Source: a bacterium (lineage in GTDB: Bacteria; Patescibacteriota; Microgenomatia; UBA8517). From it: a DNA stretch of 64,000 bases. The position numbers were made by a program, and so were the translations under genes. The stretch lies in assembly GCA_021790215.1 (NCBI GenBank), contig JAJYIG010000001.1, forward strand, positions 194-64,193. Reading direction: 5' to 3'. Positions within the stretch are counted from its first letter, which is position 1. Every line of letters begins with the position of its first letter. The notes under the pieces are model-generated. The model saw nothing but the letters and a program-made list of their open reading frames with translations, was not told the origin of the DNA and ran no database searches. This document shows, piece by piece, positions 1 to 64,000 of this stretch.

Positions 1-135
1 AGTAGGCTGGTGGAAGGAATCGGATTCGAGTTTGTGAAAATCCCCGGAGAAGACCGTGTAATTGGCCGAACGACATTCAGAAATTTTAAAGATCTTGCCA
101 AATTTAACGAGATCATAGGCCCCCTTGAGAAATAA
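1..135 (+). CDS. 3' end of a gene running off the left edge (about 44 C-terminal codons, stop TAA 133-135); product not recognisable
   Basis: Open frame from position 1: ...LVEGIGFEFVKIPGEDRVIGRTTFRNFKDLAKFNEIIGPLEK*; convergent with the next gene. Confidence 0.3.
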   Translation, partial: SRLVEGIGFEFVKIPGEDRVIGRTTFRNFKDLAKFNEIIGPLEK

Positions 136-163
136 AGTGGAGTAAATCGTATAATCGGGCTAA

Positions 164-1192
164 TTATTTTCTCTTGGCACCTACTGCAATCCCCAAACCC
201 GTCATCGTCGCAAGAAGAGAAGAACCTCCGGATGAGACCAAAGGAAAAGGAAGACCCGTAACAGGAAGCATCCCCATATTCATACCTGTATGTATAAATA
301 TCTGCACAAGGTATGAAAGGAAAAACCCCGAAACATAGGCACGAGCTGCGGCAGATTCTGAACTCTCCATAATTTTAGTAAGTCTGAAAAGAATAAAAAA
401 ACTAACCAGTAGAAGGAGTCCAGCACCCACAAAACCAAGTTCTTCCGCAGTGGCTGCAAAAACAAAATCGGTTTGCTTTTCAGGCAAAAATGAAAGTTGT
501 GTCTGAATCCCTTTTCCGAGCCCAGTTCCAAAAATCTTGCCAGATCCGGCTGCAATCGTGGATTGCAAACTGTTATACCCAGCTCCCAATGGATCGCTGG
601 AAGGTTCCAGATAAGTCAGGATTCTCTGCTTTTGGTAAGGCGCCAAAATTTGCCAGAAAATAGGCAAAAGAACAAGTACCACCAAAAGGCCTGTAAGTAG
701 ATATTTCTTATTAAATTTACTGGCTATCAAAACTCCGATAAATCCGATAACGGTCAAAATCGAAACACCTAATGATGGCTGAATCACGATTAAGATTGCT
801 GGTATTGCCAAAAGCCCAAGCGACTTAAAAACCTTTTTAAGAGTAACCTCCCCCCTCGTAAGATATGATGCAAAAAAAACTAACAGAAAGGGCCTGACCA
901 CTTCAGCCGGCTGGAGTGTAAAAGGTCCCAATGGAATCCAGCGAATGGTACCTCTCGTAACTCTCCCGATAATAAGGGTCAAAACAAGAAGGAAGACACT
1001 TATTCCATAGAAATATTTGGAAAAAAGAGCGGTTACATCAAAATCAATATTTGAAAAAAACAAGAAAGCTAATGACGCAACAAAAATATAGACAAAATAG
1101 TTAGGAAAAATGTGAGGCGTAAGCGAATCCAAAACCACTGATCCAAAAATTATCAATATAAAAGTGGACAAAGCGATGCCAATATCACGCAT
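164..1192 (-). CDS. SEDS-family peptidoglycan glycosyltransferase (RodA/FtsW paralog)
   Basis: 342 aa polytopic membrane protein. Carries the SEDS signature region GSGKIFGTGLGKGIQTQLSFLPEKQTDFVFAATAEELGFVGAG. It is the second SEDS in the window; the other lies inside the dcw cluster. Confidence 0.8.
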   Translation of the reverse strand: MRDIGIALSTFILIIFGSVVLDSLTPHIFPNYFVYIFVASLAFLFFSNIDFDVTALFSKYFYGISVFLLVLTLIIGRVTRGTIRWIPLGPFTLQPAEVVRPFLLVFFASYLTRGEVTLKKVFKSLGLLAIPAILIVIQPSLGVSILTVIGFIGVLIASKFNKKYLLTGLLVVLVLLPIFWQILAPYQKQRILTYLEPSSDPLGAGYNSLQSTIAAGSGKIFGTGLGKGIQTQLSFLPEKQTDFVFAATAEELGFVGAGLLLLVSFFILFRLTKIMESSESAAARAYVSGFFLSYLVQIFIHTGMNMGMLPVTGLPFPLVSSGGSSLLATMTGLGIAVGAKRK

Positions 1193-1193
1193 T

Positions 1194-4100
1194 TTACGAG
1201 GACCTCACCACCTTAAATTTACCTTCTGATAACTTGGCTATTTGAGCTTTCCTAATCATCCATTGAGTAACTTTTTTATCCAACGGGATCCTTTCCATAT
1301 ATACATTAACCTTTTGGGTAAGATTTAACCCCAAATTCTTTCTTTCCTCTTGAATCTTTCTTACCACATCGCGAATCATCGCTTCTTCTTGAAGCTCTCT
1401 GGTAATTTTAATGTCAAGTCTTACACTTAGCTCTCCCTTCCCGGATTTTGAGACAACACTTTTGACATTCACCTCATCTGCAATAAGCTGACTTATCTCT
1501 TTTGAAAATTGGTAATTGGAAATAGACAACATACTTAGTGGCTGTCTTACAGGAATTCCCTTCTCCTTCCTTACTGCGTGAGCTTTTTCTACCACCTCTC
1601 TAGCCATTTGCATTTCCTCAACCAGTTCCGCACCTTTAATCCCAATCTTAAGACTCGATACTGGGAAATCTGCTAAATGTACAGATTCTTCTTTCGTCAG
1701 ATTTGAGTACATAATATCTGCCACAAAAGGGGTAAATGGGGCAAGAATCTTACTGATATCGCAGAGCAATTTATATGTCGTAGCATAAAAAGAATTGCGG
1801 TCTTTTTCACTTTCTGCTGCCGGACCAACTCTGGATCTGGAACGCCTAACGTACCACAAGGAAACATCGTCTATAAATTTCTCAATTTCCCCACTTGCAG
1901 AAACTGCATTAAATTTCTCCATAGCCTCAGTAACGGAGGTTGTTATCTGGCCGAGCCTAATTAAAATCCACCTGTCAAGAACGTTTATGCTTTTTACCCT
2001 CTCTTTTCCCCTTTGCGGCGTCCAGCCATCAAGATTGGCATAGGTAACAAAAAAGTTATATATATTCCATAGCTTAAGGTGAAATCTTCTTCTGATCTCA
2101 TCCGCGACTTTGTAACCAAAAAGCATATTCTCAGCTGGGTTCGCCCTTGCAAACATCCATCTCATAACATCAACGCCGATCTTGTCAGCCCCTTCGTTAA
2201 ATTCAATCGAATTACCCCAACTCTTATGCATGGGACGTCCATCCTCACCCAATAGCGTCCCAAAACCCAAAACCGTTTTGAATGGATTTGCATTTTCCAA
2301 AACGGTACTCATGGCGATAAGCGAATAAAACCAGTTTTTAAATTGCCCAGGAAAACTTTCTGTAATAAAATCTGCCGGGAACCATTTTCCCCAACTTTCT
2401 TTATCTGTCAGATACAACGGTTTGGTTGTCGTAACACCAAAACCGCAGGCTTTATTATTTTCACTTATTGTGGAAAAGGGAACTATTCCCGCATCAAGCC
2501 AGGGGTTCCCAACCGGCTCTATTCTTGGAGCGATAGCACCGCATTTAGAACATTTGATCTTAATTTCATCAATTTGAGGCTTATGGGGAGATCCTTTGAG
2601 CTTGCCAGTAACAGAACGTTTATTCAATTCTTCTTTTGATCCGATTACTTCAAAGTTACCACATTTGGGACATTCCCAGATAGGAAGAGCCAAACCCCAA
2701 TATCTGTTTTTCTTACTAATAAGCCAGTCGTGCATATTCGCAAGCCAATCCATTTCTCTATCCAATCCAAATCCGGGAAGCCAGGAAATCTTACCGGCTA
2801 CCTCTTTCATCTTCTCCCTTAATGTCCTTACATCTGATACTTCGGGTTCCTCGTCACTGCTATTCCATTTTTCAGATTCAGCATCTCGAGATTGTCTCTT
2901 GTGGGTAGCTGGTCTGTCCATTGATATATACCACTCATCGGTCACTTTCCAAACCAACTCAGTCTTGCATCTCCAACACGCGGGATAACGATGTGTGTAT
3001 TTTTCCGTTTTAAAGACAAATTTCCCATCTTCATATTTACTAAGATAGTCCAAAATGAGTTCTGGATGTTTCTTTGCATTTTTACCGGTGAGAAAATCAA
3101 ATCCGGAAAGGTACTCTGCCATATCATCAATAGCAGGAATTATAGGAAGTCCGATTTTTTGACCAAGTTTATAATCTTCAGTACCAGTTCCCGTTGAAGT
3201 ATGGACTAAACCGGTCCCTTCAGTGGCGGTTATGGGCATAAGCATCGGATCTGTAGAAACCACTGTATGAAACTTGTCATTTTTTCCCGCTCCCGACTTT
3301 ACGGCGGGCAAGTCATCAAATGCAGCAGTATATCTTAGTCCCACCAACTTTGACCCGCGCACACTTTTCAATATTTTATATTTTCTGCCTGCGAAAACTC
3401 TTTGCGCCGCATCCTCCCCAATCCAATACTTATTTTTACCGACTTCAGCAAGCACATATTCCATATCCCCGTCAACAGCAACCGCTATATTCGCAGGAAC
3501 AGTCCAAGGGGTTGTTGTCCAAACCAAAAGATATTCATTCTCCTGACCTACAATCGGGAAAGAAAGGAAAATTGATTCATGGGTAACTTCTTTGTAGTCT
3601 TCGGTTAAAATCTCATGCTCTGATATTGCTGTCTCGCAGCGGGGACACCATGGAACCACATCCGCTCCTTTATATATCCAACCGTTGTCGTAACAAACTT
3701 TCAGAAAATGCCATATCATATAATTATTGTCCTCACTCAATGTGTAATAAGAATTATCCCAATCCATAAAGTAACCAAGTCGTTTACTCTGCTCGGTCTG
3801 AATTCCAGAATATTTTTTAACCCTATCACGGCAGAGTTGAACAAATTTTTCTACACCGAAAGTTTCAATGTCCTTTTTATTTTTAAACTGGAGTTCCTTT
3901 TCTACTTCAACTTCCACCCAAAGTCCCTGGCAGTCAAACCCGTTCTGGAAACGCTGCCTATAACCCTGCATATTCTTAAATCTCTGCCAAATATCTTTAT
4001 AGGTCCTTCCCCATGCATGATGAACTCCCATCGGATTATTTGCAGTTATAGGACCATCGAGAAAAGAAAAATACTTTTTGGAGTTTTTATTACGTCTGAG

Positions 4101-4214
4101 ATACTTTTTAACTAAACCAGTCTTATACCACCGCGAGAGAAGTTTTTTCTCAGCCTCAGGAAAGTTTAACTTAGGGTCAACCGGTTCAAAATAGAGCTTG
4201 CTTTTACCAGCCAT
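1194..4214 (-). CDS. ileS: Isoleucyl-tRNA synthetase
   Basis: 1006 aa. Class I aaRS with HIGH-like PITANNPMGVHHAWGRT, KMSKS-like MHKSWGN and the IleRS editing/zinc region YPACWRCKTELVW. Length is typical for IleRS. Confidence 0.85.
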   Translation of the reverse strand: MAGKSKLYFEPVDPKLNFPEAEKKLLSRWYKTGLVKKYLRRNKNSKKYFSFLDGPITANNPMGVHHAWGRTYKDIWQRFKNMQGYRQRFQNGFDCQGLWVEVEVEKELQFKNKKDIETFGVEKFVQLCRDRVKKYSGIQTEQSKRLGYFMDWDNSYYTLSEDNNYMIWHFLKVCYDNGWIYKGADVVPWCPRCETAISEHEILTEDYKEVTHESIFLSFPIVGQENEYLLVWTTTPWTVPANIAVAVDGDMEYVLAEVGKNKYWIGEDAAQRVFAGRKYKILKSVRGSKLVGLRYTAAFDDLPAVKSGAGKNDKFHTVVSTDPMLMPITATEGTGLVHTSTGTGTEDYKLGQKIGLPIIPAIDDMAEYLSGFDFLTGKNAKKHPELILDYLSKYEDGKFVFKTEKYTHRYPACWRCKTELVWKVTDEWYISMDRPATHKRQSRDAESEKWNSSDEEPEVSDVRTLREKMKEVAGKISWLPGFGLDREMDWLANMHDWLISKKNRYWGLALPIWECPKCGNFEVIGSKEELNKRSVTGKLKGSPHKPQIDEIKIKCSKCGAIAPRIEPVGNPWLDAGIVPFSTISENNKACGFGVTTTKPLYLTDKESWGKWFPADFITESFPGQFKNWFYSLIAMSTVLENANPFKTVLGFGTLLGEDGRPMHKSWGNSIEFNEGADKIGVDVMRWMFARANPAENMLFGYKVADEIRRRFHLKLWNIYNFFVTYANLDGWTPQRGKERVKSINVLDRWILIRLGQITTSVTEAMEKFNAVSASGEIEKFIDDVSLWYVRRSRSRVGPAAESEKDRNSFYATTYKLLCDISKILAPFTPFVADIMYSNLTKEESVHLADFPVSSLKIGIKGAELVEEMQMAREVVEKAHAVRKEKGIPVRQPLSMLSISNYQFSKEISQLIADEVNVKSVVSKSGKGELSVRLDIKITRELQEEAMIRDVVRKIQEERKNLGLNLTQKVNVYMERIPLDKKVTQWMIRKAQIAKLSEGKFKVVRSS

Positions 4215-4222
4215 ATGAAGCT

Positions 4223-4231
4223 ATTTTAGCA
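4223..4231 (-). promoter_or_regulatory. Putative extended -10 element (TGCTAAAAT on the minus strand) 8 nt upstream of the ileS ATG, suggesting a leaderless or near-leaderless mRNA
   Basis: Reverse complement of 4223-4231 is TGCTAAAAT; no SD between it and the start codon at 4212-4214. Confidence 0.3.
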
Positions 4232-4302
4232 CAGATTTTAAGAAGCTGAAAACCTGTTTTGAGATCGGCGCAGACCGAAAGCACAAAAAGATATAGATAC
4301 TA

Positions 4303-4569
4303 TCAACCAAAATCTAAATCAATACTTGATTTTACAAAGTTCTTACTACGGGTTACAATGCGGCCAGATGCTCTTTTACCTTGCGAGACTGCATACGCCG
4401 CAGTTTGAGCCGATTCCTCAGCAGAAAAACGTAAATCAGGATCAGGATCTTCTCCAATTTCTATTCTTATATTCCTCCATGTAAACGGACCAAACTGATA
4501 TAGACCCTTATATGGCCCATTTACAGCATTTGATCTAAATCCCGATTCACAAATTGCAACATACCTCAT
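4303..4569 (-). CDS. Small transglycosylase-like (Rpf-type) domain protein without a signal peptide
   Basis: 88 aa. IAICESGFRSN...YKGLYQFGPFTW...AEESAQTAAYAV matches the transglycosylase-like/Rpf core (CESGG...GLxQF...TW). An in-frame TAA 15 codons upstream excludes a longer N-terminus. Confidence 0.5.
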   Translation of the reverse strand: MRYVAICESGFRSNAVNGPYKGLYQFGPFTWRNIRIEIGEDPDPDLRFSAEESAQTAAYAVSQGKRASGRIVTRSKNFVKSSIDLDFG

Positions 4570-4615
4570 AACATTAGGGTCTACTCCATACCGAACCGAA
4601 AATCTGTCAATTTAA

Positions 4616-5779
4616 TTAGTGGATTTTTCTTAAGAAGGCCGGAATTTCAAACTTCTGTCCAAACACATCCTCCTCACCCGGAGTTCCACCGTCATCATCG
4701 GGTGGTCTCTTTCTTTCTTCCTCATCTTCATTTTCCGTAATATGCTTGGTGGGCTCGCTGACAACGCCCTGAACTACTGGAGGCCTAACCTGCGTCTGGC
4801 TCATTTGAGCTAGACGTGAACGTGTTTCATCAAAACCTGTAGCAATAACCGTAATTTTAACCTGATCAGTAAGATCTGGTTTGATAACAGCTCCAAAAAT
4901 CACATTCGCGTCGGGATCGGCTGCTGAAGAAATGATCCTGGCAGCCTCATCAACCTCAAACATCGTCAAATCATTTCCACCAGCTATATTAAATAAAACT
5001 CCGCGGGCACCTTCAATAGAAAGGTCAAGAAGCGGAGAAGAGACAGCGGCGCGTGCTGCCATTTGGGCCCTGTTTTCGCCAACACCGGTTCCTATACCAA
5101 GAAGGGCAGAACCTGCTTCCTTCATAATTGTCTTAACATCAGCAAAATCAACATTTACAAGTCCTGCTGTAGTTATAATGTCAGCGATGCCCCCAACTCC
5201 TTGAGCCAGAACTGAATCTACAACTTTGAAGGCTTCGAGAAGTGTCATCTTACGGTCAATTACATCCATCAAACGCTGGTTAGGAATAACAATTAATGTG
5301 TCTGTAGCTTCCTTTAATTTTTCTATACCATCCTCAGCTGCCACCATCCTTCGAGTTCCTTCAAAAGCAAACGGTTTGGTGACAACTCCCACAGTAAGAG
5401 CTCCCGCTTCTTTTGCAAGTTGTGCGATAACAGGTGAGGCTCCAGTACCCGTTCCTCCTCCCATTCCTGCTGTAACAAAAACCATATCCGTATCAATCAT
5501 TAGCTCTTTAATTTTTTCGATAGACTCCTCGGCAGCGTGAGTACCGATTTCGGGATTTCCCCCCACACCAAGCCCTTTAGTTAACTTTTCTCCTATCTGC
5601 AGTTTTGTTGGAGCCTTATTGTTAAGAAGAACCTGAGCATCAGTATTAATCGCAATAAATTCAACACCATTGATCGTTCCTGAATCAATCATGGAGACAA
5701 TCGCGTTTCCGCCGCCGCCGCCGACGCCAATAACTTTTATTTTAGCTATCCTTGCGCTATCGGGTTTTACGAGTGCCAT
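4616..5779 (-). CDS. ftsZ: Cell division GTPase FtsZ
   Basis: Tubulin signature [13 protein letters not shown] and [20 protein letters not shown], with an acidic C-terminal tail. Confidence 0.97.
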
Positions 5780-5869
5780 AATATATTTATCAAAATTTCT
5801 TACAAAAATGTTAAATAAAGAATTTAAACAGACGCATTCGCCGCATTGTATCGTGGGCAGAAGAAAAAC

Positions 5870-7132
5870 TCAAGGCAGGAGATTCTTTATACTATCTATC
5901 ACCTTGCCGAAAATACCAATTGAGGGTAGTTTCACCTTTTTTGTGAAACTTGTCAAGTTCTGTTCCGGTATTTGTTTGGAACCATAAACCAAAAGTCCCA
6001 CTGAAGTTGCAAAAGAAGGTGTAATAATATCATCAATAAGACCTCCGACACCACCCGGAACACCAATTCTCACCGGAAGTGAAAGCATTCTTCTTGCAGA
6101 ATCGATTACACCAGCTGTTTCTGCACCTCCACCTGTAATGATTGCCCCTGAAGGAACCCTGTTGGCCAAACCTTCTCTTTCAAGTTCAAGCCTAACCATT
6201 GTAAATATCTCATTCAGACGAGGCCTTATTATTCCTTCCAAAAGAGTTTTTTTAGAAATTTTTTTGACCTCAGTAACACCCAGCGACTCCAGATCCACTT
6301 CATCCGTATCCTTATCATCTTTATGTTTTTTAGAAGAAAGAGCTAATTTGATTTTCTCTGCTGTCTCAAGTGAAACCCTCAGACCAATCGCCAAATCGTT
6401 GGTAACATTTTTAGCACCGACCGGAATCACACCCGAATAAGAAAGCGCACCGTCAACGTAAGCTGCAATTGAAGTTGTACCTCCGCCAATATCGACAAGG
6501 ACACATCCAAGCTCTTTTTCTGTCGGCGACACCACACCTTCTGAAGAGGCTACTCCTGAAAAAACCAAGTCTTCAATTTGGATCCCAACTTCATTAATTG
6601 CTTTTCTGAGATTTTTTACGGCGGCCGATGCAGCTGTAACAATGTGTGTATCAACTTCCAGCCGTACTCCGCTCATACCAACAGCATCTCTAACTCCCGC
6701 TTCTCCATCAACTACGAATTCTCTGGGCAAAACATGAATTACCTCCCGTGAAGCCGGCAAAGAAATCGCAGAAGCAGCTTCGATTGCCCGATCTACATCG
6801 TTTTGTGTAATTTCCCCGTTTGAATCAGATACCGCAACCACTCCATGTGAATTTTGTGAGTGAATATGCGCCCCGCCTAAAGAAACATAGGCAGCTTCAA
6901 GATTATATCCTGCCATTCTTTCTGCAGCCTCTACCGAGGAAATTATTGCCTCAACTGCCTCTTCAATATCTACTATCTGTCCTTTCTTGATTCCACGCGA
7001 TTCCGTTGCAGAAGCACCAACGACATTAATAGAAGTCTCAAAAGTTACAGGTTCTACCACAACCTGACTTACTAATGTGGAAATTTTACTTGATCCTATA
7101 TCAAGTGCAGCTACAATTCTGTTTTTAGCCAT
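5870..7132 (-). CDS. ftsA: Cell division protein FtsA (actin-like ATPase)
   Basis: 420 aa. N-terminal IVAALDIGSSKISTLV, DIGGGTT, actin-fold motifs, and its position upstream of ftsZ. Confidence 0.92.
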   Translation of the reverse strand: MAKNRIVAALDIGSSKISTLVSQVVVEPVTFETSINVVGASATESRGIKKGQIVDIEEAVEAIISSVEAAERMAGYNLEAAYVSLGGAHIHSQNSHGVVAVSDSNGEITQNDVDRAIEAASAISLPASREVIHVLPREFVVDGEAGVRDAVGMSGVRLEVDTHIVTAASAAVKNLRKAINEVGIQIEDLVFSGVASSEGVVSPTEKELGCVLVDIGGGTTSIAAYVDGALSYSGVIPVGAKNVTNDLAIGLRVSLETAEKIKLALSSKKHKDDKDTDEVDLESLGVTEVKKISKKTLLEGIIRPRLNEIFTMVRLELEREGLANRVPSGAIITGGGAETAGVIDSARRMLSLPVRIGVPGGVGGLIDDIITPSFATSVGLLVYGSKQIPEQNLTSFTKKVKLPSIGIFGKVIDSIKNLLP

Positions 7133-7137
7133 TTCAA

Positions 7138-7803
7138 TTATCTTAGCACAGGATTTTTATACCTCAAGTCGATTTGCGAATAAGAATTAACAGGTTCGCT
7201 TTGAATCTTTGAATATATCAATCTCAAAGCTCCAAGAAGAACCTGATAATCACCTTCTAAAGGAAATATTACTCTGATTCCACCAGGCATATCAACAAGC
7301 AAAGTTTTATTCTGAATATCCGAAGATTGAATCTGATACATTTCGTATACCCCAGCTTCCAGTTCAAGCGCAAAAAGATTTTGACCTCCGACATTTGCGC
7401 CTACAGCAGGAATACCACCGACAACTACGACAGTTGGTAGATTTGAGTTCTGTGTGGATGAAAAAACTTCACCGTTCTTCCCAACTAGATCTATATTTCC
7501 GGATCCTGAATCTTTTAGTGCAAACAAAGGCTCTCTAATGATTAGATTTACCTGAAGGAAATCCGGTAGTTTAAACTGCACTGAAAAATCTGAAACGAGA
7601 GGTTGGCTTTTGAGGAATTTTGAGAGCTCGGACCTAGCTTTAAAAAGGCTTTTATATTGCATTTTTGAAATCCCGGATTCAATTTCCACCGGACAGGATC
7701 CAACTTGAGATTTACATTCAATCCTTACTTTTACAAAAAATGGATAAAGAACCAAACCTAAAATAATGATGACTGCTGCGGTAGTTATCAGAATATTTTT
7801 CAC
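7138..7803 (-). CDS. ftsQ: Cell division protein FtsQ/DivIB (POTRA domain)
   Basis: 221 aa. Single N-terminal TM, C-terminal IDLRYKNPVL typical of FtsQ, and its position upstream of ftsA. Confidence 0.75.
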   Translation of the reverse strand: MKNILITTAAVIIILGLVLYPFFVKVRIECKSQVGSCPVEIESGISKMQYKSLFKARSELSKFLKSQPLVSDFSVQFKLPDFLQVNLIIREPLFALKDSGSGNIDLVGKNGEVFSSTQNSNLPTVVVVGGIPAVGANVGGQNLFALELEAGVYEMYQIQSSDIQNKTLLVDMPGGIRVIFPLEGDYQVLLGALRLIYSKIQSEPVNSYSQIDLRYKNPVLR

Positions 7804-7804
7804 T

Positions 7805-8962
7805 TTAGATTACGTAAGACTTGATAAGCTCTAAGAGTTTCTTGGAAGCCTCTTTGTCGGGGCTCGCTTTTGATTTAACTTTTTCCATTATCGATTGATA
7901 ATTTACAACCATGTTATCTAGGTTCCTGAGAAGAATCTCAGGAGTCAAATCTTTCTGCAAGATAATTTTGGCGATACCAAGTTCCTTGGCGATAAGCGCG
8001 TTTGCTTCTTGTTCGTTACGGTAGCTAATAGAAAGAGGAATCAAAATAGCCGGCCGTTTTACGGTTATAATTTCGGATACCGTATTTGCACCTGCACGTG
8101 ATACAATAAGATCAGCTTTCCCGTAAATTTCAGACACTTCTAGTGGGTTCACTCTAACAAATACTTCATAGTTATCTCTCAAAGCTTGCGGAAGTGCCTG
8201 TTTTATCTCCGAAAACTTATGATAATCCAGGCCTCCAGTTTGATGAATTACTTTATATTTCGCAAGGAGTTTCCTCAAAATTTTTTCAATAACTTTATTA
8301 ATACTTTGCGAACCACGCGATCCTCCGGTAATAAAAATGGTTGCGGGGTTTCCTATTTTCTTTTTAGGTTTAACCAAGGTGACTTCTTTCATGACCGGAT
8401 TGCCAGTAACAACACATTTTTGCAGAGGAAAATACTTTAAGCTATTTTCCCTGGATAGTGCAATCTTTGTCGCAAATTTTGATGAAATCTGATTCGAACG
8501 GCCACTCTCGGATGTTTGCTCGTGAATAACTATAGGAATTCCCAGAATTCTTGCACCCAAAACCACCGGGAAAGAGGCAAATCCACCAAAAGACAAAACT
8601 ACCTCAGGTTTAATCTGAACGAGGTAATAAAACGATTGAATAAAACCAATTGGTATTTTCAGAATTGAAGGGATTGTCCAAAATGTAAACCTAGTTTGGA
8701 AACGTCCTGTCTTTATCGCCAAAAATCTTACCCCTAGCCGGGGCAAAACTTCCGATTCCAATGTAACAATCTTTTTACCTTCAATTGCATTTCTCACACC
8801 AATCCAATAAAGCTTCCAATTCAGGTTTTGCGATCTAATTTCTTCCACCAAGGCAACTGCTGTTGTGGCAGCATGCCCGCCGGTAAAAACCACTGATTTA
8901 CTTTCTGTGTTTTTCATAAACATCGCTATATTTGCTGATATTAAGAAGTATACCGCAAGCAA
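7805..8962 (-). CDS. murG: MurG, UDP-GlcNAc:lipid I GlcNAc transferase
   Basis: VVFTGGHAATTAVAL and FITGGSRGSQSINK GT28 motifs. The true start is probably the internal Met near 8923 (MFMKNTESK...), which removes the overlap with ftsW. Confidence 0.9.
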   Translation of the reverse strand: MLAVYFLISANIAMFMKNTESKSVVFTGGHAATTAVALVEEIRSQNLNWKLYWIGVRNAIEGKKIVTLESEVLPRLGVRFLAIKTGRFQTRFTFWTIPSILKIPIGFIQSFYYLVQIKPEVVLSFGGFASFPVVLGARILGIPIVIHEQTSESGRSNQISSKFATKIALSRENSLKYFPLQKCVVTGNPVMKEVTLVKPKKKIGNPATIFITGGSRGSQSINKVIEKILRKLLAKYKVIHQTGGLDYHKFSEIKQALPQALRDNYEVFVRVNPLEVSEIYGKADLIVSRAGANTVSEIITVKRPAILIPLSISYRNEQEANALIAKELGIAKIILQKDLTPEILLRNLDNMVVNYQSIMEKVKSKASPDKEASKKLLELIKSYVI

Positions 8963-10121
8963 TAAGAGTCATCACTAAAGAACTCCCCCCATATGAAATA
9001 AAAGGCAGGGGAATACCCGTTAAAGGAACCAAAGCAACAATCGAGGCAATGTTTAAAAATGCCTGGCCGGCCACCCAAGTCGCAATACCAATTGCCAACA
9101 CTTTTGAAAAACTATCAGGAGCTTTTTGCGCTATCCTAATAGCTTTGAGAAAGAAATAAACAAACAGCGCAATAACAGCGACTGAGCCAATTAGTCCTAA
9201 TTCTTCAGAAATTACTGCAAAGATGGAATCAGTTGAAGCTTCAGGCAAAAACAAATATTTCTGGCGGGAAGCTCCGAGTCCCACACCAAAAGCACCACCC
9301 GAACCGAGAGCTAACAGAATCTGTCTAATGTGATAGGATTTTCCTAACGGATCTTCTGTGGTTTGCAAAAAGGTTGTCAATCTGGCCCTTCTGTATGGGG
9401 AAAGAATAATCAAGACAAATGTTGCCGCTGCACCCACTATACCCGCACCAAAGAAATAAAGAGGGTTAACATCTGAAACAAAGATCTGCGAAAGTCCTAT
9501 CATAGCTATAACTAACGTGGTTCCCAAATCCGGTTGCAGCATAATCAATGCCGAAACCACTGCAAGAGGAATAAAATATGACAAAGCATTTTTACCACGG
9601 CTGGCGACTTTCGCTAAATATATACAAATCGAGAATTTCATAAGTTCGGATGGTTGGAAATTAATTAACCCAAGTGAAATCCAACGTCTTGCACCAAGAG
9701 CGGCAGATCCAAAATGTGGAATTAAAACCAAAAGCAGAAGAGCAAGAGAACCAAAAAAGAATGGGGTCGCAACCTTCTCCCAAAATGAATATTTGATCTT
9801 GGATGCTATAACGAAAGCTATGATACCGATTACAGACCATTCCGCTTGCTGTTTTAAAAGATAAAATTTATCGCCATAAGCATTAAGGGCTTGCGGAGCT
9901 GAAACATCGGCAACGGCCACTAGTCCGAAAATAACCAAAAAAAGTACCAGTATGAGGAAATTCCTATCAATAGACCTCTCAGCTGAATTTTTCTGCTTGA
10001 GAAAACCTACTCTTTTCACACATTCATTGTAGCAATTTAGATAGTAGCTAACCAGAGCCCGAAGACGGCAAGAAGTATTCCCAAAATCCATGCTCTCATA
10101 ACAATCTTCGGCTCTTGCCAT
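8898..10121 (-). CDS. ftsW: FtsW (SEDS family, dcw cluster copy)
   Basis: Polytopic. LGKSYHIRQILLALGSGGAFGVGLGASRQKYLFLPEASTDSIFAVISEELG. The ORF start overlaps the mraY stop; a GTG at 10019 (VKRVGF...) would give a non-overlapping start. Confidence 0.88.
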   Translation of the reverse strand: MARAEDCYESMDFGNTSCRLRALVSYYLNCYNECVKRVGFLKQKNSAERSIDRNFLILVLFLVIFGLVAVADVSAPQALNAYGDKFYLLKQQAEWSVIGIIAFVIASKIKYSFWEKVATPFFFGSLALLLLVLIPHFGSAALGARRWISLGLINFQPSELMKFSICIYLAKVASRGKNALSYFIPLAVVSALIMLQPDLGTTLVIAMIGLSQIFVSDVNPLYFFGAGIVGAAATFVLIILSPYRRARLTTFLQTTEDPLGKSYHIRQILLALGSGGAFGVGLGASRQKYLFLPEASTDSIFAVISEELGLIGSVAVIALFVYFFLKAIRIAQKAPDSFSKVLAIGIATWVAGQAFLNIASIVALVPLTGIPLPFISYGGSSLVMTLIACGILLNISKYSDVYEKHRK

Positions 10122-11092
10122 CCACGCGCAAGAAAAGAATGATGAAGCGGTGCCAAAGTGAAAATTGGTTTTTTCAAAAATTTCCAGCCAAAGATCTGAA
10201 TTGCAGACGAAGCGACTTCAACTACAAAAATTCCACCAATAATAAGGAGGGCAACGATCTTCCCGGAAAGAAGACCTATTACTGCCAAAGTTGCGCCAAA
10301 TGATAGTGCACCCGCATCACCCAGGAAAATTCTTGCAGGCCAAACATTGAAATACAAGAAAGCTAGAAGTCCGCCAATCCATAAGGAAACAAAGATGGAT
10401 AAGGGAGTGTCTATCCTCCCGGCAGCAATAATCTCAAATGCAAAGAGACAAATTACCAAAAGTCCCACAGATAGTCCGTCGAGTCCGTCTGTAATATTAA
10501 AAGCATTTGAAAAAGAAACAATAGCTGCTGCAGCAAACGGAATATACCAAGGGCCCAAGTTCCAAACTATTCCGAAAATGGGAATATTAACAATTTGGAT
10601 ACCAAGAAGCTTATACATCATAAACCCTATTGAAAATCCCAAAATCCACTGCAAAAGGAATTTAGTACCGCGTCTTAATCCAAACCAAAGACCCAAGAAT
10701 CCTTTTGTCGGTTTTGCAAACATTTTGAGAAGATCATCGGACAAACCAAGAATACCAAAGGACAGGAAAGTAAAGAATATGACAAAAAGTTCAGAGTGCA
10801 AAGGGTAAGAGGTTTTTATAAAAATTCCCACCCGTTCAGCAAGCGGAAAAAGTATTGCAAATAGAAGACAAAGAAGAAAAATTATTAAAATTCCGCCGCC
10901 CACCGGCGTTCCGGCTTTTTTATCGTGAAGCTTATCAAAAAGCGGGACTTTACCGGTTTTTGGCGCCTCACGCCGCCTAGTGAAATGCAATCTATAAAGT
11001 AAGTCGATAAAAGGAATTATCAAAACAGAGGATATTAAGAAGGAAAAAATAATAATACCCAATGCTAATGGCAAAAAATGAGAGGTGGTCAT
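10037..11092 (-). CDS. mraY: MraY, phospho-MurNAc-pentapeptide translocase
   Basis: 351 aa polytopic with NAFNITDGLDGLSVGL, the conserved MraY/WecA motif. Confidence 0.93.
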   Translation of the reverse strand: MTTSHFLPLALGIIIFSFLISSVLIIPFIDLLYRLHFTRRREAPKTGKVPLFDKLHDKKAGTPVGGGILIIFLLCLLFAILFPLAERVGIFIKTSYPLHSELFVIFFTFLSFGILGLSDDLLKMFAKPTKGFLGLWFGLRRGTKFLLQWILGFSIGFMMYKLLGIQIVNIPIFGIVWNLGPWYIPFAAAAIVSFSNAFNITDGLDGLSVGLLVICLFAFEIIAAGRIDTPLSIFVSLWIGGLLAFLYFNVWPARIFLGDAGALSFGATLAVIGLLSGKIVALLIIGGIFVVEVASSAIQIFGWKFLKKPIFTLAPLHHSFLARGWQEPKIVMRAWILGILLAVFGLWLATI

Positions 11093-11122
11093 AAAAACCT
11101 AGGGTACAATGCCCTGAGAGAC

Positions 11123-11152
11123 ATTATATACTACTTGTGAAAACTATGACAA
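11123..11152 (-). promoter_or_regulatory. Candidate internal sigma70-like promoter for mraY (-35 TTGTCA, 18-nt spacer, -10 TATAAT on the minus strand)
   Basis: Reverse complement of 11147-11152 is TTGTCA and of 11123-11128 is TATAAT; it lies in the 65-nt gap between the FemAB-like gene and mraY. Confidence 0.3.
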
Positions 11153-11157
11153 TCAAG

Positions 11158-12180
11158 CTAAAGACGTCTCAAAAATTTTCTAATTCTCTCAAACAAATAT
11201 GTCAACCAATATAGCGGCGAAGTGGGCAGGTCACTAGCATGTAACCAATCTACCCTTTGTCCACCAAATCCGGTCTTGAATAAAGTTACTCCTGCAAAAC
11301 GATGATTCGGATTATTGTTCGGTGCAACTCCCCATAAATTATAGTATTTCAAACTACGTCTTTTTGCCTCCTGGATAATTTTCCATTGAAGGTAGTAAGA
11401 AAATGGCAAGCTAGGATATTTAGATGTTGATGCACTGAAATGATAGTAGGCAGCATTCCCATAAAATATTATTATTGCAGCTGCTAACACCTTCCGGTTC
11501 AACTTACACTCAAAAACACGCACACGATTGTCTTTTGCAAACGTTTCTATCTCTGCCTCAAACAGCTTTTGAGGAAAACCTACAAATTTATGACGTTTAG
11601 CAGTTTCCACTTGGAGATCGAACAATATCTTTGCCCTCCTCGGATCCTCTGACAACTCAACACTCAAACCGGAACCCAAACCTTTTTTCACAAGATACCT
11701 TGTCGATTTTCTCATTCCCATAAGTATTTTTTCTTCATCCTGGCTAATATCCAATATCCACGTATTTTCTGCATGAAGATGCATCGGCGCAGAGACAAAT
11801 CCAAATGATTTAAGAAGTTCTCTGTTATCTCTGGATTCAAGTATTTCCGGGCGTATTCTAACAAACCAAACACCTTCAGTATATGCAAGACTTCCTATCT
11901 CATCGACAAAAAAACGAAGCAGTTTTTTATTTCCAAAATCAAGAACAGGCCCGCCAGGGACAATCAGATGAGGCCCTCTTTTTGCATCCTCTCTGATAAG
12001 AAGGCATATGCCCACAAGTTTTTTCCCTTGGAAGAAACCAAGACGAAAAATTTTTGCTCCCATTCGTTCATTGACTTCACCCCAGTTCCACGACTGAAGA
12101 AATGACTTAGGATCTTTAGACAGCAAGAATCTCTCCCAAACCGCTTTATCTTCTATTACTTTTGATTTGTACTTCTCCAT
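11158..12180 (-). CDS. FemAB-family peptidyltransferase (FemX-like; tRNA-dependent addition of amino acids to the lipid II stem peptide)
   Basis: 340 aa. YYHFSASTSKYPSLPFSYYLQWKIIQEAKRRSLKYYNLWGV matches the FemAB C-terminal core (YYYGxS...Y...LQW..I..A...G...YDF.G). Lies inside the dcw cluster. Confidence 0.7.
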   Translation of the reverse strand: MEKYKSKVIEDKAVWERFLLSKDPKSFLQSWNWGEVNERMGAKIFRLGFFQGKKLVGICLLIREDAKRGPHLIVPGGPVLDFGNKKLLRFFVDEIGSLAYTEGVWFVRIRPEILESRDNRELLKSFGFVSAPMHLHAENTWILDISQDEEKILMGMRKSTRYLVKKGLGSGLSVELSEDPRRAKILFDLQVETAKRHKFVGFPQKLFEAEIETFAKDNRVRVFECKLNRKVLAAAIIIFYGNAAYYHFSASTSKYPSLPFSYYLQWKIIQEAKRRSLKYYNLWGVAPNNNPNHRFAGVTLFKTGFGGQRVDWLHASDLPTSPLYWLTYLFERIRKFLRRL

Positions 12181-13430
12181 AAATTTACAAGATTTGAAAT
12201 CCTCGTCGCTTCCTTCGCTGAAGTATTAATGTGAGTTGGAAGATTTAAGATTTGCTTTGAAATTTGTTCCGCCATAGGGCATTCTCCTTGATAACTTGTT
12301 TTAGCAAGCATTCTTCTTGGTGCAATGGGTGCATCATACCAAATATCTGAAACGTAAACCCTGTGACTTTTCAAATAAGTAACAAGGCCATTTCTGTTCT
12401 CTGTAAAAATCGGGTACCTTATGTTTGACGATTGATTGATATTCTTATTTAAATCATTCGATAACAAACTCTTATCAATAATCTCCATATATATCCTAGC
12501 AATTTTTCTTCGATGTCTGAGCTCAGAGTCAAATGAGGAAAACTTGTAATTAATCATAAAAGAATACCAATGAGGCAACCTGTGATATAAAACCAAATCC
12601 CTACCACCGATAGGTTGTGAAAGTACCTTTATTTTCTTCAGCAGAAAGTGTAAACCCCTTCCTAATCCAATTCGATAAAGACACCGAACCTTATACGTTA
12701 GGATTGGGTACAGTCGGTCTTTAAACCTTCTGATACTAGAAACATCAAAATACTGTATTTCTTTAAGACCCTTGTTAAACTTCTTGTTTCGTACAATCAG
12801 TGCGCCACCTGAAACGCCATCTATTATCTTATCCTGGCTGAACGAAAGCGTTGTAAAATCGCCAATTTTCCCAGCTTCCATACCATTTGAATAAAGGGTA
12901 CCTACACTATGAGCTAAATCTTCAATCAGAATAGTTTTATTTTTACTACAGTATTTTTTGATCTCCGCAATATCAACTGGATTACCAAGCGTATTTTGGA
13001 TAATGATAGCTTTCAGGTTTTTCACCTTTTCTAGTGCCTTGGACGAAAAATTCAAACTCTTGTCTATGTCTATATAGACAGGAATACACCCTGCTTCTAC
13101 CACGGCTTCATAAACCACAAAGCAAGTTAGCCCATTTACACCTATTCTGCTCCCTTTAGGGAATTGACACAGGTCAAGAGCTAACTTAATAGCTTCCCTG
13201 CCTTTATAGAGCAAAACTGGCTTTCCATCATATTTAGTATTCAAAAACTTTTTCAACTTCTCGCCTTCACCAAGAGTTCTCGAGGTAAAAAATGACTTAA
13301 CAACATATGCAAGGTTGTAATTTGAACCAAGCGAATTAAATACCATTTTTAATAATATTCCAGACTCTCTCGGGATGAGTATAAAAAGGGGTGTGTCTTG
13401 CTCCGTCAACAATAACCAATCTTGAACCAC
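12156..13430 (-). CDS. DegT/DnrJ/EryC1/StrS-family PLP-dependent aminotransferase-like protein
   Basis: Fold landmarks VNGLTCFVVYEAVVEAGCIPVYIDID, AIIIQNTLGNPVDIAEI, ILIEDLAHSVG and the putative Schiff-base Lys in LSFSQDKIIDGVSGGALI. Probable true start is the internal Met (MVFNSLG...) near 13346. Confidence 0.65.
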   Translation of the reverse strand: MVQDWLLLTEQDTPLFILIPRESGILLKMVFNSLGSNYNLAYVVKSFFTSRTLGEGEKLKKFLNTKYDGKPVLLYKGREAIKLALDLCQFPKGSRIGVNGLTCFVVYEAVVEAGCIPVYIDIDKSLNFSSKALEKVKNLKAIIIQNTLGNPVDIAEIKKYCSKNKTILIEDLAHSVGTLYSNGMEAGKIGDFTTLSFSQDKIIDGVSGGALIVRNKKFNKGLKEIQYFDVSSIRRFKDRLYPILTYKVRCLYRIGLGRGLHFLLKKIKVLSQPIGGRDLVLYHRLPHWYSFMINYKFSSFDSELRHRRKIARIYMEIIDKSLLSNDLNKNINQSSNIRYPIFTENRNGLVTYLKSHRVYVSDIWYDAPIAPRRMLAKTSYQGECPMAEQISKQILNLPTHINTSAKEATRISNLVNLWRSTNQK

Positions 13431-14055
13431 GAATCAGCTTTTCCATAATTCTTCCGTCAGAAAGTGGAGTTATTGTATCGTCCCTGCCCCAGATAATAAG
13501 CGTAGGTGTTTCTATTTCATCTAAATATGGTACTAAATCAGTACGTGTTAAATTTACCATCGATATCTTCATATTCGCAGACGCTTTCTGATAGTCACGC
13601 TCTCTTGCAAGGTAATATAAAAGGTTCTTCAGCGAATCCGACTTAGTAACCTTCTTACCGATGCTACTGAGAGTGCCAAAAACAAAACGTTTTATCTGAA
13701 GGAACAGCTCCTTATGATAAACACCGGCCGGGTCAATCAAAATCAGTTCTTGGAACTTTTCAGGGTGCTTCGCTGCAAAATAGGCTGCAATTCTACCACC
13801 ATTACTATGTCCCAAAAGTACAATCTTTCCCTTAATTTTATTTAACTCATCTCCAAGCCAGTCAGAATACCTTTCAATATCCCACACCTCATCCGAAGGC
13901 GCAGTTAAACCCGGAATCTTAAGAAAGATTAATTCACAACCGTCCTTTTTTAATAACTTTGCAAAGGTTTTCCACTTATCCAACGAATAGGTCCAACCAT
14001 GCAAAACATATATTTTTTTAATCACAGTCCCCATTTTTTCCTCCTTATCTCCCAA
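13336..14055 (-). CDS. Alpha/beta-fold hydrolase
   Basis: 239 aa. Nucleophile elbow LLGHSNGG, acid GRDDTITP and His GARHTPF give a catalytic triad pattern. Confidence 0.8.
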   Translation of the reverse strand: MGDKEEKMGTVIKKIYVLHGWTYSLDKWKTFAKLLKKDGCELIFLKIPGLTAPSDEVWDIERYSDWLGDELNKIKGKIVLLGHSNGGRIAAYFAAKHPEKFQELILIDPAGVYHKELFLQIKRFVFGTLSSIGKKVTKSDSLKNLLYYLARERDYQKASANMKISMVNLTRTDLVPYLDEIETPTLIIWGRDDTITPLSDGRIMEKLIRGSRLVIVDGARHTPFYTHPERVWNIIKNGI

Positions 14056-15278
14056 ATTTTTTCTCTTCTAGAAAGCATTTCAATATTCTTCTTATTTTTA
14101 AGTAGATGTTCAATTACCCCTTCAAGAAATCTTGCTCCCTTAAAAAGGATAATCTCTCCGCCTCTTAGGTTGCTTTTAAGATATTCCAAAACCTCTTTCG
14201 GACCGAGGAACGCCACCGTACTATCCGGTAAAAGCGGTTTGGTGTATTGAGTAACCCTGGGCCCCATTAAAATTATCCTATCAAACTTAAAATTTAAGAT
14301 CAGTTTTGCAAGATTCTCATGTTCCTCCTTCTCTTCTTTTCCTTGTTCAAGCATGTCTCCCAAGACTACCCACTTCTTCCTGGCTTTTATCTTGCCAAAC
14401 ATGCCAACAACAGCAGACATTGAATCCATATTTGCATTGTAAGTACTATCTACTATGGTAGTACCTTTAATTCCTTCAAAAAGTGAGTTTCGCCCCGGGG
14501 GCAAAATAAATTTTCCAAACGTTACATCAAACTCAATACCTAAGTAATTTGTAATTTGCCTTGCCATAAGTATCGAGGTAGATATCTCACCTGGCATTAA
14601 ATATCTAAAACTCACAACAAAATCATCAAATTTAAATTCCGTTTTTCCCAAACTAATTGAGTAATTTTTCAAACTATGTTTAGAGGAAACAGAAACAACA
14701 TTTGCCATTGTCCTTCCAAGCTCGCTGGCCTCATACAAATCGTCATCATTAATTATGACGAGGTTTCGGGTGCGTTCAATAAAATAACCAAATTCATATG
14801 CAATTGCGTTTTCAATTCTTGAAAATTTGTTCTTTCCTACCAGCCTATCAAAGTTCATACTGTGAGTTCTTGATACGTTGGTCCAAGCAGTTACCTCAGG
14901 TTTTAGAAGAGAACTAATGAAATTTCCTTCATAGGGTCTGTCGCAGTCCGCTTCAACAATATATATCTTTTCTCTCGGAACTGGTTTGAAAAGACTAAAG
15001 ATAGGAAGAAAAACTATCTTGGGCCATTCAATAAATGTGAGGTCCTTTCTATGAATTCCCAAAATATCAAAGGGGATTCCGAACGAACTATTGGCCTCGT
15101 GTGTGTATTTTGCCTTATCTCCAATCTGGGACTCCACCAAATGAAGTAGTGTGGTCTTTCCACTCGATCCTGTAATGACAATTATTCTCGGATTCCAAAA
15201 TTTAAGTCTGAGAGAAGCAAAAAAACGAAAATAAAAGGCAAGTGGAAAGTAAAAAAGCCTTTTAATTCTTATGTACAT
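14022..15278 (-). CDS. murF: Mur ligase, MurF-like (UDP-MurNAc-tripeptide:D-Ala-D-Ala ligase) lacking the usual N-terminal domain
   Basis: P-loop IVITGSSGKTT at residue about 33, IVDSTYNANMDSMSAVVG, and the C-terminal domain GDMLEQG (MurF GDMLELG). Confidence 0.65.
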   Translation of the reverse strand: MYIRIKRLFYFPLAFYFRFFASLRLKFWNPRIIVITGSSGKTTLLHLVESQIGDKAKYTHEANSSFGIPFDILGIHRKDLTFIEWPKIVFLPIFSLFKPVPREKIYIVEADCDRPYEGNFISSLLKPEVTAWTNVSRTHSMNFDRLVGKNKFSRIENAIAYEFGYFIERTRNLVIINDDDLYEASELGRTMANVVSVSSKHSLKNYSISLGKTEFKFDDFVVSFRYLMPGEISTSILMARQITNYLGIEFDVTFGKFILPPGRNSLFEGIKGTTIVDSTYNANMDSMSAVVGMFGKIKARKKWVVLGDMLEQGKEEKEEHENLAKLILNFKFDRIILMGPRVTQYTKPLLPDSTVAFLGPKEVLEYLKSNLRGGEIILFKGARFLEGVIEHLLKNKKNIEMLSRREKIWEIRRKKWGL

Positions 15279-15285
15279 ACACTAA

Positions 15286-16059
15286 TTATAAATCGACCTT
15301 GGTTATTTTGTCTTGAAGCTTTTGCCCCAAGAAGATTTCAGCCATCCTAGTAAAACGTTCGGTAAAATCTGTAACAAAGTAAGTGCTTTTGCCTACCAAA
15401 TTTTGGGAGTTTAACATCGAGTTTACTTTTAAATATTCGTAAACTTGTTTAGCCGCGGCTTTACCAGGATCAATTAACTTCACTCGATAATCAACCTCAC
15501 TCTCAATAATATTTTGGATAATCGGGTAGTGGGTACATCCCATTATCAGGGTATCTATTTTCTTTTTTTTAAAAGGATCTAAATATTTTTTAGCAATTAG
15601 TTTAAGTGCAGGTGTGTCAATTTCATCCTCCTCAATAAAGGGAACAAATAGAGGACAGCTTTGGGAATAAGAAACTTTATATGCGCCACTCTCGATTGTT
15701 CCCCTGGTACCGATTACTCCAATTTTTCCGGTTTTTGAAATCTTCCTTGCTTCGTCAATAGCCGGAGTAATTACGTCAAAGATCGGAACTCCCAATTTCT
15801 TTTTTAGAGCATTACCAGCAAGAGCCGAGGCGGTATTGCAGGCAATAACAATGCACTTAACTTTTTTATCCAAAAGAAAATTTGCATCTTCAAATGCAAA
15901 TTTTGTTACTGTTTCTTTACTTCTTGTTCCATAAGGAACTCCGGCAGTGTCTCCCAAATAAATAAAATCCTCATGCGGCATAAGTTTTATTAACTGCTTC
16001 AAAACTGTTAAACCACCAAGACCTGAGTCAAAAACTCCAATAGGATTTTCTTTAGTCAT
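15286..16059 (-). CDS. murI: Glutamate racemase
   Basis: VFDSGLGGLTV, GDTAGVPYG, IACNTAS and MGCTHYP motifs. Confidence 0.92.
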   Translation of the reverse strand: MTKENPIGVFDSGLGGLTVLKQLIKLMPHEDFIYLGDTAGVPYGTRSKETVTKFAFEDANFLLDKKVKCIVIACNTASALAGNALKKKLGVPIFDVITPAIDEARKISKTGKIGVIGTRGTIESGAYKVSYSQSCPLFVPFIEEDEIDTPALKLIAKKYLDPFKKKKIDTLIMGCTHYPIIQNIIESEVDYRVKLIDPGKAAAKQVYEYLKVNSMLNSQNLVGKSTYFVTDFTERFTRMAEIFLGQKLQDKITKVDL

Positions 16060-17362
16060 TCTGAAGAGATTCTACAGCCTTTTTGAATTGATTTCCCCTA
16101 TCCTTGTAATTTCGAAACATGTCAAAGGAGGCAGAGGCCGGCGATAAGATAACCACTCCTCCTTTTGGTGTAACTTCATACGCCTTCTTAACTATCTTAT
16201 CCATCGACGAATACCCCAAATCAAACATTTCACCTTTAAAGACATGGTCTTTAAAGGTATCTAAAATCTTTACCCTAGTGTCACCAACCAAAATGATGTT
16301 TATGATATTTTTTTTCTTCACTATCTCACGCGCCAGGTCAGCATAATCCAATCCTTTATCACTTCCTCCCAAAATCAATGTCTCCGGCTCGGAAAAAGAA
16401 TTTATTGCAGCAATTGTAGGTTGAGGTCCCGTTGCAAAAGAATCATTATAAAAAGTCACGCCACCCACCGTACTAACAAGTTCCAAACGATGTTCCAAAC
16501 CTTTAAAGTTTTTTACCGTCTCAAGAATTTTATCATCACCAACTTCTAAAATCCTGCCGACAGAAACCGCCGCAGCAATATTTTCTAAATTATGTTCTCC
16601 CCTTAAAAGCAGCTTTTCTTTGAATTTACTATCTAAAAATTCTTTCGAAAAAAATATTACTTTCCCTTTTGTAAATTCTGCGAAGCTTCTTGAAGTTTCA
16701 TATTCCTCGTTTATAAGCGAATAATCAGAAGGTTTTTGATGACTGACGATATTTCTTTTTGCCTCAACATACTCTTCCCGATTCTTGTGCCAATCAAGGT
16801 GATCAACAGTAATATTAAGAACCACAGCAATGTGTGGACTAACATTCATATCTATAAGTTGGAAAGAAGACATTTCCATTATTACGAGACTATCAGAAGA
16901 CAGCTCCGGCAAAAGCTCCAAATAAGGCTTACCTATATTCCCAGCAAGATAGACATTCTTTCCTGCTGCTTTCAAAATCTCATAAACTAAAGTCGATGTT
17001 GTCCCTTTACCTTTAGTACCGGTCACGCCAATAATTTTGCCCGGACATTCATCAAAAAATATTTTTATGGGGCTTGTAATTATTACACCTGATTCCTCCG
17101 CAGAAATTATTTCAGGGATATATCTGTAAACTCCGGGTGAACGGACAATCAGGTCAAAATCATTGAGCCCTTCCTTTAGGTAATCTTGTCCGAGCTTCCA
17201 TGAAACGTCGTTCACGTTGAGCTTCTCAATACTTTCATTTCGGTCAAAAACGGTGATCTTTGCACCTCGTTTTCTCAAAAAATTCAAGGCATCTTTCCCT
17301 TCCAAGCCAAAACCCAAAATCGCAACATTTTTATTTCTATATTCCATATTGTTTGTATTCAT
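16052..17362 (-). CDS. murD: MurD, UDP-MurNAc-L-Ala:D-Glu ligase
   Basis: N-terminal Rossmann VAILGFGLEGKDALNFL, then the Mur ligase P-loop IIGVTGTKGKGTTSTL. Confidence 0.9.
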   Translation of the reverse strand: MNTNNMEYRNKNVAILGFGLEGKDALNFLRKRGAKITVFDRNESIEKLNVNDVSWKLGQDYLKEGLNDFDLIVRSPGVYRYIPEIISAEESGVIITSPIKIFFDECPGKIIGVTGTKGKGTTSTLVYEILKAAGKNVYLAGNIGKPYLELLPELSSDSLVIMEMSSFQLIDMNVSPHIAVVLNITVDHLDWHKNREEYVEAKRNIVSHQKPSDYSLINEEYETSRSFAEFTKGKVIFFSKEFLDSKFKEKLLLRGEHNLENIAAAVSVGRILEVGDDKILETVKNFKGLEHRLELVSTVGGVTFYNDSFATGPQPTIAAINSFSEPETLILGGSDKGLDYADLAREIVKKKNIINIILVGDTRVKILDTFKDHVFKGEMFDLGYSSMDKIVKKAYEVTPKGGVVILSPASASFDMFRNYKDRGNQFKKAVESLQND

Positions 17363-17388
17363 GTATTACTACATGAATACATTGAAAA

Positions 17389-19653
17389 TTAAAAGTTTAT
17401 TAACTGGACTTCACGCTCCAGCCTTACACCAAATTTTCTAAAAACATCGGCAATTATATTTTCTGAAAGATCGTAAATATCTGAGGCACTAGATTTACCA
17501 TCAGGATTTATTAAAATAAGAGAGTTTCTGGATGAAACGGCAGCAGTCTTATAACTTTTACCCTTCCAACCGGCTTGTTCTATCAACCACGCTGCAGAAA
17601 CTTTAAAGGATTTACCAAAAGGAAAAATTTTTATTTCCGGATATTCTTTCTTCAATCTAGTTTCTGCATCCTGGGAGACAATCGGGTTTTTGAAAAAAGA
17701 TCCGGCATTGCCAATCTTTTTCGGATCCTCCAACTTTTCTGACCTAGCTTTTAAAACTGCGTTCCTTACCTGAAGTAAAGTAGAATTTTCAGAAAGATAG
17801 TTCTTAAGAGTTTCATAACCAATAAATGGTTTTCCACCTTTATTGAGTTTTAAAGTTACTTCTGTTATTAAAAATTTTTGCCAATGAGACTTTTTCTTAA
17901 AAATACTTTCTCTATAATCAAATTTACAATCTTCTTTATCGAAAGTGACAAATTTTTCTATATCAATGTTGTAAGCTTTAAGGCTCACAAAAACATCCTT
18001 CAGTTCCTGCCCATACGCTCCGATATTTTGTATGGGGGCAGCTCCTACTGTGCCGGGAATACCGGACATACACTCGATTCCCTGCAAATTATTCCGAACA
18101 GAATAGTCGACCAAATCGTCCCACTTCATTCCGGCACCTGCCGTAACCAAAGCTTCGTTCCCGTTAAAATTTACGTTAACGCTTTTACCCGAGAACTTAA
18201 TAACAATCCCATCAAAATCTTTGTCGCTAGGGAGGATGTCACTTCCACCTCCAATAATAAAAAATGGTTGATCATTCTTTTTAATTTCCTTCACCATTGC
18301 AGGTATCTCCACCTCTGAGTCAATCTCAACATATCGATTAATTTTTCCGCCAACCCTAAAGGTTGTAAGATCGGAAAATTTGACAGGAAGTAAATTGGCA
18401 ATTTCCCTCGCCCATAGGTAGCTTTTTCCGGCACCCATGACCAAGACAATATCACCTTCTCTTAAATCACGCAGCAATATATCTTTAATTTCTTCAAACG
18501 AATCAAATCCTTTCGCATCCTTATGTCCTGTCTCCTTTGCAACAATTTCCGGGGTAATTCCGAACGTCTCCTTATCGCGTGCCTTGAAAATCGGCCCGAT
18601 TAAAACTTTATCAGCATCCATAAAAGAATTTTTATATAAAGAAAGTAGGGCCTTGGTTCTGACAAAACCGTGCGGTTCATCGATAGCCCAAATCTTTGAT
18701 TTTGGGTAAACCTCGCGAAGCGCCGAGATTGTTGCCGCGATTGCTGTGGGGTGATGGGCATAATCATCATAAACTTTTACACTGCTTCTATCCGAAATAA
18801 GCTCAAGTCTCCTACCAATACCTTTGAAATTTTCAAGAGAGTCCCTAATGGTTTCATTTTTAATTCCCAGAAGTTCTGCAAGTTTCAAAACCCCCAAAGC
18901 ATTTGCAATATTGTGTTTACCCGGAATCTTCAGAGTAAAACCAAGGCTCTCTTTAGATGGAAAATATTTAATAATTTTGATATCGGCAGTATCAAGAGAT
19001 ACCAAAAGTTTTTGTATTCCTTCTGACTCCCCGTTAACGATCAGGGTTTTTTCTCCAACCAGGTTCCCGACAAATTTAGAAAAACTTTTAATTACCTCCT
19101 CCTCAGAAGCAAAATAATCGGGATGGTCAAACTCGATGTTATTTAGAACAATAATTTCCGGGTGATAATTCAGAAAATTATCGTTAAATTCATCTGCTTC
19201 AATGACAAAATACTCCCCCTTTCCATACCTGGAATTCCCGTTCCACTCAGGGACAGTCGCTCCAAGAACTACCGTGGGGTCCAGTCCGGCATCAACGAGA
19301 AGACGACCGGTCATTGCTGTTGTTGTAGATTTGCCATGAGTTCCTGCTACGCAAATTACCTTTTTATCCTTTGCCAGATACTTTCCTGCAAATTCCTCCC
19401 AAGTTACAACCACTTTTCTTTTCTCACCTTCGATAAGCTCCGGGCTTTTATTTTTCTGGAAATATACAGCTGGCGTGACAACCAATAAATCAATACCTTC
19501 CAAGTGTTTTGGATTGTGGCCCTGGATTATGTCACCGGAATATGCAGTACTTTTCTCCAAGTCACACCCCGTAATTTCATATCCCATGTTGGCAGCAAGC
19601 TTGGCAACTCCTGCCATTCCGCTTCCTCCAATTCCCATCATGTGAATTCTCAT
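17389..19653 (-). CDS. murC/murB: Bifunctional MurC-MurB fusion (UDP-MurNAc:L-Ala ligase fused to UDP-GlcNAc-enolpyruvate reductase)
   Basis: 754 aa. Residues 1-~440 are MurC (HMMGIGGSGMAGVA, VCVAGTHGKSTTTAM). Residues ~445-754 are MurB (TTFRVGG, FIIGGGSDIL, IPGTVGAAPIQNIGAYGQE; FAD-binding/PCMH fold). The domain boundary is near nt 18320. A 4-nt ATGA overlap with murE gives translational coupling. Confidence 0.85.
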   Translation of the reverse strand: MRIHMMGIGGSGMAGVAKLAANMGYEITGCDLEKSTAYSGDIIQGHNPKHLEGIDLLVVTPAVYFQKNKSPELIEGEKRKVVVTWEEFAGKYLAKDKKVICVAGTHGKSTTTAMTGRLLVDAGLDPTVVLGATVPEWNGNSRYGKGEYFVIEADEFNDNFLNYHPEIIVLNNIEFDHPDYFASEEEVIKSFSKFVGNLVGEKTLIVNGESEGIQKLLVSLDTADIKIIKYFPSKESLGFTLKIPGKHNIANALGVLKLAELLGIKNETIRDSLENFKGIGRRLELISDRSSVKVYDDYAHHPTAIAATISALREVYPKSKIWAIDEPHGFVRTKALLSLYKNSFMDADKVLIGPIFKARDKETFGITPEIVAKETGHKDAKGFDSFEEIKDILLRDLREGDIVLVMGAGKSYLWAREIANLLPVKFSDLTTFRVGGKINRYVEIDSEVEIPAMVKEIKKNDQPFFIIGGGSDILPSDKDFDGIVIKFSGKSVNVNFNGNEALVTAGAGMKWDDLVDYSVRNNLQGIECMSGIPGTVGAAPIQNIGAYGQELKDVFVSLKAYNIDIEKFVTFDKEDCKFDYRESIFKKKSHWQKFLITEVTLKLNKGGKPFIGYETLKNYLSENSTLLQVRNAVLKARSEKLEDPKKIGNAGSFFKNPIVSQDAETRLKKEYPEIKIFPFGKSFKVSAAWLIEQAGWKGKSYKTAAVSSRNSLILINPDGKSSASDIYDLSENIIADVFRKFGVRLEREVQLINF

Positions 19654-21647
19654 TTTAGTTTTTCCTCCATCTTTCTCTCAGCCTCTGCAAGCTGTTCAGG
19701 GGTATTGATTCCCTGCCACTCAATTGAATTAGGAAGTGTATAGGCAACAGTCCTTTCTCCCTGATCAATCGCCATTTTGATAAGCTCGACTATGTAATAT
19801 TCTCCGGAAACAGGGCTTTTTTCAACTTTTGGCAGATTTTTCTCCAGCCACTTTTTATCAAATACATAAAGTCCATCATTTATTTCCTTAATCTTTCGCT
19901 CTTTATCCGTCGCATCTTTTTCTTCAATAATACCTTTCAGATTTCCTCTTCCATCACGTACGATTCTTCCAAGTCCGTGGGGGTCATCCTTAATTAGAGT
20001 GACAAAACTTAAGATAGCTTTTTTCTCCTTATGGTTTTCCAAAACTTTATTTATTGTCTCTGGAGAATAAAACGCAGTATCGTCTCCATATAAAACCATT
20101 ACGTATTTTGTTTCATCCGAAACACGCTGAAGTCCGGAGGAAGCAGCGTCTGCGGTTCCTCCTTTGGGATTACCCTGAACTGCAATCTTAACCGCGCCAT
20201 CTATTTGCCTTATAACCAGATTTTTCTTAAATGAAACCACAACAATAATTTCTCCAACACCGGCATTTCTTAAATGCTGAAGTGAATAAGTGATCATGGG
20301 TCTTCCGCAAATTTTGTGAAGGACTTTGGGAAGGCCTGAGTTCATCCTGGTCCCTTTTCCGGCCGCAAGGAGGATCGCAGAAACATCTTTTTTCCTTTCA
20401 ATGTAGTTTTTTACGGACTCAAAATCGCTCCAAGGATGTTCATATCCATCGTAGGCCATACTTTTCTCATGTCCTTTTCCGGCGAAAACTACAGTGTCTC
20501 CTTTTTTAGCAATTGAGAGAGCATAGGGAATTGCCTCCCCTCTTTCGGGAATCGCGACATAATTTTTGGCGTCCTTCTTCATCGATCGCAAAATATCAAA
20601 AATATTTTCACTTCTCGGATCCTCAGCCGTAAAGACACTCATATCGGCCAATTCTCCGGATATTTTGCCCATCTTTCGGCGTTTTTTATGATCCCTTTCT
20701 CCTGCGCAACCAAAAACTGAGATTAACTTTCCGGACGTAACTGATCTCAAATATTTTAGAAGTGCCTCAAGTGATTCTGGGGTATGTGCAAAATCAATAA
20801 AAACCTTAATGCCCAAATTATTTTTAATTTCCATAAGTCGTCCTTCGGGAAGCTTAAAGGTTTTTAAGGTCATAAGAGCTTGGCTCCTCTCAAAACCAAG
20901 TTTTTCAACTGCCATTAAAGCTGCCTCCACATCCAAATTGTTAAAATCCCCCGGAAGAATTTTCAAGTTTGTAAACTCCGGAGCAATAACCTTCAACCTG
21001 GCCGAATTCAAAAATGACATTTTAACCTTCTTATATTCCTTAAAGGTTTTGTGATAATCCAAATGCTCAGGCGCAATATTGGTCAAAACTCCTACTTCAA
21101 ATCTAACCCCGGCAATTCTTTTTTGATCAATTCCATGCGAACTAACCTCGACCACAGCATATTCACATCCCGCCTTTACCATTTCCGCTAAAAATTTATG
21201 AAGAGAGAGTGTGTCAGGACTTGTTACATGGAAACCTGTATCAATCTCTTTATCCCCTATCTTGGCAATTATTGAAGAAACCAGGCCAGTTTTCTTACCT
21301 AACGAGGTTAAAATATGATAGATCAGGTGAGATGTGGTAGTTTTACCTTTCGTGCCTGTTACTCCTATTACTGTAAGATGCTCGGAAGGGTTGCCATAAA
21401 ATTCTGAAGCGATCTCCCCAAGGGCCTCCCTTGAATCCGGCACTTTTATGTATATGGCATCTTTCAGCTTCAAATTTCGCTCTCCAACTACTGCAATCGC
21501 TCCCCTTTTTACAGCCTCAGAAATAAAATCGTGGCCGTCAGAATTCATGCCTTTTATAGCTACAAAGATAAAGCCTTTTCTTACATTTCTTGAGTCATCG
21601 GCAACCCCCTTTGCGCCTTTGACCAAATCCTCCAAATCTTTTATCAT
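19650..21647 (-). CDS. murE: MurE (UDP-MurNAc-dipeptide:diamino-acid ligase) fused to a GlmU-type sugar-1-phosphate uridylyltransferase domain
   Basis: 665 aa. Residues 1-~415 are MurE (ADDSRNVRKGFIFVAIKG, VIGVTGTKGKTTTSHL, GKGHE). Residues ~416-665 are ILLAAGKGTRMNSGLPKVLH, LYGDD and EEKDATDKERKIKEINDG, which closely match the GlmU N-terminal uridyltransferase signatures (LAAGKGTRM, YGDVPL, KDATxEQRxIxEIN). No LbH acetyltransferase domain follows. Confidence 0.8.
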   Translation of the reverse strand: MIKDLEDLVKGAKGVADDSRNVRKGFIFVAIKGMNSDGHDFISEAVKRGAIAVVGERNLKLKDAIYIKVPDSREALGEIASEFYGNPSEHLTVIGVTGTKGKTTTSHLIYHILTSLGKKTGLVSSIIAKIGDKEIDTGFHVTSPDTLSLHKFLAEMVKAGCEYAVVEVSSHGIDQKRIAGVRFEVGVLTNIAPEHLDYHKTFKEYKKVKMSFLNSARLKVIAPEFTNLKILPGDFNNLDVEAALMAVEKLGFERSQALMTLKTFKLPEGRLMEIKNNLGIKVFIDFAHTPESLEALLKYLRSVTSGKLISVFGCAGERDHKKRRKMGKISGELADMSVFTAEDPRSENIFDILRSMKKDAKNYVAIPERGEAIPYALSIAKKGDTVVFAGKGHEKSMAYDGYEHPWSDFESVKNYIERKKDVSAILLAAGKGTRMNSGLPKVLHKICGRPMITYSLQHLRNAGVGEIIVVVSFKKNLVIRQIDGAVKIAVQGNPKGGTADAASSGLQRVSDETKYVMVLYGDDTAFYSPETINKVLENHKEKKAILSFVTLIKDDPHGLGRIVRDGRGNLKGIIEEKDATDKERKIKEINDGLYVFDKKWLEKNLPKVEKSPVSGEYYIVELIKMAIDQGERTVAYTLPNSIEWQGINTPEQLAEAERKMEEKLK

Positions 21648-21675
21648 TCGTGAATATTATATATCAACTGCTTCG

Positions 21676-22704
21676 CTAGGCAGAACCCGATTCCAAGATG
21701 GCCTTTGCAAGCCTTTCGGAATTATGGCGTAAAAGATGATCCTTCTTTAGGTATTCCCCAAGCTTAGCCTTAACAACCTTCACATTTGGTGCAAGCTTTC
21801 TGCAGAGTTCTTCGTCAAGCTCAACCACTTCCTGACCTTCCTTTTTATAAAGATTCACTATTTCTTTATCCAATCTTGCATTACTTACTACCAAAAAGTT
21901 TAAGCGTTTTTTATTGCCTAAATAAAAAAGTAATGCCTTAAGGTAATCCGATGCTTTGAAAGAATCAGTTTCACCTGGCTTAGTAGTCAAATTTAAGACG
22001 AAGTAAACTTTTGCACGGGAACGGCAGATGGCCTCCGCAACTCCGTCAATCAAAAGGTGCGGCAAAACACTTGTAAAAAGATCTCCTGGAGCAAAGACAA
22101 TTTTATCAGCCTGGCTTATGGCAGTGAGCACTTTGGGATTATTGTCGGCGTGAGTTCCAAAATAAATCCTCACAATTCTATCTTTTGGATCAAAATCCTT
22201 TCTTTCACTTCTTTTATCGATATTTGTTTCACCATCCACCTCAACTCCACGCTCAGTATGGCAACCAAGAGTTAAATCGGTAAGACTTGCGGGAAGGACC
22301 TGGCCGCGAATACGGAATAAGGCTCTTTCGGCGTCGGTTCCTCTATCCTGTCCATGAAATATACGATCAAGCCTGACACCAATTAAATTACCAAGGGAAT
22401 GTCCTTTTAGTGGGCCAACCACTTCTTTTAGTCTATCGTCAAAAAGTCTCTGGGCAACTCTTTGCTGTTCATCGTCTTCCATTAAAGCCAAAAGACAGGC
22501 TCTAATGTCCCCCGGAGGCAAAACTCCGAGTTCAGTACGTAAAATACCGGAAGAACCTCCACTGTCCCATGTCCCAACTACTGCAGTTATCAAAGATGGG
22601 TCGTTAAACTTTTTTAAACCGGTGAGAAGTTGAAAATGGCCGGTCTTACCGCCAAAAGTCACTATCTTTTGTCTGAATTTACTTTTGGCCGTTTGAGCTA
22701 TCAT
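21676..22704 (-). CDS. YvcK/UPF0052 (CofD-like, gluconeogenesis-factor/GlmR family) protein
   Basis: IVTFGGKTGHFQLLTGLK ... VVGTWDSGGSSGILR ... LPPGDIRACLLAL matches the YvcK/CofD family core (GGGTG, DDGGSSG, PPGDxRN). Confidence 0.75.
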   Translation of the reverse strand: MIAQTAKSKFRQKIVTFGGKTGHFQLLTGLKKFNDPSLITAVVGTWDSGGSSGILRTELGVLPPGDIRACLLALMEDDEQQRVAQRLFDDRLKEVVGPLKGHSLGNLIGVRLDRIFHGQDRGTDAERALFRIRGQVLPASLTDLTLGCHTERGVEVDGETNIDKRSERKDFDPKDRIVRIYFGTHADNNPKVLTAISQADKIVFAPGDLFTSVLPHLLIDGVAEAICRSRAKVYFVLNLTTKPGETDSFKASDYLKALLFYLGNKKRLNFLVVSNARLDKEIVNLYKKEGQEVVELDEELCRKLAPNVKVVKAKLGEYLKKDHLLRHNSERLAKAILESGSA

Positions 22705-23950
22705 ACTTTTCGATCTCGGCCCCTAATTCACGAAGCCTTTCATCGATCTTTTCATATCCACGATTGACTACTTCCACATTCTCAATTTCACTTTTTCCCT
22801 CTGCAACAAGAGCCGCCAATATAACTGATATGCCCGCTCTTATATCCTTACAAAAAAGTCTATCACTCATAAGATGCGTCGGGCCGCTAACTATAACCCT
22901 ATGGGGATCAGCAATAAAAATGTTAGCCCCCATCGAAATAAGATCGTCAACAAAAAACATTCTCCATTCATACATCCAGTCGTGACAAAGTACGGTTCCT
23001 TGAGTTTGAGTAGCAAGAACTATAAAGGGACTCATCAAGTCTGTGGGAAAACCCGGCCAGGGACGTGTCTGAAACTTTCTCCTCTTTGCAACAAGTTTTG
23101 AAGGCATTACGGTAACAGAATGATCCGTAGCCTTAAACTCGACCCCCATATAAGAAAGGTAATTCATAACCATCGGATATTTATCAATTTCAAACCCTTC
23201 GATTTCAACCTCACCTCCGGTGATAGCTGCCGCAATTGCAAAGGTTCCCCCCTCAATGTGGTCCGGGCAGATCCTATGCTCAGCTCCATTCATAGGCCCT
23301 CCTTCTATATTTAAAACATTCGAACCTATTCCGGAAATCTTTGACCCCATTTTATTCAAAAACATTGCCAAGTCAGTTACATGCGGTTCTGTTGCAGCAT
23401 CCTCTATTTTCATTCCTCCCGGAAGACTTGATGCCATCATAAGTCCCATTTCTGTGGCAGTTACCGAAGGTTCATCCAAAAAAATATCTGATGATTTCCG
23501 ATGTTTCCAGTCTAAAAAGAACCGTCCGTCTTTCCTGGCAATTTCCACCCCCATTTTTTGCATCATTGCAAAATGAGTATCAAGGAGCCTTTCTCCGATT
23601 TGATCACCTCCCGGAGGTGTGACAATGGTTTTTCCGAACCTGGCAAGAAGCGGCGCGGCTAGAACTACAGAAGCTCTAAATCTGGAAGAAAGATCAGGAT
23701 CAAGATCATAAGACGATAAACCGGATGGATCAATCGTCACCGTATGATCCTCGCGTTTCACTTTAACCCCAAGCCTTTCAATAAGCTCCAGCATAACAGA
23801 AATATCAGAAATGTCGGGAACGTTTGTGAAAGTAGATGGAGAATCAGCCAAAAGAGCAGCTGGAATAAGCTTCAAGGCCGAATTTTTGTTGCCGAAAAGC
23901 CTGATTTTTCCGTTTAAAGGCTTTCCTCCTGTCACAATAAACTTGGACAT
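22679..23950 (-). CDS. murA: MurA, UDP-GlcNAc 1-carboxyvinyltransferase
   Basis: 423 aa. N-terminal KFIVTGGKPLNGKIRLFGNKNSALKLIPAALLA, the EPSP-synthase-like fold, and its cluster position. Confidence 0.88.
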   Translation of the reverse strand: MSKFIVTGGKPLNGKIRLFGNKNSALKLIPAALLADSPSTFTNVPDISDISVMLELIERLGVKVKREDHTVTIDPSGLSSYDLDPDLSSRFRASVVLAAPLLARFGKTIVTPPGGDQIGERLLDTHFAMMQKMGVEIARKDGRFFLDWKHRKSSDIFLDEPSVTATEMGLMMASSLPGGMKIEDAATEPHVTDLAMFLNKMGSKISGIGSNVLNIEGGPMNGAEHRICPDHIEGGTFAIAAAITGGEVEIEGFEIDKYPMVMNYLSYMGVEFKATDHSVTVMPSKLVAKRRKFQTRPWPGFPTDLMSPFIVLATQTQGTVLCHDWMYEWRMFFVDDLISMGANIFIADPHRVIVSGPTHLMSDRLFCKDIRAGISVILAALVAEGKSEIENVEVVNRGYEKIDERLRELGAEIEKYDSSNGQK

Positions 23951-23997
23951 GTAACTAGTATTTTACTACAACACCTACAAAATCAATAATCAAGGCT

Positions 23998-25713
23998 TTA
24001 ACTTGATGGCTGAACTCCCAGATAAGGAAATAAGTCTCTAGCGATTGAAAACCACAACGGCGCCGCCGTCTCGGATGCCCAAGGAGACGCCTGAGGAGAA
24101 TCAAGAGTGACAAGCATTACAAACTTTGGATGGTCAGCGGGCGCAAACCCTATAAACGAATGGTTTGTGTTAACTGGATCGTAATGCCCGGCAACAGGAA
24201 TTTGTGCCGTACCGGTTTTCCCGGCTACATTATCAAAACCAGAAATCTTGCACCACTTGGCCTCACCTAAATTTGCTGCCTGAACCATCATTTGAGCAGC
24301 CTCCTGAGCAGCTTTTTCGCTAATAATTCTCACGGGTGGGTCAGTATTTACAGGTTGCTGCCATCCGTCTCCCCGGATTGAATCAACAACGCGCGGAGTC
24401 ACTAAATAGCCTCCATTTGCAATCACTGAAATTGCTCTCACCATTTCTATTCCTGTAACAGCTACCCCCTGTCCGAAACTCGCAGTATCAAGGTCGACAT
24501 TACTCCAACTCCCCTTCTTCCTTAATGGCGGTGCAGCCTCTCCCTGCAAATCTATACCCGTTGTTTTTCCAATCCCAAAACTATTAAGATAGTTATAAAG
24601 CTTATCTGCCCCCAGCTTTTGTCCGACAAAACTCATTCCAACATTATCAGAGTTTATAATAACTTCTGTCATTGTTGAGTTTGATCTGTATTTATTATCC
24701 CAAGTCCTTATCTGAAAGCCATCAACATTAATTGGACCGGAGCAGATATCGCACTCTGTGTCGGGAGTTACGAGTCCTGCATCAATGGCCGAAGCCATAA
24801 CAATTGGTTTAAATATCGATCCTGGTTCAAAAGAGTCCGATATCACGGTATTTTTAAACACCTCGTTGCTGTATTGAGAATAGTTGCTTGGGTCAAAACT
24901 TGGTAAACTCGCCATTGCCATAATTTTACCTGTATACGGATCCATTATTGTTACACTTCCACCCTTTGCCTGATATTTTTGAATTCCATTTGCAAGTTCC
25001 GTTTCAGCCAAAATTTGAATCCTTTTGTCGACATTTGTCAGAAGATCCACACCCGGAACTGCTGACACCTCCATTGTTCCACCCGAAAGAATAGGCGCAC
25101 CTAAAGCATTCTTCTCCCCACCCATAAATCCAGGTTTACCGCTTAACGGAAGGTCGTAATATCCCTCAAGCCCAAAATATCCCACATCATGGCCACTTGA
25201 ATCTTTACCCACAAAACCCAGGATATGTGCAGCAGAAGACGCCTCAGGATAATACGAATCCTCCTCCGGATCAAAACCTATCCCCCGGATTCCCAAAGCA
25301 TCAATATTCCTTTTGGTAGGATCATCCATCTTACCACCCAAAGAAACCCAACTTAGATTACTTTTGGAAAGAATTCCCTGCAATTTATCGACCTCGTCCA
25401 TTAGCTCCACCTTATCGGTCGGGTCTTTAACAAAAAAGGGTGCCAGCCTGTTTGCAACGGCCTGGACGGAATCAGTCAACATCTTAGGATTTGCCCACGG
25501 AAGCCAGCCTTGAGTTCTTACAACCCAATATGTTCCGTCGGAGGCGAGAATATTTCCTCTTGGAGCGCTAGTTACTTTAGAAGAACTATATTGTGCCTGG
25601 GCATCTTGAGAGAGGACAGAACCTTTTATAATTTGCCAGTAAAAAAGTCTGACGATAACGGCAGCAAAAAGAATTAAAAAAAAGATAGAGAGTAATCGAA
25701 TTTTTACACCCAT
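23998..25713 (-). CDS. ftsI: Class B penicillin-binding protein (FtsI-type transpeptidase)
   Basis: N-terminal TM. SxxK (PGSIFKP), SxN (INSDNVG) and KTG (AGKTGTA) transpeptidase motifs. Sits at the dcw position of ftsI. Confidence 0.9.
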   Translation of the reverse strand: MGVKIRLLSIFFLILFAAVIVRLFYWQIIKGSVLSQDAQAQYSSSKVTSAPRGNILASDGTYWVVRTQGWLPWANPKMLTDSVQAVANRLAPFFVKDPTDKVELMDEVDKLQGILSKSNLSWVSLGGKMDDPTKRNIDALGIRGIGFDPEEDSYYPEASSAAHILGFVGKDSSGHDVGYFGLEGYYDLPLSGKPGFMGGEKNALGAPILSGGTMEVSAVPGVDLLTNVDKRIQILAETELANGIQKYQAKGGSVTIMDPYTGKIMAMASLPSFDPSNYSQYSNEVFKNTVISDSFEPGSIFKPIVMASAIDAGLVTPDTECDICSGPINVDGFQIRTWDNKYRSNSTMTEVIINSDNVGMSFVGQKLGADKLYNYLNSFGIGKTTGIDLQGEAAPPLRKKGSWSNVDLDTASFGQGVAVTGIEMVRAISVIANGGYLVTPRVVDSIRGDGWQQPVNTDPPVRIISEKAAQEAAQMMVQAANLGEAKWCKISGFDNVAGKTGTAQIPVAGHYDPVNTNHSFIGFAPADHPKFVMLVTLDSPQASPWASETAAPLWFSIARDLFPYLGVQPSS

Positions 25714-25722
25714 TTTTCCTTG

Positions 25723-26019
25723 CTATGGAAGTTTAGCAACAGCTTCGCCGGCTGAGGTATAAACCAAAGCCGTCGGCTTAACATATCCCATTGCCACACT
25801 TTCCTCCTGAAGTTGACTGACAGAAAGAGATTTAACCAAAGAATCCTGCAAGTACCCTTTCTGATCTAGAAGCTGTACTTCTTCTTTTTGTAAAGCCGCA
25901 AACTCAACTCCTGAAGTTGCTGTTTCAATTGTAACAAAAACCGATGAGACAACCATAACCGCTAAAGTTATCACTAAAATAACTCCTCTCGGACTTTTTA
26001 AATCAATTATTTTTTTCAT
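25723..26019 (-). CDS. FtsL-like small bitopic division protein
   Basis: 98 aa. Single TM (GVILVITLAVMVVSSVFVTI), then a short extracytoplasmic coiled segment. Lies between rsmH and ftsI as ftsL does in canonical dcw clusters. Confidence 0.5.
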   Translation of the reverse strand: MKKIIDLKSPRGVILVITLAVMVVSSVFVTIETATSGVEFAALQKEEVQLLDQKGYLQDSLVKSLSVSQLQEESVAMGYVKPTALVYTSAGEAVAKLP

Positions 26020-26032
26020 ATTTTGGATAATC

Positions 26033-27052
26033 TTATTTCTTCTCTAAAATTCTCATCTTTGCGCTTCTCGCCCTGGGATTTCCTTCAAGTTCATCCGCGC
26101 TTGCTATATCAAATCCTGAGACACCTTTTCCTGTCATAAAATCTTTAACAATTTTGTCCTCCCCGGAATGAAAACTGATAACAACCAGTCTTCCTCCTAC
26201 CTCAAGCAAGTTATAAGCTTTTGGTAAAACCTCCTTTAAATTTTCAAGCTCGCTATTGACAGCTATCCTTAAAGCCAAAAATGGTAATGTTGCTTCGTTC
26301 AACCCGTGTTTGCCGGTTCTTAATCCGTCACAAATCTCAAGCATGTCATTGACCTTCAATATAGGACTTCTTTTCCTAAACTCCGTAACCTTTTTAGAAA
26401 TCCACTTGGCCGGACCAGGTTCAATAGTTACTTCAAAAAGATTCCTAAGTTGATCCTCTCTAAGAATATTTAAAAGGTCAGATGCTTTTACCCCCTGGGC
26501 CTCAGGATTAATCCGCATGTCCAATGGCGCTTCCCGGTTGGCAAAAGAAAACCCTCTCTCCAAATCTTTGAGGTGAAGATTACTCACCCCAAGGTCAAGT
26601 AAAATCCCCGAAACTTTCTCAAAACCGTTTTCCTTTGCAATCCTGTCTATGTCGGTAAAATTCCCATTAACCAGACTGTATTTATCTCTATCTAGGATCT
26701 CTTTCCCGATTCTCTTACGAGACATCTCAACCATTTTAGGATCGAGATCAATTCCCAAAACCTCTCCCCCAAGTTTCAAAATCTCCAGGGTGTGTCCCCC
26801 TGTTCCGAGAGTAGCGTCAATATATTTGCAAGCTTTTTTAAGGTGCTTTGACCTGCTACAGATGTGCAAGGCACTTATTACCTGATCAACCATTACCGAT
26901 TCATGGTATTTACCAGGGCCTTGGCTGGCCAAGCTTTGCTTATTTTCCATCTCTTTTTGCCAATCTTTCGATATAACTCGCTGCCTCTTTTGCAACCTCA
27001 GCTTCCTTCTTTTCCCAAAGCTCTTTGTTCCAAATCTCAATCCTATCCCCAA
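26033..27052 (-). CDS. rsmH: 16S rRNA m4C1402 methyltransferase RsmH (MraW)
   Basis: DATLGTGGHTLEIL SAM motif. Probable true start is Met35 (MENKQSL...) at 26950, leaving a 10-nt overlap with mraZ. Confidence 0.88.
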   Translation of the reverse strand: MGIGLRFGTKSFGKRRKLRLQKRQRVISKDWQKEMENKQSLASQGPGKYHESVMVDQVISALHICSRSKHLKKACKYIDATLGTGGHTLEILKLGGEVLGIDLDPKMVEMSRKRIGKEILDRDKYSLVNGNFTDIDRIAKENGFEKVSGILLDLGVSNLHLKDLERGFSFANREAPLDMRINPEAQGVKASDLLNILREDQLRNLFEVTIEPGPAKWISKKVTEFRKRSPILKVNDMLEICDGLRTGKHGLNEATLPFLALRIAVNSELENLKEVLPKAYNLLEVGGRLVVISFHSGEDKIVKDFMTGKGVSGFDIASADELEGNPRARSAKMRILEKK

Positions 27053-27377
27053 CCCCTAAGAAGTAAACCTGCTCACCAAGACCGGCGTATACCACTAATC
27101 TGTCAGGTAAAACTATTCTCCCCTGGTCATCAATATCAACCTCGTAGGCTGAAGCAAAAATAAAATGTTCAGTCTCTCTAATCGGTTCGATGATCATCCT
27201 CTCTCCTCCTGTCAATCTATCTAAAAGTGCACTCCAAGAATCATTACCCACCAAAACCAAACAGTTCTCGTACCATTTGGCTAAAATTGCCGATTGTCCT
27301 ATCTTTTGGCGGAATACTGAAGGGATCGATGTTCGCTTTCCCGAAGTTACACTGACAAGATATGTACCTACAAACAT
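26940..27377 (-). CDS. mraZ: Transcriptional regulator MraZ
   Basis: 145 aa, first gene of the dcw cluster, two MraZ/SpoVT-AbrB-like half domains (MFVGTYLVSVTSGKRTSIPSVFRQKIG ... GRIVLPDRL). Confidence 0.8.
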   Translation of the reverse strand: MFVGTYLVSVTSGKRTSIPSVFRQKIGQSAILAKWYENCLVLVGNDSWSALLDRLTGGERMIIEPIRETEHFIFASAYEVDIDDQGRIVLPDRLVVYAGLGEQVYFLGVGDRIEIWNKELWEKKEAEVAKEAASYIERLAKRDGK

Positions 27378-27398
27378 TTCTTTTCATCTAGGCAGATG

Positions 27399-27434
27399 GG
27401 TGAGAAAATACCATTTCTCACCATTATCAACCAT
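27399..27434 (-). promoter_or_regulatory. Candidate MraZ operator: three direct repeats (WWATGGT on the coding strand) at exact 10-bp spacing, plus a 9-bp inverted repeat GGTGAGAAA-N6-TTTCTCACC
   Basis: ACCAT on the plus strand at 27410, 27420 and 27430. The inverted repeat spans 27399-27422. The site is 22-57 nt upstream of the mraZ ATG. Confidence 0.45.
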
Positions 27435-27461
27435 AATGATATTATTTTCACAAAATGTCAA
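27433..27461 (-). promoter_or_regulatory. Candidate dcw promoter (-35 TTGACA, 17-nt spacer, -10 CATTAT on the minus strand)
   Basis: Reverse complement of 27456-27461 is a perfect TTGACA; the best -10 at 17-nt spacing is CATTAT (27433-27438). Confidence 0.35.
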
Positions 27462-27513
27462 CCCCTATATTTCACGAAAAAGCGGATTCGGACTTATCTT
27501 TAAAAAATGAGAC

Positions 27514-28188
27514 TCATTGCGAAGTTACACTTCCAGCATGAGGTTTACCATCGGAAGCAAAAATAGAATAGCCATTAGAGGTAATTACTGTAGTAGAAGC
27601 GTCAGGCGCAGCAAAACTCTGCATAGTTACAAAGTAAACATTTTTGGCAAGCTTGTCCAAATTATATTTAAACTTTCCGTCGGCAGATGAAAGTGATGTC
27701 GTATTTGATTGTAAAGTAAATTCAGATGTAAGTTTACCTATAAGTTTGCCACCGGAATCTCGGAAAGTAATAGTAATCGTTCCCTGATTCACACCGTCGT
27801 CAAATCGATAATTCCCGGAAGATTCTGATCCCAAAAGAAGTACTCGATCGATATCCCCACTCGTAAGATGAACTGTTCCCGGAACACCCTGCTGACCGCC
27901 ATCAGTAGTATTATAAACAAGTTCGTAATCCATACTGGCAGCACCAGGAATGTTTATCTTTTGCACCTTAAGGTCCAGTAGATGTCCCAAAGAATTGGGA
28001 ATTTTAGGGTCCGTTGTAGGAATTAACGAGACTACCGGCCACTCACTCTGGGGAAGGACAGGAGCATTAGCAATCTGGTCGGTTGGTGTTGAAGATGGAG
28101 TTTTTGAGCCAGATGTAATAAGAAGTGCTGCAACAACAACTATCAAGACTCCAACCCCGGCAATTATAAATGGTAGGAACTTTTTCAT
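27514..28188 (-). CDS. Hypothetical exported/membrane-anchored protein (N-terminal TM or signal anchor, Ser/Thr-rich linker)
   Basis: 224 aa: MKKFLPFIIAGVGVLIVVVAALLITSGSKTPSSTPT..., no recognisable catalytic motif. Confidence 0.5.
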   Translation of the reverse strand: MKKFLPFIIAGVGVLIVVVAALLITSGSKTPSSTPTDQIANAPVLPQSEWPVVSLIPTTDPKIPNSLGHLLDLKVQKINIPGAASMDYELVYNTTDGGQQGVPGTVHLTSGDIDRVLLLGSESSGNYRFDDGVNQGTITITFRDSGGKLIGKLTSEFTLQSNTTSLSSADGKFKYNLDKLAKNVYFVTMQSFAAPDASTTVITSNGYSIFASDGKPHAGSVTSQ

Positions 28189-28263
28189 AACACTTTAGTG
28201 ATATGTGAAATTCATCTTTGGAGATTCTTCGAATCGCTAAATCTCTACTGACAGAATTTCATA

Positions 28264-29559
28264 CTAAGATAGTCTATTTTGAAAGTATTCGGAAAGTTTG
28301 TCAACTGCAAGCCTTTCCTGCTTTGCACTATCTCTATCACGAATCGTCACAGTCCCATCATCAAGTGTCTGAAAATCAATCGTAACACACCATGGAGTTC
28401 CAATCTCATCCTGTGCAAAATAGCGCTTTCCGATATTTCCACGGTCATCCCATGTAACCACAAAATTCTTTTTCAGGGTTTGATAAATTTCCCGGGCCTT
28501 TGCAACCAAATCGGGTTTATTGGCAAGAAGAGGAAAAACTGCAACTTTATAGGGAGCAAGTCGAGGGTCTAATTTTAAATAAACACGAAGTTCTGAACCC
28601 GCCGATAAATCTTCTCTATAAGCATCAATTAGGAAAAATAGAGCCGCCCGGTCAACTCCACCCGAGGTCTCAATAACCCAGGGCGTATATTCCTCACCCG
28701 TCTGATTATCGTGATATGAAAGCTTGTGATTCCCCAAATCATAGTCACCCCTATGATGAATTCCCTCCATTTCGCTCCATCCGAAAGGAGCCTGATATTC
28801 AATATCTGTTGCGTACCTTGCATAGTGAGCCCTTTTTTCCGGCTCGTGATCGTGAAAATGAAGCTTCGAGTCATCCATTCCTAAACTTTTATACCAATTT
28901 AGTCTAACTTCCTTGAATTCCTCAAAAGTCTTAGCACTGCTATCTTCATCCGGTCTCACAAAATACTCCAACTCCATCTGTTCAAATTCGCGCGAACGGA
29001 AAGTAAGATTCCCCGGAGTAATTTCGTTTCTGAACGCTTTTCCTATTTGGGCAATACCAAAGGGAATTTTAACACGGGTTGAATCAACCACATTTTTAAA
29101 GTTAACAAAGACTCCCTGAGTAATCTCACCACGGAGATAAGATTTCTCTTTAGGTTCGGTGGTTCCCAAAAGAACCTCCGTCATCAAATTAAAAGTTTTC
29201 GGTTCGCTCCACTCAACTTCTTCTTTGTGTGTTTTCTCGTGATCCTTTATTGCCCCTTCGTTGTCTGCGCGAACCCTTTTGTGGCAAACTTTGCATTCAA
29301 CAAGAGGGTCTGTGAAAGCTTGCAGGTGTCCCGATTTTTCCCAAACAATCGGGTTCATGATAATTGCAGCGTCTATCCCTACAACATCTTCCCGGCTATA
29401 AACCATACTTTTCCACCACTCACGCTTTAAATTGTTCTTAAATTCCACACCGGCAGGCCCATAATCCCAAAAACCTTGATAACCGCCGTAGATTTCACTA
29501 CCCGGGTAAATAAAACCTCTCCTTTTTGCAAGAGAAGTAATTTTTTCCATTAAATCCAT
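28264..29559 (-). CDS. glyQS: Glycyl-tRNA synthetase (dimeric alpha2 type)
   Basis: N-terminus MEKITSLAKRRGFIYPGSEIYGGYQGFWDYGPAGVEFKNN is the conserved GlyRS-alpha2 start; class II aaRS core. Confidence 0.92.
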   Translation of the reverse strand: MDLMEKITSLAKRRGFIYPGSEIYGGYQGFWDYGPAGVEFKNNLKREWWKSMVYSREDVVGIDAAIIMNPIVWEKSGHLQAFTDPLVECKVCHKRVRADNEGAIKDHEKTHKEEVEWSEPKTFNLMTEVLLGTTEPKEKSYLRGEITQGVFVNFKNVVDSTRVKIPFGIAQIGKAFRNEITPGNLTFRSREFEQMELEYFVRPDEDSSAKTFEEFKEVRLNWYKSLGMDDSKLHFHDHEPEKRAHYARYATDIEYQAPFGWSEMEGIHHRGDYDLGNHKLSYHDNQTGEEYTPWVIETSGGVDRAALFFLIDAYREDLSAGSELRVYLKLDPRLAPYKVAVFPLLANKPDLVAKAREIYQTLKKNFVVTWDDRGNIGKRYFAQDEIGTPWCVTIDFQTLDDGTVTIRDRDSAKQERLAVDKLSEYFQNRLS

Positions 29560-29648
29560 AATTAAGAAGAATTATAACAGCATTCAAGAATGTACAGCAA
29601 TCCCATTACCCACCTGAGTTGAAAGCCGATATGTCATTCAGCAGAATG

Positions 29649-30131
29649 TCACATTCCCTGCGTATTCAAAATCCAAATGGAGAAATTAAGAATTGTGGCA
29701 AAGCTAACCCAAATGATATAGGGATAAAGCAAATAGCTTGCGGTTTTGTCCACTTTTGCAAATGCTCCAATGGTTTTGACTATATAAACCCACATCAGAA
29801 CAATAATAATTAAGGCAATAAAAATACTTTTGGCACCGAAAAATGTCGGCGACCAGATTGCATTTAAGACCATCTGAACTCCAAACACGAAAATCGCATC
29901 GCGCACTTTTTTGGTTTTTAATCCTCTCTTCCAAATCAGATAAAAAGAAACTCCCATAAGAATATAAAGAAGAGTCCAGACTGGAGCAAAAAGCCAATTG
30001 GGTGGACTAAAATAAGGTTTATTCAGATTTGTATACCATGTGGAAATTGCTGGTGCTGTAAAGAAAGATCCTAAAAAACCAATTAGAAGCGGAACTATCA
30101 GCGAAACCACGAACTTGACAAATTTATTCAT
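29649..30131 (-). CDS. tspO: TspO/MBR family tryptophan-rich sensory protein
   Basis: 161 aa from the internal Met (MNKFVKF...). Five-TM with PPNWLFAPVWTLLYILMGVSFYLIW. The listed ORF (to 30332) extends over the divergent promoter, so I use 30131 as the start. Confidence 0.75.
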   Translation of the reverse strand: MNKFVKFVVSLIVPLLIGFLGSFFTAPAISTWYTNLNKPYFSPPNWLFAPVWTLLYILMGVSFYLIWKRGLKTKKVRDAIFVFGVQMVLNAIWSPTFFGAKSIFIALIIIVLMWVYIVKTIGAFAKVDKTASYLLYPYIIWVSFATILNFSIWILNTQGM

Positions 30132-30151
30132 TAGAATAACCTTTATATTAC

Positions 30152-30159
30152 TGTATAAT
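30152..30159 (+). promoter_or_regulatory. Extended -10 (TGTATAAT) 9 nt upstream of the LCP-gene ATG, suggesting a leaderless transcript
   Basis: Plus-strand TGTATAAT matches the TGnTATAAT consensus; the ATG is at 30169. Confidence 0.35.
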
Positions 30160-30168
30160 ATCCACCAT

Positions 30169-31236
30169 ATGTTTTCAAACAGATTTTTCTCCAAACGAAA
30201 TATTTTACTTGGAATTTTATTTCTAGGTATCTTCGCCTTTGGTTTTATCGTTACGACTTGGGGCATGAAACTTTCAAAGATGTTTGTAAAAAATCCTGTT
30301 TCGGCAACTACGGTTGCGGCAACTCCCAACACATTCTCGCAGGCGACCCCTGCTCCAATAGACCAAGTAAGTACCCAAAAAGGGGTCTATAACGTTATTC
30401 TTTTGGGCTACGGAGGGGCGGGGCATGCCGGTGCACTTCTTACAGATAGTATGATCATTGTCCATGTTGATACAAACACCAAAAAGGCAGCATTAATCTC
30501 CGTACCAAGAGATCTTTGGGTTCCCGGAAATACAAAGGTAAATGCGATCGGATCAATCAATGGTTTTCAGAATGTAGGACCGATGGTTAAAAGTATTACT
30601 GGACTCCCCATAAATTATTTTGTTTCTGCGGACTTCGGGAGCTTTATAAAACTTGTTGACAACCTAGGCGGAATTACCGTTCAAGTTCCTGTAACTTTCA
30701 ACGATCCTTTTTATCCAATCACCGGTCAGGAGAATAACACATGTGGATTTTCGGCAGATCAAATTAAATCTCTCGAGGCAAAATACTCGGGATATCAACT
30801 GGAGACCCAATTTACCTGTCGATATGAACACCTGCATTTTGATAAAGGGCCGGTAAATCTCGACGGCACAACCGCCCTCAAATACGTCCGGTCACGCCAC
30901 GGAGACAGCGATTTTGCCAGATCTTTAAGACAATTCTCTGTTCTTATCGGTATAGAAAACAAACTGATTTCTCTGAAGTCGCTGGGAAAATTTGATGAAA
31001 CAATAAACACCATTAGCGGAATGGTCAAAACAGATCTTGATGCCGGAACGATCAAAACTCTCATTCAGGTTTTTGGAGATCCCGGAGCATACCAGATTAA
31101 CCAAATCCAACTGACAACCGAGAACGTCTTAAATCAAACTACAAGTTCCGACGGGCAGTATATTCTTGTGCCCAAGTCCGGAAACTTTAACTTCAGCGGA
31201 GTGCAAGCATATATTAACGAAAACCTCAACAAATAA
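30169..31236 (+). CDS. LytR-CpsA-Psr (LCP) family glycopolymer phosphotransferase
   Basis: Start at the internal Met (MFSNRFF...) preceding the TM anchor. LCP core VYNVILLGYGGAGHAGALLTDSMIIVHVDTNTKKAALISVPRDLWV. The listed ORF began at GTG 30040. Confidence 0.8.
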   Translation: MFSNRFFSKRNILLGILFLGIFAFGFIVTTWGMKLSKMFVKNPVSATTVAATPNTFSQATPAPIDQVSTQKGVYNVILLGYGGAGHAGALLTDSMIIVHVDTNTKKAALISVPRDLWVPGNTKVNAIGSINGFQNVGPMVKSITGLPINYFVSADFGSFIKLVDNLGGITVQVPVTFNDPFYPITGQENNTCGFSADQIKSLEAKYSGYQLETQFTCRYEHLHFDKGPVNLDGTTALKYVRSRHGDSDFARSLRQFSVLIGIENKLISLKSLGKFDETINTISGMVKTDLDAGTIKTLIQVFGDPGAYQINQIQLTTENVLNQTTSSDGQYILVPKSGNFNFSGVQAYINENLNK

Positions 31237-31241
31237 ACCTT

Positions 31242-32078
31242 TTAATCAGGAAGAATATATATATCCTGCCTGGTATCGCTTACTCCCACCAGCTCCCCCT
31301 CTCCTTTAAGAATTCTTTCGTATGGCCTACAGGTGGAACACCCTCCTTTGGGACATTTGAAATGATTAATTTGCCTTGCAAGCTTTATCCTTCGGGCAAT
31401 AGTCATTACTTTCTCGAAAGATTCATTCATATTGGGCAGTTTTTTTTCAATAGGACCTTCATCTTTATCCAAATACCAATATGAGGCTCCTGAGACCTTT
31501 TTACTCTGGGTATTTGTCGCAAGAAGTAAATAAATGGGTAGCTGGAGTGAATCTTCCCTCTCTTCATTTTTCCCGGTTTTAAAGTCAATAATATGGACAC
31601 TGTCGTCTTCTTCCCGATATTCCAACCAATCAATCTTTCCACAAAGAATAATTCCTTCCCCTTCATCCAGCCAATAATTCGGCAGATTCATTTTTGACTT
31701 AATTTTTATAGCTTTTTCCATAATTGGGCCGGGATTTTCCTGCAAATTCATAAGCATTTGAACTGCCCTGTCCCGATAGGCAATTTCTGTTTCGTGGTTC
31801 AAAAAACCACCTTTCTTACCGGTAACTTTAAGCCAGACAGGATCCAGTTTTTTAACCAAAGAAATTTTTAACCTTTCTTCAACCGGCAGGGTTGCAAGAG
31901 ACTCAATAACTTCATGGACAGCCTGTCCCAGTGCCATAGGATGAGTCACAATCGCCATTTTGTGGCCTGTTCTTGGGTCTTTGTAGACATTTCGCAAGTA
32001 ATAAGCCCTCGGACATTTTAAGAAATCGGAAATTGAGGAGTGTGAAACCCAAACTGCAGAATATTTATCCCCTGTCAT
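31242..32078 (-). CDS. Cas4-like PD-(D/E)XK nuclease with a 4-Cys Fe-S cluster (RecB nuclease-domain family), standalone
   Basis: N-terminal SISDFLKCPRAYYL (Cys1). Catalytic GKIDWLEY...IIDFKTGK (D...E/D-x-K, motif III hhDFKTG). QLPIYLLL (QhxxY). C-terminal CPKGGCSTC (Cys2-4). No CRISPR array or other cas genes in the window. Confidence 0.7.
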   Translation of the reverse strand: MTGDKYSAVWVSHSSISDFLKCPRAYYLRNVYKDPRTGHKMAIVTHPMALGQAVHEVIESLATLPVEERLKISLVKKLDPVWLKVTGKKGGFLNHETEIAYRDRAVQMLMNLQENPGPIMEKAIKIKSKMNLPNYWLDEGEGIILCGKIDWLEYREEDDSVHIIDFKTGKNEEREDSLQLPIYLLLATNTQSKKVSGASYWYLDKDEGPIEKKLPNMNESFEKVMTIARRIKLARQINHFKCPKGGCSTCRPYERILKGEGELVGVSDTRQDIYILPD

Positions 32079-32098
32079 ATTCCGATTATATCAAACAA

Positions 32099-33016
32099 TC
32101 ACCTGGTGAGATTTTTCTTTAAATTAAAGTCTGGCTTTCTAACAAAAATAAAAATCATTCCCGCAGCAAACACAACGATTCCTATCCAAATCCAGACACC
32201 GATTGCCTCTTGAATCACAGGAGGAAGCAGTATCCTCGCAATCATATCTCCAATAGTTGTCGTCTGGCTCATTCCATCCGCCATACTTAAGTTTGCAAAT
32301 ATGATAAGCCGATAAAGAACTATTGTTAAAAGTCCTGAAATAAGATAGGTGATCCCCAAAAACGTAAATCTTTTTCCCGATTTAGTGAGGAGAATTAGTA
32401 AAACCGTGAACAAAAGAATAAGAAACACGCTCCCAAAAAACAGAAGATTAACACTTCTTCCAAATTGTGAGACTCCTTTGTAGTCAAAACTTCCTGGGCT
32501 TACATCAAATTTAGTAAGAAGGAGGCTGATAGGCATGGAGTCTTGCATTCCCAAAAGATTATCCGGCAAGAGACTCCTGGGAATCTTATTTATAGGCACG
32601 TAAACATTCCAATCAGCCGCTTTTCCGTTTGCATAACCTAAAATATTTACGACATTTTTATCGATAAGATCTTTCAGATTTCCGGAAGTAATGAGATCTG
32701 TGATAACTTTTACATCACTCACATTTCCCCCGCTGCTATTTATTTTGTCATCAAGATTATTTCTTAAAACAGTTGCCAAACTCTGATAAACGTCATACTT
32801 CGTAAAAGTTACCTGCCAAAACTTAACATCCAAAAGTTGAAATTTTGCTGTTCCGGTAACAATAGCAACTAAGAAGATGGGGATAAAAAAGATAGCTAGT
32901 AACAATTTCGCCACAAATTTCATTGCAAGATTAGTATACAATGAAAAGACGAAGGGTGGTGATAAATATGGCAGGATACTACGGACACATAGAAAAAGAC
33001 ACCAAGGAAAATTCAT
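32099..33016 (-). CDS. Hypothetical membrane protein (N-terminal TM, extracytoplasmic domain, C-terminal TM bundle)
   Basis: Likely starts at the internal Met near 32923 (MKFVAKLLLAIFF...); no recognisable domain. Confidence 0.5.
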   Translation of the reverse strand: MNFPWCLFLCVRSILPYLSPPFVFSLYTNLAMKFVAKLLLAIFFIPIFLVAIVTGTAKFQLLDVKFWQVTFTKYDVYQSLATVLRNNLDDKINSSGGNVSDVKVITDLITSGNLKDLIDKNVVNILGYANGKAADWNVYVPINKIPRSLLPDNLLGMQDSMPISLLLTKFDVSPGSFDYKGVSQFGRSVNLLFFGSVFLILLFTVLLILLTKSGKRFTFLGITYLISGLLTIVLYRLIIFANLSMADGMSQTTTIGDMIARILLPPVIQEAIGVWIWIGIVVFAAGMIFIFVRKPDFNLKKNLTR

Positions 33017-33351
33017 TTTTTCGAAAAGTTCTTTTCACCGCCCCCCATTCTCAACTTGTTCTAATGTCACTAAAGCCAAATGAAGAAATAGGAATGGAGG
33101 TTCACCCCGATAATGACCAATTTTTCAGATTTGAGATAGGTCAGGGAAAAGTAATTATTGCGGACGAAGAGTTTTCAGTTGCCGATGGAGATACCGTAAT
33201 TGTTCCGGCAGGACAAATGCATAATGTTATTAATACATCCCAAACTGAAGAACTAAAGCTTTACACAATTTACTCACCGGCACATCATCCGGATGGAACC
33301 ATCCATAAAACGAAGGAGGAAGCTTTGGCGGCAGAAAAGGAAGAAGGGTAG
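32941..33351 (+). CDS. Cupin-fold (cupin_2) small protein
   Basis: Two cupin motifs, G(X)5HPDNDQFF and GDTVIVPAGQMHNVINTS. Probable start is the Met at 32968 (MAGYYGH...). Confidence 0.6.
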   Translation: MKRRRVVINMAGYYGHIEKDTKENSFFRKVLFTAPHSQLVLMSLKPNEEIGMEVHPDNDQFFRFEIGQGKVIIADEEFSVADGDTVIVPAGQMHNVINTSQTEELKLYTIYSPAHHPDGTIHKTKEEALAAEKEEG

Positions 33352-33619
33352 TAATAATTTTGTTTGAAAATCTTCCGGTAAGGGTGTAAAATCTCCCCTT
33401 ATGAAAACTTGCGAAACCCTCGACCAGTTACGCCAAATCAATGTTATATCAAAGAACGGGTTACCTGATGTGTGCTGCGGATGTTCCAGCAATCTGGAGC
33501 CCGATAGGTGTCCTGTCGTAAGGTTTGCAGCCAAACTCGATCATAATAGCAGAAGTAGAGATTGGCAAAAAAGCGATGAGCCCATTGCTTATTGAGTACC
33601 AAGATCTCATTTCCCTCTA

Positions 33620-34222
33620 TCAAAAAAGACTTGTTTGAATTTCGTCTTTTTCCTTCGGATAACTAAAATCCAACTTAATCTCATGAGACTCGTTCCAGAA
33701 ATCTTTATATCGCAGAACTCCATTTTTTAGAACATAGTCATAAAGGTCGCGGGTTATGATTACGTCCATCTCACAATATTTCTTTAGTTTGGCCAACGAT
33801 TCCCTAGTTCCCTCATTCCAATATTTTATTGCATTTTCACCGCTGTCGTTTTTCTTGCTGCCTAGCGTTGCCTTAGCTAAAGAGTCCAGAGACATTCTTT
33901 TACCCCAGGTCTTTTTAATGGAATCCAGGATGTCGAAATGTTTCAATTTAGACCAGTGAGATGGCAAATACGGCGAAAGGGCGGGAACATCAAAATTGAT
34001 TGAATTAAAGCCGATTATTCTATCCGCTTTCTCAAAAAGTTTAAACATCTCATTAAAATCCTTTTCCCAAAAGCTTTGCATCTTGCCTTCAACTTCGCTC
34101 AAATTTTTATCAAGCGTCCTTGTATATACCGAGGTTATTGAAACACCGAGCTTTGCCGGATCGTTTCCGTTTGTCTCATCAAAAAATGTTTTGGTCTCTG
34201 TATCGAAAATCACTTCAAACAT
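33620..34222 (-). CDS. DEDD-family 3'-5' exonuclease (DnaQ/PolB-exo-like, RNase H-like fold)
   Basis: 200 aa. Exo I IFDTETK, Exo II IIGFNSINFDVP, Exo III YCEMDVIITRDLY (Y-x3-D). Confidence 0.6.
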   Translation of the reverse strand: MFEVIFDTETKTFFDETNGNDPAKLGVSITSVYTRTLDKNLSEVEGKMQSFWEKDFNEMFKLFEKADRIIGFNSINFDVPALSPYLPSHWSKLKHFDILDSIKKTWGKRMSLDSLAKATLGSKKNDSGENAIKYWNEGTRESLAKLKKYCEMDVIITRDLYDYVLKNGVLRYKDFWNESHEIKLDFSYPKEKDEIQTSLF

Positions 34223-34261
34223 ATGTATGTAAACAATAATTTTAGCATAATGAGGAACAAA

Positions 34262-35029
34262 TTAGTGCTTCTTCAAAACATAACTGAGGATAAACATGGC
34301 AACGGCAACAAGTATCACAATTGGACCCGAAGAAGCGTTAAAATTTCTGGCAACTAATATTCCGATAACCGACGCAACTACCCCTGCTCCGATAGACAGA
34401 TACTGATATGAAGTAATACTGCGTGCCAAATTTTTAGCGGTTGCTGCTGGTATAATAACCATAGCTCCGGTTAGTATAGTACCCAAGAATTTAACCCCAA
34501 GAGCCACAACTAAGGCAACAAGAAGTAGGTAGACCAAATTAATTTTATTAATATTGATTTTTTGGGCCTTGGCTAAATCTTCCGAAACAACCCCTAAAAG
34601 AAGCTTCTTGGAAATTGCAAGCGTAACCGCAAAAATGATAATTGCACCAATCATAGTTAAGATGCCATCAGTAAAGCCGATTTTGTCAATATTTCCAAAA
34701 AGTGCCTCCAGAAGATCCGGTTCCGGAGTAAGAAGAAGCCCTATCGAAAGACTGGCGGTAAAAAACACTCCCACTAAAGCCTCCGGATAAACTTCTGAGT
34801 GCTCCGATAGATACCAAATTCCAAAAGTGGCAACGACTAAAGCAATGAGCGCACCAAGAATGGGGTTTATTCCAAAAGTGAGTGCAATTGCGATTCCGGG
34901 TAATGCTACGTGGCTTAAAGCATCTCCAACCAAAGACATGCGTTTAATAACCATAAAACTTCCCAAAAGTCCGCTTGTAGCGCCAACTAAGATTCCTATA
35001 AAAAGCAGGAATGGTAAATTAATGGTCAT
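34262..35029 (-). CDS. znuB: ABC-3 family metal (Zn/Mn) importer permease
   Basis: 255 aa polytopic; LGSFMVIKRMSLVGDALSHVALPGIA is typical of ZnuB/MntB permeases. Confidence 0.8.
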   Translation of the reverse strand: MTINLPFLLFIGILVGATSGLLGSFMVIKRMSLVGDALSHVALPGIAIALTFGINPILGALIALVVATFGIWYLSEHSEVYPEALVGVFFTASLSIGLLLTPEPDLLEALFGNIDKIGFTDGILTMIGAIIIFAVTLAISKKLLLGVVSEDLAKAQKININKINLVYLLLVALVVALGVKFLGTILTGAMVIIPAATAKNLARSITSYQYLSIGAGVVASVIGILVARNFNASSGPIVILVAVAMFILSYVLKKH

Positions 35030-35786
35030 GATGGGTGTGATGCTCGTGATGGCTATAAATTGACTCTATATCTGCATGTTTATAGAAAGTAATTCCTTCT
35101 CCATACATTTTAATTAGAGCTTTCTTATCAACAACCTCTTTGGGAGGACCAAAGCAGATTTCAGATTTATTTAGACAAAGAGCAGTCGTCGCGTGCTGAT
35201 AAACAATTTCAAGCTCGTGGGAAATAAATATAATTGTTAAATCGGATTTCGCCTGAAGTTTATGAATAAGGCTATAAACAGTTTCTTCACCGGCAACATC
35301 AACTCCGACAGTAGGTTCATCAAAAAGTAAAACATTAGGATTGCCCAAAAGGGCATAGGCAATTAAGACTCTCTGAAATTCCCCGCCAGAAAGATCCCCA
35401 ATTGAAGTTGACAAAACCCTCAAGTCATTATGCAAGTGACTGGCGTTTTCCAAAAAACCTACTTCCCTCAAAGCATTATCAATTTGCCGCTGGTCATTCT
35501 CTTTTAAACTTAAAAATTCACGGACAGTAAGAGGCAAGTCCTTTTCTACAGCCAACCTTTGGGGAACATAACCAATTTTTACATCTGGCGCCCAGGTAAT
35601 TGTACCCTCAAATGGAATTAACCCTAGAATTGCCCGAAAAAGAACCGTCTTACCAGCCCCGTTCGGTCCAATAATCGCTAGGGTATCATCTCTTTTTACA
35701 TCAAAGCTCACATTTTCAAGAATAATATGACCGTCAAATTTAACGTTCAAACCGGAGACTTTAAGAATACTTGAATCTTCTCGCAT
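35019..35786 (-). CDS. znuC: ABC metal importer ATP-binding subunit with a His-rich C-terminal tail
   Basis: Walker A GPNGAGKT, signature LSGGEFQRV, Walker B LLFDEPTVGVD, and tail HHEHHTHHDH. Confidence 0.85.
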   Translation of the reverse strand: MREDSSILKVSGLNVKFDGHIILENVSFDVKRDDTLAIIGPNGAGKTVLFRAILGLIPFEGTITWAPDVKIGYVPQRLAVEKDLPLTVREFLSLKENDQRQIDNALREVGFLENASHLHNDLRVLSTSIGDLSGGEFQRVLIAYALLGNPNVLLFDEPTVGVDVAGEETVYSLIHKLQAKSDLTIIFISHELEIVYQHATTALCLNKSEICFGPPKEVVDKKALIKMYGEGITFYKHADIESIYSHHEHHTHHDH

Positions 35787-35830
35787 TAACTTATTCTACA
35801 GTTTAGGAGCTGTTTATTCCATGGCGGATC

Positions 35831-36379
35831 TCAATCTTCAGAGATTTTCTTACCTACGCGCTTAGAATAAACCTGCCTTTCAATAACTTCCTCAAGTTGC
35901 CCATCCGGATCTGGAAGTTCCTTATCCTTCGGCCAAAAACCGAGGAGTGTCAAAATTTCGGTAATAAAATCAAAACGCAACTTTTTTAACTTTTTGCTCA
36001 CTTTCAATTCTTCTAAATATCTCTGAAGCAAATCAAAAAGTTCCTGATTCGGTTCCAGTTCCCGCGTTACCTTACTTGTCACTTCCACAAAATAATATGC
36101 GAGAGAAACTTTCTTGAGGCTCTTTCTGATTTCCGAATAATTATCGGTGACTTCCGCCTCTGTCATAATATCAAACCCGTGCGAAGAAACAGCCTGAAAT
36201 TTTATTAGGTTAAAAATCTCCAAGTGTCCTCTTTTCCGGCTATTTGGACGCCTGATACCTTTTGCAATCAAAGTAACTCTGCCTAAATCTTTAGAATAGA
36301 CAGAAAGAATCCTATCCGCCTCGCCATAATTTTTACGGGCGAGAATGATGCCTTCTGATTTATAATTATGTGGTCTCAC
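35831..36379 (-). CDS. recO: DNA repair protein RecO (short form, N-terminal OB-fold; no C-terminal Zn module)
   Basis: MRPHNYKSEGIILARKNYGEADRILSVYSKDLGRVTLIAKGIRRPNSRKRGHLEIF follows the RecO N-terminal consensus (EGIVLRxRxYGESDRIL...GKV..VAKGARR..S). Confidence 0.7.
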   Translation of the reverse strand: MRPHNYKSEGIILARKNYGEADRILSVYSKDLGRVTLIAKGIRRPNSRKRGHLEIFNLIKFQAVSSHGFDIMTEAEVTDNYSEIRKSLKKVSLAYYFVEVTSKVTRELEPNQELFDLLQRYLEELKVSKKLKKLRFDFITEILTLLGFWPKDKELPDPDGQLEEVIERQVYSKRVGKKISED

Positions 36380-36419
36380 TGAAGACTCTATACCTTATTC
36401 TATCTCAATAATCAACAAT

Positions 36420-38453
36420 CTATAATCCGATTTTTACCTCTTTGTCCGTCTTCAAATAAAATTCCTCCGAGTATTTTCCAAGATTTATTGTATAAAGATA
36501 GTCATCAGTCCCCGGCTGCTTCTGAATCAAAAGATCATATTGCCCCTTCACCTTGAACGGCAACTTGTATTCAAAAGTGACTTTAGAAACTCCCTCGGGT
36601 CTCAGCTGGAAGTACCCTGCAAAAACAGTTTTGCCCAAATCCTCGTAGGGAGCTTGTGTTGCCTCTAACCCGTCAGATGAAATCAATTGGGAACCTTTAG
36701 GAACATAAACCCTCACCCAATCGGGTAGAACTGAATTAAGCCAGCCATCCTGACTCTGGGGATTTTTATAAGTTATTGTAACTGTCTTTGTCACCGTTCC
36801 ATCACCGGCCACATTTACGTCCTGTTCAACATCTTCAGTAGCATATAAATTAGATTTCCTTCCACCCAGATTGGCATCGATAATACTAAGATAATCGCCG
36901 CTACTGTCCTCATTGATAGTTCCACCTATGCCGAAATCCGTTACGGCTTTCTCCATATCAGCATTTGTCATGTAAAAAAGAACATGTTTCTCGGTGATTG
37001 AGGAATAAATTGCCGAAAAAAGCGAGGCAAGTTTATCTTTAGGCTGTGCCATTGCGTTTGCCAAAACTGAATTCATCAATGGTCCGATAATTTTCTTCCT
37101 GTTTGCTGCATTTTGCGGTTCATGGATAATCTTGCCGGTGACAGGATCCCAAATAATCGGTCCCTCGACGTCAGCATACGCTTCAAGGGCATGAATCACC
37201 TGAGCACAATTACATTGCGGATCAATTTGCGTGCTGAATGTTCCAAAACCAGGGACACCAATCGGTCCGGTTACATTGAGTAAATTCACCAATGTCTGGG
37301 TATCAACTGCAATTATTCCATCAATATTATTAACTCCAACTGTAGAAAGGGCTTTATCGACTTGATTCATGCTGACTTCAAAATCAGGCGACCAGTTCAT
37401 ATCCCTCAACCGCAAATTCTGAGAAATAATGTATGGCCCTTTTATATATTTGATAATTGGTTCGGGTGCCGGAGTAGTGGGCTTATACTTAGCATCAAGG
37501 TTATAAATATCGTCCGACAAGACGGGCTCAACTTTTGCCTTATCTACTTTCATAATCGCATATGCAGTCATAAATCCACCGGTAGGCCTTAACTCTTTAT
37601 CATTTTGGAAAAGAACAAAGTACGTCCTTGGTGAATCCATACCTAAAAAGTAGGGCAAATTCTGCAAAATGGGCTTACCCGCAACTAAAAATGTGGAAAC
37701 CTGATCCACCAGGTTTTGACCATTTTCTATTTGACTCCTAAGTTGTATTCCCCTAAAACTCACAGGATATCTATTGGCATCGATCTGCGATATTTCATTC
37801 TGAACCACCTTCATGTCCGCCGAGATTGAATCCATTTTTGGTAAAAGCTGCGGCACCGTCTGAACTATAAAATCAATCCTCGCCTGTGTTGTTTGGGCAC
37901 CTCCGGTCAAACCGCTTTGAGACGCTACTGAAGCTCCACCAAGTCCTAAAATATCCGAATATGGTTCCACTGCAGTCAAAACAATATCAGATGCATCAAG
38001 TCCCGCCTGTCCCGCCTTAACTACATGCCCGACATCGGAAACATATCCTCCGGCCCAGGGTAACACCTTGGCCCAAGCAATTAATTTGTAGTTGTAATCA
38101 AAAGAATTCAGATCCGACTTTGTTACTTCAATCCCACTTTTGATTTTGCCTAAATCTTTTGATTTAACAGTTTGGGAAAGAGCAGTAATAGAAGATTTAA
38201 GTTTCATTCCGCTTTTATAAAGTAAAAGTCCTACCGCTCCGAAATAAACAAGAAGTATCACCAAAAAAGCTGCGATGCCAAGCAGTATCTTACCCCAAGG
38301 AAAATTCTTTGTCTTCGGAATATTGTTAACAGGCTGCTTTTGGGGCCGAAATGCCTGGGGCTGAGAAGGAATAGATTGCGACTGACTCCCGGGTGTGGCA
38401 GGAGCAGTATTTTCAACTTCTATTTTTGGAACCAATATGGAATCTTCTTGCAT
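36420..38453 (-). CDS. Large extracytoplasmic protein anchored by one N-terminal TM, function unknown (possibly DUF4012-like, tentative)
   Basis: 677 aa. Pro/Gln-rich cytoplasmic N-terminus, TM at residues ~55-80, large soluble domain. Immediately upstream of the glycan-island initiating transferase. Confidence 0.5.
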   Translation of the reverse strand: MQEDSILVPKIEVENTAPATPGSQSQSIPSQPQAFRPQKQPVNNIPKTKNFPWGKILLGIAAFLVILLVYFGAVGLLLYKSGMKLKSSITALSQTVKSKDLGKIKSGIEVTKSDLNSFDYNYKLIAWAKVLPWAGGYVSDVGHVVKAGQAGLDASDIVLTAVEPYSDILGLGGASVASQSGLTGGAQTTQARIDFIVQTVPQLLPKMDSISADMKVVQNEISQIDANRYPVSFRGIQLRSQIENGQNLVDQVSTFLVAGKPILQNLPYFLGMDSPRTYFVLFQNDKELRPTGGFMTAYAIMKVDKAKVEPVLSDDIYNLDAKYKPTTPAPEPIIKYIKGPYIISQNLRLRDMNWSPDFEVSMNQVDKALSTVGVNNIDGIIAVDTQTLVNLLNVTGPIGVPGFGTFSTQIDPQCNCAQVIHALEAYADVEGPIIWDPVTGKIIHEPQNAANRKKIIGPLMNSVLANAMAQPKDKLASLFSAIYSSITEKHVLFYMTNADMEKAVTDFGIGGTINEDSSGDYLSIIDANLGGRKSNLYATEDVEQDVNVAGDGTVTKTVTITYKNPQSQDGWLNSVLPDWVRVYVPKGSQLISSDGLEATQAPYEDLGKTVFAGYFQLRPEGVSKVTFEYKLPFKVKGQYDLLIQKQPGTDDYLYTINLGKYSEEFYLKTDKEVKIGL

Positions 38454-38477
38454 GACGCCTTTTAATAATACACTAAA

Positions 38478-39164
38478 TTAGATAGCGCCGACACCGCTAA
38501 TCATGGCAAATGGAGTTTTAATCATAACACCTAAATCAAAAAGGATTGATTTTCGGCGCGCATATTCAGCATCCATTTTAATCCTCTTTTCAAAACCAAT
38601 ATTACTCCTTCCGGTAACTTGCCAATACCCTGTAATCCCAGGCTTTACCGTCAACATGTCTTTAACATATTTTTCTGTCCCTCTGTACCTTTTTTGCTGC
38701 TCTTCAAGCTCTTTAGGTAGGTAGGGTCTGGGACCCACCAAACTCATTTCTCCTTTCAAAACATTAAAAAGTTGCGGCATCTCGTCAATAGAGTGTTTCC
38801 GAATAAACCGTCCGAATTTCATAACCCTTGGGTCTTTGTGAAGCTTGTAGCCCGAATTTTTGTATTCTTCATAAAGACTCCTAAACTTCGGGTCTGTCTC
38901 AAGAAGTTTATCGGCGTTAACAAGCATGGAACGGAATTTATAAAGCCTAAAAACTTTTCCGCCTTTTGTAAGACGTCTCATGTGTGAGTTCTCTTTCTCG
39001 ACAAGCACAGGACCTTCCGAAGTAATTTTAATTATTATGGCTGTCAAAATTATTATTGGGGAAAAAAGAACTAAAAGAAATATTGAGGCGAAGACATCTA
39101 TCGTTCTTTTAGTAAGATCATATAACATAAATTTCCTAAAGAAGGTCCGAACGTTTTTCCTCAA
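38478..39164 (-). CDS. Initiating polyprenyl-phosphate hexose-1-phosphate transferase (bacterial sugar transferase, PglC/WbaP C-terminal-domain type)
   Basis: 228 aa. Re-entrant helix KRTIDVFASIFLLVLFSPIIILTAIIIKI, then KFRSM...DEMPQLFNVLKGEMSLVGPRP, the monotopic PGT catalytic signature. Confidence 0.88.
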   Translation of the reverse strand: MRKNVRTFFRKFMLYDLTKRTIDVFASIFLLVLFSPIIILTAIIIKITSEGPVLVEKENSHMRRLTKGGKVFRLYKFRSMLVNADKLLETDPKFRSLYEEYKNSGYKLHKDPRVMKFGRFIRKHSIDEMPQLFNVLKGEMSLVGPRPYLPKELEEQQKRYRGTEKYVKDMLTVKPGITGYWQVTGRSNIGFEKRIKMDAEYARRKSILFDLGVMIKTPFAMISGVGAI

Positions 39165-40242
39165 TTAATTTCTCAACGACTTTTTTAACATTCTGCGCCT
39201 TGCTCTTGGAGCATATCAAAAGGGCATCATCTGTGTCGACGACAATAATATTATCAACATCAATTACTGCAATTGTCCTGCCGTTCTTGTGTATCAGGGC
39301 ATCTGAGGTATCAATATTTATAATCTCTCCGCCTTTTTCGCCATCATCCAATACCACATTCCCTGAATCGTCTTTCTTACTATTCTCCCAGACTTCCTTC
39401 CAATCCCCGATATCTGTCCAATTGAAGTCACCATGAACAACATAGAAGTTTTTAGATTTTTCAGCCACAGCGTAATCAATTGCAATCTTAGGTATATCTT
39501 TATAGACATCCCCGATACTTTCCCCATTCTCCAATCTTTTGAGATGTTTTGAGATTTCTGGAGCATATTTCTCAATTTCAGACAGAAGCACATCGGCTCT
39601 CCAAACAAACTCGCCGGCATTCCAATAGTAATCTTTAGATTCCGTATATTTTTTGGCTAATTCAAGGGGTGGCTTTTCAACAAATTTTTCCAACTTAAAA
39701 AATGACACATCACCCACATCTGCAAGTCTTTTACCTCTTTTGATATGTCCAAGACCTGTGTGGGGATATCTTGGTGGAACACCTAAAGCGATCAAAACTC
39801 TTTCAGAGTAAGCGACCTCGGCTGCAGCTTTTAGCACTTGAAGATAGCGGTGAACCGGACTAACCAGCCGATCCGCAGCCTCTGTAATTATAACCGCATC
39901 GGGATCTAGTTTTTTAATAATATATGCCCCGAGTGCGTGTGCCGGTCCTGTTTCCCTTCTTGCCGGTTCCACAATAATGTTTTCCTTCTTAAACTCCGGC
40001 ACCTCTTTAATAATTTCCTTTTTATAATCCTCAGATACAGTTACGCAATAGATATGATCCGGCGACACCAATTGCTTAAACCTCAAAAATGTCAACTGAG
40101 TTAACGTTTGCTTATCCAGGAAAAGCGGCAAAAACTGTTTGGGGGTCTTGTTTCTTGATTGCGGCCAAAGTCGGGTTCCTCCTCCGCCTGCCAGGATCAA
40201 AGCGTACAAGTGATCTTTATAATTATTTGCCTTTGATTGCAT
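39136..40242 (-). CDS. manC: Mannose-1-phosphate guanylyltransferase (GDP-mannose pyrophosphorylase)
   Basis: LILAGGGGTRLWPQSRNKTPKQFLPL nucleotidyltransferase signature; no PMI domain. Confidence 0.78.
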   Translation of the reverse strand: MQSKANNYKDHLYALILAGGGGTRLWPQSRNKTPKQFLPLFLDKQTLTQLTFLRFKQLVSPDHIYCVTVSEDYKKEIIKEVPEFKKENIIVEPARRETGPAHALGAYIIKKLDPDAVIITEAADRLVSPVHRYLQVLKAAAEVAYSERVLIALGVPPRYPHTGLGHIKRGKRLADVGDVSFFKLEKFVEKPPLELAKKYTESKDYYWNAGEFVWRADVLLSEIEKYAPEISKHLKRLENGESIGDVYKDIPKIAIDYAVAEKSKNFYVVHGDFNWTDIGDWKEVWENSKKDDSGNVVLDDGEKGGEIINIDTSDALIHKNGRTIAVIDVDNIIVVDTDDALLICSKSKAQNVKKVVEKLIEEKRSDLL

Positions 40243-41347
40243 TATTTACTATTCTAACAAAATCTTTCCCAAATTTCTCATTTGAAAATCTATTGGAATT
40301 TCTAATGAGATTATCCGCTTTAAATTTCATCTTTTCAAATCTTAGAACTGCTTCCTCCAAACTTTCTGTGGTTTGACTACCAAAAAAAAGGCCGGTCTTT
40401 CCGTCAATAACAGTATCCAATGCTCCACCTTTTTTGTATGCGATAACAGGAACGCCGCGCGCCTGAGCTTCAACGGCAACAATACCAAAATCTTCCTCCT
40501 GTGGCATTACAAGCGCCTTCGCTTTCCGGTAAATCTCATCGAGCTTCCTTTCAGTAACTCTACCTACAAATTTAATGTTTTTATCTGCCATTTGTTTTAA
40601 TTTACTCTCCTCTCTTCCGGATCCGACAATCGTAAGAGGTAATTTCAACCTGTTAAATGTTTTAATCGCCAAATCAACCTTTTTATAACCATAGTCCAAT
40701 CTGCTAACTAACAGATAGTACTTTTTTGTACTATCAATGAGTCGATTCATTGATACACCCACAGGAGGAAACACTACTACCGAACTTCTCCCATAATATT
40801 TTTTAATACGCTCTTTTACTCCGCTGGAGATAGCGACCATAATATCAGGTTTTTTTGCCATTTCTTTATCCCAATTTCTATGAATATTAATAAATGGTTT
40901 TACAAAAAACCTAAGTATCGGGTTTTTGAAATAATCATTAAAACCGCTCCATAAATACCGCGTTGGAGTCAGGCAATAACAGATATGTTTTGTTTTTCTA
41001 CCAACACGAATTCCTTTGGCAGCCTCACTGGTTACAGTAATAACAAGATCATAATCTGAAAAATCAAATGAATTGAAAGCCACCGGCATTAAAGGGGCAA
41101 AAAATTCATGGTTTGAATGGGCAAAAGGAATTTTCTGCAAAAATGATGTATGCACCTCAGGGAAAACTTTCGCCCAAGGAGCCTTCCGAGACTCATACAC
41201 CGAAGTAAAAAGTGGAGCCTCAGGAAAGATCTCATGAAGGGCAAGAAGAACTCTTTCCGCTCCTCCCCACTTATTGACCCTATCATAAACCAACGCAACC
41301 CTCAGGAGTTTCTTATTCATTGGACATAAGAGCAGTTTCATAAACAT
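40223..41347 (-). CDS. GT4-family (GT-B) glycosyltransferase
   Basis: C-terminal EX7E region EEDFGIVAVEAQARGVPVIA. Confidence 0.85.
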   Translation of the reverse strand: MFMKLLLCPMNKKLLRVALVYDRVNKWGGAERVLLALHEIFPEAPLFTSVYESRKAPWAKVFPEVHTSFLQKIPFAHSNHEFFAPLMPVAFNSFDFSDYDLVITVTSEAAKGIRVGRKTKHICYCLTPTRYLWSGFNDYFKNPILRFFVKPFINIHRNWDKEMAKKPDIMVAISSGVKERIKKYYGRSSVVVFPPVGVSMNRLIDSTKKYYLLVSRLDYGYKKVDLAIKTFNRLKLPLTIVGSGREESKLKQMADKNIKFVGRVTERKLDEIYRKAKALVMPQEEDFGIVAVEAQARGVPVIAYKKGGALDTVIDGKTGLFFGSQTTESLEEAVLRFEKMKFKADNLIRNSNRFSNEKFGKDFVRIVNNAIKGK

Positions 41348-42428
41348 GTAAGGTCTCTTTAGCCATTTTGCCCCAGCTATATTTCTCGATGAACTTCAGA
41401 GATTTGGCAATTCTTAATTCTCTTTCTTTTTTGGTCATACCAAGCACTTTTATCATAGAATCCGAAATTGATGAAGGGTCAAAGGGATCAAAATAGATTG
41501 CATTCTCGCCATATATCTCCTTGAAGATCGGAATATTTGAGGCGAGAACCAAAGTTCCGGAAGACATAGCCTCAAGTCCTGGGAGACCAAACCCTTCAGA
41601 GACGGAGGGAAAGACAAAAGCTAAAGAATTCTTGTACATCTGTCCCAACACATCATCAGGAACAAAACCGGCAAGTTTTACAAATCCATCCACGTCCAGA
41701 TTTTTTGTTATTTTTTGAAGTTTTTGAGTAAAAATATTCCTCGCACTGGCAATAACCAAAATAACCTTATGATCAACTTTTTTGTTCAATAATTTAACCG
41801 CTTCAACCAAGCGATTCAAATTCTTGTGAGGATAAGCGTTACCTGCATAGAAAAAATAAGGTTCCTTAATTTTTTCGCCCTCCTTAAAACCAATCGTCTT
41901 ACCAACTCCTTCGTAAGTAATAAAAATCTTGTCAGACGTAAAGTGATAACTCTTAACGATATCACTTTTAACAACTCCGCTAGGAACCAAAATATACTTT
42001 GAATTTCTTACAGCCCTATTAAAAACAAATTTATAAGCTAGTTGTTTAAAGAAATATAATGGAGCAGGAAGTGTCGTCGCCGAAAGTCCTGCAAATTCAT
42101 GCATCAACATATCGTGTATCGTAACAACATATTTACCTTCGTAAAAAACTGGGACATTAAAGTGCGGAAAATGAACTAAGTCAGGTTTTTCTTTTTTAAT
42201 ATAAATAGGAAGAAGTATTTGCTCCTTAATTGAATAGTGCCGAAAGTCTGTCATAACTTTCTTCCAATTTTCAGGAAGGGTTAAGTTATTAAAATACTTT
42301 TTTCTCAAAAAAATCACATATTCATTTCTAGAATCGATTTTGGAAAGTTCTGAAACCAAATTGACAAGGTACCTGCCTAAGCCGGCGTTTTCCAGACCAT
42401 AAAGACGTCCGTCAATTAGAATCTTCAT
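41313..42428 (-). CDS. GT4-family glycosyltransferase
   Basis: SVSEGFGLPGLEAMSSGTLVLASN; paralogous to the GT4 genes at 50000 and 51188. Confidence 0.85.
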   Translation of the reverse strand: MKILIDGRLYGLENAGLGRYLVNLVSELSKIDSRNEYVIFLRKKYFNNLTLPENWKKVMTDFRHYSIKEQILLPIYIKKEKPDLVHFPHFNVPVFYEGKYVVTIHDMLMHEFAGLSATTLPAPLYFFKQLAYKFVFNRAVRNSKYILVPSGVVKSDIVKSYHFTSDKIFITYEGVGKTIGFKEGEKIKEPYFFYAGNAYPHKNLNRLVEAVKLLNKKVDHKVILVIASARNIFTQKLQKITKNLDVDGFVKLAGFVPDDVLGQMYKNSLAFVFPSVSEGFGLPGLEAMSSGTLVLASNIPIFKEIYGENAIYFDPFDPSSISDSMIKVLGMTKKERELRIAKSLKFIEKYSWGKMAKETLHVYETALMSNE

Positions 42429-42429
42429 A

Positions 42430-43338
42430 TTAGTATGCGGACAGAAGCACCACCCTCACATATCTAATCAACTTGAAGACATTTATTCCAAAAACAACAA
42501 AATAGTCAAAGAGAAGGGGATAATTGTTCCATAAATTTTTTCTGAAAAATCTCTCCATAGAGACAACACCCGCCAGTCTCACCTTTCTCCTCTCCGCAGT
42601 CGTGGTCTTATGTTTCCATTTAGCAACCTTCCCTTTAGTTACACCCTTAATATGAGTCACTATAACTTCCGGATAATAGACTAGCTTATAGCCAGACTTA
42701 TGAATTTGATAACAGAGATCGATATCTTCACCGTCAAAAAAATAGTTTTCATCAAACCAACCCACTTTATCCAAGATTTTCTTCCAGGTCAGAAAGAATG
42801 CCCCCTGGATAGCCTCTACTTCCTGAATTGTGTTTTCAGGCACGTCCTCATACCAATATTCCTTACCCAACCCAAGAATAAGGTGCTGAAATGAAATCCA
42901 GGGCGTAGGAAACCGACGCCGCGCATCTTTATCCATTGAACCATCAGGAAGAACTAATTTACACGTCAATGCCCCAATGTCATCGTGCTCCTTAAGATAT
43001 CCAACGGTTTTTCGAAACACATTGTCGTTAATTACTGTATCAGGGTTTAAGAAAAGAACCATCTTTCCTCTAACAAGCGGCTTGGCACGGTTGTTGCCTT
43101 TAGAAAATCCTTCGTTTGGCCCTTCGATTAATTTCACCCATGGGAACTTTTTCCTAACCATAGCGACGCTCCCGTCTGTTGAGGAGTTATCAGAAACAAC
43201 AACTTCCATAGAAACTTCTTTCATATGCGCCTTAACCGAATTCAGACAATCCTCTAGAAGTTCTTTTGTATTGTAATTAAGAATTATTACTGTTAAATCT
43301 GGTTTTTTCATACTTGGTTTCCTCGTAAATTCTGTCAA
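42430..43338 (-). CDS. GT2-family (GT-A) glycosyltransferase
   Basis: LTVIILNYNTKELLEDCLNSV ... VVVSDNSSTDGS, DxD region. Confidence 0.85.
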   Translation of the reverse strand: MTEFTRKPSMKKPDLTVIILNYNTKELLEDCLNSVKAHMKEVSMEVVVSDNSSTDGSVAMVRKKFPWVKLIEGPNEGFSKGNNRAKPLVRGKMVLFLNPDTVINDNVFRKTVGYLKEHDDIGALTCKLVLPDGSMDKDARRRFPTPWISFQHLILGLGKEYWYEDVPENTIQEVEAIQGAFFLTWKKILDKVGWFDENYFFDGEDIDLCYQIHKSGYKLVYYPEVIVTHIKGVTKGKVAKWKHKTTTAERRKVRLAGVVSMERFFRKNLWNNYPLLFDYFVVFGINVFKLIRYVRVVLLSAY

Positions 43339-44503
43339 GATATTCCGCCATTCTATACCAGCTGTACTTTCTAACTACAAGGTCTCTGGCATTTCTTGCA
43401 ATCAAGGATGCGAAATGTTTGTTACTAAGAACTTTCAAAACAGCATTTGCTATATCTTCAGGGTTATCTTCAATAATTATTTCTTTATTATTTTTTGCAC
43501 CAAGACCTTCAGCCCCTACTGTAGTTGTAACCAACGGTAATTTCGCAGCCATTGCTCCAAAATGTTTGAGCCTAGTCCCGCCAGGTCCTTTTAAGGGTGA
43601 GACAAAAACAGACGCCTCGTAATAAGCTTTTCTGATTCCCTCCTGATCATCTTCCTTCAGATCGTCTATCAATATATTTCCAGTTTGTCTTTCCTTAATC
43701 TCGCTTGGAATATGTTGACCGACAATCCAAACTTTTACCGTAGGATCTTTTCTATAAACAAGTGGAAAGACATCATCCAAAAGGATTTTTGCCGCCTCTA
43801 TATTTTGCAACCACTTAAAATTTGCCACAAACAACATCCTCGGATTTTTACGATTCCAGTTAACTTTAACCTTGAAAAAACTCAAGTTAACTCCGTTCGG
43901 AACCAATGCAACATCCAGATTCGGCACCAACTTCCGCATCTCAGTTTTATCAACATCTGAAACCGCAACAACTCCGTCTGCTTTTTTCCAAAATTTTGTT
44001 TCCCAAAAACGAAGTTTAGCGACATCAATTGACAATACCCATCTAACGATGGAGTTTTTAATTCCTTCAACATAATGTTTATAAACAAGATATTCTATCG
44101 TTTGTTCTACTAAAAGGATTGGGATTTTGGTATCGGGAATATGAGGCATTACATAGAATGTTTCCGCATGGATTAAGTCGTAATTAACTTTTGTTATTTC
44201 CTCTTTAACAGCAGCGCTTTCCCTGGGAGAAAGATTTCGAATAACCAAAAATGGGTAGGGCCCGAAACCAGTCAAGAGAATGTTACGTAAGGTCCAGGGT
44301 GACTTTGAGCGCCTAAATACACGAACCTTTTTACAATATTTCTCCAATTCCGGAATATACTTTTTTTCCGAGTCATCTTTTATTAAAGAAAAGAGAGTGA
44401 TCTCGTGTTTTTTGCTCAAATCCTTAATTAAATTGTAAGAACGTATTTGCCCGCCCGATGAGTCCGGAAAAGGCAAATATGGTGTAAGCATCAAAATCTT
44501 CAT
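43277..44503 (-). CDS. GT4-family glycosyltransferase
   Basis: MKILMLTPYLPFPDSSGGQIRSYNL start, C-terminal EASVFVSPLKGPGGTRLKHFGAMAAKLPLVTT. Confidence 0.8.
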   Translation of the reverse strand: MKILMLTPYLPFPDSSGGQIRSYNLIKDLSKKHEITLFSLIKDDSEKKYIPELEKYCKKVRVFRRSKSPWTLRNILLTGFGPYPFLVIRNLSPRESAAVKEEITKVNYDLIHAETFYVMPHIPDTKIPILLVEQTIEYLVYKHYVEGIKNSIVRWVLSIDVAKLRFWETKFWKKADGVVAVSDVDKTEMRKLVPNLDVALVPNGVNLSFFKVKVNWNRKNPRMLFVANFKWLQNIEAAKILLDDVFPLVYRKDPTVKVWIVGQHIPSEIKERQTGNILIDDLKEDDQEGIRKAYYEASVFVSPLKGPGGTRLKHFGAMAAKLPLVTTTVGAEGLGAKNNKEIIIEDNPEDIANAVLKVLSNKHFASLIARNARDLVVRKYSWYRMAEYLDRIYEETKYEKTRFNSNNS

Positions 44504-45981
44504 TTTGTTTTTGCAGGTAGTGGCTTAAGAAGATCGATAATTATATAATTATTAGTTTTTTCAACTGTAGTAAAACGAGATTCAATCATCTTGGTGTCAG
44601 CGCTTCCAAGATCTACTGAGACGTAGTAGCTTGCACCTTCTTTAATAATATTGTCTATCGAATTGTCAATTGCGGGCCACCCCCACCTCCCCGTCGCATA
44701 CAAAAATGCTGTATCACCGTCGTATGGTGCAACAACAAGAGCATTTTTGGGAGTAATTTTATCGACCTCTGCCCCGGCTTGGATAATCTCAGGGTGATTA
44801 ATATTATAATCTCCGGCTATTTGGTACCATCCGGTAATTAACATTACCCCAATCGAAAATATTAGGACAGTCCTTGCAAGAATCTTGTTAAAATTTGTTT
44901 GAGTCCAAAGGTAAACTGATCCGGAGGAAAGAGCCAAAGCAATCACAGGGATTGTCAGAATCTGATAATAGTCATGCATCACGTTTGCATCAGCCACCAA
45001 AACAACATAAAAAAGAGCCCCAATTAAAAACCAATGTATGAACAAATTTTTAGTCTTTGTATTAAATACGCCGAAGATAAAAGGAACAACACCCAAAGAT
45101 CCAAGTATGAGATGCCCCAACCGTTCTCCAAAAATCCAGTTCCAGTAAGCCGGATGAAACCTAATCCCATTCCCATTAAATGCCCACCAAAAAAACGGTA
45201 TCCCCATGGGAAACTTTGATTCCCACCACCTCCATAAAGCAAAAGGAATAGACCCAATTAGTACATAGGAAATTCCTTTTAAGATGAGCTTTCTATCTTT
45301 TAGAATTCTTTTAAACCCAAACTTCTGCACTGTAAGATATGCGATCGGAATGGCATAAAAACCTTGATAGGGTTTGATAAGCATCATAAGGGCAAAAAAT
45401 ACTGCTGAGAGATAGAAATAGAAATCTTTGGAATTGTCAAAAAACCTAACATACATCCAAATTGAAATCACTCCGAAAGTTACTCCCATGGGATCGGGCA
45501 AAATTACTCTTGTAAAGTAGATGTTATAAGGAATAAATAAGTAGAAAAACGCGGAGGCAATCCCTCCCCAACCACCCAAGAACCTTTTACCAATAAGATA
45601 AAGAAAAAATGCAGTAATTAGGGCAGAAAATATGGTAATCAGACGCGACCAAACCTCCAAACTAAGATGCCCCAGGTTTGTTGTAAGAAGAGCTCCGATA
45701 GCATTATAGATGGGGAATTCCACCATTCTATAACCGTTGGGATTAAAAATTCCTGTTTGAATACTCGAAATATCATGATAGCGGGGAAGAAGTAAATTTA
45801 TACCCTGTTGAATATAAACCTTTGTGACCGAAGCGGTATCTGCCTGACGCCAACTATGCCAATCAGCAACCGGATTATTAATTTTATAAAGCCTGACTAT
45901 AAATCCGACAACAATCATTAACGATAACAAAATATACTCAAGCCATCTGCTTTTTAGAATAAGATTAATTTTCTTTAACAT
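44500..45981 (-). CDS. GT-C fold membrane glycosyltransferase (PMT/ArnT-like, GT39/GT83 type; lipid-phosphate-sugar dependent)
   Basis: 493 aa with at least 10 TM. First extracytoplasmic loop carries DWHSWRQADTA; architecture is that of dolichyl/undecaprenyl-P-sugar transferases. Confidence 0.6.
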   Translation of the reverse strand: MLKKINLILKSRWLEYILLSLMIVVGFIVRLYKINNPVADWHSWRQADTASVTKVYIQQGINLLLPRYHDISSIQTGIFNPNGYRMVEFPIYNAIGALLTTNLGHLSLEVWSRLITIFSALITAFFLYLIGKRFLGGWGGIASAFFYLFIPYNIYFTRVILPDPMGVTFGVISIWMYVRFFDNSKDFYFYLSAVFFALMMLIKPYQGFYAIPIAYLTVQKFGFKRILKDRKLILKGISYVLIGSIPFALWRWWESKFPMGIPFFWWAFNGNGIRFHPAYWNWIFGERLGHLILGSLGVVPFIFGVFNTKTKNLFIHWFLIGALFYVVLVADANVMHDYYQILTIPVIALALSSGSVYLWTQTNFNKILARTVLIFSIGVMLITGWYQIAGDYNINHPEIIQAGAEVDKITPKNALVVAPYDGDTAFLYATGRWGWPAIDNSIDNIIKEGASYYVSVDLGSADTKMIESRFTTVEKTNNYIIIDLLKPLPAKTK

Positions 45982-47368
45982 AATCTAAATTTCTTGCCAA
46001 AAATACGGCAATACCCAATAGTAACCAAAAGACCATTGCAAACTTGGACGCCTCAAATATATCAATAAATAATGCAATCAGAAACGTCCCGATTAGTCCA
46101 CCGATTATCCCAGCAAGAAATCCCTTTATAAGGCCGTTTGTGTTTTTGGTTTGAAAAAAAGCGGAAACAATCTCCGAGCCAATTCGCAAAAACACCAAAA
46201 TAAACGCCGTAAGTCCTAATATACCAGTCTCTCCAAGCATTCTCAAATAATCATTATCTGTCGCAAGAGTAATAGAAGAGTACCCAGTTCCAACTAAAGG
46301 ATTTTTTTCAAGAGCTCGAATTGCCCTTGGCCATTCAACACTTAACCTTATGGATGTCGACCGATCTTCAACTGCCGGTATGGGTGTTGGTGCCACAGAA
46401 GTAGGTGTAACCTTATCAGCCAAAACAACAAAATCTGACTGTATTTGGCTTAATACTTTACTTAAGTGAAACTGCTGATAGATAACATCAAATATCCTTC
46501 CAAAACGCGTTTGTATACCACCCGACATTCCCATAAGTAGTGCGCTTACCACCACAATAGCAATCATTGTTTTGAACTTCTTTAATAGAAATAAACTCGT
46601 GGAAACCGCAATTAAATATGCAAATTGACCCATTCTGGAAATTGAAGAAATAAGAAGCCACAAGCCTGCTCCAGATACCAGAATTACAGCTAGTCTACCC
46701 AGCCAATCTTTAAATACAAAAAGAAGAGTAATTAAAATCGGAATTGTTATTACAATAAAGGCGGCCAAATCGTATGACCCTGCAAATGTCGAATTAATTT
46801 GGGCTCCCGGCGTCCAAAAAAGCGCGATTCCTCTCGAGTACTCCGCATTCTGGGTTATAATAACAGGAAAATGAAAATACTCCTGTCCGAAACCGTAGAT
46901 AAAGGCAACCGTTATTACAAAGATCAATAGTTTCAAATAAAAGGCCAGATCGTGCATAATTGTTTTTCTATTCAAAAATGCTAAGCAGGCAAAAAATGGC
47001 ACCACATACTCCACCCGCCGGAGGTATTCCAAAAGTCCGATTCCAATCCCAATAGTCTTGGTTAAAAATATTCCAGAAAGAAGTGAGATTAACGTAACTC
47101 CAAAGAAAATTAGAAACGCCCTGATAACCCTATCATTAAGGAAAGTTTTGAGGTTAATCAGTATCTTGACTGCAGTAAAAATCCCCAAACCCAAAAGGAG
47201 TAAATCCTCAAATCTAATAGCAACATAAGTTCCGGGAACACTAATTAACGGGAACTTTGGATAAAGCGGCACCATGACAATAACTGCTGCCAACAGATAT
47301 TTCGGAATTGCATTAAATAACTTTGAGAGCTTTTGCATAAATTTTCGTAGCATCACGCTTACACGCAA
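45965..47368 (-). CDS. O-antigen ligase/polymerase-like membrane protein (Wzy_C domain)
   Basis: 467 aa polytopic. SISRMGQFA ... NDYLRMLGETGILGLTAFILVF resembles the WaaL/Wzy_C H-N-x-Y-L..L.E.G..G motif region. Confidence 0.55.
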   Translation of the reverse strand: MRVSVMLRKFMQKLSKLFNAIPKYLLAAVIVMVPLYPKFPLISVPGTYVAIRFEDLLLLGLGIFTAVKILINLKTFLNDRVIRAFLIFFGVTLISLLSGIFLTKTIGIGIGLLEYLRRVEYVVPFFACLAFLNRKTIMHDLAFYLKLLIFVITVAFIYGFGQEYFHFPVIITQNAEYSRGIALFWTPGAQINSTFAGSYDLAAFIVITIPILITLLFVFKDWLGRLAVILVSGAGLWLLISSISRMGQFAYLIAVSTSLFLLKKFKTMIAIVVVSALLMGMSGGIQTRFGRIFDVIYQQFHLSKVLSQIQSDFVVLADKVTPTSVAPTPIPAVEDRSTSIRLSVEWPRAIRALEKNPLVGTGYSSITLATDNDYLRMLGETGILGLTAFILVFLRIGSEIVSAFFQTKNTNGLIKGFLAGIIGGLIGTFLIALFIDIFEASKFAMVFWLLLGIAVFLARNLDYVKEN

Positions 47369-48245
47369 TAGACCAAAGAATAATTCTTAATATTACACCA
47401 AACTTTAGGATTGCCTGAAGTACGGGAATTTTCCACTTCGGTTCATGCTTCCTGTAAAGCAATATAAGATTTTGCAACTCATATATCACAGCTTTTTCGC
47501 TTCCTGTGGTCACCTGACCAAAGTGGATTATCTTCCATTTTGGTAAATACCAAACCTCCCATCCCGCTTTTGCAATTCTATTGGAAAGTTCAACTTCCTC
47601 AACATATAGGAAAAAGTCCTCATCAAAATATCCCGCCTCCTCCATTGCTTCTTTTCTCACCCAAAAATAGGCGCCCGTTACCCAATCTTGACGGTGGGGT
47701 TTTTTGAAAAATTCATCTCCTTTATAAAAAGGCGACCAACCATGAAGGGGGTGATAAGGTTTCACAAATCTGTCAACCCAGGGAATATCATCCAAAAAGA
47801 TCATCCAAGCCAAAACCCTTGGAAGAGTCGGGTAAAAACCTCCCGATCCCTGATATGTTTTTCCGTCAGAATTAAGAAGTGCGCAGCTGGAAAGTCCCAC
47901 TTTTGGATGTTTATCCATCCAGGAAATCATCTCTTTAAAAGTTTTTTTATCAATTATTTTAGTGTCCGAATTTAAAAGCAAAATATACCTACCTTTGGCA
48001 ATCTTCATCCCATAATTATTGTTCTCTCCAAAACCATGGTTTTCGTATTTTCTAATTAGTTTTACCTGAGGGAACTCCTTTGCCACCATTTTCGGAGTGT
48101 TATCTGAAGAGGCATTATCAACTACTATGACCTCGCTTGAGATGCCTTTCAGAGAAGAAAAGACACTTTTGAGACAATCCCAGAGCATGTTCTCAAAGTT
48201 CGTACTAACAACGATAATCGACAAGTCTACTTCCTTTTGTGCCAT
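47313..48245 (-). CDS. GT2-family glycosyltransferase
   Basis: LSIIVVSTNFENMLWDCLKSV ... VVDNASSDNT ... LLLNSDT. Confidence 0.85.
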   Translation of the reverse strand: MAQKEVDLSIIVVSTNFENMLWDCLKSVFSSLKGISSEVIVVDNASSDNTPKMVAKEFPQVKLIRKYENHGFGENNNYGMKIAKGRYILLLNSDTKIIDKKTFKEMISWMDKHPKVGLSSCALLNSDGKTYQGSGGFYPTLPRVLAWMIFLDDIPWVDRFVKPYHPLHGWSPFYKGDEFFKKPHRQDWVTGAYFWVRKEAMEEAGYFDEDFFLYVEEVELSNRIAKAGWEVWYLPKWKIIHFGQVTTGSEKAVIYELQNLILLYRKHEPKWKIPVLQAILKFGVILRIILWSIACKRDATKIYAKALKVI

Positions 48246-48781
48246 AAATAAGTTAGTGTCTCCCTAAACTCTCTAAATAAAATGATTACACAGACCATCT
48301 CGGCCACAAACACAGCAATTCTAATAAAAATTGAGGTTGGCATCATCTTTATTATAATTTTCTGTCGCCAAGTCTTGCCGTCAACATAAAAAACTGGCTG
48401 ATTATCATAACTCGGAGGTTCAAATCCGTTTATATAGATACTCTCCCTAAAAGGGTGAACCAACTCTTGTAAAAAAGTACTGCTCGTCTGGTCTCTGATA
48501 ATGGTTTGTGCATCCTCAGGCGGATAGTTTAGAAGAAGCGTCGGAATTTTTATACTCAAAAAATTTGAATGATCAAATTGATTCTCGTACCAGGTAATGA
48601 CCTGGGCTCTCGTGTAATTAGTAAAATATCCCCGTCTTAGAGGAGTTTCGAGATCCGCTGGTTCCCGAGACTGAAGTGAATCCGGAGGAGGCTTGGGAAA
48701 GTTAAAATTGGGCAACGAAATATAGAAAAGAAAAACCAAAGAGGCAACAACAAGCAAGACTTTTAGTATCTTGGCACCCAT
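48227..48781 (-). CDS. Hypothetical membrane-anchored protein
   Basis: 184 aa, N-terminal TM (ILKVLLVVASLVFLFYISL), C-terminal hydrophobic segment; no recognisable domain. Confidence 0.45.
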   Translation of the reverse strand: MGAKILKVLLVVASLVFLFYISLPNFNFPKPPPDSLQSREPADLETPLRRGYFTNYTRAQVITWYENQFDHSNFLSIKIPTLLLNYPPEDAQTIIRDQTSSTFLQELVHPFRESIYINGFEPPSYDNQPVFYVDGKTWRQKIIIKMMPTSIFIRIAVFVAEMVCVIILFREFRETLTYLWHKRK

Positions 48782-49404
48782 TATATTATTATCCTTTCTT
48801 CTCCAATTACTGTAATTCTACCATCATCAACTATTATTTCCTCACCATCCTTAAGAAGGTAAATCTTTTTACCAGTATATCTCGCCCTAATCTTGCGTAG
48901 GTATTTATCCTGGAAATGTGGAAAGATATCAAAATTAACTAACCGCAATGGTTTTATAACCTCAGTACCCCGTTCGTTATCCACAAAACCGAAGCTTGAG
49001 ACTTGTAAGGTCTGGCCAGCAACCATTGCTCCCGCACTTGATCCTACATACCATGCCGTCTTTAAAAGCGTCTTAATATATAAATCGACTTTACATCTCC
49101 TAATCCAATACATAAGGTATCCGGGCATTCCTCCTGCGAACCAAATTACATCTTGATCTTTTAGCTCTTTTATAACAGATTCATTCCGATAATCCTCCAA
49201 CAAAATCGGCTTTACCATTGCATCAAGCGTGTTAACTACCTTCCACGAACCATCTTTCTTTGTCTTCCAATGACCCCAATCTTGCTCTCCATTCGAAGCT
49301 GTGGGAATGTAGGCGATCCTCTTTCCCTTAAATCCCCCAAGAGATTCTTCTAGTCTAGCCAGTGTCAGTTCGTTTTTTACATTCGAAGCCAAAAAAAGTT
49401 TCAT
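48781..49404 (-). CDS. Peptidase S51 family (dipeptidase E/cyanophycinase-like, class I glutamine-amidotransferase fold)
   Basis: IWFAGGMPGYLMYWIRR ... YVGSSAGAMVAG matches the S51 GGNTF...GxSAG Ser nucleophile region. Confidence 0.65.
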   Translation of the reverse strand: MKLFLASNVKNELTLARLEESLGGFKGKRIAYIPTASNGEQDWGHWKTKKDGSWKVVNTLDAMVKPILLEDYRNESVIKELKDQDVIWFAGGMPGYLMYWIRRCKVDLYIKTLLKTAWYVGSSAGAMVAGQTLQVSSFGFVDNERGTEVIKPLRLVNFDIFPHFQDKYLRKIRARYTGKKIYLLKDGEEIIVDDGRITVIGEERIII

Positions 49405-49410
49405 AAGAAG

Positions 49411-50007
49411 CTACTGAAAAAGTCTGGCCCTCCCCAACTTGTAGTTTGGATTTTTGTTCTTTCTTTCCCCAATTACTTTGGCAGGAACCCCCCCCACAAT
49501 CGCAAAATCCGGAACATCTTTTGTAACAACCGCTCCGGCTGCAACAACCGCACCTTTACCGATTTTAACTCCTGGCAAGATTATCGCTCTGGGACCGATA
49601 AAGACGTAATCTCCAATTTGCACAGGCTCTTCCCGGGCTGAAAAATCTTCATTTTCCAAATCATGCTCCGAATTATAAATCATAACGGATGAAGCTATGT
49701 CAGTATGGTTACCTATATAAAGAGATGCTCTGCCATCTAAAAAAGCGTGATCACCCACGATAGTATCCTCACCTATTATTATTCCGTTAGGCTCAAAAAA
49801 ATTGGCCCACATGTGTATCACAGAGCCTCTGCCGATCTTCATTCCTGCCATAATATAGAAAAATTTACGAACAAAGTGCGACGGAATGTGGCTTACCCAC
49901 CTTAATATCATCAACTCCAGATCAAGAAAATAGTTATAAAAACGGTTCAGGACCTTGGGGAGGGCCTGCCCTAAAGTTAATGATCTGCCTGTTCTATCTT
50001 TAAACAT
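49411..50007 (-). CDS. Left-handed beta-helix (hexapeptide-repeat) acyl/acetyltransferase, sugar O-acetyltransferase-like
   Basis: Hexapeptide repeats [17 protein letters not shown]...[14 protein letters not shown]...[32 protein letters not shown]. Confidence 0.85.
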
Positions 50008-51124
50008 TAGTAATTATTTCTAGAGTTTCTCTTGCTGTTTTCTCCCAGGAAAACTTCTTAACCTGACTTAAACCCTTTTCAACTAAACTATTATACTTCA
50101 ATTTTGAGGCCGAGATCACTTTTTCAATTCCATCTGCAATGCTTCTTGTACTCTTCGGGTTGACCAAAACTCCTGCATCTCCAACAACCTCGGGAAGTGA
50201 GCCCGTGTTTGAAACAACAACGGGAACTCCGCAAGCCATAGCATTTAGTGCATCAAGACCAAAACCCTCCCAAAAAGAAGGAAGTACAAAAACTTTTGCA
50301 CCTTTAATTAAACCCTGTTTATCAACCTCCGGAATAAAGTCTGTAAAAATAACATCTTTTTCAAGACCAAGTTCCTCGACCTTTTTAAAAATCGGTTCAT
50401 AAAGCCACCCTTTTTTACCAGCAATGACCAACTTTAACTCATGACCCGTATTCTTTAATCTCAAAAAAGCCTCAACAAGACCTTCAATATTTTTGCTTGG
50501 CTTGAGGGTTCCCAAATAAAGTATATAGTCATCAACTATGGAGTATCTGCTCCTTATACGTCGCACAACCTTGTTAGAAACAAGGTTATTAAATTGATTT
50601 GGATCATAAGCCAAATATGTAATGTGTATTTTAGATTTTGCAGAGGGGTAGTGTCGTACAATATCGTCTTTTGTGCTTTGTGAGATTGCAATGATAGACT
50701 TTGATACAAAAATACTAATAGCAGTCCATATCTTTAATTGCCAAAAGTCCTTTTTTGTAAATTGTGTCGAATATTCGAGATATCCAAGATCCATTATTGA
50801 ACTTATCTTGGGCATGGGAGCAAGAAAAGGAACATAATGACTGGGAGAGAAGAAAATGTCAGGTTTGTCTTTCGCAAAAATTAAGTCTGGTGTCAGCTTG
50901 GTCAGAATCCACATTTTACCTCCCGGAATTATCTTATATTTAAAATGAGACGTTTCTTCCGGCATGTCCGGAAGAGGATCCTCTTTAAGATAAACTACAA
51001 GACTATGGCTTCTTTTCCATTCATCCTGTAGTTTCCAAAGATTTTGCAAGAGTTCAAAGGCATATTGATTCACCCCAACCCTATTCTTTATGTTCGCCTC
51101 ATTACCATCAATCCCTATCAACAT
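50000..51124 (-). CDS. GT4-family glycosyltransferase
   Basis: [39 protein letters not shown]; tandem paralog of 51188..52270. Confidence 0.85.
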
Positions 51125-51187
51125 TTAACTTATTGTAAAGCAACCCACAGACATTCACAAAGGCATAGCTAACTAACATATATTAAG

Positions 51188-52270
51188 TCAAATGGAAGAT
51201 CTCGCCTCTTTGTAAACATCCAGTGTCATCCTAGCTGTTTTTTCCCAAGAAAAGTTTTTAACTTTTTTATAACCCTTGTCTATGTAACTTTTAGGGCCTC
51301 TTAGAACATCTTCAATTCCCTCCGAAATAGAGTCGACCTTGTAGGGATCAACTAAAGCTGCTGCTTCTCCAGCAACTTCAGCCATCGATGAGATATTTGA
51401 GGTCACAACCGGGCAGCCGCAGGCAAAGGCTTCCAAAATCGGTAACCCAAAGCCCTCATACAGTGAGGCGTAGATAAGAGCCTGTGCTCCGGAATACAAA
51501 GCAGGCAAATCTTCGAATGGTACTCTACCCAAGATTCTAACGTTTCTGGAAACCTTAATTTTCATATATTTTGGCTGTCCCACAAGAACCAGTTTCAAAT
51601 CTTTCCCTGCGCTTGATAGTTCAAAAGCCTTTATAATACGTTCGGTGTTTTTTCTGGGATCCAGGCCCACTGCCAATAGATATTCTCCAAACAGTTTATA
51701 TTTCCTCTTAACTAAGGCTATTTTTTCATCATAAACCCGCGTAAATACATGGGAAGCAGCCTCCGGAACAACTCTAACAAGCGACTGATTAAATCCAAGC
51801 CTAACCAAATCTGTTTTCGTTGATTCGGTAGGAACGATAATGCGTTTGGTTTCTTCCCTAACCCTAGCTAATTTAAATTTATGCGTATCAACAATGTTCC
51901 TTATAACATCTCTCGGAAATAGGTTCGGATATAAAAACGGCGCCAAATCATGCACTGTAGTTACTTTGAAAGCACTCGACGGCGGTTCTGCCCAATCTGA
52001 TGTATGAAAAACATCTACCGCACCAATGAGTTTTTCTATCGGCAGTACATGTAGCCGATTCCATAATAAATTCGACAAAGTTGGGGGAATAGGAAATATT
52101 TTGGCTTGAGGGAAAACGGAAAGAATATCCTGCTTACGCCTCAATGTTCCTGCATATAAGATATATTCATTCTCTTTATCGATATTGAGTAAATTTTGTA
52201 CCAAATTCTTTGTATAAAAAGAAACTCCTGTACCGTAAACTATCTGACTGATATCAATTGCTATTTTCAT
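51188..52270 (-). CDS. GT4-family glycosyltransferase
   Basis: ASLYEGFGLPILEAFACGCPVVTSNISSMAEVAGEAA; tandem paralog of 50000..51124. Confidence 0.85.
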   Translation of the reverse strand: MKIAIDISQIVYGTGVSFYTKNLVQNLLNIDKENEYILYAGTLRRKQDILSVFPQAKIFPIPPTLSNLLWNRLHVLPIEKLIGAVDVFHTSDWAEPPSSAFKVTTVHDLAPFLYPNLFPRDVIRNIVDTHKFKLARVREETKRIIVPTESTKTDLVRLGFNQSLVRVVPEAASHVFTRVYDEKIALVKRKYKLFGEYLLAVGLDPRKNTERIIKAFELSSAGKDLKLVLVGQPKYMKIKVSRNVRILGRVPFEDLPALYSGAQALIYASLYEGFGLPILEAFACGCPVVTSNISSMAEVAGEAAALVDPYKVDSISEGIEDVLRGPKSYIDKGYKKVKNFSWEKTARMTLDVYKEARSSI

Positions 52271-52336
52271 GACTTTTATTTCATATAAAATCCACTATCT
52301 GAGATTCTTGAATCGTTTAATTGTACTAATAGAATT

Positions 52337-53668
52337 CTATATTTTTTTGTATTTCCAAAAGATAACTCCGTTAAAGTTATATTCAGCGACTTTATTATAT
52401 CCCAAAATTTCGATTTTATTTCGGGCAGAATCTGTCGGGTCGGCAATCTCCCAAACATATCTTGAAAGCCAAATTTCCTTGGGGCCTCCCGAAAAATTCA
52501 CTGCATCAACTATTTGGTTACCCTTGCCGTAATAAATTAGAGCCTCTTTTTGTGAATCTGCGGGAACTACTATTTCATCACCGCCTATCATCTTGGCTGC
52601 CCCTCTCCAATTTTCTCTTTGAAACTTCGGGTTAAAAAGATAGTAACCGGAAGACCCAATATTAATAAGAAGTATCAGAGTAAATAAAGTCCTTAGCTGG
52701 TTTGTTCCGAGTCTTCTAAGTCCATTAGAAACTAAAATATAAAAAGGTGGCAAACAAAACAAAAATCGAAAATATGTAAGCGTGGGTATTTCAAAACTAA
52801 GAAGCACTCCAAAAAATATCGGCAAAAGAAGCCAAAACCACAGAATTTTTGCGCTTCTGACCACTTTTAACACCAAATAGGCAAAAAGTAAGAAGCTTAA
52901 TCCGAAAACAATTGCGTAAACATCTTTATTATCAAAACTGATTCTGCCTAAAATAAATTTGACCGGTATCAGAGCCATGTTTTTTATACTGACTGTGCCA
53001 AGCACCTTCCACCAAAGCGGTGAGACACTCTTAACCGACAGCCCTGTCAGTAGCTGCCTAGAAAATATCGGAAGCCATGCTAAAAATACTCCAACCAAAG
53101 GCAGGTTTGCCAATATAAACTTCTTCTTTCTAAATCCAAAAAACCAAAAGACTGGTAAAATTAGAAGCGAAGCGTAATCTGTAATTCCAAGAAGAGCTAA
53201 TGTAATAGAAAACCAAACCCACTTATTTTCGAGAAATAAAAATACCAGGAGGCCAACCAAAAATGCTGCCAAACTATACATCCGGGCCTCTTGTGAATAG
53301 TAAATCGAAAGACCGGAAGTAGCCAGCAGTATGGCCGAGATTAACCCGGTTTTTTTGTCAAAAAGTTTTTTTGAGATTAAATAAACCACATAAATTGTTG
53401 CAACACCAAAAATCACGGATGGAATCCGTAAAGAAATTTCCGAGTATCCAAAAATCTTAATCCAGAAATGCATTAGAAGATAATAAAAAGGCGGGTGAAA
53501 ATCCCCCGGGAGAAATTTTATAAAGAGATCAGTTAGAGGCATTTTGGCTGCCAAGGCAGTTGTTGCCTCATCAAGCCATAAAGATTGATTTATAGAAATC
53601 AACCTTAAAGCCACCGCCATAAATATAACAATCCAGATTGAAAATTTACTACTGATGAATCGATTCAT
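52337..53668 (-). CDS. GT-C fold membrane glycosyltransferase (PMT/ArnT-like)
   Basis: 443 aa polytopic. First loop motif LWLDEATTALAAKM (DE motif of GT39/GT83-type enzymes), then many TM helices. Confidence 0.6.
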   Translation of the reverse strand: MNRFISSKFSIWIVIFMAVALRLISINQSLWLDEATTALAAKMPLTDLFIKFLPGDFHPPFYYLLMHFWIKIFGYSEISLRIPSVIFGVATIYVVYLISKKLFDKKTGLISAILLATSGLSIYYSQEARMYSLAAFLVGLLVFLFLENKWVWFSITLALLGITDYASLLILPVFWFFGFRKKKFILANLPLVGVFLAWLPIFSRQLLTGLSVKSVSPLWWKVLGTVSIKNMALIPVKFILGRISFDNKDVYAIVFGLSFLLFAYLVLKVVRSAKILWFWLLLPIFFGVLLSFEIPTLTYFRFLFCLPPFYILVSNGLRRLGTNQLRTLFTLILLINIGSSGYYLFNPKFQRENWRGAAKMIGGDEIVVPADSQKEALIYYGKGNQIVDAVNFSGGPKEIWLSRYVWEIADPTDSARNKIEILGYNKVAEYNFNGVIFWKYKKI

Positions 53669-53674
53669 TGATAG

Positions 53675-54574
53675 TTATTTAGAAGATCTTCCTGTAATAA
53701 GATACTCTATAATCCCTACAAAAATCCCAAAATCATAAACAATTTTAAAAATTAAAAATGAATAACCAACTTTGTTGTGAAAATTGGAATTTGTGAATGA
53801 CTTATAAAAACCCACAATAAGCGATACAGGGAAACTTGATCTAAACAAGGCGACCAAGTAACCAATCAGACCTAGTTTATAGCTCCTTTTTCCCACCCAT
53901 TTTGCGTGAGTAAAAATCTCGGAAAGACTTTCCGGATTTTTGTGATAAAAGATTGCCCCGGGAGCTGCCGTTGCTTCATAACCCAGTTTTTTACTCAAAC
54001 TCCAATCATCGTCATACCCTCCGGGGGTGAAACCACCCACCCTATCAAATTCGCTTTTTAAAATCGCTCTGAAAACCGGTTGGTGATCAGGATAATTTTT
54101 GGGGTGACGGCGCCTTTCTTCCCAACCTTCATTTATATTCCAGCATCTTGCCCAGACATTATTCCAATTACTTACCAACTCTTCTTTACTGAAAGTACCT
54201 TTTACCTCGCCGGGGTCTTGCGAAGGAAGGTTTTGCATAATTGGAGCAATCAATTTTTCTAAAAAACCTTTGTCAAAAGTCATATCTGCATCAACAAAGA
54301 CCAAGATTCTTCCTTTTGCAGATTTTGCTCCCAGGTTCCTTGCCGATCCCGCCCCTTTGTGATCTTGTTTTAAAATTCTTAAATCTTTATCGCAAGGCGT
54401 CCTGTTTTTCTTAAATCTTAAATCAGATAAAATCCTAGAAGTTTTGTCATTACTTCCATCATCAACAGCAATAACTTCAAAACTTTTATAAGTCTGGTAA
54501 CATAAAGATTCTAAACATTCTCTTAAGACTTTATCTTCATTAAAAACCGGAATTATTACTGATACTTTAATCAT
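53675..54574 (-). CDS. GT2-family glycosyltransferase (candidate polyprenyl-phosphate sugar synthase, Dpm1/GtrB-like)
   Basis: VSVIIPVFNEDKVLRECLESLCYQTYKSFEVIAVDDGSNDKT ... VFVDADM (DxD). Confidence 0.8.
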   Translation of the reverse strand: MIKVSVIIPVFNEDKVLRECLESLCYQTYKSFEVIAVDDGSNDKTSRILSDLRFKKNRTPCDKDLRILKQDHKGAGSARNLGAKSAKGRILVFVDADMTFDKGFLEKLIAPIMQNLPSQDPGEVKGTFSKEELVSNWNNVWARCWNINEGWEERRRHPKNYPDHQPVFRAILKSEFDRVGGFTPGGYDDDWSLSKKLGYEATAAPGAIFYHKNPESLSEIFTHAKWVGKRSYKLGLIGYLVALFRSSFPVSLIVGFYKSFTNSNFHNKVGYSFLIFKIVYDFGIFVGIIEYLITGRSSK

Positions 54575-55773
54575 TTAGATAATTTAAAAACGGAATAACT
54601 GTTATTAACATCGGTCAATTTAGTTATCTTATACGCTCCCCCAGCCTTAATCTCCCAGGTGTCACTCTTTGCAAAATTATATCCGTTCGGGGCTAATACA
54701 TACAGAAGTTTAATACCCTTATAGTCCGTAACCGGAAGAGGATCCTTCTTAAATTGATAGATAAGAAAATACCTTAAAGGATAAGCTTGTTTATCAAAAT
54801 CAATTACCGACGCAACGTTAAAATCCTTTTTAGCATCAAGGGTAATTGCCTCGGCTGCCTTTTTCTGCTCCGCCACACTTAAGTAAATTGTTTCCGGGAT
54901 CGGATTTTTCAAATTCCAAAATATGTAAAGTCCGAGAACTGGAGAAATAAGCAAAAGGTTAAATCTGGACAAAAGCGCTCCGATAAAAACCGGAACAACC
55001 GAAAAAATGGGAAGCAGATAATAATAAGAAAAAGAAGCATCACTTTTTCCCATAAGAGTATCGATAAAATATTTCCAAATTGTTGTTGTCTCGTAAAAAT
55101 TATGCCGCATGTCAAAAAGAAACATTGGCAAGTTTCCTACAATAACTCCGACGACAAACATTAAAAACGAAGCAATCTTACTCTTGCTCTTAAAAATATT
55201 TATTAAAAATGTTACAAGGGCATAGGCAATAAATAAGATCTGAAGCCCAATACCAATCCCCGACAAAATTCCCAACGTCAAGAAATAATTGAGTTTGTAT
55301 TCGCTGAAATTCCTAAGAGTGATATAAAGAATTAGAATTCCGACAAGGGGTAGAAAATTGTAGTTCCATATAAAATATGAGTGATAAATCATGTAATTAT
55401 TAAACAAGAAGAGCACGGAAGCTATAATCCCAGCCTTGACGCCATAAAATTGTTTGGCAACCAAATATACAACAAGACCTGTGAATATATTAAGGAGAGC
55501 AAAGGCGACTGTAATCTTTGCGGGATCGAGACTGGAAAATAAGATTAGGGGCAAAAGAAGATAATTAAAAAACGCACCGGAAAAGATTATGTGAGAATTA
55601 CTGTCCTGCCGAAAATATTCCTGACCCAAGAGAGAGGGCTTTTTTAAATACTCAAGAGACGTAATTATGCTTCGCGATTGTTCCGTCCAAAAAATAATTT
55701 TCTGATCAAAATTATTAAAACGTACAAAATACGCAAAGAGAAAAATGCTACAAAGAATTAAAAAGTATTTCAT
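54571..55773 (-). CDS. Polytopic membrane protein with C-terminal soluble domain (possible GT-C-like; unassigned)
   Basis: 400 aa, about 9 TM then a ~110-aa extracytoplasmic tail; no diagnostic motif. Confidence 0.45.
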   Translation of the reverse strand: MKYFLILCSIFLFAYFVRFNNFDQKIIFWTEQSRSIITSLEYLKKPSLLGQEYFRQDSNSHIIFSGAFFNYLLLPLILFSSLDPAKITVAFALLNIFTGLVVYLVAKQFYGVKAGIIASVLFLFNNYMIYHSYFIWNYNFLPLVGILILYITLRNFSEYKLNYFLTLGILSGIGIGLQILFIAYALVTFLINIFKSKSKIASFLMFVVGVIVGNLPMFLFDMRHNFYETTTIWKYFIDTLMGKSDASFSYYYLLPIFSVVPVFIGALLSRFNLLLISPVLGLYIFWNLKNPIPETIYLSVAEQKKAAEAITLDAKKDFNVASVIDFDKQAYPLRYFLIYQFKKDPLPVTDYKGIKLLYVLAPNGYNFAKSDTWEIKAGGAYKITKLTDVNNSYSVFKLSK

Positions 55774-56773
55774 ATTTCTCAGTTATTTTATCCCAATCAA
55801 ACTTTTCTGCCTGAGTCCTCGGTTTATTCTCCCAATTCGTATTCATAGCTTTTTGTAAAGCCTTAGCATATTCATCAATATCGGTTGGGTCTACCAGGAT
55901 TCCTGCCTCACCAACTATTTCTCTTCTTACAGGATCGTCTGTGGCAACTACAGGCAGTCCTGATGCCATAGCTTCTACCAAAACGTTTCCAAACGCCTCA
56001 GAGGAAGCTGAGGGCAATGTAAAAACATCGGCTGCCCCATAAACTTCCGGCATTTTCTCAAAAGGCACGGATATTACCTCGAATCTTTCTTTACCCAACT
56101 TCTTAATTCCTAGATCGTAGATCTTGTCTCTTAATTCCCCTCCTCCACCGGCAATAATAAGCTTTACGTTCTTAAGTTTGGCCGCTGCATCAATGGTAAG
56201 ATTTAATCTCTTTTGTTCCGTAAATGCACCAACAGCTAAAATGATTTTTGTTTTATTCCTTAATCGATAATCTCTAACCTTAAATCTAGTCAGATCAACA
56301 CCGTTCGGGATTTTGATGATCTTTGCAAACGGAACTTTTTTTGCCCACTGTTCTGCTTTAGTCGAAAGAGCAACAAAAGCGTTTGGAAAACACCAAAGAT
56401 TGTTAAGATCATCCCATCCAATCCCCGATTGCCCGGAAATCACCATTTTAGATCCCCGAATCCAAGTTAAAATCCTGATAAACGCCGGCTGCCACCCACC
56501 ATTGAGAGGAATAATAATATCCGGTTTTTCTTTCCAAATTTCTGGAAGTTTTTTAAGGGTAAAGCCCGCAATTGCACGACCGTTTCTATCAAGAAATGGT
56601 CTTGAAAGACGGCTTTTAGACCTTGGAGGAACTATGATATCTCCCCCTGATATTATCTTTACTTTATTATTCTCGGAAAGCCTTTTGGAAAGTTCCTTTA
56701 CAAAAGTTTCAGCGCCTCTTGAGGTAGTATCCTGATAAATATTTAAAAACAAAACCTTCATTTTTGTATTCAT
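55748..56773 (-). CDS. GT4-family glycosyltransferase
   Basis: FTLPSASSEAFGNVLVEAMASGLPVVATDDPVRREIVG. Confidence 0.85.
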   Translation of the reverse strand: MNTKMKVLFLNIYQDTTSRGAETFVKELSKRLSENNKVKIISGGDIIVPPRSKSRLSRPFLDRNGRAIAGFTLKKLPEIWKEKPDIIIPLNGGWQPAFIRILTWIRGSKMVISGQSGIGWDDLNNLWCFPNAFVALSTKAEQWAKKVPFAKIIKIPNGVDLTRFKVRDYRLRNKTKIILAVGAFTEQKRLNLTIDAAAKLKNVKLIIAGGGGELRDKIYDLGIKKLGKERFEVISVPFEKMPEVYGAADVFTLPSASSEAFGNVLVEAMASGLPVVATDDPVRREIVGEAGILVDPTDIDEYAKALQKAMNTNWENKPRTQAEKFDWDKITEKYEILFNSL

Positions 56774-56794
56774 GTATTAATACATTAAAACAGC

Positions 56795-58159
56795 TTATTT
56801 GGGAACCAGTATCTCAATCCCGTCAACTTTATTGCTAATTTTATAGTTTGCTGAAACAAAAGCGTAGACCTTTTCCGGAATGTAAGAGGAAAGTCCTGTT
56901 TCAGAATATTGTTGAAGTAAAATTAATCTTGGTTTTGAGTTTTCCAAATCCGCAACTTCCTTTTCCTGAACTCCGTGAATTTCCTGGTACCAGGAAAGTT
57001 GCGGAACCCACGGATCAGTTGCAGGAAGCGTATCGGTTAATGCATAAAGACTATCCCAATAGTTCATTACAAAAATCTTTTCTCCCGGAATCGAGTTCTG
57101 CCTCACATAAGAAGCCACGTCCTGAACATCCTGCTCGTAGAACCTAATACCCTCGTCATAATTCCTGATGAAAAATACCGCCAATAAATATAACGATGCA
57201 AAAACATAAAATATTATAAGGAAACGGATTAAAACATTTTTCCAATTTAAGTTTGTAAATACCAGTCCAGAGACGATTGCAAGATATGGGACAGCGGGCT
57301 GAAAATGAAAATATTCAAACCGGGGGTAAGCCCCCAAACAACCGACAAAAGCCCAAATGGTCATTTGCAAGGGACGAACCCTTGCAGAACTATGAGATTT
57401 AAAAAACAAAGGAATGAAAATCGCAAAAGGAACTGCCGCAACAGCCAGGCTTCTCAAGTCCGGTAATTGTATCTGGCCCGAAGCTTTTGGCAAAATAAAA
57501 ACACCGAAATTCACAGCCCAGTAATAAAAACTTGGTAAAAGGTGAATGGCAAAAAGTAAAAACACGAAAGAGGTTAAAACTACCAACCCACCCAAAACAA
57601 AGTTCTTGCCGTCTTTAAAAATTGCTTTGGACCCGAAAATTTCGAGAGCCACGGGAACGATAAAATAAGCCGCCGTTTGTTTGGTAAAAACAGCCAGCGC
57701 AAAAAGAACGCCAGCAGCAAACCACTTTTTGATGCGCAAAAAGTAAAACGAGGCAAACATCCAAAAACCCATAAATAGATCAAACCAAAGTCCGTTCCCA
57801 TCAAAGAATAATTGCCAGATAACAAATGATGTAAGTGCAATGAGCGCAACTCTCCGCCCCCAGAGCCTCCTGACAACCCAAAAGAAAAAGGCATCGAAGG
57901 CCAAAATTAATCCCCAGGTAAATATCTGCAGTTGGGAAATTCCAACTCCGAATAATTTGTAAAAAACTGTAAGAAAGACAAGCAGTAAAGGTGTATGGGC
58001 AATTGCGATGTCTTTGTAGGGCAAAAGGCCGTGCAATGTTAAATATGGCCAGACAAGCATCTCCGGCCAGGCAGTAAATTTAAATTTCAACAGAAGAAGC
58101 AGGTGTAGTAGTAAAATCCCAACAAGAAATACTAATACTATTTTATTTATTCTACTCAT
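56795..58159 (-). CDS. Polytopic membrane protein (possible GT-C/mannosyltransferase-like; unassigned)
   Basis: 454 aa, 10+ TM, aromatic-rich loops; no diagnostic motif recognised. Confidence 0.45.
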   Translation of the reverse strand: MSRINKIVLVFLVGILLLHLLLLLKFKFTAWPEMLVWPYLTLHGLLPYKDIAIAHTPLLLVFLTVFYKLFGVGISQLQIFTWGLILAFDAFFFWVVRRLWGRRVALIALTSFVIWQLFFDGNGLWFDLFMGFWMFASFYFLRIKKWFAAGVLFALAVFTKQTAAYFIVPVALEIFGSKAIFKDGKNFVLGGLVVLTSFVFLLFAIHLLPSFYYWAVNFGVFILPKASGQIQLPDLRSLAVAAVPFAIFIPLFFKSHSSARVRPLQMTIWAFVGCLGAYPRFEYFHFQPAVPYLAIVSGLVFTNLNWKNVLIRFLIIFYVFASLYLLAVFFIRNYDEGIRFYEQDVQDVASYVRQNSIPGEKIFVMNYWDSLYALTDTLPATDPWVPQLSWYQEIHGVQEKEVADLENSKPRLILLQQYSETGLSSYIPEKVYAFVSANYKISNKVDGIEILVPK

Positions 58160-58209
58160 TAATTTCTATTATTAAATACACTACATTAATATATATCAAT
58201 GTAGTCAGA

Positions 58210-59049
58210 TCAATAACCAACCTGCCCTTTCCATAATCTTCTTTTAATTTTTCTTAGTGGTGTTTCGAAAAATGCCCTTGTCTCGAAGTACCCCGACATG
58301 GCTTCCCAAGGGCTACTTATAAAATCAGGTTTATTTTCAAAAAATACTTCCGGGTAATAATAATCTAAAGGAAATGGTTTACCAATTTCATATTTTAATT
58401 TTTTCGCCCTCTTAATTACTTCCAGATCGTTTGACCTTTCTCCGCCTCTCGGAAGAAATGTCGCGTGAAGGTATGGTACATCTACAAACTTTAGCTTGTC
58501 AGAATCTCTATCCTGAATCATCTTACCATCACCGTCTGCCCAACCCCAAACCCCGTGAGCTCCCTTTGAGTGAAGTCCGGGAATATTTCTTTTTATAGCA
58601 CGCAAATTATAGTGCCCCACCTTATCTCCGAATTTATACCTACCTGCAGCTTCTTCCTGAAAATGAAAAATATCACCGACTAAATTAATTGTTTGAACAA
58701 CTACCGATTCAATACTTTCCCCCTCATTCTTTATAGTTCCAATGACCTTCTTAATTGAATCTTCAAACCATATTTCATCTGCATCTAGCATTAAAAACCA
58801 GTCAGATTCTGTTTCATCAAGCATTTCTTGCCGGACACCCGTAAACTCTTCTGCTGTTTTTTGCAAACGGCTTTTGAAAATAATTTTGTCCGGATATTTC
58901 TTAGCTAACTCTTTTTCAATTTCGATACTCCCATCTGTACTGCCCGCATCCCAAAGAAGCAATTTATCTACATGATTAATAACTGAAGATACCGAATACC
59001 AAAGCCGTCTTGCTTCGTTTTTAACGAGTGTGTGTGCCCAAATCTTCAT
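58210..59049 (-). CDS. GT-A fold (GT2-like) glycosyltransferase
   Basis: LLWDAGSTDGS ... FLMLDADEIWF (DxD), no TM. Confidence 0.6.
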   Translation of the reverse strand: MKIWAHTLVKNEARRLWYSVSSVINHVDKLLLWDAGSTDGSIEIEKELAKKYPDKIIFKSRLQKTAEEFTGVRQEMLDETESDWFLMLDADEIWFEDSIKKVIGTIKNEGESIESVVVQTINLVGDIFHFQEEAAGRYKFGDKVGHYNLRAIKRNIPGLHSKGAHGVWGWADGDGKMIQDRDSDKLKFVDVPYLHATFLPRGGERSNDLEVIKRAKKLKYEIGKPFPLDYYYPEVFFENKPDFISSPWEAMSGYFETRAFFETPLRKIKRRLWKGQVGY

Positions 59050-59121
59050 AAATCTATTTTACCCCATTTCTTTCTTTAAAACTCGGAGCTATACTTGTAT
59101 CCAACTTAGAACGAGCTTAAA

Positions 59122-60984
59122 ATGTGCGGGGTTGCAGGCATAGCTTACTTCAATAAAAATAAAGAGATTCATCCACACGAGCTAACGTTAATGGCAAAGG
59201 CCCTTATTCATCGGGGACCTGATGATGGAGGAATATTTCTGTCGGAAGATAAACGAGTGGGTTTTGCGTCAAGGAGATTATCCATCATCGACCTATCCAA
59301 AAAGGGCCACCAGCCCATGACATATTTAGATAGATACACAATTACTTATAACGGTGAAATATATAACTTCCAGGAAGAAAAAAGGAAACTTCAAAAACTC
59401 GGCTTTTCCTTCAAATCTGACACTGACACTGAAGTAATCCTTGCCTTATATGCAAAATATGGGAAAAATTGCCTGGAACATCTACGGGGTATGTTTGCTT
59501 TTGTAATTTATGATCATATCGAAAAAACATTATTTATGGCCAGGGACAGAATCGGGAAAAAACCATTAAAGTACTTACTCGATGACCAAAAGATAATTTT
59601 TGCCTCTGAACTCAAAGCAATTCTTACACAAACTGGGATCAAGAAGATTCCGGATTATAATGCAATTCATCTTTACCTGACTTATGGATACACCCCATCC
59701 CCCCTAACCGGATTTGAAGGGATCAAAAAGCTTGAACCCGGAACTTACATATTTATAAATCTTAGAAGAAAAACTTTTGACAAAGTCAGATATTGGCAGC
59801 CCAAGTTTAATAATAAACTTCAACTATCAGAAAAGCAGTGGTGTCAAAAAATATTGGATACACTAACTGAATCCACAAAAATCAGAATGGTTTCAGATGT
59901 CCCGATTGGTGCATTTCTTTCCGGCGGGGTTGACAGTAGCGGTGTTGTCGCCACAATGGCAGAGCTTTCAGGTAAACCCATTGAGACTTTTACAATAGCT
60001 TTTAATAGCAAAGAATATAACGAGGCGCCTTATGCTGCGAGGGTTGCGAAAATGTATAAGACTCACCATCACATTCTAACAGCCAAACCAAAATCGGTAG
60101 ATATCCTGCCGTCAATTGTAAAACAGTATGAAGAACCGTTTTCCGATGCCAGTGCGGTTGTATCCTTCCTGGTATCTGAGATGACCAAAAAATATGTAAC
60201 CGTAGCCCTAAATGGAGATGGTGGAGATGAAAATTTTGCGGGATACCCCAATAGATATATGCGACTCAGACGTGATGTTGATTATGACTTTTGGATACAA
60301 AATATAAGACCGGTTGCTGCGAAACTACTACAAAGTTTTCCGAAAGCAAGAAATTTCTTTGAAAAAGCAAAACTGCCTTTATATATGAGGTTTGCATCAT
60401 ACAATAAAGTTTTCTCTCCGGATGAACTGATGAACCACGCCAGGGGACCAATACTTGATCTTGCCAGACATCAAAATCCATATCAGATTGTAGAATCATG
60501 CTTCAAAACATTTAATGGGAAAGATATAAAAGATGCGGGACTTAAATTTGATTTACTATATTTTCTGCCGGATCAACTTCTTACAAAGATGGATATTGCA
60601 TCAATGGCGGTTTCTCTTGAAGCCAGATCTCCTTTATTGGATCAGAACATGATCGAATTGGCCGGAAAAATTCCTTTTGAGCTCAAAGTTAAAAATGGGG
60701 TATCAAAATATATACTAAAAAAGGCCTTTGAAAAAATTGTACCCAAGGAGTGTCTTTATAGACCCAAGGTGGGTTTTGGTCTTCCTTTAAACAAATGGTT
60801 TTCTGGTACGCTTAATAAATATGCAAAAAGTTTGCTGCTTTCCAAGGATTCTCGGGTTAGCGAAATATTCGACAGAGAATATGTAAAAAATATCGTCGAG
60901 GATAACAACAAACATGACGATTTTGGACCGAGACTTTGGAACTTAATGTGTATGGAGCTTTGGTTCAGAGCTTATTTCACCTAG
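59122..60984 (+). CDS. asnB: Asparagine synthetase B-type glutamine amidotransferase (N-terminal Ntn Cys2 with PP-loop synthetase domain)
   Basis: MCGVAGIAY (Cys2 nucleophile), PP-loop SGGVDSS. 620 aa. It is the only plus-strand gene inside the glycan island. Confidence 0.88.
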   Translation: MCGVAGIAYFNKNKEIHPHELTLMAKALIHRGPDDGGIFLSEDKRVGFASRRLSIIDLSKKGHQPMTYLDRYTITYNGEIYNFQEEKRKLQKLGFSFKSDTDTEVILALYAKYGKNCLEHLRGMFAFVIYDHIEKTLFMARDRIGKKPLKYLLDDQKIIFASELKAILTQTGIKKIPDYNAIHLYLTYGYTPSPLTGFEGIKKLEPGTYIFINLRRKTFDKVRYWQPKFNNKLQLSEKQWCQKILDTLTESTKIRMVSDVPIGAFLSGGVDSSGVVATMAELSGKPIETFTIAFNSKEYNEAPYAARVAKMYKTHHHILTAKPKSVDILPSIVKQYEEPFSDASAVVSFLVSEMTKKYVTVALNGDGGDENFAGYPNRYMRLRRDVDYDFWIQNIRPVAAKLLQSFPKARNFFEKAKLPLYMRFASYNKVFSPDELMNHARGPILDLARHQNPYQIVESCFKTFNGKDIKDAGLKFDLLYFLPDQLLTKMDIASMAVSLEARSPLLDQNMIELAGKIPFELKVKNGVSKYILKKAFEKIVPKECLYRPKVGFGLPLNKWFSGTLNKYAKSLLLSKDSRVSEIFDREYVKNIVEDNNKHDDFGPRLWNLMCMELWFRAYFT

Positions 60985-62527
60985 ATGGGCACATATTTTC
61001 TAAAGATCCTGCGTAAATATATGCCAAATCAACTCCGTTTTCTCTCGCCACATAAGTAGGATTATTCGCCCCATAAAATGCATCCAACTCAGGATCCTTT
61101 TCCAACTGAATATAATAGGCTTCTACAAAAAACAGCTTTTGGTTTTTCCAGTTAGGACTAAAGCGGTATGGGTAATAATATGGAATTGTCGAGTTTCCGC
61201 ATCCTAAAGCACCAATTTCCTTTACTTCAGGGTAGCACTTAAGAATGTAATCCGCCGCCGCCTTAGACCCTTCACAAAGCCCCACAAGGTCATATTTTCT
61301 AGCATTCACGCTTCCGCCTATGAAAACATTATAATAAAGATCGTGGTACGGGAAGAGCGAAATAAACAAATAAAAAAACCAAATAAAAATTGCAGAGATC
61401 GCCACCACTCTTAACCACAACGTCTTTAGCTTACCGGCAGCCCAGACAATAACCCAAGAAGAAAATGCATATATCCACGGCCAGACCGGAAGTTCATACC
61501 GCACACCAAGCTTCTTGGCGGAAAAAGAAATTGAGGCCAAGAATAAAACAATAAATACAGTAATGCTCCCGCCGTGTTTAAAATCGACAATTTTCTTCCT
61601 GACCAAATTTAGGTAGATAAAAACGAGAAGCCCCAAAATGATTATAGGCGGAGTCCTGACCAATATCTCAAAAAGATAATAATAGGGTGGGGGGTTGTTG
61701 GTAAGCTGCCCGAAAAAATAATTATTTATTCCGCCACCAACCAAAGCCGTTTCTCTAAAAAGATATTCAGGTATGGCTAAAAATAAATTTTCCCAGCATG
61801 TCGGCCACGCAAGAGAAATAAAGATAAAGGACAAAAAGACGGAGGATAAGAATTTCGTAAGCTCGTCCTTCCAGTTTTTATAATTTAGAAATATCTGTAA
61901 GAAAAATATCGGAAAGACAAGAATCCCGTCCGGCTTAGTCAAAAAGGCTGTGGCTGCAGTTAGAGAAGAAATAATAACCGACCAATTTCTATTTTTTATC
62001 AAAAGGTAGGAAGAGAGCGAAACAAAAGTAAAAGCCGTTAAGAATATATCATTCATAATCAGCTTACTATTCGCAACAAAAATGGGGTCCAAAAGTAGCA
62101 AAAGAGATGAAACTGCGGCAACCTTCTTATTAGTAAATCTTTTTACGAATAGATAATAAAAGACAATAAAAACTGCCGAGAAAAAAATAACTGCTCCTCT
62201 TCCGGCTATATAATCCTGAAAAACGTTGCGGCTGACAACACTCTGCCCTTTGCCCAAATAAATCAAAGGGAAACCGGAAATCACTGACAAGGGAATTGCA
62301 ATAGCCTCTGTGTCGGTTTTACTCGTCCACCAGGCAGTCTTGAAATAATTAAAGTTCTTAGTTTTTATCGCCAATGCGGTTTCTTTGCCGCGAACCATCC
62401 ACGTAATCTCATCGGGATAGACCGGTGTTTCACTTAAACGATAAAAACGCGTTGCTAAAAATAATCCGAAAAGGATGAGGATAAAAATAATTTCTTTCCG
62501 GTGTCTAACCATGTTACTTGCTTTCAA
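60977..62527 (-). CDS. GT-C fold membrane glycosyltransferase (PMT/ArnT-like)
   Basis: 516 aa polytopic. First loop YPDEITWMVRG (DE motif) with the ArnT/PMT-like architecture. Confidence 0.6.
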   Translation of the reverse strand: MKASNMVRHRKEIIFILILFGLFLATRFYRLSETPVYPDEITWMVRGKETALAIKTKNFNYFKTAWWTSKTDTEAIAIPLSVISGFPLIYLGKGQSVVSRNVFQDYIAGRGAVIFFSAVFIVFYYLFVKRFTNKKVAAVSSLLLLLDPIFVANSKLIMNDIFLTAFTFVSLSSYLLIKNRNWSVIISSLTAATAFLTKPDGILVFPIFFLQIFLNYKNWKDELTKFLSSVFLSFIFISLAWPTCWENLFLAIPEYLFRETALVGGGINNYFFGQLTNNPPPYYYLFEILVRTPPIIILGLLVFIYLNLVRKKIVDFKHGGSITVFIVLFLASISFSAKKLGVRYELPVWPWIYAFSSWVIVWAAGKLKTLWLRVVAISAIFIWFFYLFISLFPYHDLYYNVFIGGSVNARKYDLVGLCEGSKAAADYILKCYPEVKEIGALGCGNSTIPYYYPYRFSPNWKNQKLFFVEAYYIQLEKDPELDAFYGANNPTYVARENGVDLAYIYAGSLENMCPSR

Positions 62528-63800
62528 CCCAGTAGTGCCTTATTACAATCACCCAAGTAAAGACGGCGAGAATTAAATTGGTAGCACCTAAAGTGATAGT
62601 CGGCCCAAAAACCCCAAATTTGGGAATTAAGAAAAAGTTCAGAAGAAATATTGCAGCTATCTGGAAAAAAGAATAGGCACCAATAAAAACAGTTTTCTTC
62701 ATTGCGTAAATAATTGCCGAAACGGATGGAGCAGTAAAAAGAAATGGAATTTGGGCAGCTGCCAAAGCCTGGAAAACAGGAACGGATGCCAAATATTTAG
62801 TCCCAAAAAGGACAAGAATGAAAGGCTTGGCAATTATTATCCAAAATATTATTCCCGCAGTAATCGGTAAGATGGCAAGCGTCGACTTAACAAGGTATTT
62901 CCTCTCACTCATTTTATCTCCGAAGGCAGCAAATCTTGGCGCGAGAACGGAAGAAAAACTCCCGGAAAGAACCACTATAAAAGACGCCAGGCGGGAAGGG
63001 ATCGAGTAAAGTCCTGTCGCAAAAGCACCTGCCATTGTAGCCAACATCTGTATATCAAGCCTTCCGGAAATTGATGAAATGATTCTATTAACCCCGATCC
63101 AGCCGGAAAACTTAAGAAGATTTTTATATTCATTTTTTGTAGGATTAGAAAATATAAAATCGGTTCTTACAAAATAAATTACCAATATCGTCTCTACAAT
63201 AAAGCCCGCCCCAAATGCCCAGAACGCCCTTGAGATGTTTAATCCTCCATAAACATAAAATGCCAACGCAAATAAAAGCCTGCCTATATAAAACGCATTA
63301 TCAATAATTGTTGAGTGCAGGAATTTCTTCTTGGCTTGGAGAATGTAAGGAAAAAACATATCGGGAAATATAAATATCGGTATAATTGCGGCCCATACAG
63401 CAACTGAAGGGTCGCGGGTAGCCAAAAGTTTTGTTGAGACAAAGGGTGCAAAAATTATCACAACAGCCGAAATCGCAAGAACTATCAAAATCCTGATTAC
63501 AAAAGATGCTTTTACATACTCATCAGCTTTCTTGCTATCACCTTTTGCAAAATGCTCAGAAACAAAGTTAACAGAACCTGAAGATATTCCGACATCGGCC
63601 AATGAGGACAGGATTGTAACTAAATTAATCGCTGCCGAGAAAATCCCGAATTCCGCAATAGAAACAGCGCGAGCAATAAATAGGGTAAATAAAAAACCCC
63701 AAAAAGCAGAAGCGGTGTTGCCGACAAAAAGAATAAAGGTATCTTTGGCAGTTGCAGAAAAAAGGGCGGATCTAACCCAGTCAAAATATTTCCTCATCAA
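62514..63800 (-). CDS. Wzx-like oligosaccharide flippase (MOP superfamily polysaccharide biosynthesis protein)
   Basis: 428 aa with about 12-14 TM; N-terminal region FILFVGNTASAFWGFLFTLFIARAVSIAEFGIFSA is typical of Wzx/RfbX. Confidence 0.65.
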   Translation of the reverse strand: MMRKYFDWVRSALFSATAKDTFILFVGNTASAFWGFLFTLFIARAVSIAEFGIFSAAINLVTILSSLADVGISSGSVNFVSEHFAKGDSKKADEYVKASFVIRILIVLAISAVVIIFAPFVSTKLLATRDPSVAVWAAIIPIFIFPDMFFPYILQAKKKFLHSTIIDNAFYIGRLLFALAFYVYGGLNISRAFWAFGAGFIVETILVIYFVRTDFIFSNPTKNEYKNLLKFSGWIGVNRIISSISGRLDIQMLATMAGAFATGLYSIPSRLASFIVVLSGSFSSVLAPRFAAFGDKMSERKYLVKSTLAILPITAGIIFWIIIAKPFILVLFGTKYLASVPVFQALAAAQIPFLFTAPSVSAIIYAMKKTVFIGAYSFFQIAAIFLLNFFLIPKFGVFGPTITLGATNLILAVFTWVIVIRHYWVESK

Positions 63801-63896
63801 TATAGATTATAGATTATCCAAAATAAATTCCAAATAACAAGTTCCAAGATCCAAACAAGAAACTAAATCATAAATCACAAGATCCAAGAACCAAGA

Positions 63897-64000
63897 ATGC
63901 GAAACTACTTGGATTTAGAGATTATCGAGGAAAGAATGTTTCTAAGCTCTACACACTCTTTAATTAAATTTTTGAATTCAGAATCAAATTCAGAATTGGC
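63897..64000 (+). CDS. Possible 5' end of a plus-strand gene running off the right edge (34 codons, no stop in window)
   Basis: The ATG at 63897 opens MRNYLDLEIIEERMFLSSTHSLIKFLNSESNSEL...; no clear SD; divergent from the flippase gene. Confidence 0.2.
   Translation, partial: MRNYLDLEIIEERMFLSSTHSLIKFLNSESNSEL

Follow-up and report, generated by a model that had tools for sequence, protein, structure and literature searches.

What does the region between positions 38478 and 63800 make, and is it a variable island or a fixed part of the genome? We have analyzed it within a window of 64 kb, the whole stretch of DNA considered here. A prediction made from the sequence alone had described this region as a glycan-assembly island with the logic of a lipid-linked pathway. 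Our results indicate that it is probably the core envelope-glycan operon of a bacterium of the Microgenomates group (Patescibacteria/CPR), which would use a two-stage polyprenyl-phosphate pathway and would be neither mobile nor serotype-variable. We have found no published description of this operon.

Gene content and organization

According to Pfam and NCBIfam annotation, the region contains 23 closely packed genes, 22 of them on the minus strand (all coordinates below refer to this strand, unless otherwise indicated). The glycosyltransferases comprise six GT4, four GT2 and five GT-C enzymes. The other genes code for a phosphoglycosyl transferase (PGT), the GDP-mannose pyrophosphorylase ManC, a flippase of the Wzx type, a protein of the Wzy_C family, an acetyltransferase of the LbH type, a peptidase of family S51, an AsnB protein and a 184 amino acid membrane protein of no known family. 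The classes listed in the original prediction (PGT, ManC, six GT4, GT2, Wzx, Wzy-like, LbH, AsnB and S51) are all present where they had been placed, and the four or five GT2 enzymes are four by Pfam. This gene set agrees with the predicted lipid-linked logic, including extracytoplasmic GT-C steps.

The packing is operon-like: neighbouring genes overlap at 14 of the 23 junctions and are nowhere more than 72 bp apart. At least 22 co-oriented, overlapping genes had been proposed. This is correct for the 22 minus-strand genes, but the 23rd, AsnB, lies on the plus strand, so that it converges with GTC5 and diverges from GT2d. Its opposite orientation implies at least two transcription units. The best sigma-70-like match of the region is found at 63833-63806, immediately upstream of Wzx, while the overall promoter count equals background. 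There is an additional minus-strand ORF upstream of Wzx, ending near 63907, and the locus probably extends beyond 63800.

The locus occupies about 25 kb, to be compared with 0.74–1.1 Mb for related complete or near-complete genomes, in agreement with its description as a very large investment for a small genome. It contains 15 glycosyltransferases (6 GT4, 4 GT2 and 5 GT-C) in addition to the PGT. This number is far above the usual need of a Wzy repeat unit, so a simple repeat-unit polymer is doubtful.

Conservation in the Microgenomates group

The comparison with related genomes, which had been suggested as a check, shows conservation and not variability. We have compared 56 non-redundant loci, taken from genomes and metagenomes of the Microgenomates group; Woesebacteria, Daviesbacteria and Microgenomates appear among the record titles, as does one complete 819-kb Woesebacteria genome. 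Adjacent ortholog pairs follow the order of the window in 493 of 500 cases, with amino acid identities of 33–84%. Eighteen core genes are found in about all loci, including four GT-Cs, the 184 amino acid protein (unk184) and a DUF4012 protein. Presence counts given below for each gene refer to the loci which span its slot. The dcw cluster, for cell wall and division, comes immediately after the operon in most loci, where RecO, an aaRS, MraZ and MraW are next. The conserved order across the group indicates a core operon which is inherited vertically, as opposed to an accessory or serotype-variable locus.

The term island is thus not appropriate: the gene order is kept across the group and the GC content is unremarkable (about 0.38, against about 0.40 in the flank and inside the flank's range). 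An ordinary O-antigen or capsule island, horizontally acquired and strain-variable, might be suspected from the classical set of PGT, Wzx, Wzy_C, GT4 and GT2 genes, and also from the 5' flank upstream of Wzx, which varies among relatives (methyltransferases, extra GT-Cs and a GT2 which we take to be similar to GacI). However, order and content are kept even where identity falls to about 35%, the composition does not deviate, the region is not flanked by mobility genes or by a tRNA and its place beside dcw is fixed. The content variation expected between relatives is not seen, as the 18 core genes are kept in the 56 loci. We consider this explanation very improbable; it is already contradicted by synteny. 

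Predicted cytoplasmic and tailoring enzymes

The PGT (38478..39164, 228 amino acids) is a small monotopic protein of the PglC type, with a single hydrophobic segment at 27-45. It matches Pfam Bac_transf over the full model (199 bits); in NCBIfam it corresponds to the catalytic domain found at the C-terminus of WbaP, WcaJ and EPS sugar transferases. It is a core gene, found in 22/22 loci. ManC (39136..40242, 368 amino acids) is a mannose-1-phosphate guanylyltransferase, with Pfam NTP_transferase (105 bits) and ManC_GMP_beta-helix (60 bits) matches. It has no PMI domain, and NCBIfam GMP_PMI gives 280 bits over model positions 2-352 of 467. In relatives this slot always contains a GMP-family gene, of two divergent types, with either 28–33% or 40–71% identity.

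Three of the GT4 enzymes are recognized by a Pfam GT4 domain: GT4a (40223-41347, core, 21/22 loci), GT4b (41313-42428, 18/23) and GT4c (43277-44503, core, 28/28), the last one similar to TIGR03087 stp1 (151 bits, under cutoff). The other three are core genes with Glycos_transf_1 matches: GT4d (50000-51124, 130.6 bits, 28/28), GT4e (51188-52270, 101 bits, 26/26) and GT4f (55748..56773, 341 amino acids, 106 bits, 23/23). Among the GT2 enzymes, GT2a (42430-43338) has a Pfam GT2 domain and is present in 17/22 loci. GT2b (47313..48245, 310 amino acids, one C-terminal TM, Glycos_transf_2 78 bits) is accessory, with 22/40 loci. GT2d (58210..59049, 279 amino acids, Glycos_transf_2 51 bits) is a soluble core enzyme, without any TM segment, found in 20/20 loci.

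The most conserved gene (median 74%) codes for a core LbH (hexapeptide) acetyltransferase, similar to WcaF (49411..50007, 198 amino acids, Pfam Hexapep 63 bits, NCBIfam WcaF-family 96 bits, under cutoff), present in 31/31 loci. The S51 peptidase, of the PepE/cyanophycinase type (48781..49404, 207 amino acids, Pfam Peptidase_S51 79 bits), is accessory and found in only 6/31. The AsnB-family glutamine amidotransferase (59122..60984, plus strand, 620 amino acids) has Pfam Asn_synthase (313 bits) and GATase_7 domains. In NCBIfam it exceeds the cutoff for asn_synth_AEB (450 bits, cutoff 267) and falls below that for the XrtA/PEP-CTERM amidotransferase (547 bits, cutoff 816). Its position and orientation are identical in 12 of 19 loci, and it may be responsible for amidation of the glycan.

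GT-C enzymes and their donors

According to sequence profiles and a structural model, five polytopic proteins have the GT-C fold and are predicted to act as transferases outside the membrane. At least three of PMT/ArnT type had been predicted. Three pass the Pfam PMT_2/PMT thresholds: GTC1 (44500..45981, 493 amino acids, PMT_2 53.9 bits, core, 37/37 loci), GTC2 (52337..53668, 443 amino acids, PMT_2 53.2 bits, core, 23/26) and GTC5 (60977..62527, 516 amino acids, PMT 42.8 and PMT_2 39.3 bits, both above threshold). GTC5 is accessory, with orthologs at the same slot in 2 of 19 loci and a few others at other places. The remaining two are core proteins with sub-threshold PMT_2 scores: GTC3 (54571..55773, 400 amino acids, 18.9 bits, 25/26) and GTC4 (56795..58159, 454 amino acids, 23.8 bits, 20/20).

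GTC4 was identified by profile-profile comparison, with hhalign probabilities of 96.8/95.4/94.8% against GTC1/2/3; GTC5 gives 95% against GTC1 and GTC2. For GTC3 we have carried out the structure prediction which had been proposed for these proteins. Its AlphaFold2 model (pLDDT 93.8) confirms a GT-C fold, as the top ~39 Foldseek matches in PDB are all GT-C enzymes: ArnT (5f15, E=6e-6, TMq 0.60), ALG12, STT3/PglB, Pmt4, AftB and Emb. A conserved acidic motif is found directly after TM1 in each of the five proteins: DWHSWRQAD in GTC1, WLDEA in GTC2, WPE in GTC4, PDE in GTC5 and an almost invariant E31-Q32 in GTC3.

GT2c (53675..54574, 299 amino acids, core) is a membrane-anchored GT2-family protein, the only GT2 of the operon with a C-terminal transmembrane hairpin. 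A candidate Dpm1-like GT2 had been proposed, but this is not supported: both in sequence and fold GT2c is closer to ordinary sugar-to-sugar GT2 enzymes than to DPMS, ArnC or GtrB. No polyprenyl-phosphate-sugar synthase of the GtrB/CsbB/ArnC/DPM1/GacI type, including polyprenyl-phosphate-mannose synthases, is recognized in the window. A 233 amino acid GT2 flanks the operon in some relatives only, with full-length matches to PgfS, PpgS, AglJ and ArnC models; this is the protein which we presume to resemble GacI. A GtrA-type flippase is also absent from the window, both by Pfam and NCBIfam and as an ORF of suitable size (at least 100 amino acids). The single Wzx could perform the flipping of lipid-phosphate sugars, by analogy with GacK, a Wzx-type flippase which serves a lipid-monophosphate sugar (PMC8035078).

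The conservation of four different GT-C orthologous groups suggests four distinct linkages. They might be the main chain builders of a lipomannan-like lipoglycan: a short primer would be made inside, then extended or branched outside into a mannan from polyprenyl-phosphate-mannose, as with mycobacterial PimE/MptA/MptB/MptC, and the product would be membrane-anchored. The constant presence of a GMP-family gene in the ManC slot is consistent with this proposal, as is the AglJ/PpgS/Dol-P-hexose-synthase-like GT2 adjoining the operon in some relatives. GTC2 has an N-terminal match to NF052499 MnslTaseMT1671 ("mannosyltransferase") in NCBIfam, at 37 bits, far below the 900-bit cutoff. On the other hand, the Pfam matches of the GT-Cs are generic for PMT_2/ArnT-like families; none of the five is of the GT87/DUF2029 type, the only other match being a weak one to DUF2079 in GTC5. 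The window has no Ppm1/Dpm1-like synthase, priming is by a PGT on polyprenyl phosphate and not by a phosphatidylinositol mannosyltransferase, and the ten cytoplasmic glycosyltransferases point to a large part built in the cytoplasm. A lipomannan-like product therefore seems improbable to us.

Candidate proteins for export, polymerization or ligation, and attachment

The first gene of the visible locus codes for a Wzx-type MOP flippase (62514..63800, 428 amino acids, Polysacc_synt 90.2 and Polysacc_synt_3 48.4 bits) with about 12–14 hydrophobic segments and an ortholog in 19/19 loci. The Wzy_C-family protein (45965..47368, 467 amino acids, 45.8 bits, cutoff 31.7), a polymerase or ligase, is core and found in 40/41 loci. 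It has no NCBIfam match, no match to PDB sequences even in profile searches and no relation to the GT-Cs by hhalign.

The Wzy_C family includes WaaL ligases as well as protein O-oligosaccharyltransferases of the PglL/PilO/WsaB type. The flipped glycan might thus be transferred en bloc to Ser/Thr/Tyr residues of S-layer, pilin or other surface proteins, with some GT-Cs acting on proteins as PMTs do. A small PglC-type PGT is used in protein glycosylation pathways, a Wzz-type co-polymerase is not found, GTC5 matches Pfam PMT (the other GT-Cs only PMT_2) and GTC2 and GTC5 have a DE motif after TM1. CPR bacteria are also reported to rely on pili and surface proteins (PMC6744442). Nevertheless, no PglL_A domain is detected, no solved structure is recognizably similar in sequence to the Wzy_C protein and no sequence match to a PMT in PDB is found. 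GTC5 is in addition an accessory protein. The 64-kb window contains no acceptor gene, such as a Ser/Thr-rich surface protein, pilin or S-layer protein, and the operon is tightly linked to genes for peptidoglycan rather than for pili or S-layers. General protein O-glycosylation is therefore unlikely, if worth keeping in mind.

Two other proteins may participate in the external steps. The gene for unk184 (48227..48781), a conserved core gene which was missing from the earlier list, codes for a bitopic membrane protein with N- and C-terminal hydrophobic segments and an extracytoplasmic domain of about 115 amino acids. It has no Pfam or NCBIfam matches. Its 501 homologs are all "hypothetical", and the named ones come only from Microgenomates-type bins. 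It is present in 35/38 loci, invariably upstream of (GT2b)-WzyC. The DUF4012 protein (36420..38453, 677 amino acids, one N-terminal TM, Pfam 85.7 bits) is coded directly after the PGT in 22/22 loci, so that the operon includes its gene, in spite of the position of the latter outside 38478-63800. Enrichment of DUF4012 in both CPR and Gram-positive bacteria has been reported, as well as its presence in a Bifidobacterium CPS/EPS cluster (PMC6744442). No gene matches a Wzz/CpsC-type co-polymerase in Pfam or NCBIfam, nor is there an ORF of suitable size (at least 100 amino acids); unk184 and DUF4012 are candidates for this role by topology only.

A possible attachment enzyme is an LCP (LytR-CpsA-Psr) glycopolymer-peptidoglycan ligase (30040..31236, plus strand, Pfam LytR_cpsA_psr 106 bits, NCBIfam LCP domain 89.7 bits, cutoff 62.3), on the opposite strand 7 kb from the operon. 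It is not a core gene: it is one of six genes inserted, in the subclade of the window only, between RecO and the dcw cluster.

Proposed pathway

An operon which is fixed across a group of ultra-small (CPR) bacteria and adjoins cell-wall genes probably makes a conserved envelope glycan. The most likely product is a secondary glycopolymer of the envelope of a monoderm-type cell, conserved in structure, acetylated and containing mannose. Since the dcw cluster comes directly after the operon, synthesis of this polymer would accompany that of peptidoglycan. GDP-mannose would be supplied by the ManC-family enzyme and the lipid carrier primed by the PGT. Five or six GT4 and two to four GT2 enzymes, together with the LbH acetyltransferase, would build the glycan on the cytoplasmic face, and Wzx would export it across the membrane. 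Outside, the Wzy_C protein would polymerize or ligate it, possibly with unk184 and DUF4012, and the four conserved GT-Cs (five here) would add further sugars from polyprenyl-phosphate-sugar donors. Our data show the families and folds of the proteins, the order of the genes and their conservation, from which the order of the reactions and the identity of the sugars are inferred; the product may be a polymer or a single oligosaccharide, and its acceptor the wall, a protein or a lipid. Models of Gram-positive wall polymers which combine Wzx/Wzy, LCP and GT-C decoration agree in concept (PMC8035078). What speaks against the proposal is that no polyprenyl-phosphate-sugar synthase, GtrA-type flippase or Wzz/CpsC-type co-polymerase is recognized in the window, that the glycosyltransferases are so numerous, that the Wzy_C family also includes ligases and protein O-oligosaccharyltransferases and that the LCP gene is outside the core operon.

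Comparison with known systems

The secondary cell-wall polysaccharide of Bacillus anthracis is, like the product proposed here, a polyprenyl-phosphate glycan built in the cytoplasm, flipped by Wzx and handled by a Wzy-type protein, with external GT-C decoration, a monoderm envelope and an available LCP ligase; its pathway comprises Wzx/Wzy-type assembly, LCP attachment and extracellular galactosylation by GtsABC (PMC8035078). Nevertheless, our locus has four or five GT-Cs instead of one, 15 glycosyltransferases and no GtrA-type flippase or recognizable C55-P-sugar synthase. In addition, it is joined to the dcw neighbourhood, and its conservation extends to an entire group at the level of a candidate phylum.

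The rhamnose-rich wall polysaccharides of streptococci and lactococci (GAC GacI/J/K/L; L. lactis rhamnan and pellicle) are also made by a conserved, probably essential, wall-glycopolymer locus, and combine cytoplasmic glycosyltransferases with GT-C decoration (GT-C side-chain enzymes in L. lactis). However, their ABC exporter and rhamnose synthesis genes are absent here, there are many more GT-Cs and the initiator is a Bac_transf PGT, not of the WecA/GacO type.

Mycobacterial arabinogalactan, lipomannan and LAM, whose GT-Cs (Emb, Aft, Mpt, PimE) use polyprenyl-phosphate donors, share with our locus several GT-Cs acting in series on one envelope glycan, the supply of GDP-mannose and a lineage-wide conservation without serotype variation. 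On the other hand, our GT-Cs are PMT_2/ArnT-like proteins of 400–516 amino acids, not GT87/GT53/Emb, no Ppm1 homolog is present in the window and there is a Wzx/Wzy_C module.

In Gram-positive S-layer glycan (slg) clusters and in the PglL/PilO systems of Neisseria and Pseudomonas, a PGT, glycosyltransferases and a Wzy_C-family transferase act on an undecaprenyl-pyrophosphate-linked glycan, as proposed here, but those systems have no multiple GT-Cs and are linked to genes for target proteins, absent here. Finally, the eukaryotic and archaeal lipid-linked oligosaccharide (ALG) pathway differs in its oligosaccharyltransferase: no STT3/AglB-type signature is found here, and the final transferase would be the Wzy_C protein or LCP. 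The proposed pathway has its topology, with a PGT, GDP-mannose-dependent GT4-type cytoplasmic steps, a flip and several GT-C steps on the far side, and the best fold matches of GTC3 include ALG12 and STT3. The two pathways are alike in their logic, which is not a demonstrated homology of the whole.

Conservation of the Operon

The operon (38478–63800) had originally been described as an island. Comparison with related genomes gives a different picture: both gene order and gene content are conserved, and no deviation in base composition is found. Related loci come from contigs retrieved by exact protein look-up, from a scan of GTDB genomes with an alignment of GTC3, one of the GT-C glycosyltransferases of the operon (GTC1 to GTC5), and from a metagenome scan with the initiating PglC-type phosphoglycosyl transferase (PGT). 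We have pooled 113 loci, 56 of them non-redundant, and labelled each ORF in them by its BLASTP match to the proteins of the window. In the non-redundant set, the order of the window is kept in 493 of 500 adjacent ortholog pairs, with 33–84% amino acid identity. Record titles give the taxa as Candidatus Woesebacteria (Microgenomates group of the Patescibacteria group, according to NCBI), Daviesbacteria, Microgenomates and Microgenomatus, and the loci include the complete 819-kb genome CP011214. These synteny data contradict an ordinary variable O-antigen or capsule island. At about 0.38, the GC content of the region falls inside the range of the remaining window (0.356–0.437), and scans of the window for tRNA, Rfam and mobility features found none. 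A horizontally acquired island has been rejected on composition, on the absence of tRNA and Rfam features and on the conserved synteny.

Some loci show variations. In Daviesbacteria-type loci (L020, L022, L024, L026, L027, L030), GTC3 is relocated between the GT4 enzymes GT4e and GT4d, and there is an extra GT2b-like gene. Several loci (L018, L019, L022, L023, L028) have additional distant GT-C paralogs, with 24–27% identity to GTC3. An MFS transporter is inserted in L007/L008. MetW-like methyltransferases are found in many relatives, upstream of Wzx and in the GT2d–GTC4 interval, for example in L003 (1396–2142), L004 (2260–3012 and 7053–7757) and L006 (6832–7551), so the glycan is probably methylated in those lineages; the window has none. 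Some contigs with a Microgenomates-type operon (L010, L016, L017, L026, L027, L031–L033) are labelled as "uncultured Gammaproteobacteria" or "Pseudomonadales", and these labels look wrong.

Gene Content and Layout

The gene inventory predicted for the region is borne out by ORF listing and by Pfam and NCBIfam scans. Genes are given here in minus-strand transcription order, with the number of loci having the gene over the number of loci that span its slot. The Wzx flippase (62514–63800, 19/19) is a core gene, followed by two accessory genes, GTC5 (60977–62527, 2/19) and AsnB (59122–60984, 12/19). The core genes GT2d (58210–59049, 20/20), GTC4 (56795–58159, 20/20), GT4f (55748–56773, 23/23), GTC3 (54571–55773, 25/26), GT2c (53675–54574, 23/26), GTC2 (52337–53668, 23/26), GT4e (51188–52270, 26/26), GT4d (50000–51124, 28/28) and the LbH acetyltransferase (49411–50007, 31/31) come next. 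The accessory gene at 48781–49404 codes for a PepE/cyanophycinase-like S51 peptidase, which lies inside the glycan operon in only 6/31 loci and has no apparent link to glycan assembly. It is followed by unk184 (48227–48781, core, 35/38), GT2b (47313–48245, accessory, 22/40), the Wzy_C protein (45965–47368, core, 40/41), GTC1 (44500–45981, core, 37/37), GT4c (43277–44503, core, 28/28), GT2a (42430–43338, accessory, 17/22), GT4b (41313–42428, accessory, 18/23) and GT4a (40223–41347, core, 21/22). The ManC slot (39136–40242) is filled in every locus by a gene of the GMP family. Two divergent types are found in this slot in L035–L098, with 28–33% or 40–71% identity to the ManC of the window, and both match the GMP_PMI model. 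The last core genes are PGT (Bac_transf, 228 aa, 38478–39164, 22/22) and, directly after it, the gene for a DUF4012 protein (22/22), which we count in the operon.

The genes had been described as co-oriented. This holds for the minus-strand set and fails for AsnB, which is in the plus strand, antisense to the others; there are therefore at least two transcription units. Genes overlap at 14 of the 23 junctions, and the widest gap is 72 bp. In the promoter and terminator scan the number of promoters is at background level, and the strongest sigma-70-like match is directly upstream of Wzx. Within 63801–64000, the best promoter-like match is carried by a 107-bp intergenic stretch. A further minus-strand ORF (C-terminal SIISKSK) ends near 63907 and is cut by the window edge, so the locus may extend beyond the window. 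This partial ORF has no match in the related loci.

The GT-C Enzymes

At least three GT-C enzymes had been expected, and we have found five, by Pfam scans, by a structural model of GTC3 searched with Foldseek, and by hhalign. GTC1 (53.9 bits), GTC2 (53.2 bits) and GTC5 (42.8/39.3 bits) pass the Pfam PMT_2/PMT thresholds, while GTC3 (18.9 bits) and GTC4 (23.8 bits) are below them. We have gathered GTC3 homologs and aligned 38 of them. The AlphaFold2 model of GTC3 has a mean pLDDT of 93.8, and its first 39 or so Foldseek matches in the PDB are GT-C glycosyltransferases. The best fold match is ArnT (E = 6e-6, TMq 0.60), followed by ALG12, STT3/PglB, Pmt4, AftB and Emb. When ortholog-built profiles are compared with hhalign, GTC4 matches GTC1, GTC2 and GTC3 with 95–97% probability, and GTC5 matches GTC1 and GTC2 with 95% probability; the Wzy_C protein is unrelated to the GT-C profiles. 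Sequence and profile searches against the PDB with GTC2, GTC3, GTC5, Wzy_C and DUF4012 gave nothing meaningful.

In GT-C enzymes, the catalytic Asp or Glu sits directly after the first transmembrane helix. All five proteins have a conserved acidic motif straight after this helix: DWHSWRQAD in GTC1, WLDEA in GTC2, FWxEQ in GTC3, WPE in GTC4 and PDE in GTC5. Their mutual similarity is barely detectable by BLASTP, which argues that they are old, distinct lineages. We have rejected a recent tandem duplication because of this weak similarity and because each one forms its own conserved orthologous group. A rival explanation is that the product is a lipomannan-like lipoglycan, which would be built mainly by the GT-C enzymes.

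Supply of Lipid-Phosphate Sugars

The original prediction also included a candidate Dpm1-like GT2, which is not supported. Only one of the four GT2 proteins, GT2c, has a GtrB/ArnC-like topology, a GT-A domain with two C-terminal helices. Its matches to DPMS, ArnC and GtrB (23–32 bits) are confined to the generic N-terminal 110 residues or so, whereas it reaches 66–70 bits with GalT1/CgT and chondroitin synthase. Judging from its sequence, GT2c is best described as a membrane-anchored GT2 without an assigned acceptor.

Some relatives contain another GT2, of 233 aa, without transmembrane helices and with divergent transcription relative to Wzx: L004 (1518–2219) and L011 (1452–2153), L006 (453–1154) and L009 (477–1178), and L030 (4326–5018). 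It aligns over its full length with the models of AglJ (117 bits), PpgS, dolichyl-phosphate hexose transferase, PgfS and ArnC, and is a plausible candidate for a GacI-type lipid-phosphate-sugar synthase. This GT2 is absent from the 64-kb window, in which we have identified neither a lipid-phosphate-sugar synthase nor a GtrA-type flippase.

Other Proteins of the Operon

The 184-aa membrane protein unk184 has N- and C-terminal hydrophobic segments enclosing about 115 residues. None of its 501 homologs is named or has a Pfam domain. The gene always directly precedes (GT2b)-Wzy_C.

The Wzy_C family (alignment A3) has an invariant stretch, GTGYSS..ATDNDYLR.LGETG, in which D371-N372 are also invariant. 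In WaaL-type ligases, His-Asn begins the motif H[NSQ]x9Gxx[GTY]; D371 is presumably a His-to-Asp change relative to it. Since the protein has no detectable sequence similarity to solved structures, polymerase and ligase cannot be told apart. Protein O-glycosylation is a rival explanation in which Wzy_C would act as a PglL/WsaB-type transferase.

AsnB passes the asparagine synthase cutoff and resembles amidotransferases of PEP-CTERM-associated EPS loci; it may amidate the glycan. Such loci also have stp1/stp2 glycosyltransferases, which GT4c and GT4f resemble. DUF4012 is reported as a family enriched in CPR as well as in Gram-positive bacteria; a Bifidobacterium CPS/EPS cluster also contains it (PMC6744442). 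Many of the families enriched in Microgenomates are hypothetical membrane proteins (Méheust et al. 2019, PMC6744442).

The Neighbouring Division and Cell-Wall Cluster

DUF4012 and RecO are found downstream of PGT in every locus. In most of them RecO is followed without interruption by an aaRS, an uncharacterised gene, MraZ and MraW: The operon is directly upstream of the division and cell-wall (dcw) cluster, in the same strand. In the window, where the dcw cluster occupies 1–27400, six genes are inserted between them, including an ABC transporter, nucleases, an LCP ligase (30040–31236) and TspO. The listed TspO (minus strand) and LCP (plus strand) ORFs, in 29649–31236, share about 290 bp, probably a start-codon artefact, since the Pfam match of TspO begins at residue 78.

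The dcw cluster contains two fused cell-wall genes (17389–21647). One product, of 754 aa, joins a MurC-type ligase to MurB; the other, of 665 aa, is a Mur ligase with a sugar-phosphate nucleotidyltransferase domain at its C-terminus. MraY and a Mur ligase flank genes (11158–14055) for a FemAB-family transferase, a DegT/DnrJ aminotransferase and an alpha/beta hydrolase, a hint that the peptidoglycan precursor or amino-sugar is modified.

Significance and Proposed Pathway

None of the component families is new, nor is the pairing of cytoplasmic assembly with GT-C decoration. The new features are the number of distinct GT-C enzymes in one Wzx/Wzy_C operon, the two conserved uncharacterised partners (unk184 and DUF4012), and an entire arrangement fixed beside dcw across a CPR lineage. 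We have found no published description of the operon in the open-access full-text papers searched. CPR bacteria are believed to grow on other cells, attached to them, and to rely on surface structures, and we know of almost no experimental work on cell envelopes in Microgenomates and in most other CPR groups. The operon takes up about 3% of the DNA in a genome of about 0.8–1 Mb. This cost, the conserved order and the linkage to peptidoglycan and division genes point to an envelope glycan that is conserved and probably essential. As targets, the operon offers four conserved GT-C families, one uncharacterised membrane protein family and DUF4012. They could serve for heterologous biochemistry, for lectin and antibody probes to see or enrich uncultured cells, and for studies of the distribution of multi-GT-C, ALG-like pathway logic among bacteria. 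Even if the product is an ordinary wall polysaccharide, an annotation gap would be filled for thousands of "hypothetical" proteins.

An unlikely reading is that the product is not a repeat-unit polymer, and that an ALG-like route in two phases yields a single large lipid-linked oligosaccharide of defined structure, with about 15 sugars. There would be some ten cytoplasmic GT4/GT2 steps, a flip and four or five external GT-C steps, with the Wzy_C-family protein transferring the oligosaccharide en bloc to protein or peptidoglycan. The route would have two new accessory components, unk184 and DUF4012. If true, bacteria would have a counterpart of the eukaryotic and archaeal lipid-linked oligosaccharide pathway, one that is fixed throughout a whole CPR lineage and genetically tied to the division and cell-wall cluster.

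The best-supported mechanism is a two-stage polyprenyl-phosphate pathway. GDP-mannose would be supplied, the small PglC-type transferase would prime the lipid, and the GT4 and GT2 enzymes would extend the glycan in the cytoplasm, where it would be acetylated. Wzx would then flip it, the Wzy_C protein would polymerise or ligate it, and four or five GT-C enzymes would attach more sugars outside the membrane. The weak points of this two-stage model are that neither a lipid-phosphate-sugar synthase nor a co-polymerase has been found in the window and that 15 glycosyltransferases exceed the need of a usual repeat unit. Conserved order and content, together with the dcw linkage, favour an envelope glycopolymer of fixed structure over a variable antigen. 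The two-stage pathway agrees with reviewed models of wall polymers in Gram-positive bacteria, such as the B. anthracis SCWP (Wzx/Wzy, LCP, GtsABC) and the streptococcal GAC (GacI/J/K/L) (PMC8035078).

Follow-up and report, generated by a model that had tools for sequence, protein, structure and literature searches.

Does one locus of an uncultured Patescibacterium encode several membrane glycosyltransferases of the GT-C type, and might these add sugars to a single glycan in turn on the outer face of the membrane? The window analysed here, a 64,000-nucleotide stretch of a Microgenomatia contig, had been taken in a sequence-only reading to hold three confident and two possible GT-C paralogues, a series thought to be uncommon outside mycobacterial, archaeal and eukaryotic systems. 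All five ORFs, named below by their first coordinate (Table 1), are present where that reading had placed them and lie on the minus strand, and all five encode membrane proteins of GT-C fold class A (ArnT/PMT/ALG-like), for which glycosyltransferase activity is predicted from family and fold. We consider it probable (roughly 0.6) that they are five diverged GT-C enzymes of one envelope-glycan cluster, with assembly in the cytoplasm, flipping, and further additions outside.

Fold and mutual homology of the five proteins

The three confident assignments hold in Pfam, where 44500, 52337 and 60977 score above gathering (26.1 bits for PMT_2, 22.7 for PMT, PF02366) with PMT_2 and/or PMT, and 54571 and 56795 fall below it. 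Only 60977 exceeds the PMT threshold (42.8 bits), the other four matching PMT_2 alone; PF02366 appears in the precomputed annotation of some 44500 orthologues, and PF13231 is carried by most 56795 homologues. Public annotation of relatives already reads ‘glycosyltransferase family 39’, and some homologues of 44500, the most conserved of the five, bear the name ‘glycosyltransferase family 39 protein’; the best 120 listed for it are 66-84% identical, after one 100%-identical representative. The family profile of 60977 (A4) matches yeast Pmt1 in the PDB (E 1.1e-5).

For 54571 and 56795 we made AF2 models (pLDDT 93.4; pLDDT 84 and pTM 0.85, respectively) and compared them with the PDB by Foldseek. 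The best matches were almost all GT-C proteins, led by ArnT, Pmt4 and ALG12 and continuing through ALG9/3, STT3/AglB/PglB and AftA/B, with PIG-U/GAB1, PimE and Emb also present and a clean gap to non-GT-C folds, so that the two possible members are indeed GT-C proteins and not unrelated transporters. The top match of both was the ArnT of Cupriavidus metallidurans (CAZy GT83; 5F15/5EZM), at a query-normalised TM-score of 0.63-0.65; for 56795 (E 9e-7, 0.64-0.65) it was followed by AglB, STT3, AftA, ALG9/12 and DPY19. The weakest of the five on sequence is 54571, and its structure is clear.

The suggested paralogy holds at the level of the superfamily only. All ten pairs were linked by hhalign at probabilities of 93.3-97.6% (93-98%), well past chance and with the 60977 profile deepened, and the control proteins (Wzy_C, Wzx and 48227) gave at most 2% to any of the five. 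Within this range lie 44500 against the other four (95.3-97.6%), 52337 against the others (93.3-97.6%) and the A4 profile against the A1 and A2 profiles (95.9 and 95.8%). The top pairwise BLASTP match, in contrast, had an E value of 0.001 at 23% identity, and since pairs are about 23% identical or lower, the five are ancient paralogues. Each has its own orthologous group across Microgenomates.

As had been proposed, each protein has at least 10 TM segments, namely 10-12 by a Kyte-Doolittle hydropathy count, which is crude and not a topology prediction; the AF2 helix lists of 54571 and 56795 agree with it. The motifs quoted for the three confident members (ADWHSWRQADTA, LWLDEATT, also written SLWLDEATT, and YPDEITW) are exact translations, directly follow the first hydrophobic segment (TM1) and are invariant or almost so in orthologues from other genomes. 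Acidic residues occupy positions D40/D48 (44500), D33/E34 (52337), E31 (54571), E33 (56795) and D39/E40 (60977) in 90% or more of orthologues (18 in the case of 52337), and in the 44500 family D40, W41-Q46 and D48-A50 are invariant across 20 sequences. In hhalign the loop acidic residues of the five families fall at most a few positions apart. Where the other families have their D/E, the 44500 family aligns R45-Q46, flanked by Asp on both sides, in a register that is uncertain; 54571 and 56795 have one conserved Glu instead of a DE or DxD pair. Furthermore, the Lys of a TKP/SKQ/IKP motif is aligned in three of the five families.

Independent gene calls put the start of 52337..53668 at Met17, for a protein of 427 aa, and that of the Wzy_C gene at Met11; the N-termini of orthologues favour the start that retains TM1.

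Content and conservation of the cluster

The five genes belong to an envelope-glycan cluster of about 25 kb and 25 genes (38478..63800), together with a PGT, ManC, six GT4, four GT2, Wzx, Wzy_C and an acetyltransferase. From 59049 down to 35831, 22 co-directional genes follow one another with gaps of -62 to +66 nt, an operon-like packing, and 60977 overlaps the Wzx gene by 14 nt. The sole plus-strand gene of the cluster, AsnB-like, is variable and occurs in about half of the loci compared.

Table 1. Features of the envelope-glycan cluster, with functions predicted from the evidence given and, for the GT-C proteins, the motif of the first external loop
Coordinates	Strand	Feature	Evidence	Loop motif (coordinates)
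38478..39164	-	Initiating polyprenyl-phosphate phosphoglycosyl transferase (PGT)	Bac_transf 199.3 bits; NCBIfam EPS_sugtrans 238.9, below cut-off	
39136..40242	-	ManC-like GDP-mannose pyrophosphorylase	Pfam; NCBIfam GMP_PMI 280.5 bits	
40223..41347	-	GT4	Pfam	
41313..42428	-	GT4	Pfam	
42430..43338	-	GT2	Pfam	
43277..44503	-	GT4	Pfam	
44500..45981	-	GT-C class A glycosyltransferase, 493 aa	PMT_2 53.9 bits; ~10 TM	ADWHSWRQADTA (45832..45864)
45965..47368	-	Wzy_C polytopic protein (O-antigen ligase/polymerase type)	Wzy_C 45.8 bits (gathering 31.7)	
47313..48245	-	GT2	Pfam, synteny	
48227..48781	-	Conserved bitopic protein, unknown family; candidate chain-length regulator	Synteny	
48781..49404	-	Peptidase_S51	Pfam, synteny	
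49411..50007	-	Hexapeptide acetyltransferase	Pfam, synteny	
50000..51124	-	GT4	Pfam, synteny	
51188..52270	-	GT4	Pfam, synteny	
52337..53668	-	GT-C class A glycosyltransferase, 443 aa (possibly 427)	PMT_2 53.2 bits	LWLDEATT (53558..53581)
53675..54574	-	GT2 (GT-A), two C-terminal hydrophobic segments	Glycos_transf_2 108.5 bits	
54571..55773	-	GT-C class A fold protein, 400 aa	PMT_2 18.9 bits (below gathering); AF2 model	FWTEQSRS (55669..55692)
55748..56773	-	GT4, between GT-C genes 54571 and 56795	Glycos_transf_1 106.1 bits	
56795..58159	-	GT-C class A fold protein, 454 aa	PMT_2 23.8 bits (below gathering); AF2 model	AWPEM (58058..58072)
58210..59049	-	GT2, first gene of co-directional run	Pfam	
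59122..60984	+	AsnB-like glutamine amidotransferase	Asn_synthase 313.1 bits; NCBIfam asn_synth_AEB 450.7	
60977..62527	-	GT-C class A glycosyltransferase, 516 aa	PMT 42.8, PMT_2 39.3 bits	YPDEITW (62399..62419)
62514..63800	-	Wzx/MOP-type flippase	Polysacc_synt 90.2 bits; Polysacc_synt_3 48.4	

The Wzy_C protein, which the sequence-only reading had passed over, is a predicted sixth polytopic enzyme for lipid-linked sugars; it has no detectable kinship to the five (hhalign at most 0.9%) and adjoins 44500 in related loci.

Among the 23 loci compared, which come from Microgenomates, Woesebacteria and other Patescibacteria MAGs, about 18 keep the gene order, at 36-84% protein identity. The core, four GT-Cs (all but 60977) and Wzy_C, is found in nearly every full-length locus, the four GT-C genes being in fixed order and interleaved with GT4 genes over deep divergence. 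In total 4-6 GT-C copies occur per locus, and 60977 is a variable member with an orthologue in only 3 of the 23. The cluster is a conserved feature of Microgenomates-class Patescibacteria and makes up about 3% of genomes of ~0.8-1 Mb (819 kb in the related complete genome CP011214.1).

A proposed pathway and its alternatives

In the pathway that we favour, the Bac_transf phosphoglycosyl transferase would prime polyprenyl phosphate, the GT4 and GT2 enzymes would lengthen the chain in the cytoplasm, with GDP-mannose from the ManC homologue as one likely donor, and the Wzx protein would flip the lipid-linked glycan. On the outer face, the GT-Cs would draw on polyprenyl-phosphate-monosaccharide donors to attach more sugars or to form branches, each enzyme with its own linkage or acceptor specificity and with the conserved acidic residue of its first external loop predicted to serve the transfer; such donors and an outward-facing active site are what family membership suggests for all five. 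The Wzy_C protein would polymerise or ligate the product, whose attachment to peptidoglycan may then fall to an LCP enzyme (30040..31236). The window contains both this LCP gene and a dcw cluster, as would suit a peptidoglycan wall bearing a secondary polymer. The conserved synteny marks the five as one functional unit and makes it reasonable to infer that they act on a single glycan in series, although a shared target molecule for all five does not follow from it.

Profile comparisons gave no confident polyprenyl-phosphate-sugar synthase in the cluster. The best candidate is the GT2 53675, which sits between GT-C genes 54571 and 52337 and adjoins their orthologues in most loci; its family profile matches chondroitin synthase (1e-33), one of the soluble GT2s, ahead of DPMS (4e-18), GtrB (2e-11) and ArnC (3e-11), and its score with the ArnC model is 40.6 bits (cut-off 529). 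Among the ORFs of at least 100 aa scanned in the cluster, none had a GtrA-family Pfam match; the Wzx-type protein is predicted to supply the flippase that a multi-component glycosylation system requires. The cluster has no family match to a Wzz/PCP chain-length regulator beside its PGT, Wzx and Wzy_C.

The strongest alternative, which we hold to be possible and clearly less likely than the pathway above, is that the five are independent decorators, each in its own GT-A/flippase/GT-C module adding one side-chain sugar, possibly to different acceptors (wall polysaccharide, lipoglycan, teichoic-acid-like polymers), and not working sequentially on one chain. In monoderm bacteria, decoration is the role most often documented for small GT-Cs of the PMT_2/YfhO type (PMC8035078, PMC9574508). 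Close to the GT-C genes there are GT2 genes whose products carry hydrophobic segments at the C-terminus (53675, 47313 and 42430), and the variation in GT-C number between loci is what decoration modules would predict. However, the fixed order and GT4 interleaving of the four core GT-Cs exceed what is typical of accessory decoration genes, and no GT2 is demonstrable as a polyprenyl-phosphate-sugar synthase.

A more far-reaching form of the sequential pathway, somewhat less probable again and to be regarded as speculative, is a bacterial counterpart of the eukaryotic ALG logic fixed across a class of ultra-small bacteria, with a PGT/GT4 start inside, flipping by a Rft1-like Wzx, obligatory ordered maturation by 4-5 GT-Cs outside and en bloc transfer by Wzy_C to protein or wall. 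If true, the cluster (~3% of a ~0.8-Mb genome) would encode an essential envelope glycoconjugate pathway and not accessory decoration.

The five, or some of them, might instead work in the manner of PMTs, glycosylating not a polysaccharide but proteins that are secreted or lie on the surface (pilins, S-layer, lipoproteins); we hold this to be improbable. The source names that suggest this are automatic annotations, ArnT and the ALG enzymes, with lipid and glycan acceptors, match equally well, and the embedding with PGT, Wzx, Wzy_C and many GT4/GT2 genes is typical of lipid-linked oligosaccharide or polysaccharide assembly. Compared with the protein O-mannosyltransferases (GT39; yeast Pmt1/2/4, M. 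tuberculosis Pmt), the proteins are smaller (400-516 aa), lie in a polysaccharide-type cluster and have no Pfam MIR match at E up to 0.1.

PIG-U and GAB1 are GT-C-fold proteins without transferase activity, and their presence among the structural matches, together with the single Glu, means that catalytic competence of 54571 and 56795 is not guaranteed. Even so, we think it very unlikely that either is a non-catalytic subunit that, like PIG-U/GAB1 or members of heteromeric GT-C assemblies, scaffolds a catalytic partner or presents substrate to it, a reading in keeping with their sub-gathering Pfam scores and lack of a DE pair, because their orthologues all keep the loop Glu along with many further polar residues and catalytic GT-Cs outscore PIG-U in both fold searches.

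Relation to known systems and significance

The likeness to ArnT extends to a similar size and a C-terminal soluble domain. Identity to ArnT, however, is 12-14%, and no other arn genes are found among the annotated ORFs. An identity as lipid A L-Ara4N transferase was rejected, given that none of the five matches the NCBIfam ArnT model at E up to 0.1 and that arn neighbours are lacking; a lipid A acceptor would not be expected in this lineage, judging by its Gram-positive-like gene content.

The mycobacterial and corynebacterial sets for LM/LAM and arabinogalactan (PimE, MptA/B/C, AftA-D, EmbA-C) and the eukaryotic ALG3/9/12/6/8/10 series combine GT4-type cytoplasmic steps, a flip and several GT-C steps on polyprenyl-phosphate sugars. 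The logic proposed for our cluster is the same overall. Its small PMT_2-type proteins, however, form one operon-like array, whereas the enzymes of those systems fall in different CAZy families and, for the most part, are either dispersed over the genome or far larger.

Closer precedents are the multi-component glycosylation systems of monoderm bacteria (CsbB/GtcA/YfhO, GtlA/GtlB, GacI-J-K-L, L. lactis CsdAB, WpsI/WpsJ). Their GT-Cs, which have 8-13 TM and carry the modified DxD on an external loop, diverge strongly in sequence and are recognised through structural similarity to ArnT/AglB; in cell-wall-polysaccharide loci they are partnered with a GT-A and a flippase of the GtrA or Wzx type, and several GT-Cs per locus have been described in Firmicutes (PMC8035078, PMC9574508). 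Given these precedents and the presence of the cluster in most of the 23 related loci, the rarity initially claimed for such a series was overstated. GtlB is a PMT_2 protein, as here. The present cluster differs in having 4-5 GT-Cs fixed in one place and alternating with GT4/GT2 genes, in that neither GtrA nor a proven C55-P-sugar synthase was found in it, and in its host, an uncultured Patescibacterium. It is thus a system of a known kind in a new instance, the small-genome Patescibacteria (Microgenomates).

What is known of GT-C enzymes is itself unchanged by these findings. To our knowledge, the cell envelope of Patescibacteria (CPR) is biochemically almost uncharacterised, and in the literature that we searched we found no paper on GT-C enzymes or on this cluster in these bacteria. 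The five orthologous groups, each with a diagnostic first-loop motif and two of them missed by Pfam at gathering, offer concrete targets for heterologous expression. The order kept across Microgenomates and Woesebacteria, and the share of the genome devoted to it, point to a major lineage-defining surface glycopolymer, which could matter for host attachment and phage recognition.

Distant kinship of the five GT-C proteins

The five open reading frames (ORFs) that the sequence-only reading had taken for paralogous GT-C membrane glycosyltransferases, three confidently and two possibly, all lie where it placed them, and the three motifs it quoted are exact on translation. A crude hydropathy count gave 10-12 membrane segments in each of the five. 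Because the Pfam gathering score for PMT_2 is 26.1 bits, 44500, 52337 and 60977 (proteins are named by their start coordinates) stand above the threshold and 56795 and 54571 slightly below it, so that the domain scan taken alone returns the same division into three and two.

Features of the glycan cluster and of the neighbouring division and cell-wall genes
Feature	Coordinates	Strand	Pfam score (bits)	Motif or loop residues
Glycan gene cluster	38478..63800
GT-C 44500	44500..45981	-	PMT_2 53.9	DWHSWRQADTA (45832..45864); D40 and D48
GT-C 52337	52337..53668	-	PMT_2 53.2	LWLDEATT (53558..53581); D33-E34
GT-C 54571	54571..55773	-	PMT_2 18.9	E31
GT-C 56795	56795..58159	-	PMT_2 23.8	E33
GT-C 60977	60977..62527	-	PMT 42.8, PMT_2 39.3	YPDEITW (62399..62419); D39-E40
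Wzy_C protein	45965..47368	-
48227 protein	48227..48781	-
GT2 53675	53675..54574	-
Wzx flippase	62514..63800	-
DUF4012 protein	36420..38453	-
LCP (LytR_cpsA_psr) family gene	30040..31236	+
4-TM ORF	29649..30332	-
CofD-like gene	21676..22704	-
Mur ligase with NTP_transferase domain	19650..21647	-
Mur ligase with MurB domains	17389..19653	-
FemAB-family protein + DegT/DnrJ aminotransferase	11158..13430	-
SEDS paralogue	8898..10121	-
SEDS paralogue	164..1192	-

For each of the two doubtful members, 54571 and 56795, there are hundreds of homologues; all stem from metagenome bins of Patescibacteria/Microgenomates, and PF13231 is already annotated in many of them. AlphaFold2 models built from 30-sequence alignments of each family (A1 and A2) were confident (pLDDT 93.4 and pTM 0.90 for 54571; pLDDT 84.0 and pTM 0.85 for 56795), and fold searches with these models ruled out an unrelated transporter family, the alternative that the sequence-only reading had set against its own proposal; the predicted fold of both is GT-C. 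Within the GT-C class A superfamily, the five proteins are of the PMT_2 kind. An identity as ArnT was rejected, there being no ArnT NCBIfam match at E up to 0.1 and no other arn genes among the annotated ORFs.

The relationship among the five is scarcely detectable by single-sequence BLASTP and phmmer (best BLASTP pair 44500/54571, E 0.001, 23% identity) and required profiles, which we built for each protein from its orthologues in 23 related genome loci and compared by hhalign. Probabilities were 97.6, 96.9, 96.1 and 95.3% for 44500 with 52337, 56795, 54571 and 60977, 95.9, 95.8 and 93.3% for 52337 with 60977, 56795 and 54571, and 95.8% for 54571 with 56795 (95.2% in a second run, A1 against A2). 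The 60977 family matched those of 54571 and 56795 weakly with a three-sequence profile, and at 95.9% and 95.8% after that profile had been deepened with matches from an exhaustive HMMER search. The membrane-protein controls, Wzy_C, Wzx and the 48227 protein, gave at most 2% against the five, i.e. no detectable relationship. By profile comparison, then, all five are homologous; the proposed paralogy stands in this respect, but at superfamily depth only. Across Microgenomates each has a conserved orthologous group of its own, and the tightest is that of 44500 (66-84% identity over the best 120 matches, besides one 100%-identical representative). PDB sequence searches with the single sequences of 44500, 52337 and 60977 gave no matches, and those with the family profiles of 56795, 54571 and 44500 nothing meaningful; the deepened 60977 profile was the only one to reach Pmt1 and Pmt4 (yeast Pmt1, E 1.1e-5).

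A glycan cluster conserved among Microgenomates

The cluster is minus-strand coding sequence nearly throughout, an AsnB-like amidotransferase being its sole plus-strand gene, and 22 genes follow one another from 59049 to 35831 with gaps of -62 to +66 nt. Besides the GT-C genes, Wzx and Wzy_C, it encodes a Bac_transf phosphoglycosyl transferase, a ManC-like GDP-mannose pyrophosphorylase, six GT4 and four GT2 enzymes, a WcaF-like acetyltransferase and a Peptidase_S51. HMMs of the five families found no further GT-C class A genes elsewhere in the window, which also lacks tRNA and Rfam features; a promoter and terminator scan stayed at chance level. The gene directly downstream of the phosphoglycosyl transferase encodes a DUF4012 protein of 677 aa, which has one hydrophobic segment and may belong to the same envelope system.

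Retrieval via the 54571 family gave the 23 loci, whose bins belong to Microgenomates, Woesebacteria, Amesbacteria, Daviesbacteria and unclassified Patescibacteria; about 18 of the loci have a gene order identical to that of the window: Wzx, (60977), (AsnB), GT2, GT-C 56795, GT4, GT-C 54571, GT2, GT-C 52337, GT4, GT4, acetyltransferase, (S51), 48227, (GT2), Wzy_C, GT-C 44500, GT4, with variable genes in brackets. When searched with the five-family HMMs, full-length loci showed 4-6 genes of GT-C class A in 21 kb; Wzy_C and the four core families are nearly always there, and the 60977 type occurs in three loci only. Nine loci with a Microgenomates-type cluster (L002, L008, L009, L014, L017, L018, L021, L022 and L023) bear the record title 'uncultured Gammaproteobacteria/Pseudomonadales bacterium', most likely a placeholder or wrong taxonomic label.

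In Candidatus Woesebacteria GW2011_GWA1_44_23 (locus L020, LCIL01000014.1, 5717..7747), a 54571-type GT-C and a 53675-type GT2 are joined in one ORF of 676 aa. We rejected it as a Rosetta-stone link: since the GT2 has lost its start (the first 26 residues) and the neighbouring 52337 orthologue is missing from the locus, the joined ORF is probably a deletion variant or assembly artefact rather than a functional fusion.

The 48227 protein (184 aa) is syntenic in about 20 of the 23 loci, two genes upstream of Wzy_C, and has no Pfam or NCBIfam match. Its N- and C-terminal hydrophobic segments flank an external loop of about 110 aa, a topology resembling Wzz/WpsH-type co-polymerases, which makes it a candidate chain-length regulator.

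The sequence-only reading had called such a series of GT-C enzymes uncommon outside mycobacterial arabinomannan or archaeal/eukaryotic systems. This was too strong, because relatives already carry public names ('glycosyltransferase family 39 protein' or 'Dolichyl-phosphate-mannose-protein mannosyltransferase') and several GT-Cs in one polysaccharide locus are known from Firmicutes (PMC8035078, PMC9574508). What appears undescribed in the literature searched is the cluster as a conserved, lineage-wide feature of Microgenomates, together with its two GT-C families below the Pfam thresholds.

A proposed envelope-glycan assembly line

The best-supported reading of the cluster, by analogy, is an envelope-glycan assembly line, in which a lipid-linked glycan would be made in the cytoplasm and flipped by Wzx, the GT-C enzymes would extend or branch it outside with polyprenyl-phosphate sugars as donors, and the Wzy_C protein would polymerise or ligate the product. 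This proposal is modelled on what has been documented for multi-component transmembrane glycosylation systems (PMC8035078, PMC9574508), and on the mycobacterial and ALG pathways. NCBIfam and PDB comparisons demonstrated no polyprenyl-phosphate-sugar synthase among the cluster's GT2s (the matches of the candidate, GT2 53675, are generic GT2 and cover its N-terminal half only), and a Pfam scan of the cluster's ORFs of at least 100 aa revealed no GtrA-type flippase.

The core GT-C order is fixed and interleaved with GT4 genes, so we lean towards a common product of the four core enzymes; that they act instead as independent side-chain decorators seems rather unlikely. Among the five, 60977 alone matches the Pfam PMT model. 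PMT-like protein glycosylation is an improbable function for the GT-C enzymes.

In the loop directly after TM1, all five families keep an acidic residue in at least 90% of orthologues; for 60977 this count covers three sequences, but the residues are invariant in its deepened 31-sequence alignment (A4). The acidic residues of different families lie at most a few positions apart in profile alignments, the aligned positions in the 44500 family being R45-Q46 with an Asp on either side. Three of the families, 60977, 56795 and 44500, also share an aligned Lys within a TKP/SKQ/IKP motif, which 52337 and 54571 do not. By analogy with the GT-C family, we infer that the conserved loop residues would be catalytic. 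That one or both of 54571 and 56795 are non-catalytic subunits of GT-C fold is hardly credible.

The cell-wall setting

The LCP-family gene apart, the remainder of the window is taken up by the genes of a division and cell-wall (dcw) cluster, among them Mur ligases, MraY, FtsW, MurG, FtsA, FtsZ and a PBP. One dcw gene combines three Mur ligase domains with MurB domains and reads as a MurC-like/MurB fusion, and in another a Mur ligase with all three domains is fused to an NTP_transferase domain. The FemAB-family protein and DegT/DnrJ aminotransferase lie between MraY and the Mur ligases, the CofD-like gene (2-phospho-L-lactate transferase family) lies within the dcw cluster, and two SEDS (FtsW/RodA) paralogues with 32% identity occupy its opposite ends.

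The long ORF of the LCP gene overlaps the minus-strand 4-TM ORF by about 290 nt, and the start of one or the other is therefore probably wrong. The LCP gene, some 7 kb away from the glycan cluster, could plausibly encode the ligase attaching the cluster's product to peptidoglycan. With the dcw cluster and an LCP gene in the same window, the organisation fits a peptidoglycan wall bearing a secondary polymer.
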